Positions 1 through 64,000 of a stretch of 64,000 bases of DNA are shown in pieces. The position numbers and the translations under genes are program-made. Source of the DNA: Octopus sinensis. Taxonomy: Eukaryota. Where the stretch lies: the NCBI RefSeq assembly GCF_006345805.1, contig NC_043021.1, forward strand, positions 6,324,001 through 6,388,000, read 5' to 3'. The notes under the pieces were generated by a model, which was given only the letters and a program-made list of their open reading frames with translations, was not told the DNA's origin and searched no databases. Positions within the stretch are counted from its first letter, which is position 1. Each line of letters begins with the position of its first letter.

Positions 1-855
1 CTAGCTAAAACCAAAGTCGTAATCAGTAGGAAGGTAGACAAATCACAAACACCTTCAGGTAGATGGCTCTGCTCGATCTGTAGAAAAGGTGTAGGTAGAA
101 ACTCTATAAGATGCACCAAGTGTAAGCTATGGACACATAAGAGATGCAGCAATGTCAAAGGAAGGCTAACTAGGAAGATGGTTTTTGTATGTGGCAGATG
201 CTCAGGAACAATAAACACTGAAAATGCTCTGAGACCAACTTCCGTCACTTTCCAGGGAGAAAAACTAGAAATAGTTGATAGTTTCCGTTACCTAGGTGAC
301 CAAGTCAGCAGCGGGGGCGGGTGTGCTGAAAGTGTAACTGCTAGAGTAAGAATAGCTTGGGCAAAGTTCAGAGAGCTCTTACCTCTACTGGTGACAAAAG
401 GCCTCTCGCACAGAGTGAAAGGCAGACTGTATGATGCGTGTGTACGAACAGCCATGCTACATGGCAGTGAAACATGGGCCGTGACTGCTGAGGATATGCG
501 TAAGCTCGCTAGAAATGAAGCCAGTATGCTCCGATGGATGTGTAATGCCGGTACTCACACTCGGCAGAGTGTAAGTACCTTGAGAGAAAAGCTGGACCTA
601 AGAAGCATCAGTTGTGGTGTGCAAGAGAGACGTTTGCGCTGGTATGGTCATGTGGCGAGAATGGATGAAGATAGTTGTTTGAAAAAGTGCCACACCCTAG
701 CGGTTGAGGGAACCTGTGGAAGAGGCAGACCCAGGAAAACCTGGGACGAGGTGGTGAAGCACGACCTTCGAACTTTAGGTCTCACTGAGGAAATGACTAG
801 AGACCGAGACCTCTGGAAGTGTGCTGTGCGCGAGAAGACCCGGCAGGACAAGTGA
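1..855 (+). CDS. C-terminal part of an RTE-clade LINE ORF2 (RT C-terminus with an inserted PHD-like Cys/His finger); open from the window edge
   Basis: Frame 1 is open from base 1: LAKTKVVIS...CSICRKGVGRNSIRCTKCKLWTHKRCS...VCGRC, then LEIVDSFRYLG, AMLHGSETW, RRLRWYGHVARM and GRGRPRKTW, all typical RTE ORF2 motifs. Stop at 853-855. Confidence 0.9.
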   Translation, partial: LAKTKVVISRKVDKSQTPSGRWLCSICRKGVGRNSIRCTKCKLWTHKRCSNVKGRLTRKMVFVCGRCSGTINTENALRPTSVTFQGEKLEIVDSFRYLGDQVSSGGGCAESVTARVRIAWAKFRELLPLLVTKGLSHRVKGRLYDACVRTAMLHGSETWAVTAEDMRKLARNEASMLRWMCNAGTHTRQSVSTLREKLDLRSISCGVQERRLRWYGHVARMDEDSCLKKCHTLAVEGTCGRGRPRKTWDEVVKHDLRTLGLTEEMTRDRDLWKCAVREKTRQDK

Positions 856-1457
856 GTCCATAACCCGTGGCCTTCTACATGGGATGGAGCCAGCCTACGT
901 ATGCATACCTCCCTTCTTGGGACACAAAACTCTACTTGTGAAGACGTGATGAGGCAAGTGAGGATCAGAATCGAAATCGATCAATGGAAATTGCGGATGT
1001 GCTACCAGTGCCGGTGGCATGTCAAAACTCTGCTTGTGAAGACCCGTTGAGGCAAGTGACGATCAGAATCGAAATCGATCAATGGAAATTGCAGATGTGT
1101 TACCAGTGCCGGTGGCATGTAAGAGAACTTTCCGTTTCGCGACCGTTGCCAGCACCGCCCCGTTTCGTGTCCGTTGCCAGCCTCGCCTGGCCCTCGTGCC
1201 GGTGGCACATAAAAAGCACCATCCGTTCGTGGCCGTTTGCCAGCTCTGTCTGGCACCAGTGCGGGTGGCACGTAAAAAGCACCCACTACACTCACGGAGT
1301 GGTTGGCGTTAGGAAGGGCATCCAGCCGTAGAAACACTGCCAGATTTGACTGGGCCTGATGAAGCCTTCTGGCTTCACAGACCCCAGTAGAACCGTCCAA
1401 CCCATGCTAGCATGGAAAACGGACGCTAAACGATGATGATGATGATGATGATGATGA
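1..1457 (+). mobile_element. RTE LINE 3' portion: ORF2 end, 3' UTR with internal repeats, and (GAT)n tail; lies in ELP4 intron 1
   Basis: ORF2 is followed by a ~600 bp UTR ending in (gat)n at ~1432-1457. The same UTR recurs 5'-truncated at ~3000-3230, 21170-21410, 28260-28460, 42100-42630 and 58990-59350. Confidence 0.85.
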
Positions 1458-1474
1458 TTGACAAACTTGTTTAA

Positions 1475-1695
1475 CCCTTTAGTGTTTAAACCGGCCACAT
1501 CCGGCCTAATATATTATACATGTTTTATATTCAAACTGGCGATATCCAGCCTCTCACACCTAACCTACAGTGACATTCTAAAAATAAACATTCACATCAT
1601 TGAAACCTCAAAGCTATAAGATAATGCATGATTAATTCAAAACAATTTGAGTGAAAAAGTATTACATTTAACAGAATAATCTGAACACGAAAGGG
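1475..1695. mobile_element. piggyBac-type MITE
   Basis: ttaa|ccctttagtgtt...aacacgaaaggg|ttaa: CCC...GGG imperfect TIRs with TTAA on both sides. Confidence 0.65.
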
Positions 1696-1970
1696 TTAAC
1701 CCTCCAGCTTTCAGATTTCTCTGTCAAATGTAATGCTTATTTATTCCCATTGATATAAATTAGTCATTCATTATTTTATAGCTTTGAGATTTCAATGACA
1801 CAACTGTATATTTTTAGAATTATTGTAGGGTAAGTGTGAGAGGCCAGATTTGGCCAGTTTGAATACTTTGGCTGGATATGGCTGGTTTAAAAGGACCCAC
1901 AGTTGTACAGGCCAAAACATAGGTCCATAGTTGTCCCTTGCCTACAAAAATCAAACTGTTCTTTCTTTAA

Positions 1971-2191
1971 CCCTTTCGTTACCAACCCGGCTGAAACCAC
2001 CTCTGGCTCTGAGTACAAATGTCTTGTTTTTATAAGTTGTGAATCAAAATCTTCCACCAAACCTAAGTCACAATTTATGTTCCTAACACTAGCTGAATGA
2101 TAACTAAGTTATTTTACTAAATTCTTTGTTATATTTTAAAGTAATTGAGAGAAACACAGATTTTCTCAAAATAAATACGGTAACGAAAGGG
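1971..2191. mobile_element. piggyBac-type MITE
   Basis: ttaa|ccctttcgttacc...ggtaacgaaaggg|ttaa: perfect 13-bp TIR and TTAA target duplication. Confidence 0.8.
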
Positions 2192-2771
2192 TTAAACATG
2201 TAAATTAACTCAAGAAATTTAGGGAAGTGTAGCCCTGGATAAACACTTTGAATTTTTGAAAAAATGATACAGTTATATCAAGAATGATTTTGATCATAAG
2301 TCTACTTGATAATAGCTTACCTGGGATTAAACAACAACTGTAACCACTAATACTGACTACTATAGTAAACATGTGATAAGGTAATCCTAGATACATTATG
2401 CCTGATAAGATCACAGCTTGAACAGCTTTGATCATAGATCTACCGGATCAGGACTGACCTATGACTGAACAACAACAACAGCAATACAGCCACTAACACT
2501 ATTATAAATACTGACTATTTTGGTCACTAATACTTTTATACTGTTCCTTAGCTAATTTAGACACTGGTAGACTCTCTATGAATAACAAAACAGGGTGTTT
2601 GCAGCTGGACCCTTTAATCATAGATTTAATTAAACAGGGCCAACAACAACAATAACCAAGGTATTATAACTAAGCCCTGGCCCTTTGAAAAGACCCCCAT
2701 GTTTTAGAGACCTTTTCAGTTGCGACTACATTAGAGTTTTATATTAATAGCGGTAACTCTTCTCTTTGCAG

Positions 2772-2807
2772 GTGGCGGCATTGCTGTTGGTTCCTTGGTA
2801 TTGATTG
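2772..2807 (+). CDS. ELP4: Elongator complex protein 4, first exon in the window (GGGIAVGSLVLI-E)
   Basis: tttgcag acceptor, gtaaat donor, 36 nt, phase 1/1. Matches the ELP4 GGGLAVGTVLLIEED motif. Confidence 0.9.
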
Positions 2808-3544
2808 GTAAATATATCTCTTGTTATTTCTTGTCTTGCATGATGTTGATACGAGGACTAAAACTGAGCCGTTAGTAGTGAGGACTGAAGCAGACCCAAG
2901 GGTTGACTAGTCTTAACTTGATATGTGCAATGTAGAAGTTGAACTTTGCTACTAGCTACCTCCCCTTCTCCCTAGAGTCACTCATTTCGAAAATCCATCA
3001 CCATCTGATTGTGGCCGTTTGCCAGCCTCGTCTGGCACCTGTACAGGTGGCACGTAAAAAGCACCCACTACACTCACGGAGTGGTTAGCGTTAGGAAGTG
3101 CATCCAGCTGTAGAAACACTGCCAGATCAGAGTGGGCCTGGCGCAGCCTTCTGGCTTCCCAGACCCCAGTTGAACCGTCCAACCCATGCTAGCATGGAAA
3201 ACGGACGTTAAACGATGATGATGATGATGATTCTCAATGTCATTCTTTCCCACTTTGTTTTCCATTGATCACCATTTACTGTGCTTCCAGTTACATCTCT
3301 CCCTCTCCTCTGAGCTACATCTTAGAACTGCCACACTTCATCTTTAACACGTCTCTTATCTGCAACAATTCTCATCACTGTCACATATCTGCCACTAATG
3401 CCCCCCCTCCCCACCTTTGTCTCCACTCACTTCAGCCACCCCTGCATACATCTGACATCCATCTCTGTCACTGTACATCTCTCTTTCACTCAGCTCCTTC
3501 TCTTACTCTGTGCATCATTTTAGAGGAATTGGTATGCTAGTTTG

Positions 3545-3778
3545 CAAGGCGGTGAGCTGGCAGAAACATTAGCACGCCGGGCAAAATGTTAAGCGGTATT
3601 TCGTCTGCGGCTATGTTCTGAGTTCAAATTCCACCGAGGTCTACTTTGCCTTTCATCCTTTCGGGGTCGATTAAATAAGTACCAGTTACTCACTGGGGTC
3701 GATTACATCAACTTAATCCGTATGTCTGTCTTTGTTTGTCCCTTCTGTGTTTAGCCCCTTGTGGGTAGTAAAGAAATA
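3545..3778 (+). mobile_element. tRNA-derived SINE family B (head ggcggcgagctggcagaa); other copies at ~8029-8262, 12885-13096, 16830-17035(-), 36180-36390(-) and 60990-61218
   Basis: B-box-like gagttcaaattcc and conserved gcctttcatcctttcggggtcgat core; 14-bp TSD ggtatgctagtttg at 3531-3544 and 3779-3792. Confidence 0.85.
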
Positions 3779-3906
3779 GGTATGCTAGTTTGTCCAATAA
3801 CAGACAACAGAATTGATGTGTAACAGTAAGCATATTGTTGAAAGACTAAATATGATTGTATTAGGATGACATGTCAGTTTTATATTTTTAATTTTCTGTC
3901 TTATAG

Positions 3907-4028
3907 AAGAAGATACTTTTGGTCACTATGGTCAACTGTTACTGAAATATTTCCTGTCTGAAGCGGTAATGACCGGTCAGTCCATACTACTTGCTGGAAC
4001 AGAGGGCCATCCACAGAGTGTACTTAAG
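3907..4028 (+). CDS. ELP4: ELP4 exon (EEDTFGHYGQLLLKYFLSEAVMTGQSILLAGTEGHPQSVLK)
   Basis: ttatag acceptor, gtatgt donor, 122 nt, frame-compatible with both neighbours; LLKYFL.E motif. Confidence 0.93.
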
Positions 4029-4229
4029 GTATGTCTCTTGGTGTGTCTGTCTCTCTTTGTGTGTGCGTGTGTGTGTGTGTTTTGAGATTTCACTTCAGCA
4101 TTGCAATACTAACAACCAGGTGTAGAACTCAATGTCTGTATGCTTCTGAGTGAAGCATTAGATGAGTATAGAGTGGTAATAAGAGAATGAGATGACAAAG
4201 GAATTACCAATTATCCTATGAACTTCATT

Positions 4230-4310
4230 AGCTTACAGCTGTTTCCACTATAAGGTGTGGTGGCCTCATAGTTGAGTACCTGAGTAACACCTTATAGTTT
4301 CATCAGAGCA
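4230..4310 (-). ncRNA. Type-I hammerhead-ribozyme-like motif in a Penelope-like repeat; degenerate copy at ~22058-22140 (+)
   Basis: Minus strand reads gct-CTGATGA-a-actataaggtgt...acaccttatagt-g-GAAAC-agct-GTA-agc, with a 12-bp stem II and a palindromic stem III. Confidence 0.6.
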
Positions 4311-4618
4311 TCAAACATGAAGTGCAATTTATTTGGGAAAACAAAAACATTTAAGTATACATACAAGAAGGCAATTACCAGTTCCTAAGATTATTATCCA
4401 TTATTCCTTTGTCATCTCTTTTCTTGCATATATATATATATATATATATATATTTCAAGGGTTGAAAAGAAAGAACAACAAAGAAAAAAATTAGATGAAA
4501 ACACACCAAACAGAAAATGAAACGGAAACATAAATGGAAAATTTGCAGCTGATTTCCTTGTTATTCAATGTTCAAGACATCTTAGTGGTTTTGTGCTTTT
4601 AACATTGAGACTACATAT

Positions 4619-4655
<37 letters not shown>

Positions 4656-4854
4656 CATATATATGACAGGCTTCTTTCAGTTTCCGTCTACCAAATCTAC
4701 TCACAAGGCATTGGTTGGCCCGGGGCTATAGCAGAAGACACACAGTGGGACTGAACCCAGAACCATGTGGTTGGTAAGCAAGCTACTTACCACACAGCCA
4801 CATTGCTTATATTTACCAAATTTTAATGAGGGGAATTTTTCTCTTATTTTGTAG

Positions 4855-4962
4855 GAACTACCGAAACCTATTGTTGATGATGTCACCCCGGTACAGTCAA
4901 ACATGATGCAGACAGATGAAATGAAGATAGCTTGGCGTTACCAACATCTTAATAAATACCAG
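4855..4962 (+). CDS. ELP4: ELP4 exon (ELPKPIVDDVTPVQSNMMQTDEMKIAWRYQHLNKYQ)
   Basis: ttttgtag acceptor, gtgggt donor, 108 nt; contains the diagnostic MKIAWRY motif. Confidence 0.95.
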
Positions 4963-5019
4963 GTGGGTCTGCGCAGCCCTGAGTGTATACAGGGCAATAT
5001 ATAATATAGTACTGCATGT

Positions 5020-5580
5020 AGTGGCACATGGCTTAGTGGTTAGAGCACTGGGCTCACGATCATAAGATAGGGAGTTCAATGCCCAGGCTAGTTGTGTATT
5101 GTGTTCTTGAGCAAGACACTTTATTTTCACGTTGCTCCAGTTCACTCAGCTGTGAAAATGAGTTGCAACATCACTGGTGCCAAGCTGTATCAGCCCCTTT
5201 GCCTTTCCTTTGGATAACATCGGTGGCGTGGAGAGGGGAGGCTTCTATGCATGGGTGACTGCTGGTCTTCCATAAGGGGAGGGGCTTTCTCCATCCAGGT
5301 TGCGGATCCGTGGAATAAGCTGCCCGACGAGATAGTGAAGATTCCGAGGACTGCTCGGTTCAAAGTCTCTCTTGACCAGAAATGGCCTGAACTCTTTGCA
5401 TGAACACCCTCCCTGTACATAACTCCATGTCCCCCTACATGGCCTTGCTTTTCGCTTTTTGAGCCAAAAAAATTAACTTAACTTAACTTAACATAAGCAA
5501 CCTTTCCTGGATTTGTGCCTCAGAGGGTAACTTTCTAGGTGCAATCCCAGAGTCATTCATGACCAAAGGGGGGTCTTTAC
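5020..5580 (+). mobile_element. tRNA-derived SINE family D, interrupted by a nested LINE fragment; another copy at ~50329-50635
   Basis: A box tggcttagtggttagagc, B-box-like gagttcaatgccc, and core gtgttcttgagcaagacactttat. Confidence 0.7.
5277..5491 (+). mobile_element. 5'-truncated CR1/L2-like LINE 3' end nested in the SINE
   Basis: Encodes AFSIQVADPWNKLPDEIVKIPRTARFKVSLDQKWPELFA* (WN.LP...FK..LD motif); (ttaac)n tail; cataag duplicated at 5271-5276 and 5492-5497. Confidence 0.75.
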
Positions 5581-6052
5581 TCTATTGTGTGTGTGGTGAG
5601 GATTATGACTGTAAGGGCAAGGAAGTATGGTAGTGTATATAAATTGAGTGAATCTGATGACATCTTCAAAAATTATATATAAAAAATGAAGCAGCACTGT
5701 ATTTTTTCCCAACCAACGTGAGTGATAATACTCAAAATGTTAATTAACCTACTACATAAATGTTTAAAATGTAATTAATTAGTTATTGTCATATGTCAAC
5801 TCAGACAAGTGTGTGGGAAACTTTGAGCTGATGGATGCATTTGATGTGAAATAATTTGAAGGTTAATTTTCATGACAGGCTTGGAATATCTGTCCTTTGT
5901 TTGTATGGAGATAAGAAAAGGTTTTGTTCAAAACGAGAGAGTTGTAAACAGTCGATCAAAAGAAACAAAGGATGTTAGAAGGATTATTTTGTCCTTGTTA
6001 TTCACACAGATACTTGGTTGTTCAGGTGTCTATGTAGCAGGACTCACCACAT

Positions 6053-6312
6053 CAGTGGTTCTCAACCATTTTTTGCCTATGGTTCCCTTTGATTTCTATT
6101 TTACTCTACTGGACCTCCAGAGCAATTCGATGTATATTAAAAAATATCCTACTGTATTTTTATAATTAAATATTATTAGGAATGGCCATAAAAAAAAAAA
6201 TTTGATATTTTGTGTATTGTAGAAGTTTAAGCAATTTATTGCAGATAAATTTTAACTAAAAAATAGTATAGGGACCTCTAAGGGCTAAATGGATCCTGAT
6301 TAAGAACCACTA
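6053..6312. mobile_element. hAT-like MITE relic
   Basis: Imperfect TIRs cagtggttctcaacc...gattaagaaccacta. Confidence 0.5.
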
Positions 6313-6419
6313 CACTCCATCTCCTTACCTTTCAACAAGTTTCAGATTTGGAGTCAAAGGTGTCCTGATACACACAAGTATGTATGTGTGTGTGGGGGAA
6401 TCTGAGTCTGTGTGCCTGT

Positions 6420-6461
<42 letters not shown>

Positions 6462-7287
6462 CAATATATGAATGTGTCTGTGTGTGTGTCTGCATGTATA
6501 TATTTGGAAGAATAGGAAACAAATGAGTCCAATGATATTCCAGGAATTTTATTTGTTCTCTTTGACAGCCATTTCAAAACCCCACTTGAAAGTAGTGTCA
6601 ATTCTATAATAAGCACTTAATTAATTGTAATTATTAAATCAATTCAGTAATAAGTGACATGGCAGTCATTTCATCAGAAAGATTTTTGAAAAATGTAGGC
6701 ACAGTCAAGACTGTGGTATGTGCAGGCGTGGGTGTGTGGTTAAGAAGTTTGCTTCCACCAACTGCATCAGTTCAGGTTCAATCCTACTGTGTGGCACCTG
6801 GGGCAAGTGTCTTCTTCTATAATCCTGACTTGCGAGTGGGTTTGGTAGACGGAAACTGAAAGAAACCCATCATGTGTGTGTGTGTACGCAGACACACTTA
6901 TAAAGCACTCAGCTTACTCCGTAAAGTGGTTGGTACCAGGAAGGGCATCCAGCCGTAGAAACCAAGCCAAATCAGACTGGGACCTAGTGCAGCTCTCCAG
7001 CTTGCCAGCTTTGGTCAAACCATCCAACCCGTGCTAACATGTATGGCAATCTTTATATCCTACTCAATGTAGATATATTATTAGAACATTGTATACTGCA
7101 ATACCCACCTTGAGAGATACTCTCATATAGATGAACATTGCAAAGAACACAGACATTTTTCGTAGCAGAAAAATGGGGCGCCGGAACTGCCAGATCATGT
7201 AATTTCAGTATACTGTACATTCTCTGTGGCTGGCATTCCAATTCTTCACATCAGCTAAATTTCACTGTCATTGATATATAAAATAAT

Positions 7288-7708
7288 ACTCTCTCTTTAC
7301 TCTTTTACTCTTTTACTTGTTTCAGTCATTTGACTGCGGCCATGCTGGAGCACCGCCTTTAGTCGAGCAAATCGACCCCAGGACTTATTCTTTTGTAAGC
7401 CCAAGTACTTATTCTATCGGTCTCTTTTGCCGAACCGCTAAGTGACGGGGACGTAAACACACCAGCATCGGTTGTCAAGCAATGCTAGGGGGACAAACAC
7501 AGACACACAAACATATACACACACATATATATATATACATATATACGACAGGCTTCTTTCAGTTTCTGTCTACCAAATCCACTCACAAGGCATTGGTCGG
7601 CCCGGGGCTATAGCAGAAGGCACTTGCCCAAGATGCCACGCAGTGGGACTGAACCCGGAACCATGTGGTTGGTTAGCAAGCTACTTACCACACAGCCACT
7701 CCTGCGCC
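7288..7708 (-). mobile_element. tRNA-derived SINE family A (head aggagtggctgtgtggtaagtagcttg, (AAAAGAGT)n tail); many copies, e.g. ~9552-9942, 11612-12017, 16158-16535(+), 24750-25137, 25698-26112, 26657-27071, 41066-41720(+), 43430-43998, 51667-51970, 56655-56912
   Basis: Near-identical ~400-bp dispersed repeat with A/B-box-like head (ggttccgggttcagtccc), an internal (AT)/(AC) microsatellite and a short tandem tail. Confidence 0.9.
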
Positions 7709-9000
7709 TATGGTAACTTTTTAGTCATTGATGTCAAAGGTAGCTAGCAAACTTATTAAAAACCATATCAGACATTTCTTGTCTGCTATGATATACGTCT
7801 GTGCTCTTAGCACTGTGTATGTCTGTATAAGAGGCCTCTCAGGGCAAGTTCTGCAGTATTGAATGTTCCAATAATACATCAATGTTTAGTTAGATATAAA
7901 GATTGCCATTTGACATTAATACTGCTTTTACTACTAATATTTATTTTTTAATAAGCCTGCTGGCTACTTGTGTCATCATTAACTGACAGGCCACAGTCAG
8001 TCTATATATTGTTGGCAGTATATATTTAAGGCGGCGAGCTGGCAGAAACGGTAGCACGCCAGGTGAAATGCATAGCCGTATTTCGTCTGCTGTTACGTTC
8101 TGAGTTCAAATTCTGCCGAGGTCGACTTTGCCTTTCATCCTTTCGGGGTCGATAAATTAAGTACCAGTTAAGTACCACTGGGGTCGATGGAATCGACTTA
8201 ATGCCTTTGTCTGTCCTTGTTTGTCCCCTCTGTGTTTAGCCCCTTGTGGGTAGTAAAGAAATATATATATTGTTGGCAGTGGGATTCAGCTGATATGCAA
8301 GGCTGGTTGCCTGCAACTGAGGAAGTGCAGTACAGTGAAACAGGTGAGGGTTGGTGACAGGAAGGGTGCCTAGCCATATAAAATCTTTCTCAATAAACTC
8401 TGTCAAACCTACTCAAACATGGGGAAAAAAAAGCGGATGTCAAATGATGATGATGATGATGAAAATCAAATCAACATTGCTGCTATAAACATAATGTAGA
8501 ACTAGGATATAAAAAGAAAATAAGTGTTATAAAAAATGTGTTCAGTAAGAATTTACACAAACAATAAAAAAAATATTGTAATAAAATGCAGTTAAGTTGG
8601 TTTCAGTGGAAAATATTTAGAGGAAAATGTTTTCAGTGAGAAGGAAAGGGAAAAAATGGAGAGTGTGGGTGGAAAGGCAAAAGTTAAGCTAATGGGAAAG
8701 CAAGATATGTCATCTAAATATTTAGTTGCAAAGTAAACTAATTATTGAATGTGCATACCTCTGTGGTTAGAGCCATTGGGCTTACAATCATGAGGTCGTG
8801 AGATCAATCCATAGACACCATTCTAAGGCAGACACTGAAGCTCAGTGCATTCCTTGGAACGCATTTCAGATCTGGTCAAACCATCCAACCCATGCCCACG
8901 TGGAACATGGACATTTGATGATGATGATGTTGTATATGTGTTGAGTGCCATTTTCTTTTGTTTGTTGTCTCACTCATATAACTATATAAATATCTATCTA

Positions 9001-9035
<35 letters not shown>

Positions 9036-9037
9036 GC

Positions 9038-9069
<32 letters not shown>

Positions 9070-9071
9070 AT

Positions 9072-9111
<40 letters not shown>

Positions 9112-10652
9112 CGTAAGTTGATGAACAAGAAGAATCTGTTTCTCCATTTTCTTATTTGTATTATGAATTTACTGTAAAAATATTTTTTACCTCCACCCAT
9201 TTAATACAATAAATGAATTAATTGCATTGCAATTAAAAGCATTTATGTATTAAGAATCTGGGTACTTTACCAACAGTATATTGGATAACTGATATCCCAT
9301 AGTGGGTTACACCATAACCCCTATCTCACTTTGTACTATATATATATATCAACATCATCATCATCATTTAATGTCCTGGAAAAAATCTTGCCCAAGTTGT
9401 ACTTTGGTATGGAACTTCCTGGATGCAGATCCATGGACTTATGAGAGAGACAGGGGCTCCAGATTAGAAGCCAAAGCTTCATGGATTATAATTCGGGGGG
9501 GTTTTCTTTGCTGATTATGCAAACAATTGTAGAAGAGAAGCAGTGTGGTATTACTCTTTTACTTGTTTCAGTCATTTGACCGCGGCCATGCTGGAGCACT
9601 GCCTTTAGTCAAGCAAATCGACCCCAGGACTTATTCTTTATAAGCCTAGTACTTATTCTATTGGTCTCTTTTGCCGAACCGCTAAGTTACGGGGACGTAA
9701 ACACACCAGCATCGGTTGTCAAGCGATGTTGGGGGGACAAACACAGACACACAAACAGACATATATATACATATACATATATACGACAGGCTTCTTTCAG
9801 TTTCCATCTACCAAATCCACTCACAAGGCTTTGGTCGGTCCGAGGCTATAGTAGAAGACACTTGCCCAAGGTGCCATGCAGTGGGACTGAACCTGGACCC
9901 ATGTGGTTGGTAAGCAAGCTACTTACCACACAGCCGCTCCTAAACACGTTGAAATAGTGATAGTCATCAAAATTTGTATTGTTTGAGTCTGTCCTCAAGT
10001 ACTTTCATAGCAATGACACTGCAATAGCCTGCAGGTTCTATCCATCTGTATTTAAAAAAAAATTCTCTGAAAGCTCCAAACTTCAAGACACAAACCGCAA
10101 TGATTTAGCAACATAGACATTAGGTTAGAAATGAACACCAGGAAATAACCATTTTATCATTGTTTGTATAGAGACGATGGCCTAACTATCTTATGTGACA
10201 AGAGAAGACCAAGGGTGGTGAGCTGGCAGAATTGTTAGCATGCTGGGCAAAATGCTGCCCTAGAATTTTGCCCATCTTCATGTTCTATGTTAGAATTCTG
10301 CCAAGGTTGATTTTTGTCTTTCATGTAATTGCTTTGGTCCCTCCTTGTGCCAAAATTTGAAATCATTATGAGAGGACCGAGGTGTGTGGTGCATTGCTGT
10401 ACTCAAGAAGACCCACCCACACAACAGAATTGAGATCATAAAACTGAGGTGCCACATAAAAAGCTTTAGTGTGAGTACCATGTAAAAAGCACCCAGTACA
10501 CATTGTACAGTGGTTGGTGTTAGGAAGGGCATCGGGCCATAGAAACCAAACAAAAACAGAGTACGGAACTTGGTGTGGCCCCCTGGCCCTGCCAGTTCCT
10601 GTCAAGCCACCCAGCTCATGCCAGCATGGAAAATGGATATTAAATTTTGAAG

Positions 10653-10653
<1 letters not shown>

Positions 10654-10689
<36 letters not shown>

Positions 10690-11076
10690 CCATGATCTGT
10701 GTGTCAACTGCAAGATCTGCATCTCTGTATTTGTGATTGTTGTGATGGTTGTGTTGCTGCTGATGGTGGTTGTAATAACAATAATGGTAGTGGCAATGAC
10801 GACGATGATGATGATGATGACGATGATGATGACAATGATGACGATGATGATGATGGCGATGATGATGACGACGATGATGATGATGATGATGATGATGACG
10901 ATGATGATGACAATGATGACGATGGTGATGATGATGATGATGACGACGATGATGATGATGACGACGACGACGACGACGATGATGACGATGATGACGACGA
11001 TGATGATGACGATGATGATGACGACGATGATGACGATGATGATGATGACGACGATGATGATGACGATGATGACGAC

Positions 11077-11109
<33 letters not shown>

Positions 11110-11183
11110 AATGGTGGTGTCAGTGGTGATGGTGGTAATGATGGTGATGATGATGATGATGATGATGGTAGTGATGGTGTTGA

Positions 11184-11215
<32 letters not shown>

Positions 11216-11218
11216 ATC
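10654..11218. repeat. Long (GAT/GAC)n trinucleotide tract, intronic
   Basis: About 560 bp of GAY repeats following a LINE/SINE 3' end; it produces the poly-D/M/I ORFs in the track. Confidence 0.95.
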
Positions 11219-11271
11219 GTTATGTTGCATTTTACATCTGTTTTTGTATTTTTCTTGGTTTCTTCTTCCAG

Positions 11272-11396
11272 TCCAATCCCACAGCCGTCAAGTTTGGACA
11301 TTACTATGACCTCAGCCAATATATGGATGAAGATTTGGTGTCCAGTGCTGATGTAACATTGATCACTTCACAGCAACTCTCTCAGCAACATTTACA
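11272..11396 (+). CDS. ELP4: ELP4 exon (SNPTAVKFGHYYDLSQYMDEDLVSSADVTLITSQQLSQQHL-H)
   Basis: cttccag acceptor and FGHYYDLS motif. The donor ca|gtaaca is weak but gives the phase 2 required by the next exon. Confidence 0.85.
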
Positions 11397-11812
11397 GTAA
11401 CAACAAGATTATTCCCTATTTTCTCTGTTCTTTCATGTTGTTAGGTGTGGGGAAGAGTGATTTATGATAATAAGTTGCATTCATTATTCTGCCCTGTTTC
11501 ATTGTTTCATGTTAGGTATGTGTGTGGGTAGACTGGATCTATAAATTTACAGTAACAACAAAATTCATTATTTGCCTTCTATTCTACTGCTTCGTTTGTG
11601 TGGGTTTGTTGGCTCTCTTTTACTCGTTTCAGTCATTTGACTGCGGCCATGCTGGAGCACCGCCTTTAATCGAGCAACTCGACCCCGGGACCTATTCTTT
11701 TGTAAGCCCAGTACTTATTCTATCGGTCTCTTTTGCCGAACCGCTAAGTAACGGGGACATAAACACACCAGCATCGGTTTGTCAAGCAATGCTAGGGGGA
11801 CAAACACACACA

Positions 11813-11847
<35 letters not shown>

Positions 11848-12603
11848 CATATATATGACGGGCTTCTTTCAGTTTCCGTTTACCAAATCCACTCGCAAGG
11901 CTTTGGTCGGCCCAAGGCTATAGTAGAAGACACTTGCTCAAGGTACCATGCAGTGTGACTGAACCTGGAACCATGTGGTTGGTAAACAAGCTACTTACCA
12001 CACAGCCACTCCTGCGCTCTATAAATTTATGATAACAACCTTGGCAGGGGTTGTGTTTATCTGTGATATTTTGCAGTTGGAAGTTTGTTAAGGCTGTTAG
12101 TGTACCCATAATGTGTGGATTGAAAGACTCAGCAGGGTCTCTACCAAAATACCTCATGGTATTTAGTTGTGTTCGTTTATGTTCTTGAGTTCAAATCTCA
12201 TCCAAGTTGACTTTGTCTTTGCCACTTTCATGCTCATTTGTATAAATTAGAAGCATGGTACTTGTCACTAAGTCCTACTCACTCACAAGTGACAGCTGCC
12301 TCTAGTGAATCTAAAATTACATTATCTACTTTATTTACACACTGTGTATCTAGAACTATTCTATTTAATGAGTTCTTTTGCCTGTCTTTTATTCAAGCAT
12401 AATGTATCTAGGACTACTTTATTAATGTGTCCTTTTACCTATGCTTGTTCAGAACTGACCTTGGGTTAAATAACAATGCAGTAAATTATCTAGTCTGGTT
12501 CCTCATTAACACATTGGTAATTGCTTAATTACAATTTAATTAAAGCAGTTTCCTTCTACTATTTACTCCTAATTTGACTTGTTTATTTTCTGGTATTTTT
12601 CAG

Positions 12604-12746
12604 TGAGGAACCACCAGGTATTGAACCTACAAACCTTGAGATGTCAGCCTGTCTACAGTGTCTTCTCTTGAATATTCAACAACATATCCAAGATGGTCAG
12701 TTTGGTACTCAGGACCAACCTGAGAAGCACAATGTCCTAAGAATAG
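12604..12746 (+). CDS. ELP4: ELP4 exon (EEPPGIEPTNLEMSACLQCLLLNIQQHIQDGQFGTQDQPEKHNVLRI)
   Basis: tttttcag acceptor, gtgact donor, 143 nt. NVLRI corresponds to ELP4 NILRI. Confidence 0.88.
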
Positions 12747-13164
12747 GTGACTATAACAGATTATCTTCCCCTCATTCTGTGACTATAAGAGATTATTCTC
12801 TCATTGTGTGACTATAACAGGGTATCTCCTCACCTTACATGACTATAACAGACTATCATTGTGTGACTACAGCCAGGTATGGCAAGGCGGCGAGCTGGCA
12901 GAAACGTTAGCACGCCGGGCGAAATGCGTAGCCGTATTTCGTCTGTCGTTACGTTCTGAGTTCAAATTCCGTCGAGGTCGACTTTGCCTTTCATCCTTTC
13001 GGGGTCGATAAATTAAGTACCAGTTACGCACTGGGGTCGATGTCTGTCATTGTTTGTCCCCTCTGTGTTTAGCCCCTTGTGGGTAGTAAAGAAATAATTA
13101 TGTGATTATAAAAGATATCCTTTCAAAGTTCTGCTGGGGTCAGGGCTGATGTGGGGATAAGCAT

Positions 13165-13762
13165 CCTCCTCCTCCTCATCATCATCATCATCATTATCAT
13201 CCAGTTGCACTGCTTGTACAGATTCCTGGGACTTTCTCTCACCATCCAATTCTGTTGTTCATCATATTCAGCTGGTCAGAGGGATTGCAGTTTGCATCAT
13301 TAAAAATCTGCTGGGTTTAGGTCTTGGTTTGTCATCCCCTGCTAGCTCTTCCTTGTGTAGGCTCCCGCAAAAGAACTTCACCAACAACTTTGTCTTTAGC
13401 ATTACAGCAATGCCCTGTGAATCTGACTCTACACACCTTGATGATGTCTGATACTGGACAAAGGTTTCCTACAATCGCTCATTGGTCAAACAATCTCTCC
13501 AAGTGACATTCAAAGCCAGTCTTAGCATGCAAGCTTAGGCTTCATCCAATCTTCTTTCCAGTTTTGAGGTAAGGGTCCACACTAAGCATCCATGCAATAG
13601 AACAGAAGTAGCAGTTGCTTGAAAGCAGCCCCTTTCCATGTTGTCTGGTAGTCTAGATTTCCACAACAGTGATAGCTTGTTGACGGTACCCTAGGCCTTA
13701 CCAATGTGTGTGTTTACATTGCTTTTGCAACTAGAGATTTTAATACCCAAATAAGTAAATTT
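13165..13762 (-). mobile_element. Degenerate RTE-clade LINE relic (second family)
   Basis: Minus strand FTYLGIKISSCKSNVNTHIGKA*GTVNKLSLLWKSRLPD...SVLLHGCLVWTLT, with stops; (GAT)n-type tail near 13165-13200. Confidence 0.65.
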
Positions 13763-13767
13763 GGATT

Positions 13768-14297
13768 TTTTCTGTTTAGCTACACCTATAGAAATTTTAA
13801 ACTTTAGTAAAAAATTTAAAAATTTGGTGTGTTGATGTAATTTATCATGCTGAATCTCAGGAGATAATTCACTTTTCCCCCCCCCCAAATTTTTTTTTAA
13901 AGTTACACCGGTTTAAAGTTTGATAATTTTTACCCAGTCAAAAAACAGGATTTAGAAGCTGCAATTTTGTGCATGACTGCACATAGTGACAACTGTAAAC
14001 AAATAACCACCTCATACCTTGTGTTTTAAGCAATTAATAAGTGAAAAATGACCACATGGGTAAGCAGCTTGGCTTATTACTAAGGAAACAGGCACTTATA
14101 TATCTGCAGTTTTCAATTGGCTAAAATTACCCAAAATTTGCAAATTTTAAAAGCTATTAACTCTTTTTTAATTGATTTATGGTGAAAATGAATTTCATGT
14201 CAATGATTACCATGCCAAACTACATCATCGCACTAAATATGAGATGAACTGACACAAGAATTGAAAAAAATTGAAAAGTGGCAGCCAAACAGAAAAG
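13768..14297. mobile_element. Non-autonomous DNA transposon (MITE) abutting the LINE relic
   Basis: Imperfect TIRs ttttctgtttagctacac...gtggcagccaaacagaaaa. Confidence 0.6.
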
Positions 14298-14929
14298 ATC
14301 CATAGATTCTTCTACACAGAGGAGAAGTGTACCAGGCATTGTTTTGACCATTCCATTTAGATTTAAGCCTATGTATTCTGTTTTGTCTGCACTAGCAACA
14401 ACCAGGAGAAAGGACACATTAGATGATGTAGTGCTAAATAGTCTGTAAAGTCTGTGATTGTGTGTTCATAGCAGGAACATCTTTGATGATAAGTATTTTT
14501 GGATTGGAACTGACCTGAACAAAACAATGTGTCCTTCTTTGTTGTTTAGGAGGGACACATTAAATATAACATAATCTTAGATACACTATGTCTGAATAAA
14601 AGACTGAATGGCCACAGCTGGAATGTCTTTGATCATAAGGAATAAGGACTCACTGTGAGCTATACAACAACTATAACCACCAATACTAACTAAATATACT
14701 GTACTTTGATTAGTGTCACCCTAGGTACATGTGTCTGAATACAATGCAGTATATTCTTGGCTATAACGTCTTTGATTAGTGGTCTGATAGATCAGAGCTG
14801 ACCTAGGGTTAAACATCAACAACATTATGCTATTCCAACACCAACACCACCGCCAACAATGGTAACTAATATAAATTCCTATTTTTATGTTGTTGTGATG
14901 AGTTTTTTTCTGTTTTAATCTTTTTCCAG

Positions 14930-15099
14930 CAATCCCATCTTTGGGTTCTCCACTCTGGGGCAATTTAAAGACAAGTGAATCAGATGGTTTACTGTCTATA
15001 GTTGACACTGACCTTCTGCGCTTCCTACTTGCTTTAAGGGCCATTCTAAGATCATCCTTTGCTGTGTGTATGGTAACTGTACCGTCACTCATTATGGAG
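14930..15099 (+). CDS. ELP4: ELP4 exon (AIPSLGSPLWGNLKTSESDGLLSIVDTDLLRFLLALRAILRSSFAVCMVTVPSLIME)
   Basis: tttccag acceptor, gtaagt donor, 170 nt; LGSPLW and FL..LR..LR motifs. Confidence 0.95.
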
Positions 15100-15572
15100 G
15101 TAAGTTAAGGACATTTTGTAACTAGTTTCTCCTCTCACTCATCCATTACACTGCCTAACAAAATTTTATTTATTTTTTTTTTGTCTTTGGTCAGCAAATG
15201 TTATTCCTATTTGTTTCCATCTAGAAATCAAAGGAAATGACTACTTTCCCCTTCACACTTTGCTTTTCTGACCTGGACATCAATGTTTTGAAACTCACCT
15301 ATTTTCCATTACATTTCACACAAATTCAGCACTCTGTATAAATGTATCAACATATCTAATACCATCAGTATTATAATAATGAATGCATTTAACCTTAGAC
15401 AAGGCACACCACTCTACTCTACATCAATATATCTAACACCATTATCATGATGACAACTGAAGTGTTAAACCTTAGGCAAGATACACCATTCTGTTTAGAT
15501 ACATCTGCATGTTTCACCTGATGTCATTATAATTCTAAAATGTTAATCAAACAAAAACTTCATTTTCCACAG

Positions 15573-15681
15573 GATGCTAATTTTATCCACAAAATTGAAC
15601 GACTCTGTGATACTGTTGTGCATTTGGAGAGTTTTGCTGGTTCCAGCCGCAGCGAGAACCCTTTGTATAAAGAATATCATG
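15573..15681 (+). CDS. ELP4: ELP4 exon (DANFIHKIERLCDTVVHLESFAGSSRSENPLYKEYH-G)
   Basis: ccacag acceptor, gtttgt donor, 109 nt; LESFAGS...NPLYKEYHG motif. Confidence 0.95.
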
Positions 15682-16662
15682 GTTTGTATCCAAAGAATAT
15701 CATCTTCACCTCTCATCCAAACACACACACACACACACATACACATGCACACACTTACATCAAGAAAAATTTCATGCAGTCATTTGACCAAGCTGCCCAA
15801 ATAACCCTCCAGTTAAATAACACATTCACTATTGTGTTGTTTATGGTGTATGTGGTTAAGAGCATGGGCTGTTAACCCCAAGATTCCGAGTTCGATTCCA
15901 GGCAGTGACCTGAACAACAACAACTACAGCAACTGCCGCCGCCACCACCACCACCTTAGGGATGAGAGTTCCTGTCAAGCCAGAATAAGTACTAGGCTTA
16001 CAAAGAATAAGTCCTGGTGTCGATTTGCTCGACTAAAGGTGGTGCTCCAGCATGGCCACAGTCAAATGACTGAAACAAGTAAAAAAGTAAAAAAAAAAGT
16101 AAGACATTTTGTGTGATGCTCTTCTGATTCTGGCACCCATTATCCTTCTTGGAGTCAGTGGTAAGTAGCTTATTTACCAATCACATGGTTCTGGGTTCAG
16201 TCCCACTGCATGGCACCTTGGGCAAGTGTCTTCTACTATAGCCTTGGGCCAACCAAAGCCTTGTGAGTGGATTTGGTAGACGGAAACTGAAAGAAGCCCA
16301 TCGTATATATGTATATATATATGTGTGTGTTTGTGTGTCTGTGTTTGTCCCCCTAGCATTGCTTGACAACCGATGCTGGTGAGTTTACGTCCCCGTAACT
16401 TAGCGGTTCGGCAAAAGAGACCAATAGAATAAGTACTAGGTGTCTAAAGAATAAGTCTTGGCAAATTAAAGGTGGTGCTCCAGCATGGCCACAGTCAAAT
16501 GACTGAAACAAGTAAAATAAGTAAAACAAAAAAAAAAGTAAGACATTTTGTGTGATGCTCTTCTGATGCTGTCATCCATTATCCTTCTTGAAGTCAATAA
16601 ATGAAATACCACAATCGTCTATATTGCTATCTCCTAATGCTTTTCTCTATGTCTTCCTGCAG

Positions 16663-16769
16663 GTTTGTTCCATGTTAAGCAATTACCAAAATTGAATGCA
16701 ATCAAGTGTCAGATGCCAGACACAACAGACTGGGCCTTTAAACTGAGACGTAAGAAGTTTGTGATTGAG
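16663..16769 (+). CDS. ELP4: ELP4 exon (GLFHVKQLPKLNAIKCQMPDTTDWAFKLRRKKFVIE)
   Basis: cctgcag acceptor, gtaaga donor, 107 nt; AFKLRRKKF.IE motif. Confidence 0.95.
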
Positions 16770-17154
16770 GTAAGAGACTTGCAGCCTTCTTCTACTTGTC
16801 TGTCACATTACTTTGTTACACTGCAGGTACTTTCTATTTCTTTACTACCCACAAGGGGCTAAACACAGAGGGGGGGGGGCGATCCCCAGTGCATAACTGG
16901 TACTTATTTAATCGACCCCGAAAGGATGAAAGGCAAAGTCGACCTTGGCGGAATTTGAACTCAGAATGTAACGGCAGACGAAATACGGCTATGAATTTCG
17001 CCCAGCGTGCTAACGTTTCTGCCAGCTCGCTGGCTTGAAGGATGTGTATATTGAGTTCTACATGAGTTTAGTCTCATAATGCTTAGGTGAAATATTAAAA
17101 CGTTCATCTTTTTTACCATATTTGTCTGTTACAATATCTTCTTTTATTTTTTAG

Positions 17155-17259
17155 AAACTTCATTTGCCACCAGATCTCTCTGAAACCGTAAGCCGATCAG
17201 AAAGCCGACCTGGAATTATAGGATGTGGTACCACTGGACATCGACATCTTGACTTCTAA
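17155..17259 (+). CDS. ELP4: ELP4 last coding exon (KLHLPPDLSETVSRSESRPGIIGCGTTGHRHLDF*)
   Basis: ttttag acceptor; LHLPP motif and terminal LDF* are characteristic of ELP4; TAA at 17257-17259. Confidence 0.95.
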   Translation, partial: KLHLPPDLSETVSRSESRPGIIGCGTTGHRHLDF

Positions 17260-18757
17260 AATTTGATTGTTCATGAAGATGGTATGGCAACAGCTACTGG
17301 TTGTTTGTTGTGATGATGATGATGATGATGGCCATAACGTTGACTGTAATCCAGAAGGTTCTCTCACCTACTCCACTGTTATCTCTTTATTGTCAACACC
17401 GGCGCTATATTATGGCCAATACACTAATATCAGCTCAGTATCAAGGTTAGATTTGGTATAACGATCTTAGGGGTAGCCTTTTACATAATTCCAAATGTAA
17501 TCGAGATGCCAGAATTGTCTCCCTTGCCTCTTACATCTCGCTATTAATTCTCTTCAGCGCTTTTTTCAGTAAAGGGAGAGAATTAAGTGAAAATTTTCTT
17601 CCCCTCATGTTAAGTGTGTTAGTGGCTGACCAGAGAATATCGAGACGAAGGGATCTTGTTTTGTGGGCAGCATTATTTCTAAATATATAAGAAAGCACAG
17701 GTCAGTGAAATAAAGATGACATTGGATCTTTTCCTTTTGAACGGCAGTTTTCAGCACAATTTCTAGTTAACTAAACACTTTTAAACTTCGTATACTGGTA
17801 GAATACTCTTTACTCTTTTACTTGTTTCAGTCATTTGACTGCGGCCATGCTGGAGCACCGCCTTTAGAATGTGTCAAAATAAAACATTTTTTTCTCTTGG
17901 CTTTCTTGAGAAAATTGTAATTTGTAAGTTTAACGTAGTTTAATTTTTCGAATTGAGCTAAAATCATTTGTTGCGTCTAAAACTGAGTCAACATCCTGTC
18001 ACTAACCAAAATGATATATTTATGTGTGTGTGTGCATTTAAGGACCAATTGGTGAATCTCATGTGGTCAGCAACAACATATACACATACTCTAGTGTACT
18101 TTCTCTAACACAACAGTTTCTAAGTAGAACACTGATGCTACTGTGCTGGAAACATTCACTGTCAATCATTCACCAACAGCAAATTATTGGTTAGCAGATT
18201 CACCTGCATCCTAAATGGTCATTTACCAATTAGCACATAACTGACCAATTGCAAATTATTAATTAGTATCATGATTCCAGTCAAGGGTTTAAATAATAAC
18301 AAAGAATAAATTATCTATTACTCATATAATTTATTTTAAAAACCTGAAAACATTGATAAAACTTTGAAAGGATTTGTGAAACCGAGATGTTGTGATCCAA
18401 GTCTCATAAATAGGGGATAAGAGACTCATAGATCACAACAGACTGTTTTATTTTCTCATCACTGTTGCAATGTTTCTATTTTTTCAAGAGGAGATCCTTG
18501 CTAAATAGTGAATTGTTGTCACTGATCTGTGCTTTATTGATATATATATATATACAAATTGAGATAGGGGTTGTAAATGCAACCCTCCATGGGATAACAT
18601 ATATCCAATATACTGCTAGTGAAGTACCCAACAAAGTTAATACATTAATGTTAAGGATTGCGATGCAATCAATTCGTTTACTGTATTATATGGGCAAAGG
18701 TAAAATGATTTACCACATTGATATTTGATTTGGATGTATTTCTCCATTTTCTTATCT

Positions 18758-18789
<32 letters not shown>

Positions 18790-18790
<1 letters not shown>

Positions 18791-19125
18791 CGGAGATGTA
18801 CTTGCATAGCAAGTGACCTGATCTGAGATCGTGTGCTGGAACGAAAACAATTGCAGCGTGAAACGTGTTTATAAGCCATTTAAGAAACACACAAAAACTG
18901 TTAGATTCACTTCAACATTTAAAATTAATTTGTCAAAACATTTTCATCGCTTTGAGACCGCTATCTCTTCACTGACAAAAGATGCAGCACAGAATTTTAT
19001 CAGTGAACAGGTTGTGGTCTCAAAGCGCCGAAAATATTTTGGCAAATTAAATTTAAATGTTGAAAGGAATCTAACGGATTTTGTGTGTTTCTTAAATGGC
19101 TTATAAACACCTTCCATGCTGCAAT
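18790..19125. mobile_element. Fold-back pair of a ~205-bp Penelope-pLTR-like element with hammerhead-like cores; single copy at ~23710-23915
   Basis: Arms at ~18850-18980 and 18995-19125 are reverse complements. The right arm reads tttatca-GTGAACA-ggttgtggtctcaaagcgcc-GAAA-atat-TT-tggcaaa. Confidence 0.65.
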
Positions 19126-19173
19126 TATATATATATATATAAATGTAATATGTGACAATTATTTGGTAGCCAT

Positions 19174-19234
19174 GATAAAACTCCGAGTTTCAGATGTCGT
19201 GGTGGAAATCTACGCTGCCATCTCTTCAGTTATC
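19174..19234 (-). ncRNA. Type-I hammerhead ribozyme motif (left arm of an inverted pair)
   Basis: Minus strand reads gataa-CTGAAGA-gatg...catct-GAAACTC-g-GAGTT-ttatc; stem I is gataa/ttatc. Confidence 0.7.
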
Positions 19235-19326
19235 TGGCCATCGGAAAAAATGCTATGAAAATGACCGTTAAACAAAGAGCTATTTGAATGACCGCTAAGT
19301 GAATGCGCGTGTGTGTGTGGGGAAGG

Positions 19327-19364
<38 letters not shown>

Positions 19365-19631
19365 GAATGGTGTGGGTGAGAATGTGTATGTTTCAAGTGA
19401 GGGTAGATGAGTGTATACTTATAGGTGCATGTACGTGTGTATGCCGGTGCGCATGTATAGGTATGGACATGCACGCTTATGCAAATACTATGTCCATTTT
19501 TACCCCCTTACTTTTACTCCCTCCCCTCACTTAGCGGTCATTCAAATAGCTCTTTTGTCTTAATAACAGTCAATCATACAGTAATTTCCCTTTGTATAAC
19601 GGTCATTTTCATAGAATTTTTCTGATGGCTG

Positions 19632-19692
19632 GATAACTGAAGAAATGGCGGCGTGGATTTCCACCTCGGCATCCGAAACTCGGAGTTTTATC
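19632..19692 (+). ncRNA. Type-I hammerhead ribozyme motif (right arm of the inverted pair 19140-19300 / 19530-19720)
   Basis: gataa-CTGAAGA(19637-19643)-aatg...catcc-GAAAC(19675-19679)tc-g-gaGTT-ttatc. Confidence 0.7.
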
Positions 19693-19810
19693 ATGGCTAC
19701 CGAATAATTGTCACATATTACAGTGACAGATAAATTCCTCTATTTACATAATATTGAGGTCTCTTTCATTCTTTTGTTGTCTTACCATTTCTGTTAATAT
19801 ATATATATAT

Positions 19811-19956
19811 TCCCGTGTCAGGCCGAAGAACGAAATGTTCCCAAGATAAGAGAGTCTTTCTAATCTAATGTTGTGGTTGAGCTGTTTATTATTTATTATT
19901 ATTACTATTATTAGTAGTATTAGTATTGTCCCTTTGATCCTCGGTCGAAAATTTGC

Positions 19957-20017
<61 letters not shown>

Positions 20018-20330
20018 TTTCAGCTTCGCCTTGTATTGCATATTATTTCTCCATACAGGGGTTTTTTTCAATGGCGGCCCATTTTCGCGGGGTTCCACTA
20101 TTTCCCTTCTCTCTCTCCCTCTTTTACGTTGTCTGCCATCCCCCCTCTTCCTTTGCTAAGAGCATTTAAGCCAGCCCGTCATATTCCCGTGTCAGGCCGA
20201 AGAACGAAATGTTCCCAAGATAAGAGAGTCTTTCTAATCTAATGTTGTGGTTGAGCTGTTTATTATTTATTATTATTACTATTATTAGTAGTATTAGTAT
20301 TGTCCCTTTGATCCTCGGTCGAAAATTTGC

Positions 20331-20382
<52 letters not shown>

Positions 20383-20692
20383 TTTCAGCTTCGCCTTGTA
20401 TTGCATATTATTTCTCCATACAGGGGTTTTTTTCAATGGCGGCCCATTTTCGCGGGGTTCCACTATTTCCCTTCTCTCTCTCCCTCTTTTACGTTGTCTG
20501 CCATCCCCCCTCTTCCTTTGCTAAGAGCATTTAAGCCAGCCCGTCATATTCCCGTGTCAGGCCGAAGAACGAATGTTCCCAGATAAGAGAGTCTTTCTAA
20601 TCTAATGTTGTGGTTGAGCTGTTTATTATTTATTATTATTACTATTATTAGTAGTATAGTATTGTCCCTTTGATCCTCGGTCGAAAATTTGC

Positions 20693-20750
<58 letters not shown>

Positions 20751-20921
20751 TTTCAGCTTCGCCTTGTATTGCATATTATTTCTCCATACAGGGGTTTTTT
20801 TCAATGGCGGCCCATTTTCGCGGGGTTCCACTATTTCCCTTCTCTCTCTCTCTTTTACGTTGTCTGCCATCCCCCCTCTTCCTTTGCTAAGAGCATTTTT
20901 AAGCCAGCCCGTCATATTCCC
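19811..20921. repeat. Three head-to-tail copies of a ~370-bp unit with an internal (TAT)n
   Basis: Units start tcccgtgtcagg at 19811, 20185 and 20550 (374, 365 and ~368 bp) and are nearly identical. Confidence 0.95.
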
Positions 20922-21624
20922 GGTGCACCCGCCCTTGCCCACCCCACCACCAATACCGGATATCTCTATATTTTTGCTCCATCTATACGGATGTCGCTTC
21001 TCCCACCACCATTATAGGTGTCTACTCTTTGAACCCCCTCTTCAATACGCTATTTGACCATGCATTACCCCTCTCTGATATCCTACGTTCTACTTGCCTA
21101 GAACCTGTCATCATTTCTCTGAACCACCCTCCCCACTGGTGCTCCCCTATATTTCTCCCCCCCCCCACATAAAAAAGCACCATCCGAACGTGGCCGATGC
21201 CAGACCCCTCTGGCACCTGTGCAGGTGGCACGTAAAAAACACCCACTACACTCGCGGAGTGGTTGGCGTTAGGAAGGGCATCCAGCTGTAGAAACACTGC
21301 CAGACTAGACTGGAGCCTGGGGCAGTCCCGAGCTCCCCAGACCCCGGTCGAAACCGTCCAACCCGTGCTAGCGCGGAAAGACGTTAATTAAATGATGATG
21401 ATGATGATGATATATGAATAAATATATATATATATATGAATAAATAAATATATATATATGAATAAATAAATAAATGGAGTTGAATGAAGATGTTAATAAA
21501 ATTCCTTTACTTTCGACATATGTTTCGAAGACAACATAGTTTTATTCCAAAGGAATAAATGCTGTAAGATGCAGTCTTCTCAGTCATCGTAATTATTATA
21601 TTGTCTTGTTGGTGAGAGAGGCTC

Positions 21625-21717
21625 CCTTTCTTTCCTGATGAGAAGATTGCATCTTACACCGTTTATTCCTTTGGAATAAAACCATGTTGTCTTCGAAACA
21701 TATGTCGAAAGTAAAGG
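21625..21717 (+). ncRNA. Type-I hammerhead ribozyme with a canonical core, in a Penelope-like fold-back element (~21470-21760)
   Basis: cctttctttc-CTGATGA(21635-21641)-gaaga...tcttc-GAAAC(21695-21699)-atat-GTC(21704-21706)-gaaag-t-aaagg. All three stems pair and the cleavage triplet is GUC. Confidence 0.8.
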
Positions 21718-21908
21718 AATTTTAACATCTTTGTTCAACTCCATTTATTTATTTATTCATATATAACACACAAATTTCTGCACACGAACCCGGAGTTTTT
21801 ATCTTTGGACAGGTTGCTTCAACTGTGTTTCTGACTTGAATTTGCTACCCTGGTATCGGTTCATCGAATTTTCCATGTTGATGGAAAACATAGGATAATT
21901 TGTTCACC

Positions 21909-21955
<47 letters not shown>

Positions 21956-22199
21956 CAATGAGCACAAATCAGCAGTGGCAATATAATGGTAATGCTTTTT
22001 CCTACATGGATCCATAAATGTAATTCTTTCCCCAAATAAATTGTACTTCATTTTCAAGGCTTTGATGAAGCTGTTAGAAGTTACTCAGGCACTGAAATAT
22101 GATTCCACTGCATCTTGTAGCAGAAACAGCTGTAAGCTTATGAAGTTCATAGGATTACCGCTTATTCCATTGTCATCTCATTTTCCTGTATGTATGTAG

Positions 22200-22234
<35 letters not shown>

Positions 22235-24749
22235 CACATATATATATATAAATACACACACACATACATATACATATATATACACACACACATATATAAA
22301 AGGACTATGTTTTTTGATTCTTAAATAAATTTCAGTATTGTTTAATGATTGATTTCTTGTTTTCCTTTTAAAAAATTTTGTTGATAATTTATTCTTTTAC
22401 TGACTTCATTGGATTGTGGCCATGCTGGGGCACTGATTTCAAAGATGTTATATCATTATTATCATCATCATCACCTTCATTTTGATGTCTGATTTCCATA
22501 CTGGTATGAATTGGATACTTTGATTGATGCAACAGGCCAGAGGGCCACCATATCTTTTGCTGCAGGATCTCACTTTCACCATAGTTTCTATGCCTGGATG
22601 ATCTTCTTAAAACTAACGACTTTACAGAATGTATTAGGTGTATTTTTCAGCAGTAGAACTAGTCTGATCACCTTGTACCTTGTAGGACAGAAGAGCCCTT
22701 GACTAGGAGCAGGAATTACTTTACTATTAGGAACAAGATTCATGGCTACCTCCTATTTTACATGGGTGGTCAGGGAAAGATGGACCTGGTGCCCAAAAGA
22801 GAGGCAAACATGTTGGTGATGAGGGGCCAGAATGAACCCTCATGGTAACATGTCCAAGAAAGTGAATAAAAAATAACAGGGATATAGAAGAATATATATG
22901 CATATACATATGCATATATACGACAGGCTTCTTTCAGTTTCCGTCTACCAAATCCACTCACAAGGCTTTGGTCGGCCCGAGGCTATAGTAGAAGACACTT
23001 GCCCAAGGTGCCACGCAGTGGGACTGAACCTGGAACCATGTGGTTGGTAAGCAAGTTACTTACCACACAGCCGCTCTTGTGCCTAGTGTGTCTGAATAAA
23101 AAACAGAACATTAGATAATGTAGTCCTAGATACACTATGTCCAAATAAAAGACAGTGTACATTAAATAATCCTTTCTACTGGAGGCACAAGACCTCAAAT
23201 TTGTGGGGATGGGATTAGTTGATTACATTGATCCCCCCAGTGTTTCACTGGTACTTAATTTATTGACCCCTGAAAAGATGAAAGGCAAAGTTGACCTTGA
23301 CAAAATTTGAACTCAGAACATAGCTGCAGACGAAATACTGCAAGCATTTCACCCAACGTGCTAACGATTCTGCCAGCTCACTGCCTTATTGTGCACATTA
23401 AATAATGTAGCTCTAGATACACTTGTCTGAACAAAAGACAGAACGCATTAGATAATGTAGTCCCAGAACATTAGACAAAGTAGTCCTAGACACACTGTGT
23501 TTGAATAAAAAGTAGGATGGTCACAACTGGAATACCTTGAATCATAAGTTTGCTGGGCCAGGGCTAAAAATGCAAGAAAAACAACTGCAGCAGAAACCTG
23601 TATGTGATTGATGAAACCAGTAGAAATAGCAGCTAAATTTCCTTACCATTATACCATATCATCTTAAACAAGAAGACAGTTTAGATAATATAGTATTAAT
23701 TACCATATTAATGCAGCACAGAATTTTGTCAGTAAATAGGTCGCGGTCTCAAAGTGAAGAAAATATTTTGGCATATTAAATTTAAATGTTGAAGTGAATC
23801 TAATAGCTTTTGTGTGTTTCTTAAATGGCTTATAAATACCTTCCACACTGCAATTGTTTGCGTTCCAGCAGACGATCTCAGATCAGGTCACTTGCTATGC
23901 AAGTACATCTCTGTAGTAGTATTAATTATGTTGATATTAAATAAGGTAGCGAGCTGGCAGAAATGTTAGCACACCGGGCAAAATGCTTTGTGGTATTTCG
24001 TCTGCTGCTATGTTCTGTGTTCAAATTCCGCCGAGGTCGACTTTGCCTTTCATCCTTTTGGAGTCGATTAAATAAGTACCAGTTACGCACTGGGGTCGAT
24101 ATAATCGACTTAATCCGTTTGTCTGTCCTTGTTTGTCCTCTCTGTGTTTAACCCCTTGTGGGTAGTAAAGAAATAGGTATTTCGTCTGCTGTTACGTTCT
24201 GAGTTCAAATTCCGCCAAGGTCGACTTTGCCTTTCATCTTTTCGGAGTCGATTAAATAAGTACCAGTTACGGACTGGGGTCGATATAATCGACTTAATCC
24301 GTTTGTCTGTCCTTGTTTGTCCTCTCTGTGTTTAACCCCTTGTGGGTAGTAAAGAAATATGTAGTAATTATGTTTCATGTAAAAAGCATTGGTGTGGGTG
24401 TTGGTCCCACATAAAAAGCACCCAGTGCACTCTGTAAATGGTTGGCATTAGGAAGGGCATCCAGCTGTAGAAACCATGCCAAAACAGAATATGGAATATG
24501 TTGTGGCCTCTGGCCTTGTCAATTCCTGTCAAGCTGACCAACCCATGCCAGCATGGAAAACGGATGGTAAATGTTGTTGATGATGATGATGATGCATGAT
24601 AAAAGACAAAATGGAACACTTTTCATGAGAAGTCTACTCCTACAGGCCCAGCCTGGGGCTAAATCACAACAGCAACAACACTTTTGTATCCAATGCGGGA
24701 ATCTCTCCATGATACCGAAAATAGCGATCAAATTCCGTTCAAATTACAT

Positions 24750-25612
24750 CTCTCTTTACTCTTTTACTTGTTTCAGTCATTTGACTGCGGCCATGCTGGA
24801 GCACCGCCTTTAGTCGAGCAAATCGACCCCGGGACTTATTCTTTGTAAGCCCAGTACTTATTCTATCGGTCTCTTTTTGCCGAACCGCTAAGTGACGGGG
24901 ACGTAAACACACACAATGCTAGAGGGACAAACACACAAACGCAACACATATATATATATATATATACATATATATGACAGGCTTCTTTCAGTTTTCGTCT
25001 ACCAAATCCACTCACAAGGCATTGGTCGGCCCGGGGCTATAGCAGAAGACACTTGCCCAAGATGCCACGCAGTGGGACTGAACCCGGAACCATGTGGTTG
25101 GTTAGCAAGCTACTTACCACACAGCCACTCCTGCGCCTTACATCTGTAAGCTTAAAAACAAGAACATGGTGGATAGTTACAGTTGCAATGTCTTTGATAA
25201 TAAGCCTGCAGGATCCAGGTTGACCTGGGGCTAAATTACAATAGCTACAACAACAACAACACCAATCTGTTTGTCATTATTCAGGAATAATCTTCTAAAT
25301 ATTGCTTAAAAGATTAAAGCTATTTGAAATACAAAAAAATAAGTGAAATTTGATAAAAATGCTAATTGGTTTATAAATTTGAGAAAATTAAGTTTTCTCG
25401 CAAAAATTATAAAATTATCTCTGATGGAAAAAATATGAATTCCAGTTAAGGTTGATTATTGTTTTGCTATTATAAGATAATAATTATTGATTAGTTCTTT
25501 GCAGTTTCTTGGAACCAAGATTTTGTCAATTCCAAAGTCAATAGCTTCTCTAAATAGATACGAAGAAATACTTCTTTTCATTCTGTTTCTTTTAAGACTT
25601 TTATAAATTTAT

Positions 25613-25650
<38 letters not shown>

Positions 25651-27071
25651 GCCCCCAGCCTTTTTCTAGGTATGTTGTTTGATTTTATCAATATTCAACT
25701 CTTTTACTCTTTTATTTGTTTCAGTCATTTGACTGCGGCCATGCTGGAGCACCGCCTTTAGTCGAGCAAATCGACCCCGGGACTTATTCTTTTTGTAAGC
25801 CCAATACTTATTCTATCGGTCTCTTTTGCCGAACCCGCTAGGTTACAAGGACGTAAACACACCAGCATCGGTTGTCAAGCAATGCTAGGGGGACAAACAC
25901 AGACACACAAACATATACACACACACACTTATATATATATACATATATACGACAGGCTTCTTTCAGTTTCCGTCTACCAAATCCACTCACAAGGCATTGG
26001 TCAGCCCGGGGCTATAGCAGAAGACACTTGCCCAAGATGCCACGCAGTGGGACTGAACCCGGAACCATGTGGTTGGTTAGCAAGCTACTTACCACACAGC
26101 CACTCCTGCGCCTTACATCTGTAAGCTTAAAAACAAGAACATGGTGGATAGTTACAGTTGCAATGTCTTTGATAATAAGCCTGCAGGATCCAGGTTGACC
26201 TGGGGCTAAATTACAATAGCTACAACAACAACAACACCAATCTGTTTGTCATTATTCAGGAATAATCTTCTAAATATTGCTTAAAAGATTAAAGCTATTT
26301 GAAATACAAAAAAATAAGTGAAATTTGATAAAAATGCTAATTGGTTTATAAATTTGAGAAAATTAAGTTTTCTCGCAAAAATTATAAAATTATCTCTGAT
26401 GGAAAAAATATGAATTCCAGTTAAGGTTGATTATTGTTTTGCTATTATAAGATAATAATTATTGATTAGTTCTTTGCAGTTTCTTGGAACCAAGATTTTG
26501 TCAATTCCAAAGTCAATAGCTTCTCTAAATAGATACGAAGAAATACTTCTTTTCATTCTGTTTCTTTTAAGACTTTTATAAATTTATGCACGTGTGTGTG
26601 TGTGTGCAGGCCCCCAGCCTTTTTCTAGGTATGTTGTTTGATTTTATCAATATTCAACTCTTTTACTCTTTTATTTGTTTCAGTCATTTGACTGCGGCCA
26701 TGCTGGAGCACCGCCTTTAGTCGAGCAAATCGACCCCGGGACTTATTCTTTTTGTAAGCCCAATACTTATTCTATCGGTCTCTTTTGCCGAACCCGCTAG
26801 GTTACAGGGACATAAACACACCAGCATCGGTTGTCAAGCAATGCTAGGGGGACAAACACAGACACACAAACATATACACACACACACTTATATATATATA
26901 CATATATACGACAGGCTTCTTTCAGTTTCCGTCTACCAAATCCACTCACAAGGCATTGGTCGGCCCGGGGCTATAGCAGAAGACACTTGCCCAAGATGCC
27001 ACGCGGTGGGACTGAACCCGGAACCATGTGGTTGGTTAGCAAGCTACTTACCACACAGCCACTCCTGCACC
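24750..27071. repeat. SINE-unique-SINE-unique-SINE tandem duplication (~960-970 bp unit)
   Basis: The unique block at ~25138-25697 is repeated almost exactly at ~26113-26656, differing mainly in (GT)n length. Confidence 0.92.
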
Positions 27072-27670
27072 TATCAACGTCCATGTTTTCTTCATCTTTT
27101 CCTTGTTTCAGTCAGCTGACTGTGGCCATGCTGGGGCACCACCTTGAAACTATTATTGTAGTTGACTGAATCGACCTCAGGACTTTTTCTTTAAGTCTGG
27201 TACTTATTGCATCGGTTCTCTTTTGCCAAACTGCTAAGTTACCAACATTGGTTGTCAAGTAATGGTGGGGAGAAATGCAGACTCACACACACACACACAA
27301 GATGGGCTTCTTTTAGTTTCTGTTTACCAAATCCACTTACAAGGCCGTAGTTGGCCTGAGGCTTGCCCAAGGTACCACACAGTGGAACTGAACCTGGAAC
27401 CATGTGGCTGGAAAGTAGGCTTCTTACCACACAGCCATGCCTGTGCCTATGTTTGTTATAGTTTTTACAAGCTATTTGGTAACCCCACTGGTGCTGGTGC
27501 CACATAAAAAGCACCCAGCACACTCTGTTGGGTGGTTGGCATAAGGAAGGGGCATCCAACCATGGAAACCAAGCCAAAACAGACAAGTGGGGCCTGATGC
27601 AGGTCTCCGGCTTCCCAGTTCCTATCAACCCATCCAACTCATATCAGCATGGAAAAACTGATATTTAATG

Positions 27671-28260
27671 GCCGGTGGCACATAAAATGCACCATCCGAA
27701 CGTGGCCGATGCCAGCGCGGCTTCGACTGGCTTCTGTGCCGGTGGCACATAAAATGCACCATCCGAACGTGGCCGATGCCAGCGCTGCCTTGGCTGGCTT
27801 CCGTGCCGGTGACACATAAAAAGCACCATCCCAACGTGGCCAATGCCAGCGCCGCCTCGACTGGCTTCTGTGCCGGTGACACATAAAAAGCACCATCCCA
27901 ACGTGGCCGATGCCAGCGCCGCCTCGACTGGCTTCTGTGCCGGTGACACATAAAAAGCACCATCCCAACGTGGCCAATGCCAGCGCCGCCTCGACTGGCT
28001 TCTGTGCCGGTGACACATAAAAAGCACCATCCCAACATGGCCGATGCCAGCGCCGCCTTGGCTGGCTTCCGTGCCAGTGGCACATAAAAAGCACCATCCG
28101 AACATGGCCGATGCCAGTGCTGCCTTGGCTGGCTTCCGTGCCGGTGGCACATAAAAAGCACCATCCGAACGTGGCCGATGCCAGCGCCGACTTGGCTGGC
28201 TTCCGTGCCGGTGGCACGTTAAAAGCACCAACCAATCGTGGCTGATGCCAGACTCCCCTG
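27671..28260 (+). repeat. 67-bp GC-rich minisatellite (8 full units plus 1 partial), expanded inside an RTE 3'-UTR-derived repeat
   Basis: gcc(g/a)gtg(g/a)cac unit starts at 27671, 27738, 27805, 27872, 27939, 28006, 28073, 28140 and 28207. It runs into the family tail ending in (gat)n at ~28460. Confidence 0.92.
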
Positions 28261-28829
28261 GCACATAAAAAGCACCCACTACACTCGCGGAGTGGTTGGC
28301 GTAAGGAAGGGCATCCAGCTGTAGAAACACTACCAGATCAGACTGGAGCCTGGTGCAGCCTCCTGGCTTCCCAGACCCCAGTTGAACCGTCCAACCCGTG
28401 CTAGCGCGGAAAATGGACGTTAAACGATGATGATTAAACGATGATGATGATGATGATGAACTTTAGTTTTACTCGTTGCTGGTTTTGTCTGACTCCAGTT
28501 TTGCTTTTCGTTTTTGATTTGCAAATCCTTCCATGTCCTTTTGGTTGTTCATGCAACTTAGTGGTTGCTGTGCACATGTTATATAAAAGAGTCTTTTTTC
28601 TGACAAGAACATCGCCGGATGATGCACTTATGTGAGCATGGAGTTAATATAATTATATTAACATACATCGAATTGAAACTGAACGTTTTTAAATAAATAA
28701 ATAAATATATGAAAAAAGAAAATAGGGAAAAGGGTGTGGAATGAAGTGGGACAAGAGAAGTAGAAAAAGGGAGAACAAGCAGGTGGAGTTATATGTAGAT
28801 TTTTTGCCTTCTTTTTTTTTTCCAGTGTG

Positions 28830-28866
<37 letters not shown>

Positions 28867-29054
28867 TTAATATCAGTTTGATTCAACTCCACATCGCCAA
28901 AACTGAGTCAAACTTAATTAAATATATGTTAACTTCAACCGAATGTGGTGAATGCTACTTTTTTGCACCTCTTCACTCATATATATATATATGTGTATGT
29001 ATATATATATATATATATATTTATACACACACACACTCATATATATATACACAT

Positions 29055-29085
<31 letters not shown>

Positions 29086-29139
29086 GCATGGAAAGCGGAC
29101 GTTAAACGATGATGATGATATATACATACACATATACAG

Positions 29140-29171
<32 letters not shown>

Positions 29172-30291
29172 CACATATACATGTATATATATATATATAT
29201 TATATATATATATACATACACATATACATGTATATATATATATATCTTTATATATATATACATACACATATACATGTATATAATATATATATATTATATA
29301 TACACATACACATATACAGTATATATATATATATATATATACATACATATACATGTATATATATGCATATATATATATATATATATACACACACATACAT
29401 GTATATATATGCATATATATACACATATACATTATATATATATATATGCACACATACATACACACACACATACATGCACAAACATGCAAATACGTACACA
29501 CATACACTTGCATATTACCAATATAAAAGACAGTTCAAAGACGTAGATGACAGAAAGCGTGAAAATAAATAACAGAAAATACAGTTTCATCTCCTCCGCA
29601 ATGAAAAGAAAAAAAAAGGAACAACAACGATTTTTCAGTTTGTTAATATTTAAATTTTTTATTACTATTATTATTATTATTATTATTCTAAGTATCAAAT
29701 CTTTCACCAAAATATTAGCCAAAGCTGGACTAACAAAATGTGTATTTATGTTAAGAAATCAGCTCATTTTATATATTTCGTCTCCAAAAAGGTGCAGTTG
29801 TTTTTTTTTACAGAAAAGTCTCAAGAAATCGACAAATTCTCTATAAAGAAATATATTGATTTAAAATATTCATTTTATTCATTATATAATAACTGTACAC
29901 ATACGTACACACACACACACAGTGAGACTTATATGTGTGTGTAAAAATATACACTCGACTAAGACCTACTACATATATACCGATATACACGCAAACATAT
30001 ATATATACACATACACACAGACTTACAGACACAGGGACACTTGAATATAAAAATACAGAACTTCAGAGAATATAAACATATAAACATACAACATATAGAG
30101 GTAAATTTACATTAGTATTTACATTTGCGTTTATTCCTTATATTTTTTTGCATGCATTAGAAACAGGCATATACATATGCACACATATCTATATATAAGT
30201 ATATATACATATACACACACATACATACACATTCTGTATTTATTTTATATATATATATACATTCATACACATATACATGTATACCTACTTA

Positions 30292-30333
<42 letters not shown>

Positions 30334-30555
30334 GTACACACGTTAGAAAACAAAAGCTATATATATATATATATCTTTATATATATATACCTTTATATAT
30401 ATACCTATATATATATACCTTTATATATATACCTATATATATACCTTATATATATATATATTTATCTTTATAATATATATACACACACATACGTTAGAAA
30501 ACAAAGGCTATATATATATATATATATATATATATCTTATATATATATATATACC

Positions 30556-30587
<32 letters not shown>

Positions 30588-31487
30588 GCTGCATTCCATT
30601 ACACATAATCACTCAAAAAAAATAATAACAATATAGACTTTTTTTGTGTGGAAAAACCAAATATACAGAACCGATGCATGTGCATTAATCCGATGAAATT
30701 GCCAATAGGAAATCCTCACAATTTCAACACCTATTCATGTTTTTCCCAATGTTTGTAAGCTCTAACAACATTTACCTTTCTATCCATCTTTAACTGCCTA
30801 TCTATTTTATCAACCAACCCCTATGCATACATATATATACCATTCTACTTCACTTCTAGCTGCCATTTATCACTTCTATTTTACTGTCGTGATTCTCTCT
30901 TTTTTCTCTCTGATCCTACCACCCAAAAGGGTCCTCACTCCCTTTCATTTCTCCGTGACAGTCTCTATCTTCACTCACCTGCCGACACCTTCAGCCTCAC
31001 TACTGATTCTACCCAAATCTCGCCCCCCACCCCCACCCCCCGTTTTCATAGTGAATAGATGCCTGCTCTCATCTCAACACTCACACTACTGAACACCAGA
31101 AGGTGATACAGCGTAGACCTAATATTCTCCATGCTGTACCTCACATGTTCCATTTACTCAGATCGTAAAACAATCCATTATTATCTTGTTAGCTTCATTT
31201 TATATTTGACCCCCTAAATTCGTGAATGCATGATCATGCCTGCCCATTTGTTTCCCCCTTAGTATTTAATCGTTTTTCAGGCGTACTGATCTATACCCTT
31301 GCAACTCTAATGGGTTGCGGGTATTGTTATAGAGAACAATCTAGTATTTGATGTTGAAATTGTGAAGACTGGATTTAACTTGTGCACATCTATTGATGCA
31401 ATCTGTTTTCCTTACAAAATCCTTTTGCCCATCTGTATTATTCTTTGCAAATATATACATTAACACAGGCACATCATTATCTATCTG

Positions 31488-31542
<55 letters not shown>

Positions 31543-32151
31543 AATCCATCTATCTATCTATATATATATATATATATATAGATAAGTGTGGCTATGTGGT
31601 AAGATGCTTGCTTCCCAACCACATGGTTCCGGGTTCAGTCCCACTGTGTGACACCTTGGGCAAGTGTCTTCTACTATAGCCTTGGGCCAACCAAAGCCTT
31701 GTGAGTAGATTTGGTAGATGGAAACCGAAAGAAGCCTGTTGTGTGCATACACGATGGAATTCTTTCAGTTTCTGTCTAGCAAATCCACTCAGAAGGCTTT
31801 GGCTGGGCCGGGGCTATAATAGGAGACACTTGCCCAAGGTGCCACGTAGTGGGACTGAACCTGGAACCATGTGGTTGGGAAGCAAACTTCTTACCACACA
31901 GCCACACATGCACCTATAAAAATTTATGATCTTACATTCATATATTTGTATACATACATATCTATAAAGATACACAAATGAACTGACACACACACACACA
32001 CATATATATATATACATAGATACAAACATTTATACACATACACACACACACACAAACATATCACATAAACTATATATACTTTTTTTTAAACATATAGACA
32101 TAAATATTTATATATATATATGCATTTACATATTTTTACACATAGGTATAT

Positions 32152-32196
<45 letters not shown>

Positions 32197-32560
32197 CACA
32201 CTTATATATAGACATAGATACACACACACATATATATATATATATTGGCATGTACACTCACACACACACACATATATATATATATATACACACATATATA
32301 GACATGGATACACACATATATCTATATTAGCATGTACACTCACACACACACACATATAAATAAACATATACAAAAACACATAAAAGCATATATATATACA
32401 GCTATTTATATATCCATACACGCACACTTGCATATACATAACGTAAAGGCTGGCAACAGATAAGTCAATCTACTAGAGAAAATAAATAAAGTTTGTTAAC
32501 ACAACAGACTTACTTAAAGCAGAGGGAAGGGTGAAGATTATTACTGTTATCACTACTATT

Positions 32561-32592
<32 letters not shown>

Positions 32593-33180
32593 ATTTTTTT
32601 CTTTTCTGTTTGTGGAGATGCTTAAAAGTGAGATGTCGTCAGTAACGTTGCTGATGGTGTCTAGATGATGACACTAACTGTGATAATGTCACAGGCACCA
32701 CCAGACATACAACGAATGTTTACTCTTTTAGATTTCATTTCAGCAGAAAAGTAGATGTGAAAAATTGTAAGAAAAAAGTTGAATGTCTCCACCAAAACAG
32801 TTGCTTTTTTTTTTACTTTTTTTCTGTCCTTTTTTTTCTTTTTAGCGATTAAAATATTTACATGTGAGACTAGCCCCCCATGAAATATGTGTGCATAGAT
32901 ATCAAACAGCCGGCTAGCAAGTTTAACTTTTGCTAGCTCTGTCTGTGTTTATGAGAAGTTTATGCATGGGTGTGCATGTCTGTGTGTGTGTGTGTGTAGG
33001 TGTGCATGCGTGTGTATGCATATATGTGAGCTTTGAAATAAATTTCTGCTAGTTTCAGTTTGTATTCATTTAAAAGTTTTCTCGTAATATTGTGAATACC
33101 TCCATTTCATCATAAATATATGGATACATAGACACATTCACATACATGTACCTTTATGTATGTAAATGTATACATGCATA

Positions 33181-33231
<51 letters not shown>

Positions 33232-33824
33232 TATCATTGCATATATATATATATATCATTGCATATATATATATATATATATCATTGCATATATATATAT
33301 ATATATATATATCATTGCATATATAATATATATATATATATCATTGCATCTATATATATATATATATATACATATATATATACATCATTGCATCTATTGC
33401 ATTACAAAAAATTTTCCTTAAAATTTAATTCAGTATAAAAGACAGTTGTAAATTTTCTTTAAGTTTTCAAACCGATGTTGATATGTTTTTGAAACTTTCT
33501 GCACTCTTCAACTTCATATTAAAACATTTATATTTCATCAGATTTTACATAAATTTTACATAATTGCAACATTTTTATGTTTCATTTTCTATTGGAAAAT
33601 CTGTCAAACACGTGGAATTGGAGAAGAGCTTGGAGCCTGGTGTTTGGAGTTTGGAAATGGAAATTTTGGAGTGGCAAAAAAAAAATAAAAGCAAGGCAAT
33701 ATACAAAATGTAAAAATTGTGCTTTGTTTTTGCTAGAGCAGCCACAGTGAATAGTTTAAAATGTATATTCGAATTTATTTTAAAACAGAATCACTATATT
33801 TTCCAATACTATCAATATCATACA

Positions 33825-34125
33825 TTTCAATGAAAACTTCATTATTCCAATAAAATTTCTGTTCCAATGAAACTTCTATATATTTCAACAAAAATTTTAT
33901 ATAGTCCAATAAAAATTTAATATATCTCAATGAATATTTTTTGCATTTCAATGAAAAAACTTCTATATTTTAATGAATACTTTATACATTTCAATGAAAA
34001 TTCTATATATTTCAAGAATTTTAAATATTTTAAAGAAAACTTCTATATTTCAATGAAAGTTTTTCTATATTTTAATGATAATATTAATATATTTCAATGA
34101 TAATATTTATATATTTCAGTAAAAA
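33825..34125. repeat. Degenerate ~22-24-bp AT-rich minisatellite (atttcaatgaaaacttctatat)
   Basis: About a dozen imperfect tandem copies. Confidence 0.7.
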
Positions 34126-37100
34126 TGTTCAGATTTCTGTATTTATGTTAGGAAGTAAGAAAGAAAACAGGAGAAAAATATAGAAATTTCAATTAAATTC
34201 CAATTTTTTTAAAAATAAAATCCCTAAAAAATAATGTTCCTTAGCCAAAAAAAATCACTCAAAGTGTTGGCAAAACAGGAATAATTATAATGTGAATAAA
34301 GTCGGACAATTGAAATGTAAATTCATTCACTTTATTTTTTTATCTTTTCTTTCATTAGTTAATTAGTGAAATAAATATATATATATGAAGGACTGCAGAG
34401 AAATAGAGGGAAGTGGAGATTATTTAATTTTATGGAGAAATTTGTTTGTTTTGATTTTTAAAAATATGTTGGGTAATTTGAAATGCACTGCCCTATTGCA
34501 CTACCTATTGTATACTTACATTGTTTATTAAAACTATTACACTGTTTGTTGCACTGTCTCAGCCAGTTGCAACATCACTCTGCCCTATCGCTCTGTCTGT
34601 TTCACTATTGCACTATTTCTTACGTTGTCTTAACCAGTTAGAACCAATTAGAACATCAGCTAGTTTGAAGTGTGTGTCTGTGATTGTGGCTGAAGTGTGA
34701 AAGGAAGGATAGGAAAGCTGAACAGTAGTAATGGGGATGGTAGGGAGAATGTTTTGTCAGACAGCTATGCTTTCTAAAACATGGTACTGACTTTGGTTGA
34801 GGTTGTAATGATAGCGTTGTTTAGCCCCCAAGTCATCCCTGATAGGGCAGCCCTATGAGCAAAGATATTTCAGCCTTAATCATCCCATCAAATTTTTTTT
34901 TCCTGGAGATAATGTATTATTTTGCCTTACATTATCCAACATGTCCCTTCTTCCTTTTTCAAAATTGATATAGTGTGATTTGAGGGAGATTTGTTCACTA
35001 TTTCTAGTAGGTCGAGTAACCATGTAGAGGTTCTTCATTTTGTATCGATGCTGGTGGTAACAGAGAACTTTATAATCTCTCGCACTTTACATGTTGACAA
35101 TACTAATTCTAGTTTACTCTTGTTTCTAGAAATAAACAGATTCGATGAGTTGTTTCAGGGTTGGTGTTGTTGTTGGTGGTGGGAGGCAGAAGATTTGGCT
35201 GGCAACTATGTCACACTCTCTGTAGACTGATGGAACTACATTCACAAACTACAATTGCAGGGGGAATGCATACAAAATCTTTGCCAAACAAGGTGACTTC
35301 ATCAAAATGAGTGCAGCAGAGGACAATGTTTTAAAAATCTATGCTGAAACCTCCAGTCCACCAAAGAGTGCTATTACAGTATTGCAGAATGAGTGCAGAG
35401 GATATGAATAAAGTTTTTTGTTTAAATTGTGAACTTATCAAAATAAGTGCAGAGGAGAGATTTAGAATCCCTTTTTGAGTGCTAAGGTCATCAATGAGTG
35501 CACAGGACATGATTGAAATCTCTGCAAAAATGGTGAAGGTGTCAATCCAGTGTTGGACATGTCTGAAATCCATGCAAAAAAACCCAGTCATATCATCAAA
35601 ATGGGATCGGGTGGGGTGGGGGAACTTCATTGAAATTTCATCAGAAGTGGTGAACTCATCAAAACGAGAGCACAAAACACATTTGACATCCTTGCGAAAG
35701 AATGCGGAGGATACGATTAAAATCTCTGTAAAAAATAGCAACGCCATCAAATTGAGTGCTGACAAGAACATATTTGAAACAACTTGAAATCGGTGATGTC
35801 ATCATATAAATGTAAAAGAGAGGTTCAAAATCCTTCCAAAATTTCAAAGTCTCTACCTTGAGGATGTTATCAAAAGAGGGTGTGCAGCAAAAACAACTGC
35901 AACACCACAAAACCAATGACACCAAATTATATGAGTGAAAAGAAATAAGCATCACGTCTCCCAAAACCAATAATATATCACTTTAACGAGATCAACCAAA
36001 CAACAGCCATCTCTTTTCTAAATGATGCGGTCATCATAATGAGATCAACCAAACAATAATCATATCTCTTTTAAGTGATGATATTATCAAAATCGTTAGC
36101 AGTTTTCACATTTCCAATAGCAGGAATTAAAGTTCTGGATTCTTGGGTTGAATGTAAAGATGGTAGAGAAAAATAATGTATTTCTTTACTACCCACAAGG
36201 GGCTAAACACAGAGGGGACAAACAAGGACAGACAAACGGATTAAGTCAATTACATCAACCCCTGTGTGTAACAGGTACTTAATTTATCGACCCCCGAAAG
36301 GATGAAAGGCAAAGTCGACCTCGGCGGAATTTGAACCCAGAACGTAACGGCAGACGAAATACCGCTGAGCATTTTCGCCCGGCGTGCTGGTCGAGAAAAA
36401 TAATGAGAATGGTGATGATGAGGAAGCTAATGACTAGCATTACGAGCTGAAATACTTTATTTTACAATAGAACTTCAAGTACAATATAGAAATATGGTTG
36501 GGAGGAGGAAGTGTGTTCAAATGTAAAAATATTGACTCTCTGCAGATAGAATAAATCGATTAAGACTATACAATAGATAGATAGATTACAGGGTCTCTCT
36601 CTCTCTTTCATATGTACACACACACACATACAATTGATGAGTGTGGCAGCCTCCTATGTTGCTACACTGAATTTCACATGATACACATACTGTCAGGTAA
36701 GATGGCATTACAGCATCCATTATTTCAATTATCTCCCTTGGTAGGAAACTCTCCTGACAAACCACCAATGTGCCACACGTTAAAAAATACACGACCTGGA
36801 ATAACCAATAAAACAGATATGCTTTTCTACTTTTACTAGTATCAGTAGAGGCTGTGGCCATGCTGGAACACTATCTTTAGCATGGTTGGTTTTAATTTCA
36901 CACTCACTCCATGGCCTTCTCTTTTCGGAATCGTTTCTTATAAAACAATCGTGAATAATTTCAAAACTTCTATTTCAGGACACACAAGATTAGCTTCAAA
37001 AATGTGTATCACATGAAGCTTTGAATATCAACACAGAAGGTTCTGCTATAGTACAATAAATAATTAAACTCTGCAATATGTATTGAGTACTTACATTCTC

Positions 37101-38455
37101 ATCTATCAAATTAAAAAAAGTATGTACATTTTATATATACATATATATGAATGTTATGTACATATATATATATATATATACAACACATATATATGCATAT
37201 GTATATATATATATGTATGTATGTATATATATATGCATATGTATCTATATATATATATATATATATATTCATATGTATCTTCTATATATATATGTATGTC
37301 TATATATATATATATACGTATGTCTATATATAATATATTATATATATATATATATAATATATATACATACACAATTGTGTCCATTTTTTTTTTTGCAAAG
37401 CACGTGCATTCATATCTACATACATACGCATAAATACATATATTTAGATCTGTTTCCATACACACTTTCGTATATAAACATAGAAAAGCTAATATATATC
37501 TGTGGACTTATTTATTTACACAATTATACTCATATGTATATACATGATTATATATCTATATACATCTATCAATCTCTCTCTCTTTGTGTCTTTCTCTCTC
37601 GCCCTCCCTCCTTTCCTATATACATACACACAGACACACACACATATATACATATATATATGAAGAAGAGAGAGAGAGAGAGTGAGATAATACGTAAACA
37701 CACACAAACGTTTTGTAAGGGTGTGAGCATTAGGTAAACCTAATATTTTATATCGTGGAACAATTGATAGAGGTAGGTGCACTCTGAGGGAGTGGTGGTG
37801 GTGGTGCTGAGGGGGGTTGTTACAAGTGCTGTAGGTGGTGTTGGTGGTGGTAGTGGTGGAGAACGCCTTACGGGAGTGGACGGGTGGAGAATTCTTCAGT
37901 GCTGTTAATACTATTATGTAAAAAAAAAAAAAAAATCGAAGTAATGTGTTTGTGTGTATGCATAAGAGATAAAGAAAGAGAGAGAGGGAGAAAGAGAGAG
38001 AGAGAGAGAAGATAGAGAAAAACTGTGCGTATGAGAGCTGTGTGTGTTTGTGTGTGGGTGTATATACATATACACGCACACACTTATATATAGGTATGTG
38101 CATGCATATATATATACATATATATATAAATACATATATGTATGTGTATATATATATATATATACGTATGTATATATATACATATATATATACAAATACA
38201 TATATATATGTATACATATGTGTGTATATATATATATATATATATTGAGTGTGTGTATACACACATACATATATATATATGTATACATATATGTGTATAT
38301 AATATATATATGTGAGTGTGTGTATACACACACATACAAATGTATGTGTATGTATGTATGTATATATATAATATATATATATATATATAATCTTTTATCT
38401 TTTACTTGTTTCAGTCATTTGACTGCGGCCATGCTGGAGCACCCCTTTATATATA

Positions 38456-38503
<48 letters not shown>

Positions 38504-39448
38504 ATATGTATATATATGTATATACACACAGACATATATATATATTTATATTTATATTTATAGTGTGTGTGAGTATAAGATTGTAAGAGTGATATATATG
38601 TTTGCAATTGGAATACGAGCATTAATGCAAATGTTAGGGTGGACGAGAGAAAGAGCTTCTGTGTGGTAGGGTGTATATATGTTCATGTGTGTATGTATGT
38701 GTATATAATGTTTGAACTGTGAATGAAAAAGTTGGAATCTCATGACCGAGCCGACTTTGGTCAGCCAGTCAGACTCAAATGCCCACACCAAGAGGACACT
38801 GACATCGTCATCATCGTCAGCACCAGTGTCAAGTGTAGCCAAAAGTGTTGACCACTGGAACTTGGTGTGACCAACCACAAAGAATGTCCAAAGCGGACAT
38901 TACTACAGGTGAGGTTCGAATAAATAAAAACGACAACAACAAAGACAAGGAGAGAGAAGGAGGGTGTTGGTGGTGGTGGTGTTGGTGGTGGTGGTGTTGG
39001 TGGTGGTGATGAGGAAGAGATGCCATAGGTGAATTGTGGGTAGGGGTACTAGTAGTGGAGGTACTTGAAACACATCGACAACAACAGCAAAAACAACTAC
39101 TATTGACATCAAACAATAACATCAGCAGATGCTTAAACGGTCAGAAAGGGTGAAACCACAGTTACAGCTTCTACTCATTGACCTCTCTCTCCTACTCCTC
39201 CCCCACCCTCCCCCGTCCCCCAAATACACAATTTTTTTTCTCTTTTTTTTTCCCATCCCCCCCGCCCCGCCCACTAAAATGACTGACACCAGCTCTTTCT
39301 CTTTCTCTTCCCTCCTCTGTGTACCCCTAAACCCCCAGCAGCTTCTTCGGTCAGAACACGAAGGTGTTCCTGGACACCTGGAGACAATGCCTGGTTTTCA
39401 AAAGATCAGTAGCCCTGGACAACTACCCAAAACAGCCAGCCCGTCAGT

Positions 39449-39539
39449 TCAATCTGCGCTGGAGTCCAACATCTTCTCATACTCACATAACGCTTGGTGG
39501 ATGAATTCGTACTGTTCATGTGTCTGGATCATTCCACCT
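39449..39539 (-). CDS. KIM-family protein tyrosine phosphatase, last coding exon (R-GGMIQTHEQYEFIHQALCEYEKMLDSSAD*)
   Basis: ttgcag acceptor; Q-loop motif GGMIQT.EQY; TGA at 39449-39451. Confidence 0.93.
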
Positions 39540-39944
39540 CTGCAACACATCAGAATAAAACCAAGAATGAGTGACAGGTACTCTAAGAATCCATATAGTT
39601 TATAAGAATGTGTCGAAAAGGCAATATAATAGATACAGACTATTATTAATAATAATAATAATAACTGGACAGGACACCAGTCCATCACAGTGTTACTCAA
39701 GAAACAGGAAGAAAGAGTGAGAGAAAGTTGTGGCAATAGAGTACAGCAGGGGTTGCCACCACTCCCTGCCGGAGCCTCGTGGAGCTTTTAGGTGTTTTCG
39801 CTCCATAAACACACACAATGCGCCCAGTCTGGGAATTGAAACCGCGAGTCCGCTGCCCTAACCACTGGGCCATTGTGCCTCGTTGTCTTGTAGGAAGTGG
39901 TCAAATATTAAATGTATGAACAACATGACATCTTGAGTCACTAA

Positions 39945-40140
39945 ATAATGACACTAAAGAAATGATGACACTAAATAAATAGATATATGATGACACTAAT
40001 ATATGACACTAAATAATGATGACACTAAATAAATGATGACACTAAATAAAGAAATATATGATGACACTAATATATGACACTAAATAAATAAATAAATTTG
40101 ATGACACTAAATAATGATGACACTAAATAAATAAATAAAT
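39945..40140. repeat. ~20-bp minisatellite (atgatgacactaaataa), intronic
   Basis: About 9 imperfect tandem copies. Confidence 0.8.
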
Positions 40141-40196
40141 AAATAAAAGCAAAAAAAAAATTAAAAATTAAAAAACAAAAAACAAAAACAATATAC

Positions 40197-40310
40197 CTGT
40201 CCATTCTCATGCTACAGACAATACCCAAAATATCAACAGAGTGTTCCTCTCGGAGTTGTCGGATGCCGATGCTGATAGCGACGAAGCAGCCTGTACGACC
40301 AATGCCAGCA
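40197..40310 (-). CDS. PTP exon (S-AGIGRTGCFVAISIGIRQLREEHSVDILGIVCSMRMD-R)
   Basis: ttgtag acceptor, gtatat donor, 114 nt; completes the catalytic HCSAGIGRTG signature. Confidence 0.95.
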
Positions 40311-40614
40311 CTACAAGACACCAATATGTTAATTAGATTAACAGTAAAGTACAGTAACCATATCACAACAGTTATAATCGTTATAAAAAGCAAGCCAATG
40401 GATTGCTAGAAATAGCAGCCAAATCACCTTTAAATTCCACCTTACCATCTACAATAGGGAAAGAATGCATTGGATAACAACCACATGGTTCTGGGTTCAA
40501 TTCCACTGCTCGGTACCTCGAGTAAGCGTCTTCCACTATAGTGCCAGGCCAACTAAAGCCTTGGGAGTGGATTTGGTAGATGGAAACTGAAAGAAGGCCA
40601 TATATATGTATGTG

Positions 40615-40691
<77 letters not shown>

Positions 40692-41294
40692 TATATATGT
40701 GTGTGTGTGTGTCTGTGTTTGTCCTCCCACCATTGCTTGATAACCGATGTTGGTGTGTTTACATCCCTGTAACCTAGCAGTTTGGCAAAACAAGACTGAT
40801 AATATGAGCACCAGGATTTAAAGTAAAAAAAAAGTAAGTACTGAGATTGATTTGTTTGACTAAAAATTCTTAAGGGCGGTGCCCCAGCATGGCCACAGCT
40901 TAATGGCTGAGACGAAAATATGGTGATATTTATAATAAAGATACTGTGATATTTTTATGTCTATTACTAGGATCTAGCTTGACTATGCACACCAGGGAGT
41001 ACAACACTATCTCTCCCACTCAGGCCAGTCACATCTACAATGCAACAAAACAACAAAAAGTTGAACAGGAGTGGCTTTGTGGTAAGTAGCTTGCTTACCA
41101 ACCACATGGTTCCGGGTTCAGTCCCACTGCGTGGCACCTTGGGTAAGTGCCTTCTACTATAGCCTTGGGCCGACCAAAGCCTTGTGAGTGGATCTGGTAG
41201 GACGGAAACTGAAAGAAGCCCGTCGTATATATGTATATGTATGTATGTATGTATGTGTGTCTATGTTTGTCCCCACCAACATTGCTTGACAACC

Positions 41295-41526
41295 TATTTC
41301 TTTATTACCCACAAGGGGCTAAACACAGAGGGGACAAACAAGGACAGACATAGGTATTAAATCGATTACATCGACCCCAGTGCGTAACTGGTACTTAATT
41401 TATCGACCCCGAAAGGATGAAAGGCAAAGTGGACCTCGGCGGAATTTGAACTCACAACGTAACGGCAGACGAAATACCACTAAGCATTTCGCCCGGCGTG
41501 CTAACGCTTCTGCCAGCTCGCCGCCT
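41295..41526 (-). mobile_element. Family B SINE nested in a family A SINE
   Basis: 13-bp TSD ttgcttgacaacc at 41282-41294 and 41527-41539. Confidence 0.85.
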
Positions 41527-41740
41527 TTGCTTGACAACCGATGCTGGTGTGTTTACGTCCCCGTAACTTAGCATATCAGCAAAAGAGACTGATAGAATAA
41601 GTACTAGACTTACAAAGAATAAGTCCTGGGGGGGTCGATTTGCTCGACTAAAGGCGGTGCTCCAGCATGGCCGCAGTCAGATGACTGCAACAAGTAAAAG
41701 AGTAAAAGAGTAAAAAGAGTAAGGGTGTTAACATACAGAC

Positions 41741-41907
41741 CTGCAATGTACAACAATTGGTCCACGAGGTGTAATACCATCATCCATGTATCGATGTAGC
41801 TCAACATCCTGTACCAAGTCGAGGATCATCTTTGGTGAGTCTGGAGGTTTATGGTCCGGCCATGCTGTGTACCAGTAATGTAGCACATGGTGGCTTTCAC
41901 CTTTACA
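41741..41907 (-). CDS. PTP exon (CKGESHHVLHYWYTAWPDHKPPDSPKMILDLVQDVELHRYMDDGITPRGPIVVHC-S)
   Basis: ttccag acceptor, gtctgt donor, 167 nt; WPDHK loop (as in PTPRR) and PIVVHC. Confidence 0.95.
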
Positions 41908-43151
41908 CTGGAAGAACAACAACAGCAAAAATATATACACATCTTCGTATAATTACTCTGATGCAGTTATAAAGGTGTTACTCAGGGACTCCATTTTGAG
42001 TCCCCTGCATCTAATACCAGAAACAGATAATCATTTATTCCTTTGCTATCTCATTCTCTTATTAAAATTATTTAACCTTTTAGCATTTAAACTGGCCATA
42101 ACCCGTGACCTTCTACATGGGATGTAGCCAGCCCACTTATGCATACCTTCCCTTCTTGGGACACAAAACTCTACTTGTGAAGACCTGTTGAGGCAAGTGA
42201 GAATCAGAATCGAAATCGATCAATGGAAATTGCAGCTGAGTTACCAGTGCCGGTGGCACGTAAGAAAACCATCCGAATGTGGCCGTTGCCAGCGCCGCCC
42301 CAACTGGCCTTGTGCTGGTGGCATGTAAAAAGCACCATCCGTTCGTGGCCGTTGCCAGCCTGGCCTGGCCCCCGTGTCGGTGGCACATAAAAAGCACCAT
42401 CCGATCGTAGCCGTTTGCCAGACTCGTCTGGCACCTGTGCCGGTGGCACGTAAAAAGCACCCACTACACTCATGGAGTGGTTGGCGTTATGAAGGGCATC
42501 CAGCCGTAGAAACATTGCCAGATCAAACTGGGCCATGTGCAGCCTTCTGGCTTCCCAGACCCCAGTTGAACCGTCCAACCCATGCCAGCATGGAAAGTGG
42601 ACGCTAAACGATGATGATGATGATGATGATATCCAGCCAAAAGAATCAACCTATTTTATCTTGAAACTGGCCTGGTCTGGCCTCTCACACTCACCCTACA
42701 AAATTGCTCTAAAAATAAACAATCACGTCATTGAAATCTCAAAGGTACAAGGTCAATGTAAACAAAGTTCTTAGGGAGATTCAGCGTGACACAGTGTGAC
42801 AAGGCGTGACACAGAGTGTGACAAGGCTGGCCCTTTGAAATACAAGTACTACTCATTTTTGCCAGCTGAGTGGACTGGAGCAACGTGAAATAAAATGTCT
42901 TGCTCAAGGACACGACGCATCGCTGGGAATTGAATTCATGACCTTATGACCATGAGCCGAATGCCCTACCCACTAAGCCACACACCTTCACACACACACA
43001 TACATACAAACACAAATACATAATGAATGTATAAAAATTTTATGTACACAAACACGTCCTGACATTGTCACAAAACTTCAATGATGAAACTGAGCCACTC
43101 ATCGCTGCCGAGCCATGCAAAACGTAGGAGAAGAGTGAGAGACGTACTTAC

Positions 43152-43265
43152 CCTCAGTACAAGTTGATGTACCAAATAACCTGGTCGTTGAGTGACTTTT
43201 TCCACAGTGACCTCAATATCACCGTAGCAACCATATTTATCAGGTAGGTAATTCTCACATTTACT
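43152..43265 (-). CDS. PTP exon (SKCENYLPDKYGCYGDIEVTVEKVTQRPGYLVHQLVLR)
   Basis: ttgcag acceptor, gtaagt donor, 114 nt, phase 0/0; KC..Y.P motif. Confidence 0.92.
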
Positions 43266-43364
43266 CTGCAAAAGAGGAGAAAATAAACAGATGTTAGCAA
43301 CAACATCACAATACATTATCAACAAACAGTACTTCTCTAGGTTACATATGTAACATATATATAT

Positions 43365-43417
<53 letters not shown>

Positions 43418-44029
43418 TATATATTCTTTTCTTCTCTTTTATTCATTTCAGTCATTTGACTGTGGCCATGCTGGGGCACCACCTTTAGTTGAACAAATCG
43501 CCCACATAACTTATTCTTTGTAAGCCTAGTACTTACTCTATCAGTCTCTTTTGCCGAACCACTAAGTTACGGGGACGCAGACACACCAACATCAGTTGTC
43601 AAGTGATGGCAGGGGGAAAACACAGACACACAAGCTTATATATATATATATATATGGCGTTAGGAAGGGCAGCCAGCTGTAGAAACTCTGCCAGATCAAG
43701 ACTGGAGCCTGGTGCAGCCATCTGGTTTGCCAGCCTTCAGTCAAAATCCTCCAACCCATGCTAGCATGGAAAGCGGACGTTAAACAATGATGATGATATA
43801 TATATAATGTTAAGCTTATACATATATATATATATACATACGACGTGCTTTTTTCAGTTTTCTGTCCACCAAATCCACTCACAAAGCTTTGGTTGGGTTG
43901 AGGTTATAGCAGAAGACACTTGCCCAAGGTGCCACACAGTAGGACTGAACCCAGAACCATGTGGTTGGTAAGCAAGCTACTTACCACACAGCCACTCCTC
44001 AGCCTTTGATCCCAGATCAAAATTCCCCA

Positions 44030-44170
44030 AAACAGATAAATAGCGCCAATAACAAAAATCCAAGCTTCAGAATTTTTCCCCTCTACCAATTCAGGGATGA
44101 AACAACCTGCAGCCAACGAATTAGTAAAGAGACTCTCTTTATTACAAAATACAGATCCCTTTTGAACACA
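44030..44170 (+). mobile_element. Penelope-like element relic (GIY-YIG endonuclease C-terminus)
   Basis: Encodes NSANNKNPSFRIFPLYQFRDETTCSQRISKETLFITKYRSLLN, resembling the R..KE..FI....LN end of Penelope endonucleases. Confidence 0.5.
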
Positions 44171-44739
44171 TCTACAACAAATGACATAGAATAATAACAC
44201 GCAAATATTAAAAAATGATACATTCAAAAGATACCCTAGAATTCATTAAAAACAGTCCCAATCAATGCTATAATCCACAACGAGTCACTTTTAGGTCACT
44301 TGACCATTTAACATCCTACTACTATCATACCACCCTGCATTCCCCTCTTTGTCTTCTTCCTCTCCGTCACCTCCTTCCTTACTTTACTACTACTGCTGCT
44401 TAGAATAACACCTACATAAATATTATAAACAATACTTCCCAACTACATGGTTTCGGGTTCTGTCCCACTGCGTGGCACTTTGGGTAGGTGTCTTCCACTA
44501 TAGCCCCGAGTCAACCGAAGCTTTGTGATTGAATTCGGTAGGTGGAAGTTACTGCCGTGTGTGTATGTGTGCGTGTAGGTGCTCAGTGCCTCTCCGAAAG
44601 AGAGAGAGGGAATACATTCAAAAGAGATATCTCAAGAATTCAATCACTACCACCATCCACAACAAGTCACTTTCAGGGCACTCGACCATTTAAAATCCAA
44701 CTACTATCATAGCACTCCTGCATTATTCTTGCAGAGATC

Positions 44740-45060
44740 ACGTAAAGGTTAGAAAGGAATGAGGCTAGTATGCTCCTCTGGATGTGTAATGTAAGCATAC
44801 GTGTTTGACAGAGTGCTAGTGTTTTGAGAGAGAAGTTAGACATAAGAGGAATTAGTTGTGTGCAAGAGAGAAGACTGCGCTGGTTTGGTCATGTGATGCA
44901 GATGGATGCTAACAGCCCCGTAAAGACGTGCTGATCTCTCACAGTAGATGGAACCTGTGTAAGTGGGAGACCTAGGAAGACATAGGATGAAGAACTGAAG
45001 AATGACCTTAGGACACTGAACCTTTCAGATGAGATGACGATGGGCTGAGATGCCCGGTGC
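44740..45060 (+). mobile_element. Decayed RTE LINE fragment related to the copy at 1-855
   Basis: RLERNEASMLLWMCN...QERRLRWFGHVM...GRPRKT*DE, with stops. Another relic lies at ~58100-58235 (-). Confidence 0.8.
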
Positions 45061-45097
45061 ATCTCTTCACAGTAGAAGTATTAAGACTAGTCCCTCT

Positions 45098-45457
45098 CTA
45101 CCCTGAAGTCCAACCCCTCCTCAAAGTGGTGTAAACGGGCAGTGTCAGAGCTATGCCGTTGGGAACTTCGGTTCCTGGTAGGGCCACCCAAAGCAGATTG
45201 GTCTGGCACCGAGTGGTATTAGGATTGCAGCCTGGCCAACGGGCATCCAAGAGGCATCTGATTGGCAACCGGCGGCTTCGAGGTCGTTTTGTCCCTGCGT
45301 CTGTGGAGACTCCACGGCAAACAGGGCATCCCGTCACTCGGAATATGCATGCAGGATGTCAGGGACCGCTTGTGATTTCAATATTCCCACGAAACTTCTT
45401 CTAGAAGAAGCCGGCTCAAGCCGCCCTGGGTGAACGCCATCACAAGTACAAGTAAGT
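45098..45457 (+). mobile_element. 360-bp non-coding retroelement insertion (RTE-type non-autonomous)
   Basis: 12-bp TSD actagtccctct at 45086-45097 and 45458-45469; caagtacaagtaagt tail; GC-rich body. Confidence 0.75.
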
Positions 45458-46031
45458 ACTAGTCCCTCTGGTGATGAGGATTGACCTGCAAGAGTTCTGT
45501 GCTGGTACTATGGAAAAAGCACTTGTGGTGGTGCCACGTAAAAGTGCCCATGTGGTGCCACATAAAAGCATCCGTGTGGCACAACATAAAAGCACCTGTG
45601 TGGTGCCATGTACAAGTGCCCATGTGGTGCCACATAAAAGCACCCAATACATTCAGTAAAGTGGTTGGTTTCTGGAAGAGCGTCCAGCTGTAGAAACCAT
45701 GCCAAATCAGACTGGAGTCTGATGCAGCTCCCTAGCTCACTGGCTCTGGTCAAACTGTCCAACCCATGCCAGCATGGAGAAAAGACATTAAATGATATTG
45801 ATGATGAAGATATTTGTTGATACATATACTCTCTCTCTCACACACACATGTGTGTATATGTGTGTGTGTGTGTGTATATATATGTGTGTGTGTATTCATA
45901 CATATACATATGTAATACATATCTTTGTGTTTATGTGTGTATGTATTTTTACAATAGAGAATTTTAAATTGTTTTAAATTCTTATACACATACACACACA
46001 TATATATATATAAAATAAAATTTAGTAATAC

Positions 46032-46103
46032 TTTTGCTGAATTCCAAGGTGACTTGCATTCGTCTGTATATTCCTTTTCATCTGTATTGTTGAATAGGTC
46101 AGC
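46032..46103 (-). CDS. Candidate alternative cassette exon of the PTP gene (ADLFNNTDEKEYTDECKSPWNSAK)
   Basis: Branch-point-like tgctaac, ctttaccattttag acceptor, 72 nt stop-free in phase 0/0, gtatta donor; lies between two phase-0 exons. Confidence 0.5.
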
Positions 46104-46379
46104 CTAAAATGGTAAAGTAGCATTAATGTTAGCATTCTTGGTAAAATATTTCTAAGGAGTGATTCTTTTTTTTTTTCAATGGAAAGCAGACATGTTAAAG
46201 GAGTTACCATCTTTGGTTTAGAAAATGGGAAAGTTATCTTCAGAATGAAGACTTAGCCAAAATACAACAGAATCACTTGTTAAGGTCATCTCTATACATA
46301 TTCTATCGAAATTATAGCCAGCAGTGGTTTCTGTTACAACACTTTGTATCAGAGATGTCAGATGTAAATAAACAATGAG

Positions 46380-47025
46380 ATTAAAGATGAAAAAATGAGT
46401 AATGTTATACATTATTTACATTTGATGGATATTTGTCCTCATCTGGTTTGTTGTTAACACAACGTCTTGGCTGATATACTCTCCAGCCATCATCAGGTGT
46501 CTTGGGAAAATTGCAAACCTGGGTTCTCATTCCTAAATTATTTTTCAAAGTTGCTGTTATTATTATTATTATTATTATTCAGGTCACTGCCTGGAATCAA
46601 ACTCGGAATCTTGGAGGTTAGTAGCCCGCGCTCTTAACTACTACGCCATATGCCTGTTTTGACCCAAGGCCAGCAATTTTGAAGAAAGGTTAGGTTGATT
46701 ACATTGACCCCACTGCTCAAGTGATCCAGGCATATGGCGTAGTGGTTAAGAGTGCAAGCCACTAACTCTAAGATTCCGAGTTCGATCCCAGGCATTGACC
46801 CGAATAATGATAATAATAATCATAATAATAATAATAATAATAATAACATCGAAAAATACCTTAGGAATGAGAACCCAGGTTTGAAATTTCCCTAAGACAC
46901 CGGATGATGGCTGGAGGGTATATCAGCCGAAATGTGTTAACAACAAACAAGATGAGGACAAATATTCGTCAGATGTAAATAATATAAATAATGTACATAA
47001 TTCCTCATCTCTTAAATATAGAACT
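46380..47025. mobile_element. Head-to-head inverted pair of a tRNA-headed SINE carrying a hammerhead-like 3' module
   Basis: Copies at ~46380-46656 (-) and ~46727-47025 (+). A box tggcgtagtggttaagag, B box gagttcgatccc, then gacac-C(T/G)GATGA-t-ggctg...cagcc-(GAAA). Confidence 0.7.
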
Positions 47026-47296
47026 GTATTATATATGTCATATTTCAGAAGTTTTTGCTCTTTCATCAGCACCCTTAATCATCTATGAACACATTGTTAA
47101 ATTGCCCCTAAATACAGTGGTATAATGTTATTGGATATACCAATTTTATATATATCAAACACATTCTTGGAAGCTGGTACACCAACAAAGGCACCCAAGG
47201 GCTAGGCAGGGTTGCTAAACCCTGTAACAGATTAAATTTATTACACAAAAGAATCTAACATTTGTTTGGATTTGGTTTGCAAGATTCTTTATGTGA

Positions 47297-47587
47297 GTTC
47301 GTGTGTTGAAGCATATTCTGTTGTGTCTGGGGAGAGTCATTTTCTTTTTGTGCCTTACGATTTAACACACTCACCGGTAAAATATCCACTTATTTCTTAT
47401 TTTTATTTTCATTTATTTTTATTCATTTTATTTATTTCTTATTTTCATTGCAAGACACAACAAAAATTTTAGGAAAATAAAAATAAGAAATAAGTGGAAA
47501 TTTTACTGGTGAGTGTGTTAAATTATAAGGCACAAAAAGAAAATGACCTTCCCCAGACACATCAGAATATGCTTCAACACATGAACT
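47297..47587. repeat. Fold-back element with ~110-bp arms; the same family is folded back again at ~52005-52170
   Basis: agttcgtgtgttgaagcatattctg...ccacttatttctt is mirrored by aagaaataagtgg...cagaatatgcttcaacacatgaact. Confidence 0.8.
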
Positions 47588-49008
47588 GGACACAACAGAC
47601 TAGACCAAGTTATATAATGTAAATATTTCACAGGGTCTCTGTAGGGCTGTCCTCTTAGTCAACTGGTAGCAACTTGCTGTAATATGTTGTAAGAACAGTA
47701 ACTGGTTGGGGTTCATTTGTAACAGGCTGGATGACAAGGGACTAGTTAGAACTGGCTGTAACAGGTTGTATGAGCAGGAACTAGTTCTGACTTGCCACAG
47801 ACGTTTGTATAGAAGAGAATTAAGTAGGACTTGTTAAGAAAGGTTGAATAAGAGAGAACTAGTTATGACTTGCTGTTGCAGATGGTACCAGAAGTTATAA
47901 CCAGCCATGTCTTGCTACGACATGCTTTCGGAGAGAAAACTAGCTGTGACAAGAATATAAGAGAAAACTACTGTGATAGGTTAAATGGGATAGAACTAGC
48001 TACAGCTGGCTATAACAGGTATATTATAAAAGTGGACATTAAAATGATGATGATGATGATAATATATGCAAACTTATTTCCAGTTTGAATATGCTTGAGG
48101 CATATTCAAACCCAGAAGAAGGCCAGGAGTAAAGAGGGGATATAGCAGTCCACTGCTGGATGTATCCTTCTTCATATCTAAAGGTTCTCAGTCATACCTA
48201 TTTCTTTATTACCCACAAGGGGCTAAACACAGAGGGGACAAACAAGGACAGACATAGGTATTAAGTCGATTACATCGACCCCAGTGCGTAACTGGTACTT
48301 AATTTATCGACCCCGAAAGGATGAAAGGCAAAGTCGACCTCGGCGGAATTTGAACTCACAATGTAACAGCAGGCGAAATACCTATTTCTTTATTACCCAC
48401 AAGGGGCTAAACACTGATGGGACAAACAAGGACAGATATAGTATTAAGTCGATTACATCGACCCCAGTTCAACGGTACTGTACTTAATTTATCGACCCCG
48501 AAAGGATGAAAGGCAAAGTCGACCTCGGCGGAAATTGAACTCACAACGTAACGGCAGACGAAATACCACTAAGCATTTCGCCCGGCGTACTAACGTTTCT
48601 GCCAGCTCGCCGCCTTACAAAGGTTCTCAGTCATACCACAGACTCACTAACACTGCCACCACTAACTTGACACTGACCAGGGGCCGTCTGTCTGTCTTAA
48701 TATTCATGTTTGCCTACTGAGTGGACTTGAGCAATGTGAAGTCAAGTGCCTTGCCTTAAGGACACAACATGTTCCCACGTCTGGGATTGAACTTATAATT
48801 GAGAGCCCAATTGCCTCATCATTGGGCCAAATGGTTTCACAAATGTATTTATACGTAGTGCCAAACTGATACCACTTATTCATCAATATATCTTTGACTG
48901 GCCTTGAACAATTGTAAGAGAAGAATATCTATGACTGGCTACATGTGAGGTTCTACATGTGAAAACTATGAAGAATTACACATGTGAAATTATAGACAAA
49001 CATCTTAC

Positions 49009-49146
49009 AGTGTTCATTTCTTTCAATTTTGTAATCATCACAATAATTGGAGCCTTTTCGTGCCATATCATTCTCCAGAAGTCCAAAATAGTGTGTGCCA
49101 TGGGGCCTTGGGTAGCAATGTATGCCATAGCTTCAACCTCATAACC
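49009..49146 (-). CDS. PTP exon ([46 protein letters not shown])
   Basis: ttgtag acceptor, gtaaga donor, 138 nt; YIATQGP, DFWRMIW and IVMIT motifs. Confidence 0.96.
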
Positions 49147-49539
49147 CTACAATGAAGAGAGAAAGAAAAACAGAAATTAAAAGGTCATACAAAATTAATA
49201 TACAAAAATGGATTATCTTTTACTTGTTTCAGTCATTGTTTCATAAAGAATTATAAGCCATATGTACTGACCCCTTCCAGTACTGACCCCCAGTACTTAT
49301 TTTTTTTAAAGCTTGGTACTTATTCTACTGGTCTCCTTTGTGAAACCACTAAGTTACGGCGACGTAAATACACCAGCACTAGTTGCCAAGTGGTGGTGGT
49401 GGTGGTAGTGGGGACAAACACAGACACAAAGACACTATGAGCCGTTGGCAGAGAGCATTTAATCTTGTGTAAAAGTAATCGTAGTGTGTCGTGTGAATAC
49501 TTTCTTTCCCCCTGCTTCGTTAAATTATATATAAACATC

Positions 49540-49841
49540 ACGTGATCACGTGACCGACCAGACCATCAGATGTTGTTACACATCGCTGGTCACAATGCGT
49601 TCGCATTGTTTTAGCCTTCGAATGACGCCACCCCGCTGGCTAAGCGAGCAGGCCAACAGAAGAAAGAGTGGGAAAAAGAGTGGTGAAAGAGTACAGCAGG
49701 GATCACCACCCCTTGCCGGAGCCTCGTGGAGCTTTTAGGTGTTTTCGCTCAATAAACACTCACAATGCCCGGTCTGGGAATCGAAACCGCGATCCTACGA
49801 CCGCGAGTCCGCTGCCCTAACCACAGGGCCATTGCGCCTCC
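49540..49841 (-). mobile_element. tRNA-derived SINE family C (head tggaggcgcaatggcccagtggttagggc); copies at ~57434-57729 and a partial one at ~39690-39880
   Basis: A box and B box (ggtttcgattccc); the two full copies are near-identical. Confidence 0.8.
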
Positions 49842-50228
49842 ACATATATAAACATATACATACATATATACAAGGGGCTTCTTTTAATTTCCACCAACCA
49901 AATCCACTCACAAGGCTTTGGTCAGCCTGAGGCCATAGGAGAAGATACTTGCCCAAAGTTCCACGAAGTGGGACTGAACCTGGTACTATGTGATCGAGAA
50001 GCAAGCTTCTTACCACACCAGTCATGCCTGCACATACAAATCATTAAAGATTTTATCCTTTGACTTTTATCTTTTACTTGTTGCAGTCACTGGACTGTGA
50101 CCATGCAGTTCATGGCACCGTTTGACCATTTCTTCTTAATGACTATGTAGTCTAGTTGTGCTTTTGTACCATTCGGGCAGCTCACTTTTGATAGCTTACA
50201 TTAAAACAGATGAGACACTTGGGTGGCA

Positions 50229-50328
50229 NNNNNNNNNNNNNNNNNNNNNNNNNNNNNNNNNNNNNNNNNNNNNNNNNNNNNNNNNNNNNNNNNNNNNNNN
50301 NNNNNNNNNNNNNNNNNNNNNNNNNNNN
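50229..50328. other. Assembly gap (100 N placeholder)
   Basis: Run of exactly 100 N. Confidence 1.
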
Positions 50329-51553
50329 AGGCTCACAATTGTGAGGTGGTAAGTTCAATTCCCTGACCAGGCTGCGTGTTGTGTTCTTGAGCAAGACACT
50401 TTATTTCACGTTGCTCCAGTTCACTCAGCTGTAGAAATGAGTTGTGATATCACTGGTGCCAAGCTGTATCAGCCCCTTTGCCTTTCCCTTGGATAACACT
50501 GGCAGCGTGGAGAGGGGAGGCTGGAATGCATGGGCGACGGCTGGTCTTCCACAAACAACCTTGCCTAGACTTGTGCCTCAGAGGGTGACTTTCTAGGTGC
50601 AATCCCATTGTCATTTATGACCAAAAAGGGCCTTTAGGAGTAGTAGTAATCCTTGTGGGTGAAATACTGCTAAACATTTTGCCCAGTGTGCTAACGATTC
50701 TGTCAGCTCGCTGCCTTAACAACAACAGCAACAACAACAACAACAACAATAATCCTTTCTATTATGGGCAATTCCCAGTGACATGTTGTGTCCTTGAGCA
50801 AGACACTTTATTTCACGTTGCACAAGTCCACTCAGCAGACGAAAATGAGTAGCACCTATATTTCAAAGGGCCAGACTTGTCACACTGAAACTCATTAAGA
50901 ACTACATTAAGGGTACACATGTCTGTGGAGTGCTCAACCACTTGCACGTTAATTTCATAAGCAAGCTGTTCTGTTGATCGTATCCTCATCGTTATAACTG
51001 ACGGAGTGCTCCTTGAGAAGACTCATCAAGCCAAATGAAATCATAGTTACAGCTGATGCTAGTGTCACATAACTTGCACATGAAAAACACCCATTATACT
51101 CTTGGAGTGTTGGCATTAGGAAAGGCATCCAGCCGTGGAAACCATGACAAATCAATCTGGAACTTGGTGAAGCTTTCTGACTTACCAATTCCAGTCAGAC
51201 TGCTTAAACTATGCCAGTATAGAAAGCAGAAGCATGATTATGATGATGATATATATATATATCACCCACTACACTCATGGAGTGGTTGGCGTTAGGAAGG
51301 GCATCAAGCTGTAGAAACTCTGCCAGATCAGATTGGAGCCTGGTGCAGCCATCTGGTTTGCCAGTCCTCAGTCAAATCGTCCAATCCATGCTAGCATGGA
51401 AAGCAGACATTAAACTATGATGATGATGATATATATAATATATATATATATATATATCGGGAAGGTTTACGAAAATAAACAAAAGACGAAGGCAGGTGGA
51501 GTACAAACAAACAAATGTATTAGTATGGCGCACAGGAATAGAAATAGAGCAAG

Positions 51554-51591
51554 TCTTTTACGTTTCGAGCCTATGCTCTTCGACAGAAAGA
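51554..51591 (-). ncRNA. Minimal hammerhead-like motif; family also at ~52469-52501(-), 58567-58604(-) and 58864-58902(+)
   Basis: tcttt-CTGTCGA-a-gagc-atag-gctc-GAAA-CG-TA-aaaga. Each copy carries different core substitutions. Confidence 0.55.
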
Positions 51592-53492
51592 TACATAGAA
51601 AAGAAACAAGGAGAGAAAAAAATGCGTGTAGGAGCTAATGGTCTATCATGCCGTTCTCATATATATACTCTTTTTACTCTTTTACTCTTTTACTTGTTTC
51701 AGTCATTTGACTGCGGCCATGCTGGAGCACCACCTTTAATCGAGCAACTCGACCCCAGGACTTATTCTTTTGTAAGCCCAGTATTATTCTATCGGTCTCT
51801 TTTGCCGAACCGCTAAGTGACGGGGACGTAAACACACCACCATTGGTTGTCAAGCAATGCTAGGGGGACAAACACAGACACACAAACACACACGCATACA
51901 TATATATATATATACATATATACGACAGGCTTCTTTCAGTTTCTGTCTACCAAATCCACTCACAAGGCTTGGTTTGCAACATTCTTTATATGAGTTCGTG
52001 TTGAAGCATATTCTGTTGTGTCTGGGGAGAATCATTTTCTTTTAGTGCCTTATTATTTAACACACTCACTGGTAAAATAAAAATAAGAAATAAGTGGAAA
52101 TTTTACCGGTGAGTGTGTTAAATAATAAGGCACTAAAAGAAAATGACTCTCCCCAAACACAACAAGAATATATATATATATATATATAAAAGCACCCACT
52201 ACACTCACGGAATGGTTGGCGTTAGGAAGTGGGCATCCAGCTGTGAAAACATTGCCAGATAAGACTGGAGCCTGGTGCAGCCTTCTGGCTTCCAGATCCC
52301 GGTCGAACCGTCCAACCCATGCTAGCATGGAGAACGGACGTTTAAACGATGATTGATGATGATATATAAGTTAATCCAACACATGAAAGCACAAAAAAAA
52401 AACAAACGCGAGGACGTGGAACAAAATATAGTATTATGGACGCTCAGGAAAGAAGGAAAGAGGGAGGGTTTAACGTTTTGAGCAGAGCTCTTCGTCGGAA
52501 ACATAGGAGAAGGAAAGATCCAGAGAAGGGAAGACAGAGGAAAAAAAATTGCCAACGGTACACACGCGGTCACATATACATACATACATACATACAGAGA
52601 GAGAGAGAGAGGCAGATGAGAGAAAGAGAGATACCTACAGATAGACAGCAAAAGATTCATAAAAAACACAACTTCCTACAGATATAAAGAGACAAATAAA
52701 TAACAATATGCCCATATATACAATTTTCCAAATTACAATTCTAACAATTGGAGAAAGAAAAGAAGGCCAAAACATGCAGCTAATTATTAGAGAAAATTAA
52801 TGATGAAACGTGTGATGATAGCTTTGTAAAGACTTTTGCAATATGGAACATGCCTTTGATGAAATCTAATCTAAAAGAAACTGGAATAATTCCGAAGATT
52901 TAATGAAGACGCAAAATTGCAACGAGCTAATGAGATTTGTTTTTAATATTTTCACACATTTCATTTTATTCATTAGAAATAATTTAATGAAAAGGCTTCA
53001 GATATTGTGAAATAAATGAATAAATAAATAAATAAATAAAAAAATACACATACACATACATGTACTCACAACACACACACACACTTATGAATCAAATTAA
53101 AAAACAATTTTTACAAAGTCTTTTTATCCGCTAGAAATAGCAGCCAAATCTCTTTGAAATCATACCTTAGTATCTGAATTAAAGGAAGGCCATAGGACAA
53201 TGTAATCTGAGACACACTGATGGAATGGTCAAGGCTGGATCATTTTTTTGATCATAGGTCTTATTCAATTAGAACTGATTTGAGGCTAAGGAACAACAAC
53301 AACAACAGCAACAACAGCAACACACATATGCAAATGAATCAGATATTTTACTACAAATATGTTTTGGTTGGTTAGATTAAATCTATGAGGTAGTGACATT
53401 CTTGCCTCTGCTCCAGAATTCTATTCTGTTTAGTTAATTAGACTAAAGCCAGTTTAAATCAAATGTAACAGACTGGATAGGCACAAGAGAGA

Positions 53493-54278
53493 GGGGCGAG
53501 CTGGCAGAAACGTTAGCACGCCGGGCGAAATGCGTAGCCGTATTTCGTCTGCCGTTACGTTCTGAGTTCAAATTCCGCCGAGGTCGGCTTTGCTTTTCAT
53601 CCTTTCGGGGTTGATAAATAAAGTACCAGTTACGCACTGGGGTTGATGTAATCGACTTAATCCATTTCTCTGTCCTTGTTTGTCCCCTCCATATTTAGCC
53701 CCTTGCGGGTAATAAAGAAATAGGTATTTCGTCTGTCTTTATGTTCTGAGTTCAAATTCCACCGAGGTCGACTTTGCCTTTCATCCTTTCGGGGTCGATA
53801 ACTTAAGTACCAGTTACGCACTGGGGGTCGATGTAATCGACTTAATCCCTTTCTCTGTCCATGTTTGTCCCCTCTGTGTTTAGCCCCTTGTGGATAGTAA
53901 AGAAATAGGTATTTCGTCTGTCTTTATGTTCTGAGTTCAAATTCCGCCGAGGTCGACTTTGCCTTTCATCTTTTCGGGGTCAATAAATTAAGTACCAGTT
54001 CCCCACTTGGGATCGATGTAATCGACTTAATCCCTCTCTCTTTCCTTGTTTGTCCCCTCTATGTTTAGCCCCTTGTGGGTAGTAAAGAAATAGGTATTTC
54101 GTCTGTCTTTACGTTCTGAGTTCAAATTCCACCGAGGTCGACTTTGCCTTTCATCCTTTCGGGGTCAGTAAATTAAGTACCAGTTACGCACTGGGGGATC
54201 GATGCTTCGACTTAATCCCTTTCTCTGTCTTTTTTTGTCCCCTCTATGTTTAGCCTCTTGTGGGCAATAAAGAAATAA
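53493..54278 (+). repeat. Family B SINE followed by three 185-bp reiterations of its 3' part
   Basis: The junction aaagaaata|ggtatttcgtctg occurs at 53723, 53908 and 54093. Confidence 0.9.
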
Positions 54279-54659
54279 GAAGCTTGCTTCCCAACCACAT
54301 AGTTCCAGGTTCAGTCCCACTGTGTGGCACCTTGGCCAAGTGTCTTCTACTATAGCCTTGGATTGACCAAAGCGTTGTGAGTGGATTTGGTAGGCAGAAA
54401 CTGAAAGAAGCCTGCCATATACAATATATGTATATATATGTATATATACACAGTTGGCTTCTTTCAATTTCCGTCTACCAAATCCACTCACAAAGCTTTG
54501 GTTGGCCTGAGGCTATAAGGTGCCACGCAGTAGGACTGAATCCAGAACCATGTGATTGGGAAGCAAGCTTCTTACCACACAGCCACAGCTGTTCTTTTTG
54601 TTTTTATTTTTGATTTGCCTATGATCAAAAGTGCTCTAGTTTCTTTCTTCTTTTTTTTT

Positions 54660-55090
54660 TTATAAGTCACAATATATCTTGCAATACAAGATAAATATAT
54701 TTTTCCTATTTCTATAAGGCTGGTGCAGGTTCTACAGCCAAGACAACCACACTTTTTGATTATTGTTGATTTTAGCAGGTAATTCAGCATTGGTAAGTAA
54801 TTTTTTTTTTCCTGATTTTATTGTTTTTTGATTGTTATATGTGCTTCAAGTGCTCTTTTCCTTCTTCCGACTTGTCTCAATAATGGAATGCTCCGATGGA
54901 TAATGGTGCAGATTTCAGTATTTCTTGGGTTGTGTAGTAGTGTAAGGTAAAGCATTTGGTTTATTTGAACTGTTTTTCTGTTCTTCATAATTCTTGAATG
55001 TCTATTGTTTTGGCAACATTATATTCCATTAACAATTAATTTCATTGAGTTCTGTCTTCCAAGCAGCATTTGTTTTAATTCTTGCAGGCT
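54660..55090 (-). mobile_element. Decayed Penelope-like ORF relic (linker between RT thumb and endonuclease)
   Basis: Frameshifted fragments LQELKQMLL, LPYTTT/HNPRN, IIHRSIPLL and IKKCGCLGCRTC resemble the Cys-containing linker of Penelope ORFs. Confidence 0.45.
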
Positions 55091-56445
55091 TTTATTCCAC
55101 AAATCAAAATTCAAACGAACCAAGCATACTCTTTCTGCCAGATTAACCCTCTGCCATTCAGATTACTCTGTCAAATGTAAAGCTTATTGATTCACATTGT
55201 TTTTAATTAATCGTGCATTATCACATAATCTCAAAATTTCAACGACGCGATTGTTTAGTTTAGAATGTCATTGCAGGATGGGTGTGAGAAGCTGAATCTG
55301 GTTAATTTGAACATAGAAAATGTAGAATATTTGTTTTTGTAGAATTAAAAAAAGAACATTACAACCATATATACGACGGGCTTCTTTCAGTTTCCGTCCA
55401 CCAAATCCACTCACAAGGCTTTGATCGGCCCGAGGCTATAGCAAAAGACACTTGCCCAAGTTGAGTACCATGATAATATCCTACAGCTTCATCAAAGCCT
55501 TTAATATGAATTGCTTTTTATTTAGGTAAGTTACATTTTCAGAATATACAACATACAGGCATTGGTAAACCTGTTCATTCACAATTATGATAAAAAACTC
55601 AGTTTAATGCAGTGAATTTTGCAAATGGGTTTATTTGTACTTTTATAACATGACCACTATTATATCGGCAAAGGAAATGTATGATAATTCACATCAGAGA
55701 ACTTCATACATATATTTGTCTATCTGTGTCTCTATACAGTTATTGAGAAATGTTTTATAGAATGAGGTTTTTTTTTATATATAAATCCAGGAGTTAAAAA
55801 CATTTGTTTTGAAAAAACTATATTTTGAAAATTTGGTTTGATATTTCTTACTTGCATCAACATTTTACTCCTTATTTCCCATTATTTTAAGTTATATTTC
55901 AGTATACAGTCATGTTATCTACTCTGTTTTCCAGTTATATATCTGTTCTGAGATATATAGGGTGTGAAAATCTTTTTATTTAATTATTATCAAACTCTAA
56001 ATACTTCACAGTATTTCTGTGTAACTGTTATAAGTCCAATCTTTTCATCTTTATCCTTATATATTAATATTTGTCTTTCATTTTTATTCATCTATTTATC
56101 TTTCCCTTTCAACTTTATCGTTCTGTTTCTCTTTATCTCCCATCATTTTTCCCTGTCAGCATTCATTATCCAAGTATTTATATGCCTGAATCTGTTTTTG
56201 AACCATACATTGAAAATACATGCACTTCTGCATCTTCCTACGTACCTTAAACAACCAACACGATAACCTATCCATCCACACATCTACCAACACACACACA
56301 GTTTCACATCACATCTATACACACACACACACACTCTATACTGTACCACATATCTAGCTATTTGTTAACTAACCTATCTATTTGTCCATTAATCCCTCTA
56401 TATCTGTCTGTCTGTCTATCTATAACAATATATTTCATATTTCAT

Positions 56446-56552
56446 TCCATAACGGCTACCTCTGCTGAGTGCAGGGTTACAAAATTGGACTGTTACGTAA
56501 CACTCCATTGAACCCCTAGTGCGAAACCGATTGGTAAGATCGGCCGTAATGG
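56446..56552 (+). ncRNA. Hammerhead-like motif with A6->C and a closed stem III
   Basis: ccataacggc-tacct-CTGCTGA(56462-56468)-gtgcagggtt...aacccctagtgc-GAAACC-gatt-GGTA-agatcg-gccgtaatgg. Confidence 0.5.
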
Positions 56553-57165
56553 ATATATAATACTGTACACATCATAGATATCTACATATGTAGATATCTA
56601 CACACACACACATGCACACACACACACATGATAAATTGTGGTTCTTAAAATTAAGTGATGGGAACGTAAACACACCAGCATTGGTTGTCAAGCAATGCTA
56701 GGGGGACAAACACAGACACACAAACACACACACATATATATATATATACATATATACGACAGGCTTCTTTCAGTTTCCATCTACCAAATCCACTCACAGG
56801 CATTGGTCGGCCCGGGGCTATAGCAGAAGACACTTGCCCAAGATTCCACGCAGTGGGACTGAACCCGGAACCATGTGGTTGGTTAGCAAGCTACTTACCA
56901 CACAGCCACTCCTTAAAATTAAGCACACTATATAATATACTGAGGGTGTATAGTAGAGTTTAATGATCATATTAAGAGGTGATGGGCATGACACCAAGTT
57001 TTGTGTAAAGTTGATGCCCTGCACTCATTAAAAAGACACATTATGGGTTTAAGTATTTCTTTTATCATAATATATATCTTTTTCCTTTCTTGAAAGGCTT
57101 TGCATGTTGGAATTCTGCAAAAGCCACTTTTAGTATGATTGTCATTAAACAACATTACATATCTA

Positions 57166-57416
57166 TCGTTGCTATTATGTTAAACTGTCGTATGTCCAAG
57201 TTCGGCCAAATGTGTTTTTTCTTAATATTTATTTTTGCTTGCAATAGCCCATTCTTTTGGTCAAGCTATTGTCTCCCCTGCTGCTTCAGATGCCAAGATA
57301 TCAAAAGTTTTCAAAGTGTAGTACAATAGTTTTGCTACGGAATGGGGAAACTATATTTTTGTTTTCTGCAAAAGCAATATTTTGGACTTACAACACTTTT
57401 GCATAATAGCAACAAT
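57166..57416. mobile_element. MITE with ~35-bp imperfect TIRs
   Basis: atcgttgctattatgttaaactgtcgtatgtccaa is mirrored by ttggacttacaacacttttgcataatagcaacaat. Confidence 0.6.
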
Positions 57417-57731
57417 ATATATATATATATATATCACGTGATTATGTGACCGACCAGACCATCAGATGTTGCTACACATCGCTGGTCACAATGCGTTCGC
57501 ATTGTTTTAGCCTTCGAACGACGCCACCCCGCTGGCTAAGCGAGCAGGCCAACAGAAGAAAGAGTGATGAAAGAGTACAGCAGGGATCACCACCACCCCC
57601 TGCCGGAGCCTCGTGGAACTTTTAGGTGTTTTTGCTCAATAAACACACACAACGCCCAGTCTGGGAATCGAAACCGCGAACCTACGACCGCGAGTCCGCT
57701 GCCCTAACCACTGGGCCATTGCGCCTCCATA

Positions 57732-57823
<92 letters not shown>

Positions 57824-58318
57824 AAGTTAGGGGTTGTGATCACAGGAGAGGCCAGGGGTTGAACTCAGATTGCAAGTAGAGTGAGTAGAATAGAAAGAAG
57901 TCACTTACTTGGTATCATAGTTTTATAGCGATTTTTGGTTCCTGACCCTGCTACATAGACTTTTTCAGGGTGGTTGGTAGGGATATCCTGAAAGGAAGCA
58001 GAGAGAGATGAGGCAGTTACACAAGAAAACATACAAACACACACACACATACCATTAAAACAAGAGGAACGGAGTGAACAAGTCCTTTTATTACATCAAT
58101 TTAACAACAATGGTAATAGCTCTCTGAACTTTGCTGAGTTTGGCTCTTATTCTAGTAACTACAATCTCAAAGCAATTCCTCCACTGCTAATTTGGTCATC
58201 AAGGAACAGCAACTATCTACAACTTCTATGATGATTCTCTAACCTGTTTTGTATTCCATGTAAATACACACTTTAAGCCTAATTCTGTTTATTTGCTTTC
58301 CCTCTGTGTGTATGCATG

Positions 58319-58360
<42 letters not shown>

Positions 58361-59371
58361 TATAATATAAATATATATAGATATATATAGTAGATACATA
58401 TATGTACATACCTATATATATATGTATATATACATACATATATGGGTACAGGGCATAAAAAAAAAACGTTGAACACAATGAGTAAAACGAAGGAAACAAA
58501 AGACGAAGACAGGTGAGGGAACAGAAAGTAGGTGTATTAGTTTAACGCTAGGGAAGAATGGAAAAGTCTTTGATGTTTCGAGCCTATGCTCTTTAACAGA
58601 AAAGGATTGAGAGGAAATCAATTGGAGAGAAAAAAATGTGTAGGGATTAATGGTTCAAGATGATGAAAAGCCGGAAACATGTGTGAGCGTGTTATGCATA
58701 CTCACAAGCACATGCATACTTTATTTGTAGGTCAACAAGACTACAAACGGTTCCATATGAAAAGAGCTACACACTTGTTCAAGCATGGCCCATGCTCATC
58801 TCCATTCAGTGTATATATATATTTTTTTTACTCTCCCTCTCTCTCCACTCTTTTTCTTCTCATCTCTTTCTGACAAAGAGCATAGGCTTGAAATGTCAAA
58901 GACTTTTCCATTCTCCCTGAGCATCATACTAATACACCTGCTTGTTGTTCCATCACCTGTCTTTGTCTTCTGTACATATATATACGTAAAACACCATCCG
59001 TTTCGTGGCCGTTTGCCAGCTCTGTCTGGACCCCATGTTGGTGGCACATAAAAGCACCATCCATTCGTGTCCATTGCCAGCCTCGCCTGGCCCCCGTGCC
59101 GGTGACATGTAAAAGCACCATCCGTTCGTGGCCGTTTGCCAGCTCTGTCTGGCACCTGTACGGGTGGCACGTAAAAAGCACCCACTACACTCATGGAGTG
59201 GTTGGCGTTAGGAAGGGCATCCAGCTGTAGAAACACTGCCAGATCTGACTGGGCTTGATGAAGCCTTCCAGCTTCACAGACCCCAGTTGAACCGTCCAAC
59301 CCATGCTAGCATGGAAAACGGACGCTAAATGATGATGATGATGATGATGATATGTATGTATGTATGTATAT

Positions 59372-59402
<31 letters not shown>

Positions 59403-59427
59403 CATATATATATGTATGTATGTACAT

Positions 59428-59480
<53 letters not shown>

Positions 59481-60103
59481 TACACACATATATATATATA
59501 CATATATATATACATTGGCCTTGCCTGCATCTCTGTCTATCGATTTCACTGACAAGGTATTGGACAGTCTGAGACAATAGGTGCTGTGCAGTGGGACTGA
59601 ACCTGAGACCATGTTATTACAAATTGAGCTTCTTTACCACCCAACTACGCCACCGCCTAGCACCCAAGTAAACACCTATTTGTTGGAAGCTGAAAAGTTC
59701 ACAGACCATTGCTCTGAGTTTTCTCTTTTCTGATCTTTGGGTGATAAAATGTCTGAAGACTAGTAACTTAAATGGTTAGTGATTTTTTTTTTGTTTTTGC
59801 TTCCAATAAATATAATAAATCTCTGTATCCTATACTAACTACTCTCTTCTCTCCTTGCTTGTGCAATTTTTGGGTGCTGAAACACACACACGCGCACATG
59901 CACACTGAGGCAAACACATATATGTACGTATATAGTTAAAAATAGACTTAACTGTTCAATAAGTATTATAGCTAAGTGTTATTGTTCTCTCAAAAACAGT
60001 TTTTTGGTATTGGACACAGATACATGAAACAACTTGTCAGAGAGTGAAAAATAATCATACCAAAATGCACATAAAATGGCCCAGAATAAATAAATACGTA
60101 CAT

Positions 60104-60149
<46 letters not shown>

Positions 60150-60530
60150 ATATATATATGTTATATATGTTATATGTATATATATATGTAATATATATGT
60201 ATATATATATGTATATATGTATATATATATATGTAATATATATGTATATATATGTGTTATATATATGTGTATTATATATAGTATATATATATATATATAT
60301 ATATATGTTTATATGCATTCACACACATATACACAGACATGCATATATACATAGAGACAGACAGACAGACACATAGATAAAACAAATTTGCAAAGTATTC
60401 AATAGTAATTAACTATGTTTTAGAATTCTGGCGAGTTCTACATAAAATCTGTAAAGTAAGGCAGTGAAAAGGTAGAAAGACTTTTTGTCTTTCAAAGAAT
60501 TTTTATAATGATGTGAGGATGTGAACTTAC

Positions 60531-60630
60531 CCAAAATTCTTCATACACACTTGAGACATTCTTGACTGCATTACGAAGATCTTTGCGACTCAGCCGGTTA
60601 CCAGCAGACATCAGAAACTCAAGACCAGAG
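60531..60630 (-). CDS. PTP exon preceding the catalytic domain (SGLEFLMSAGNRLSRKDLRNAVKNVSSVYEEFW)
   Basis: gttacag acceptor, gtaagt donor, 100 nt. Aligns by eye with the EYLQSASRILTRSQLR...EF segment of PTPRR/PTPN5, placing the gene in the KIM-PTP family. Confidence 0.85.
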
Positions 60631-62020
60631 CTGTAACAATTGAGAAAAATGGAGAAAAAATGAAGAAAAGTTAGAAACTAGTCTTTTTTGGTCTTCTAGT
60701 TTCTTCAACACACACTCAGGAACCTTTAAATTTAGAACTATTTATTGCCATTGTTTTAGCCTCTGGTTAGCACTGACCAGGTTTAAAAGTATTTCGGCAA
60801 TGATCATACAATATCCATCTCTAGAACATTGAAAATTCCAGGATAACATTATCCAATGTAACATTCCCCTTCCAATTTGAGAGATTTGGCTGCTGTTTCC
60901 GGCAGGTTGTATGGTGATATAATAACTCCCTCACTGGCTTGCTACTAAGAAGATATTAGTTCTTGATGGAGAGTTACAAAGAAGGTATTAGGGAGCTGGC
61001 AGAATCGTTAGCACGTCGGGCAAAATGCTTAGCAGTATTTCGGCTGTGTTACGTTGTGAGTTCAAATTCCGCCGAGGTCGACTTTGCCTTTCATCCCTTC
61101 GGGGTCGATAAATTAAGTACCAGTTACGCACTGGGGTCGATGTAATCGACTTAATACGTATGTCTGTCCTTGTTTGTCCCCTCTGTGTTTAGCTCCTTGT
61201 GGGTAATAAAGAAATAGGTATTAGGGTGTGTTACAAAGAATAAGTCCTGGGGTCGATTTGCTCGGCTAAAGGCAGTGCTCCAGCATGGCCACAGTCAAAT
61301 GACTGAAACAAGTAAAAGAGTAAAGAGAGAATAAGGATTACATTTGACAGAGTAATGTGAATGCGAAAGGGTTAAAGCTAAATGTCCTTCCTGATAGTAA
61401 ACCTTGCCTGTTTTCCAAGAAAGACATTTTCCATTCTAGTCATCTTCAAAAGTACAGAGCTAAGAGATTATTTATTGACACAGAATGCCAGAGATATCAC
61501 CGTTTGTAGCTCAACACTTTTCCATGCAAAATATAAACATTTATACAGACGCTTATGCACACACACACACACACACACACGCACACACTTTTTGAATAGG
61601 AACATAAGATGTTGGGTCCATTAATTTCACACTGAAAATCATAGAATTGGAAACATTCCTTTGAATCATAATCCATTTTATTGTGCATGTAAAAAAAAAA
61701 TGCTGCACAACTTCTCACTGCATTTCACAGTTCTGCCTGCCTGCCTGCCTACCTACCTACCTACCTACCTACCTGCCTACCTACCTACCTACCTACCTAC
61801 CTACCTATCTATTTATCTATCTATCTATCTATCTACCTACCTACCTATCTATCTATTTATCTATATGTATAAGGTTATTTTAATGTGCCAATCTACTTGG
61901 TGAAGTTATTAATTAATTGATTGATTAATTAATTAACTTAATTGATAAATTTTATCCTTTTATTATTATATGTATATGTATGTATGTATATATATATATA
62001 TATATATATGTATATGTATA

Positions 62021-62068
<48 letters not shown>

Positions 62069-62948
62069 ACAATATATATATATATACACACACTGCTCCA
62101 GCATGGCTGCAGTCAAATGACTGAAACAAATAAAAGAATATATACATACACACACATACACATCACAAAACCACACACACACACTTATGCCCATCTTAAA
62201 AAACACTGATACACACCTTTTATATGTACACACCAACTCAAGCCCTTCCTCCCTTCTTAAGCACCCACCTCCCACTTAGAACCCCATTCCTGACCAGCCT
62301 AAACCCAACACCTGAGTTTTCTTTCCTCTCTCTCCTCTCAACCACTTCTCCTCTTTCACACTCCACTTTTAAACTTTCCTTCTACACTTTTCTTCCGATG
62401 AAAGCCTAGCATCCAAAATGCTGAGGTTCTTTCCTTTCCTCTTTTCAAGTGGCAAACTAGCTCAATATTTGTTAAAACTTGGCCTTCCTTCTGTTGAGCT
62501 TTTCCTTTTTTTTTTTGTTTATTACCTTTGCAACCAACCAACACACACATGTACTCACACATACATACACTCACACACACACTCACACACACACACACAC
62601 ACACAGACAAGTGGTGTTTTCTGCATGAATGCAAATCTTGCAATGCTTGCTTTAACAAATACTAAATCAGATTTCCTAATATTTTTTTTTCCAATTTTAT
62701 GACAGATACCTGGAAAGCAGGTACACACACACACACACACACACACACTTCTTTAATAATATGACTTCAGTTTTAAAAATTGTAAACTCTAGCTTCAGTA
62801 CCAGGAGTCATCCCTGATACACACACACACACACACGTTAGAAATGCATTAAAGAGTGTGGGACCAATGCTACTACATTGGCAGAGAAATCATTTCTTTT
62901 TAATAGTAGAGTGCCGTTAATATGATGTTGATACATGCACACACACAC

Positions 62949-63014
<66 letters not shown>

Positions 63015-63019
63015 ATATA

Positions 63020-63069
<50 letters not shown>

Positions 63070-63219
63070 CATATATATATATATGCATATGTATATATGT
63101 ATATATATACATAAACATACACATACATCCAAATATATACAAGAATAACAAGGAGGTTGAAAAGAAAAGCAAGATGAAAGAGAGAAGAAACGAGAAAGGG
63201 AGAGAGCAAGAGAGTGCGT

Positions 63220-63438
63220 TAATAATAATAATAATAATAGTAATAATGATAATAATAATAACAATAATACAATAATAATAATAATAATAAAATAATAACA
63301 ATAACAACAATAACAATAATAATAATCATGGTAATAATAAATAATAATAATAATAATAAAATAATAATAATAATGATGATAATAACAATAATAATAATAA
63401 CAATAATAATAATAATAATGATGATAATAATAATATAA

Positions 63439-63475
<37 letters not shown>

Positions 63476-63539
63476 GATAATAATAATAATAATAATAATA
63501 ATAATATAATAATAATAATAATGATAATAATAATAATAA

Positions 63540-63570
<31 letters not shown>

Positions 63571-63572
63571 TA
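63220..63572. repeat. (AAT)n tract, representative of many (AT)n, (AC)n and (ATCT)n tracts, e.g. 28980-29500, 37130-38560, 57735-57820, 60105-60310
   Basis: Directly visible simple repeats; they generate the YI/HT-rich ORFs in the track. Confidence 0.95.
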
Positions 63573-64000
63573 AAGTGATGAAGTCTAAATAATAAACAAA
63601 ATGGCACAGCTTTCTTCACAGTGCCTATCTTCCTAACACCATTCCACTTCCTAACCAATACTGCACTGCTTTCAAGGAACTTCCCAAAATACACTTCCCA
63701 ACTCTAACAACAAGCATGTGTACACGTGCTCGCACGCATGCAACGTACACATGCATAAGATTCTATAGAAAAAAAAAAAAAGATTTTTTTTTTTTTTTTT
63801 GAATTGTGAAGTGAAATCAAAAATAGAAAAATCAATGAATTGATGTATATTATCACTCGTGAGATAATATTGGGTTACGAAGAATTAAGATGGATTTAAT
63901 GTTTCTTAATGCGGTTTGATATGCTGGAAACCGGAAAAACTATAAAGAAAAAAGAAGTATCCAACAAGAAAAATTCGAAAAAATTGAGAAGCTAAAAAAG

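Follow-up and report, generated by a model that had tools for sequence, protein, structure and literature searches.

Short repeats carrying minimal type-I hammerhead motifs in Octopus sinensis are probably the truncated pseudo-LTRs of several Penelope-like families

Seven families of short repeats (A to G), each with a minimal type-I hammerhead ribozyme motif, are found in a 64,000 nt stretch of the Octopus sinensis genome (contig NC_043021.1, positions 6,324,001 to 6,388,000), hereafter called the window. The repeats are very likely to be the 5'-truncated pseudo-LTRs of Penelope-like families, at least seven in number and unrelated to one another, with hammerheads predicted to self-cleave as dimers via their palindromic stem III. 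The pseudo-LTR identity is shown for six of the families and likely for family A. The copies and related features, in window coordinates, are as follows.

4098..4363, minus strand: family A copy with 3' tail; intact core CUGAUGA at 4306-4300, triplet GUA
18774..18980, minus strand: family B, left arm of a head-to-head fold-back, long tail; core GUGAAGA at 18972 (G3/G8 unpaired)
18980..19126, plus strand: family B, right arm, with the G3-C8 swap; core GUGAACA (19003-19009), triplet UUU, stem III palindromic over 6 nt
19131..19302, minus strand: family C inverted partner copy; intact core CUGAAGA at 19229
19343..19783, plus strand: family C copy preceded by ~300 nt of 3' UTR; core CUGAAGA at 19637
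21445..21582, minus strand: family D inverted partner arm; core truncated
21581..21765, plus strand: family D copy, fully canonical; CUGAUGA core at 21635, triplet GUC, stem III palindromic over 8 nt
21987..22179, plus strand: family A copy whose core at 22062 has C3U, which does not pair with G8
23711..23918, plus strand: family B copy, long tail; decayed core at 23732
41956..42064, plus strand: decayed family A copy with a stem III deletion; absent from the earlier list of sites
44010..44380, plus strand: Penelope-like relic, end of the GIY-YIG frame and start of the 3' UTR; relatives have an RT and a separate U3-A8 hammerhead, missing here
46408..46657, minus strand: family E copy with tRNA-like head, (AAT)n and hammerhead; core at 46496, GAAA decayed
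46727..47027, plus strand: family E copy with tRNA-like head, (AAT)n and hammerhead; core at 46901 with U4G, 3-nt deletion after GAAA
47321..47559, unstranded: fold-back from the 3' part of an eighth family; fuller copies elsewhere have a U3-A8 hammerhead fold, core lost here
51469..51660, minus strand: family F copy, young lineage; core CUGUCGA at 51586 (A6U, lineage-typical), stem III palindrome of 4 nt
52011..52168, unstranded: second fold-back of the eighth family, without hammerhead
52362..52575, minus strand: family F copy, sister lineage; core CCGACGA at 52498 (U4C, in several copies), G12 decayed
54695..55147, minus strand: older, broken Penelope-like relic, RT end to Cys linker; tblastn E 2.9e-5 against a natural RT/GIY-YIG frame
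55459..55528, minus strand: 5' fragment of family A; absent from the earlier list of sites
56436..56573, plus strand: family G copy; core at 56462 (A6C here, CUGAnGA in most relatives), stem III near-palindrome of 10 nt
58494..58654, minus strand: diverged family F copy; decayed core at 58599
58865..58973, plus strand: diverged family F copy; core at 58870 with G8A

The sequence-only reading of the window had described about seven unrelated elements sharing one hammerhead layout, and this was borne out: all 14 of the sites it named are repeat copies with that layout at the family level, and the best blastn match between families has an E-value of 0.067 over 11 nt. Profile searches gave 18 matches in the window, among them additional fragments at 41956, 55528 and 21582, and by extrapolation there are ~130,000 copies or fragments of the families genome-wide. 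Each family has a predicted minimal type-I fold, with G10.1-C11.1, stems I and II flanking the core, and the short, mostly palindromic stem III that had been described, interrupted in family C by a single central mismatch. Stem II is long in families A, C, D and G, and part of family E has a 3-nt deletion following GAAA. Two copies show further detail: a long stem II and an 8 nt stem III palindrome in the family A copy at 4098..4363 (minus strand), and an internal loop in stem I of the family G copy at 56436..56573 (plus strand). The top Rfam matches were of microsatellite or fold-back sequence to miRNA models, under the gathering score, and the pseudo-LTR hammerhead repeats account for long hairpins with weak scores for microRNA families.

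The suspected linkage to RT and GIY-YIG reading frames was found in six of the seven families, where a GIY-YIG frame lies upstream on the same strand (B, C, D, E, F and G); the RT end was seen upstream for F and G, and the other four are linked through GIY-YIG. Nine family B copies are linked to one endonuclease family, the frame of which matches Pfam GIY-YIG at E 1.4e-4, narrowly below the cut-off; most of the frame fragments went undetected by Pfam. Two independent family C copies are collinear with their frame over 530 nt, and a third is collinear by blastn. Fifteen copies of family D, three of family F and three matches of family E (two of them directly adjacent) are linked to a frame, and RT or EN matches occur in six family G copies. 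The accepted family B link was obtained by walking the 3' UTR of B; the first link, to the RT/GIY-YIG family L319, was rejected, as only one of 30 endonuclease copies has B downstream and L319 has its own 3' end. A CX3CxxC linker is present in family B, CCHH-type endonucleases in F and E, CxxC and CxH in C and G (with a CxCX5C-type linker in relatives), and CxxC, CxH and an Asn-rich stretch in D. None of 39 family A copies has an upstream frame, the longest shared upstream stretch being ~230 nt. Since six families run upstream into GIY-YIG frames, and some into RT, they are pseudo-LTRs of Penelope-like elements and not retrozymes. The Penelope origin and the diversity proposed earlier are thereby upheld, but the copies are mostly 5'-truncated ends of coding elements and not free-standing or tandem retrozymes, and the description of the population as unannotated is doubtful, given that octopus genomes have annotated Penelope-like elements (PMC13282606). 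The relics near 44030 and 54660 that had been cited in support are genuine Penelope-like pieces, but belong to families other than A-G.

The 3' ends of the copies are fixed and the 5' ends variable, and inverted partner copies are present. Families A, B, C and E have two alternative 3' ends, which relative to the core lie at ~+126 and +185 to +198 (B), ~+117 and +131 (A), and ~+93 and +124 or beyond (E); such a two-ended 'tail' has been called unique to Penelope-like elements (PMC11167929). These patterns suggest a mechanism in which the RT/GIY-YIG protein of the element would start reverse transcription at either of two fixed positions, ~90-200 nt downstream of the core, and would mostly end it early, leaving a 5' truncation. 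An inverted second copy would often be added, and insertion would be into or beside an AT-rich microsatellite. The inserted copies may arise from uncut RNA and then decay neutrally, with selection on the ribozyme confined to a few active master copies.

The core had been given as CUGAnGA with GAAA. This canonical form is the majority state in families A, C, D, E and G, but the named window copies are mostly decayed and only four of the 14 carry it literally (4306, 19229, 19637 and 21635), while family B has GUGAACA, and CUGUnGA (A6U) is found in the largest and youngest lineages of family F. The family B core is a G3-C8 swap in 89 of 108 copies, with C3 in none of the 108; a sub-lineage of many copies has G3 and an unpaired G8. 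The family B tree is poorly resolved (4 of 104 branches starred); it places the G8 copies in a cluster but does not order the events. Of the 64 family F copies sampled, 29 had been selected with an A6U query; most have U6, and a single copy combines A6 with a core that is otherwise intact. A6 is maintained in the other six families. U3-A8 hammerheads were found in families other than A-G.

With positions 3, 6, 7 and 8 left free, the majority 3-8 pair is Watson-Crick in 16 of 17 motif groups (C-G in 10, U-A in 4, G-C in 2), and A6 is the majority base in 16 of 17, the groups representing about 14 distinct families by our own reading. Position 7 varies freely and its neighbours do not. Core columns are more conserved than base-matched non-CpG columns in families A (p 0.001), D (0/5000) and G (0/5000) and when pooled (0/5000), but not significantly so in B (p 0.052), F (0.069), C (0.30) or E (0.48), for copies that share ancestry and were chosen as top matches. 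The anticipated conservation was thus evident in three families, and the anticipated covariation in the 3-8 pair across families and in one compensatory stem I pair between family F lineages (96% of cells paired, 0/500 shuffles). The latter is the only one of eight F pairs to have changed on both sides, probably in a single event. Paired 3-8 variants (C-G, U-A and the G-C of family B) would be explained by selection acting on the ribozyme in active masters.

A somewhat unlikely alternative is that the repeats originated in the same way but carry hammerheads that are vestigial, or that serve only as RNA structure (a binding or priming signal), with cleavage irrelevant to the spread of the repeats. 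Among 164 copies not picked by query, none starts within 2 nt of the predicted cut, as would be the case if uncut RNA were the source of inserts. The read ends looked for at the predicted sites did not pile up in RNA-seq of a related organism, where family B was covered about equally on both strands, although these were three raw runs of fragmented cDNA libraries, sampled at ~6% of each, and so a weak check. The A6U change in F and G3/G8 in B are expected to lower activity, yet have spread to many copies, and an anole element remains able to insert in vitro with a mutated core (PMC11167929). Against this, the 3-8 pair forms in the active fold and is kept by covariation across families, position 7 is free to vary where its neighbours are not, and G3-C8 was the only core double change to rescue cleavage in mutagenesis (PMC9901934). 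A family fixed for G3-C8 argues for cleavage being under selection in active elements and against its dispensability for insertion in vitro, while family F and the B G3/G8 sub-lineage point the opposite way. Co-folding with the core held open predicts a double hammerhead with inter-strand stems I and III for families A, C and D, which in D is the dimer minimum; predicted co-folds lack stem III for B, E, F and F2, and G and F2 favour other folds.

Family B may be a natural case in which a hammerhead got across a two-step fitness valley, reached an active G3-C8 core and multiplied to thousands of copies; it would be the first family known from a genome to have the core pair reversed. The same genome could be viewed as a natural core mutagenesis (C-G, U-A and G-C, with U4C and A6U tolerated), and family E as a SINE with a tRNA head that arose from a Penelope-like element and is mobilised by it. 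We regard this combined scenario as possible without favoring it.

It is quite unlikely that the families are instead short non-autonomous elements, of the retrozyme or SINE-like type, that are transcribed independently and mobilised in trans. Clusters of 5' ends upstream of the core in B, F, G and A are in keeping with this, but may partly reflect query choice. Family E comes closest, and is the only one of the seven with SINE-like traits: 16 of 38 matches begin within 14 nt of each other, at a tRNA-like head that contains motifs resembling A and B boxes and is the starting point of most of the short copies and of both window copies, and only three of the 38 extend to the coding frame. However, ARAGORN found no tRNA in the window or in 16 family E loci, and the E head also sits within the 3' UTR of the coding element. 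Six of the families run on into coding frames, and the 64-kb window has no head-to-tail arrays of hammerhead units, the defining trait of animal retrozymes (PMC7229834; bioRxiv 10.64898/2026.07.22.740005).

A strict hammerhead descriptor gave three matches in the window and none in each of 100 local dinucleotide shuffles, so that motif density exceeded that of shuffled sequence as predicted, and outside the window it gave eight in 599,900 bases against none in each of 10 shuffles; with a looser descriptor the values were three against a shuffle mean of 0.025 and five against a mean of 0.5. The descriptor was composed after the families were known and already admitted variant cores, so the independent test is that with positions 3, 6, 7 and 8 left free. 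Chance matches of a short motif within AT-rich repeats are extremely improbable and are refuted by these two tests, core conservation, F-lineage covariation and the constant position of the motif, which in all linked families follows the endonuclease frame, also opposing them, even though the literal motif is missing from 10 of the 14 window copies and no hammerhead family is present among the best 150 of 266 Rfam matches.

Pseudo-LTR hammerheads (min-HHR) of metazoan Penelope-like elements were described by Cervera and de la Pena in 2014 (PMC4209133), with mollusc examples from Lottia and Crassostrea in the supplement. The families reported here share with them the type-I fold, short stem I, G10.1-C11.1 and palindromic stem III, as well as an additional base that in several families precedes stem II, U3-A8 variants, and the presence of many families per genome, mostly as solo truncated copies, some head to head. 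The available text of that study mentions no cephalopod and no G3-C8 or A6U family, and its thousands per genome are descriptor matches, a different measure from the ~10^5 profile matches estimated here. In the canonical C-terminal-endonuclease clades Neptune/Nematis, Penelope/Poseidon and Hydra (Craig et al. 2021, PMC8557442), GIY-YIG is likewise C-terminal and upstream of the hammerhead, and the tail, inverted 5'-truncated partners and (TA)n bias are also seen. Family B is Neptune/Nematis-like and C and G are Hydra-like by motif only, so the clade names serve as leads; cephalopods appear in the available text of PMC8557442 only for decayed Naiads. The anole Poseidon element PAc (Frangieh et al. 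2024, PMC11167929) resembles the present families in having two reverse-transcription start sites that give the tail, insertion from uncut RNA, and RNA-seq ends absent at the cut site.

Animal non-LTR retrozymes (PMC7229834; bioRxiv 10.64898/2026.07.22.740005) similarly carry type-I hammerheads in short repeats, but their tandem arrays of 170-400 nt were not seen in the window, and six of our families belong to coding elements. Sm-alpha SINE-like elements (PMC6765202) have a promoter followed by a hammerhead, as family E does, but the family E head also lies inside the 3' UTR of a coding element. Octopus genomes have 31 recently active Penelope-like families (PMC13282606), in an account whose main text, as available, does not use the word 'ribozyme'.

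The known association of hammerheads with Penelope pseudo-LTRs is thus extended to an octopus genome, on a large scale. The general kind is already known (PMC4209133), and the newer details are the G3-C8 core of family B, the A6U lineages of family F and the tRNA-like head of family E. In the sources consulted, natural 3-8 covariation is reported as U3-A8, and G3-C8 only as an engineered rescue (PMC4209133, PMC9901934, PMC11167929). No report of a natural G3-C8 or A6U core was found in the literature, although Lunse et al. and Arkhipova et al. 2017 could already describe them. The C3G/G8C double mutant engineered in PAc was partly active (PMC11167929), whereas in family B the same combination is the natural majority state. 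With natural matched variants in both directions, the role of the hammerhead for Penelope elements becomes testable.

Both strands were read at 14 named sites in the window, and the best genomic relatives were aligned (30 loci per family). As the sequence-only reading had proposed, unrelated elements share one layout: the sites resolve into seven families (A–G) without mutual similarity, each with a core of seven bases between stem I and stem II, and then GAAA, a palindromic stem III, UH and stem I'. The stem III palindrome is 4 nt in E and F, 6 nt in B, 8 nt in A and D, about 10 nt in G, and 9 nt with a central mismatch in C. The proposed layout holds at family level; literal CUGAnGA and GAAA are kept in 4/14 window copies, most being decayed. 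Hammerhead-bearing repeats are real and well above chance, and their density exceeds that of shuffled sequence: a strict descriptor, designed with families A–G already known, matched three times in the window versus none in each of 100 shuffles, and eight times in 599,900 bases outside it (round-number positions on 29 large contigs) versus none in each of 10 shuffles. None of the 150 Rfam matches listed for the window, out of 266, is a hammerhead. The element type is already known, and the host is probably new for such elements.

SINEs and microsatellites are numerous in the window, which also carries exons of two genes:
15522-15875, + strand, exons of a PAXNEB (Elongator subunit 4-like) gene
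39449-43442, - strand, exons of a protein-tyrosine phosphatase gene
Three tandem arrays, with units of 365 nt (19807-20922), 67 nt (27671-28251) and 185 nt (53540-54277), are unrelated to the hammerhead families.

Among family copies, 3' ends are fixed and 5' ends variable. The expected linkage to GIY-YIG frames was found, the longest copies of B, C, D, E, F and G running upstream into frames on the same strand. Such frames were seen in 15/46 copies of D (mostly about 250 nt upstream of the profile start), 9/131 of B (one endonuclease family, with an AC-rich 3' UTR between), 2/45 of C (the two collinear, and a third copy with them), 3/65 of E, 3/66 of F (its own endonuclease) and 6/36 of G (RT or endonuclease matches). 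The majority of copies, or the loci that hold them, do not extend far enough for a frame to be reached. No upstream coding frame was found in 39 copies of A. Scattered matches to other endonucleases (e.g., four in B) are nested insertions. An assignment of B to the RT/GIY-YIG family typified by genomic locus L319 was dropped, B lying downstream in only 1/30 copies of that endonuclease. The endonuclease frame joined to D (L038:1911-3002) has a long Asn-rich stretch in place of the Cys linker of other clades. Another Penelope-like family (L340:2-1690 and L321-L350), with a long open RT and GIY-YIG frame of at least 562 aa and a microsatellite-like 3' UTR of more than 1.3 kb, looks young.

The two ORF relics near 44030 and 54660, which had been connected with these elements, are both genuinely Penelope-like, but neither is joined to A–G. 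Relatives of the former carry RT, Cys linker, GIY-YIG and then their own terminal hammerhead, mostly U3-A8 (A8 in 6/8 regex matches, G8 in 2/8); the latter (54695-55147) matches a natural RT/GIY-YIG frame.

Profiles of A–G gave 20 matches in 400,000 bases and eight in 199,900 bases of the outside samples, a density of about 47 per Mb (Poisson range 31–67), which extrapolates to about 130,000 copies and fragments in the 2.72 Gb genome (84,000–184,000), each fold-back arm being counted singly. The window, with 18 profile matches, has about six times the density of the outside samples. Beyond A–G, at least 10 further hammerhead families occur in the genomic DNA examined. The descriptor found more unrelated folds with a palindromic stem III at L345, L247, L129, L077, L040, L024, L380, L384 and L398, two families of this set having U3-A8. 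Two long hairpins in the window (47321-47559 and 52011-52168), scored weakly by Rfam as plant miRNA families, belong to an eighth family and are fold-backs arranged head to head; the fuller copies of this family (L394, L208, L374) have a hammerhead fold, three arms having U3-A8 and one U3/G8.

Conservation within families is a weak test of selection because inserted copies decay neutrally; core columns are more conserved than base-matched non-CpG ones in A, D and G, whereas the difference does not reach significance in B, F, C and E. Comparison across families is the better test. With positions 3, 6, 7 and 8 left free, 16 of 17 motif groups (about 14 families, with B, E and one other each counted twice) had a Watson-Crick 3-8 majority (C-G in 10, U-A in four, G-C in two; the other is C-A), and A6 was found in 16/17. 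One stem I pair differs on both sides between lineages of F, probably a single event (96% paired, 0/500 shuffles) in 29 diverse copies hand-picked out of 51. In monomer folding, stems I and II dominate in B, D and E; a double hammerhead was recovered for A, C and D with the core held open, and alternative folds compete in F, F2 and G.

Three families depart from the usual core or anatomy. The 108 near-complete copies of B, about 30 of them chosen by a G3-C8 query and the remainder by others, have G3-C8 in 89, G3-G8 in 14 and other combinations in five, and none has C3. Nine of the 14 G3-G8 copies fall in one weakly supported group. A sub-lineage of B with G3 opposite G8 unpaired (L352, L354, L361, L362, L367, L368, L374 and L375, mostly on contig C20) has many copies concentrated on a single contig, which may reflect duplication at the DNA level or spread without cleavage. 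Reads of a related organism gave no alternative letter, among those listed, at the core positions of B. In the data consulted from a comprehensive pairwise mutagenesis, the G:C swap was the sole core double change restoring activity (PMC9901934), and it is described as partly rescuing a Penelope hammerhead (PMC11167929, in part). Natural 3-8 covariation is given as U3-A8 in sections of PMC3088659 and PMC4209133. No natural G3-C8 family appeared in the literature searched, which left out two key papers; this core variant may be new. Supplement file 1 of PMC4209133, outside the search, may bear on the novelty of the variants. F keeps U6 across lineages that have any of the four bases at position 7; U4C, present in a sister lineage, is described in part of PMC3088659 as remaining active in a viroid. 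Family E has, between stop codon and hammerhead, a tRNA-like head with motifs resembling A and B boxes, which ARAGORN does not call as a tRNA; the starts of 16/38 matches lie at this head within 14 nt of one another, and three matches reach the frame. A lone head without the hammerhead part lies at 15842-15923 in the window.

A look for read ends at the predicted cleavage sites had been suggested as a check. Reads of a related organism on B (about 1,250–1,730 per run, both strands) showed no pile-up of ends, the pattern that passive read-through would give in fragmented libraries. No copy among the 164 not selected by query starts at the predicted cut site, and the two results together count against cleavage having a role in making copies. 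Judging from the literature, copying would begin by internal priming by the element's own protein, and cleavage would be dimer-dependent, perhaps protein-assisted. The ribozyme may act in master transcripts, either freeing them when RNA is tandem or reads through, or holding down the amount of RNA; copies in the genome would be dead by-products. The lack of cut-site starts and of piled-up read ends agrees with the Penelope element treated in part of PMC11167929, for which uncut RNA is the main template. Families A, B, C and E each have two alternative 3' ends, which match the tail described for Penelope-like elements in portions of PMC8557442 and PMC11167929; likewise, partner copies in inverted orientation and flanking (TA)n match the inversion and the target bias described there.

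What the first reader, a model, noticed from the sequence alone, without database searches (positions are those of the whole stretch)
21470..21760. Canonical GUC hammerhead preceded by its own truncated antisense copy
Seen: an intact core (CTGATGA 21635, GAAAC 21695, GTC 21704-21706), a 10-bp bulged stem I, a long stem II containing the hairpin tttattcc/ggaataaa, and stem III AC-ATAT-GT (palindrome). The upstream arm (~21470-21585) is a reverse-complement copy whose match ends at the core. Established: an inverted, truncated pLTR is a typical Penelope insertion structure. Inference: this is the best candidate for an active ribozyme here, and the antisense arm could sequester it as dsRNA.
Basis: partly seen in the sequence, partly recalled or inferred. 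Interest (0 to 1): 0.72.

Follow-up and report, generated by a model that had tools for sequence, protein, structure and literature searches.

The report
Hammerhead-bearing Penelope retrotransposon twin stub
This is an old, mirror-image, two-armed remnant of the tail end of a Penelope-like jumping gene sitting in a TA microsatellite; one arm keeps a complete hammerhead (self-cutting RNA) motif that is predicted but not shown to cut, so it is an ordinary example of a known pattern.

Summary
A complete type I hammerhead motif lies at 21625-21717, with predicted cleavage after C21706. Upstream is a reverse-complement copy (21453-21582) whose match ends inside CUGAUGA.

It is one copy of a large repeat family. 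Of 71 distinct copies, 56 keep an intact core, and the subfamily changes preserve the helices. I first read the family as non-coding; that was wrong. Longer copies run RT, then an Asn-rich linker, then GIY-YIG endonuclease, 3' UTR, hammerhead and a 148-bp tail. The motifs fit a Hydra-clade Penelope-like element that inserts in (TA)n.

The inverted arm is made anew at each insertion. Junctions differ from copy to copy, and 29 of 30 twin loci carry the tail on exactly one arm.

Cleavage is untested, and no Rfam hammerhead model matches. A transcript spanning both arms would fold into a -193.5 kcal/mol hairpin that pairs 80 of 83 hammerhead bases. Clustered A>G changes in contigs of guessed-RNA runs are only a weak hint of such dsRNA.

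The scan has met this pattern many times in this genome. Verdict: new member of a known kind, low interest.

The parts
21393..21452 (.). Left flank: end of a (GAT)n run, then (TA)n target microsatellite interrupted by two short stubs (TGAATAAAT..) that repeat the outer end of the inverted arm
   Evidence: sequence; direct-repeat family D1
21453..21582 (-). Inverted, more truncated copy of the element's 3' UTR. It is the antisense of 21639-21765, lacks the tail, and is truncated inside the hammerhead core, so on the minus strand it lacks CUGA and the 5' strand of stem I.
21582..21913 (+). Sense copy: the 5'-truncated 3' end of the Penelope-like element (last bases of the 3' UTR, hammerhead region 'H', 148-bp tail 'T'). 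Base 21582 fits either arm (1-nt overlap).
21625..21717 (+). Type I hammerhead motif: stem I 21625-34 / 21707-17, core CUGAUGA 21635-41, stem II 21642-94, GAAA 21695-98, stem III 21698-99 / 21704-05 with AUAU loop. Predicted cleavage is 3' of C21706.
   Evidence: no Rfam match
21765..21771 (+). ATATATA at the H/T boundary. The tail-less arm of twin insertions ends here and joins (TA)n. Inferred to be the proximal reverse-transcription start or a microhomology joining site.
   Evidence: inference from copy ends
21766..21913 (+). 148-bp 'tail' (T), present on only one arm, ending ...CACCCATCGAT at the microsatellite
21914..21951 (.). Right flank (TA)n target microsatellite

Best explanation
Window 21453-21913 is a heavily 5'-truncated, head-to-head double insertion of the 3' end of a Penelope-like retrotransposon (likely Hydra clade) in a (TA)n microsatellite, and its sense arm carries a complete type I hammerhead motif that is predicted, not shown, to self-cleave after C21706.

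Shown:
- The motif and the inverted repeat are present.
- The repeat belongs to a family of thousands of first-look candidates.
- Longer copies run RT, Asn-rich linker, GIY-YIG endonuclease, about 230 bp of 3' UTR, the hammerhead region (H) and a 148-bp tail (T).
- The junction between the arms differs from copy to copy.
- The tail sits on exactly one arm.
- Either arm may be the longer one.

Inferred:
- The element's endonuclease cut both strands of the TA repeat, and reverse transcription was primed from both 3' ends. One cDNA began at the distal start (end of T) and the other at the proximal start (the ATATATA at the H/T border).
- Both cDNAs stopped early and were joined in the middle.
- The hammerhead was inherited from the master element, where it is under constraint, and probably works as a dimer through the palindromic helix III ACAUAUGU and/or with help from the element's protein.
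- At this locus it is a fossil. If a plus-strand transcript crosses both arms, the motif would be locked in a long hairpin.
For: Motif and inverted repeat.

Family size: 2372 first-look candidates, of which 40 were scored.

Coding upstream part:
- L060 holds open frames 246-719 and 720-1880, immediately followed by H.
- L105 has a 670-aa frame with FDISNFY, LMGS..AQIADL, LYRDD and FLDITLNL.
- The C-terminal part scores 0.96 against a 'GIY-YIG catalytic domain' cluster.
- Homologue P0022 passes the Pfam GIY-YIG cut-off (23.6 vs 22.6 bits).
- In the alignment of 29 homologues plus the L105 frame, RWK, DKT, CxCX5C, CxxC..E..N..CxH and YRDD are conserved. These are the Hydra-clade features listed in PMC8557442 section 11.

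Twin anatomy:
- The arm junction differs from copy to copy among the 30 aligned loci.
- 29 of 30 have T on exactly one arm, 0 of 30 on both, 1 of 30 on neither. The T arm is the longer in 15 and the shorter in 14 of those 29.
- Direct and inverted upstream partial copies occur next to ORF-bearing copies.

Constraint on the hammerhead:
- Core and stem III columns have a minor-allele fraction of 0.028, against 0.081 elsewhere (permutation p 0.0067).
- All 8 sites with minor fraction above 0.2 lie outside the core.
- One compensatory pair: C-G 43, U-A 18.

Folding:
- The hammerhead fold is -19.9 kcal/mol against an MFE of -22.1.
- The dimer MFE is -51.6 with an intermolecular helix III.
- The whole inverted repeat folds at -193.5, with 80 of 83 hammerhead bases paired to the upstream arm.

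Literature:
- Inverted 5'-truncated copy, tail at one end, (TA)n targets (PMC8557442).
- A purified Penelope-like protein cleaves and extends both strands and starts reverse transcription at two internal sites that bound the tail (PMC11167929).
Against: - No Rfam hammerhead hit at E<=10 on this copy or at E<=1 on two other loci.
- Pfam finds nothing in the family's own open frames.
- A profile of the homologues finds no reverse transcriptase among solved structures. The RT call therefore rests on motifs read by eye and on Atlas neighbours.
- The tail is 148 bp, against 30-40 bp in the literature.
- In the published in-vitro work the two strands did not differ in start site, so the strict one-tail rule is not explained by it.
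- No target-site duplication can be read in (TA)n.
- Cleavage and transcription are not shown. All runs laid were contigs whose RNA nature is a guess.
Confidence: 0.85

Rival explanations
1. A non-autonomous, protein-free hammerhead 'retrozyme' (animal non-LTR retrozyme) that spreads through small circular RNAs and borrows Penelope enzymes.
For: This was my own first reading: copies X-H-T with no long frame in L033. Other notes of this scan file similar repeats of this genome as retrozymes. The hammerhead has the short palindromic helix III typical of such repeats (PMC7229834 passages).
Against: 'X' turned out to encode the GIY-YIG end of a long frame, and the homology runs on upstream into RT. 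Copies are dispersed, 5'-truncated and often inverted. They are not 170-400-bp head-to-tail arrays. No circular-RNA evidence was obtainable.
Confidence: 0.06
2. A fold-back DNA element or MITE whose terminal inverted repeats happen to contain a hammerhead-like sequence and which moves as a unit.
For: 313 bp align to their own reverse complement at 83% identity, and many genomic copies have two arms.
Against: The junction and arm lengths differ between copies. The arms are the 3' UTR of an RT-EN element. One arm carries an extra 148-bp tail, so the ends are not symmetric. No target-site duplication is seen.
Confidence: 0.03
3. The hairpin has been taken over by the host as a small-RNA or dsRNA-producing locus (miRNA/siRNA precursor, or ADAR substrate with a function).
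For: Predicted hairpin of -193.5 kcal/mol. Weak, far sub-threshold matches to miRNA precursor models (MIR6425, 29.7 bits against a gathering score of 142). Contigs bridging the locus-specific junction in guessed-RNA runs show clustered A>G: 5 of 5 differences in X1 record 5, and 2 listed of 4 in X4 record 26.
Against: The miRNA matches only reflect hairpin shape. The two arms have drifted apart, including CpG decay on both, as expected without selection. Run kinds are guesses, and the A>G carriers bear another organism label than the large, probably DNA, run that lacks them.
Confidence: 0.05
4. The hammerhead resemblance is a chance arrangement of short motifs in AT-rich repeat DNA.
For: Rfam models do not recognise it. 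CTGATGA alone occurs 11 times in the window.
Against: All three helices and all core blocks are in the right order with G10.1-C11.1. 56 of 71 family copies keep the core. 97.7% of pair cells are standard pairs, with one compensatory pair. The motif sits where Penelope-like elements are known to carry hammerheads.
Confidence: 0.01

Closest known systems
Hydra-clade C-terminal EN+ Penelope-like elements (Craig et al. 2021, PMC8557442; section 11 read whole, other passages by search)
   Same: Single frame with RT followed by a C-terminal GIY-YIG. DKT instead of DKG. RWK and CxCX5C in the homologues. No CCHH between GIY and YIG. CxxC..E..N..CxH. Insertion into (TA)n. A canonical-core hammerhead. 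Inverted 5'-truncated copies and a tail on one side.
   Different: In this family an Asn-rich low-complexity stretch sits where the homologues have the CxCX5C linker. Estimated unit is about 3.2 kb rather than under 3 kb (inferred). The tail is 148 bp rather than 30-40 bp. Hammerhead helix II is 53 nt. Clade assignment rests on motifs, not on a tree with reference sequences; the paper's supplementary alignments were not opened.
PAc, the Poseidon element of Anolis carolinensis, studied in vitro (Frangieh et al. 2024, PMC11167929; main text read whole)
   Same: The protein cleaves and extends both target strands. Reverse transcription starts at two internal sites, and the stretch between them is the genomic 'tail'. 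Targets are AT-rich. A hammerhead lies near the start sites.
   Different: It belongs to another clade. There the tail is short and lies in the ORF start. No strand difference in start site was reported, whereas here 29 of 30 twins carry the tail on exactly one arm.
Metazoan type I hammerheads with a short palindromic helix III, and the minimal hammerheads of Penelope-like elements (Cervera and de la Pena 2014, PMC4209133; passages)
   Same: Type I topology, a 2-bp helix III capped by a palindromic tetraloop, G10.1-C11.1, location in the element's flanking repeat, predicted action as a dimer.
   Different: Helix II is 53 nt with internal loops, against 4-8 bp. Helix I is 10 bp with bulges. There is no recognisable loop-loop contact. 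Rfam models do not match it.
Animal non-LTR retrozymes (Cervera and de la Pena 2020, PMC7229834, passages; Li, Clavereau and Pollet 2026 preprint, abstract only)
   Same: Hammerhead-bearing repeats related to Penelope pLTRs, with low GC.
   Different: This family encodes RT and endonuclease in its long copies. It is dispersed and truncated rather than arranged as short tandem units.

Membership tests
Hammerhead ribozyme, type I | Conserved core CUGANGA ... GAAA ... UH with helices I, II, III in type I order and a G10.1-C11.1 pair | tested here: met
   Sequence read at 21625-21717. The constrained fold is within 2.2 kcal/mol of the MFE.
Hammerhead ribozyme, type I | Match to a curated covariance model (Rfam hammerhead families) | tested here: not met
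   No hit at gathering score, none at E<=10 in 21400-21800, none at E<=1 in L037 and L044. The 53-nt helix II is the likely reason (inference).
Hammerhead ribozyme, type I | Helices supported by conservation or covariation among relatives | tested here: met
   97.7% of 2064 cells are paired, against 42-52% when slid. One compensatory pair (C-G 43, U-A 18) and three pairs with frequent wobble or single-side alternates (UG 37/UA 33; UA 44/UG 23; GU 54/GC 8/AU 5). Caveat: the copies are related, and the structure was read from one of them.
Hammerhead ribozyme, type I | Site-specific self-cleavage | not testable with these tools
   Needs in-vitro transcription. The runs available were contigs, which cannot show RNA ends.
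Penelope-like elements, EN+ | Reverse transcriptase joined to a GIY-YIG endonuclease in one frame | tested here: met
   RT motifs and a GIY-YIG-like end were read in L060 and L105. Atlas score is 0.96 for GIY-YIG. The nearest Atlas clusters for the RT part carry HTH_animal, and some carry RVT_1. Homologue P0022 passes Pfam GIY-YIG. Own frames give no Pfam hit and there is no PDB match, so support is moderate.
Penelope-like elements, EN+ | Insertion anatomy: 5' truncation, direct or inverted partial copies (pLTRs), tail at one end | tested here: met
Penelope-like elements, EN+ | Hammerhead motif in the flanking repeat | tested here: met
   H follows the stop codon of the frame by about 230 bp (L060: frame ends at 1880, H at 2110-2296).
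Hydra clade of Penelope-like elements | DKT in place of DKG; RWK motif; CCHH absent from the endonuclease; CxCX5C linker; (TA)n targets | tested here: inconclusive
   In this family's frames, DKT is present and there is no Cys pair between GIY and YIG, and targets are (TA)n. RWK and CxCX5C are seen in the homologues only; the N-terminus of this family was not examined, and its linker is Asn-rich. No tree with reference elements was made.
Animal non-LTR retrozymes | Non-coding short units in head-to-tail arrays giving circular RNA | tested here: not met
   The family has RT-EN frames. The window copy is single and inverted, not tandem. Circular RNA is not testable here.
MITE / fold-back DNA transposon | Fixed terminal inverted repeats and a target-site duplication, with the unit moving as a whole | tested here: not met
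   Junctions and arm lengths vary and the ends are asymmetric. No duplication is readable in (TA)n.

The most novel reading that the evidence does not exclude
The thousands of twin insertions of this family are a fossil record of how Penelope-like elements integrate in vivo. Both strands of the cut TA repeat are primed in one coupled, asymmetric event: one cDNA from the distal start site and one from the proximal, hence exactly one tail. Part of the templates were hammerhead-cleaved RNAs, because 5' ends and arm junctions pile up at helix III and the cleavage site. That would be the first in-vivo sign that the ribozyme acts on the template.
Probability: 0.2. Interest if true: 0.55.

Novelty: new member of a known kind. 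Interest (0 to 1): 0.25.

Why it matters
As a single locus it matters little. It is a dead, truncated copy of a known kind of retrotransposon, and the scan has already met many hammerhead-bearing Penelope-type insertions in this genome.

The family behind it is more useful. It is abundant and has a long, easily scored tail, and its twin insertions obey a strict one-tail rule with freely varying junctions. That gives a natural data set for testing the both-strand, two-start-site integration model so far seen only in vitro.

The locus also shows how retrotransposon integration itself makes long hairpin-forming DNA. If transcribed, such hairpins feed dsRNA pathways such as A-to-I editing, which is very active in cephalopods (recalled, not from a call).

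Tried and rejected
1. 'Non-coding, about 930-bp element X-H-T with a fixed 5' end' was my reading. It is wrong. The apparent common start at query base 19 only reflected the truncation of the copy I used as query. Homology runs on upstream, and X encodes the GIY-YIG end of a long frame.

2. The 3' extension after T in L034 as a lead to the autonomous partner: it is a separate 227-bp repeat.

3. The top 20 GIY-YIG loci of the genome hold no H, T or X, apart from one 27-nt match to X at E 0.009 in L082, taken as chance. They belong to other Penelope-like families.

4. Pfam on 12 long frames of the window: nothing relevant. No tRNA in 20900-22100. The host-gene context and transcription direction stay unknown.

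5. The pattern scan with stem II of 10-40 nt missed the motif, whose stem II is 53 nt, and its 6 matches do not exceed chance.

6. Reads: no RNA holder is listed. All 24 runs are Logan contigs, and the RNA kind is a guess for the runs so labelled. Contigs cannot show RNA ends, so the cleavage site could not be tested.

7. Simple snap-back of the tail-bearing cDNA as the origin of the second arm: not supported, because the tail-bearing arm is the shorter one in 14 of 29 twins.

8. The search for the perfect palindromic junction at the cleavage site found only 4 loci at up to 1 mismatch. No control positions were searched, so this count says little.

Full report
**Observation**

The plus strand at 21625-21717 reads as a complete type I hammerhead.
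- Stem I: CCUUUCUUUC (21625-34) pairs with GAAAG-U-AAAGG (21707-17), 10 bp with U21712 bulged.
- Core: CUGAUGA at 21635-41.
- Stem II: 53 nt, opening with G10.1-C11.1 in GAAGA/UCUUC and holding the hairpin UUUAUUCC-UUU-GGAAUAAA.
- GAAA at 21695-98.
- Helix III: A-U and C-G closing AUAU, which forms the palindrome ACAUAUGU.
- GUC at 21704-06.

The upstream inverted copy is real. Arms 21497-21582 / 21639-21724 are 86 nt and 95% complementary. Arms 21453-21496 / 21722-21765 are 44 nt and 95% complementary. The spacer is 56 nt. The match stops at 21639, inside the core, so the minus-strand copy lacks CUGA and the 5' strand of stem I. The window holds no second copy.

Against the motif, Rfam finds no hammerhead at gathering score, at E<=10 around the site, or at E<=1 in two other family loci.

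**More than chance**

The stretch is one copy of a large family: 2372 first-look candidates in the 2.72-Gb genome, of which 40 were scored.

From the loci fetched up to that point I collected 104 BLAST pieces. Of these, 73 cover the hammerhead, and 71 are distinct places after dropping three rows that duplicate places already present.
- 56 of 71 keep CUGAUGA, GAAA and UH intact; 15 do not.
- Core and helix III columns vary less than the rest: mean minor fraction 0.028 against 0.081, permutation p 0.0067.
- All eight sites with a minor fraction above 0.2 lie outside the core.

On alignment A2, 97.7% of 2064 pair cells are standard pairs, against 42-52% when the partners are slid. One pair of stem I changes on both sides (C-G 43, U-A 18, U-G 3, other 6). 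Three pairs show frequent single-side alternates: two switch between U-A and U-G, and one between G-U, G-C and A-U.

Two caveats apply. The copies are related, and the structure was read from one of them.

**What the repeat is**

I first took the family for a non-coding element of about 930 bp, in three parts.
- X: about 600 bp upstream.
- H: equal to 21581-21765, holding the hammerhead.
- T: a 148-bp tail, equal to 21766-21913.

That reading was wrong. Homology continues at least 636 bp upstream of X, and for about 1 kb between the longer copies compared.
- The region is coding. In L060, frames 246-719 and 720-1880 run straight into X and H.
- L105 has a 670-aa frame. By eye these frames hold RT motifs (FDISNFYSSI, LMGS..SAQIADL, LYRDDCLL, FLDITLNL).
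- After an Asn-rich stretch comes a GIY-YIG-type end (IYQC..FFYIGAS..R..NH.., CNIC..E, C-K-H).

Support from tools is moderate.
- The C-terminal part scores 0.96 against an Atlas cluster named GIY-YIG.
- The RT part has nearest clusters carrying HTH_animal, DUF8422 and in part RVT_1.
- 82 homologues were found, the best at 42-44% identity over 93-96% of the query and one at 47% over 57%. One is named, from the octopod Argonauta hians.
- One homologue passes the Pfam GIY-YIG cut-off, and 2 of the 30 members of alignment A1 match it.
- Pfam finds nothing in the family's own frames, and no solved structure matches.

In alignment A1 the homologues conserve RWK, DKT, YRDD, CxCX5C and CxxC..E..N..CxH, with no Cys pair between GIY and YIG. 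These are the features that Craig et al. list for the Hydra clade, which also inserts into (TA)n and carries canonical hammerheads (PMC8557442 section 11). I therefore call the family a Penelope-like element, likely of the Hydra clade.

The genome holds very many such genes. The RT piece has 10949 first-look candidates, of which 150 were scored, with open frames up to 923 aa. Pfam GIY-YIG has 5029 candidates.

**Anatomy of the insertions**

Among 30 loci found with the two-armed query, the junction between the arms differs from copy to copy. In some, the antisense arm runs through the whole hammerhead; in others it stops earlier; and the start of the sense arm varies as well.
- 29 of 30 carry T on exactly one arm, none on both, one on neither.
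- The T arm is the longer one in 15 of those 29 and the shorter in 14.
- If each arm chose its end independently, exactly one tail could occur in at most half of the twins.
- The tail-less arm ends at the ATATATA of the H/T border, fused to (TA)n.

Among 30 loci found with X, 19 have T after H and 11 do not. Three of those 11 have an inverted T-bearing stub adjoining, or within about 180 bp of, their 5' end. Next to ORF-bearing copies there are direct (L113) and inverted (L102, L106, L107) upstream partial copies.

The window copy fits this scheme.
- Inverted tail-less arm: 21453-21582.
- Sense arm with tail: 21582-21913.
- (TA)n lies on both sides.

The arms differ by a few substitutions, including CpG decay on both, and by a 3-nt indel, as expected of an old insertion.

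**How it most likely arose (inferred)**

The published picture fits. Penelope-like insertions are 5'-truncated, often have an inverted 5'-truncated copy at the 5' end, and have a tail present at one end only (PMC8557442). Purified PAc protein cleaves and extends both target strands and starts reverse transcription at two internal sites that bound the tail (PMC11167929).

I infer that both 3' ends of the cut TA repeat primed cDNA. One started from the distal site and one from the proximal site, and the two incomplete cDNAs were joined. A plain snap-back of the tail-bearing cDNA does not fit, because that arm is often the shorter one. Why exactly one arm gets the tail is not explained by the in-vitro work, which saw no strand difference in start site.

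**Would the ribozyme work here?**

Folding results:
- The hammerhead fold of 21622-21720 costs only 2.2 kcal/mol over the MFE (-19.9 against -22.1).
- Two copies fold to -51.6 kcal/mol with an intermolecular ACAUAUGU helix III, the dimer form described for animal type I hammerheads (PMC4209133).
- A transcript of 21453-21765 folds to a -193.5 kcal/mol hairpin in which 80 of 83 hammerhead bases pair with the upstream arm.

Published Penelope hammerheads cleave poorly in vitro. The PAc one needs protein and is dispensable for insertion in vitro. This copy also lacks the element's upstream sequence. I rate detectable in-vitro cleavage of the isolated RNA as a dimer at about even odds, and a role at this locus as unlikely.

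Reads could not test cleavage. Only assembled contigs of runs whose RNA nature is a guess were available.
- Two contigs bridge the locus-specific junction. X1 record 5 (21504-21652) has five differences, all A>G, at 21534, 21538, 21544, 21551 and 21557.
- X4 record 26 (21511-21655) has A>G at 21544 and 21557 among its four differences.
- The large, probably DNA, run X15 shows none at those two places, but it bears another organism label.

This is a weak hint of A-to-I editing of a plus-strand hairpin, no more.

**A side result**

I asked where truncated copies begin, using queries that lie downstream of the cleavage site.
- Among 41 distinct events, BLAST boundaries fall in an 11-nt window around the cleavage site in 7 cases. 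The binomial P is 5e-4 against a uniform spread over the last 238 nt. The window was chosen after seeing the data, and one of the two samples ended at the site.
- On inspection one of the seven (L155) starts a few bases further on.
- Three start at AUAUGUC in the helix III loop.
- Three are twins whose arms meet at, or within about 2 nt of, UC|GA (L122, L134, L142).

Because TCGA and ACATATGT are palindromes, run-off on hammerhead-cleaved RNA and microhomology joining cannot be told apart. A pattern search found only 4 perfect junctions of this kind at up to 1 mismatch, and no control positions were run.

**Comparison and verdict**

The locus works like, and by the tests above is, a Penelope-like insertion with a pLTR-type hammerhead. 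It differs from textbook cases in degree only: a 148-bp tail, a 53-nt helix II that escapes Rfam, and an Asn-rich linker.

It is not a retrozyme in the strict sense, not a MITE, and not a chance motif. Earlier notes of this scan describe many hammerhead-bearing Penelope-type insertions in (TA)n in this same genome, so the pattern is not new to the scan either.

Novelty: new member of a known kind. Interest: 0.25.

Noticed in passing
window 21166-21411 (also about 1300-1420): A separate SINE-like repeat ending in (GAT)n abuts the insertion. In guessed-RNA contig sets its summed word depth reaches 126,000-574,000 in bin 21227-21287. It holds hammerhead-like pieces (CTGATGA-AGCC-TTCT-GGCT at 1356; GGTCGAAACCGTCC at 21347). 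Penelope-family copies adjoin or continue from the same repeat at other loci: L008 and L029 are contiguous, and L176 has T right after the (ATG)n.
   Followed up: partly
window 21410-21475: The outer end of the inverted arm is preceded by two shorter stubs of its last 12-16 nt (TGAATAAAT, TGAATAAATAAAT), separated by TA runs. They may reflect repeated abortive starts of reverse transcription, or microsatellite slippage.
   Followed up: no
L122, L134, L142 (twin junctions); L117, L126, L135 (5' ends); window equivalents 21700-21707: 5' ends and arm junctions of truncated copies cluster at the helix III loop and the predicted cleavage site: 6 of 41 distinct events after inspection. Either hammerhead-cleaved templates or joining at the palindromes TCGA / ACATATGT could explain it.
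   Followed up: partly
window 21534-21557, and 21676-21684: Clustered A>G differences in contigs of guessed-RNA runs: X1 has 5 of 5, and X4 has 2 listed of 4, in junction-bridging contigs. Three adjacent A>G at 21676/78/79 appear in X3 and X4, and two of those three are nearly absent from the large run X15. Possible A-to-I editing of family hairpins.
   Followed up: partly
L034:5304-5530 (G000 C4): A 227-bp repeat lies next to the tail. Its 39 other scored genomic copies are 99-100% identical, and there are 971 first-look candidates, so it is a very young short element. Its kind was not determined.
   Followed up: no
L172/L173 (G000 C3, around 80.437-80.439 Mb): A twin unit (an inverted arm of about 580 bp plus a 160-bp tail stub) is repeated at least three times head to tail with a period of about 765 bp. 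A Penelope twin insertion has been amplified into a small satellite.
   Followed up: no
L060:720-1880, L105:769-2781: In this family an Asn-rich low-complexity stretch of about 100-150 aa sits where homologues have the CxCX5C linker between RT and endonuclease. The one homologue that a source names is called 'GATA zinc finger domain-containing protein 14-like', possibly because of such a stretch.
   Followed up: partly
window (position not looked up): The window contains 100 N.
   Followed up: no
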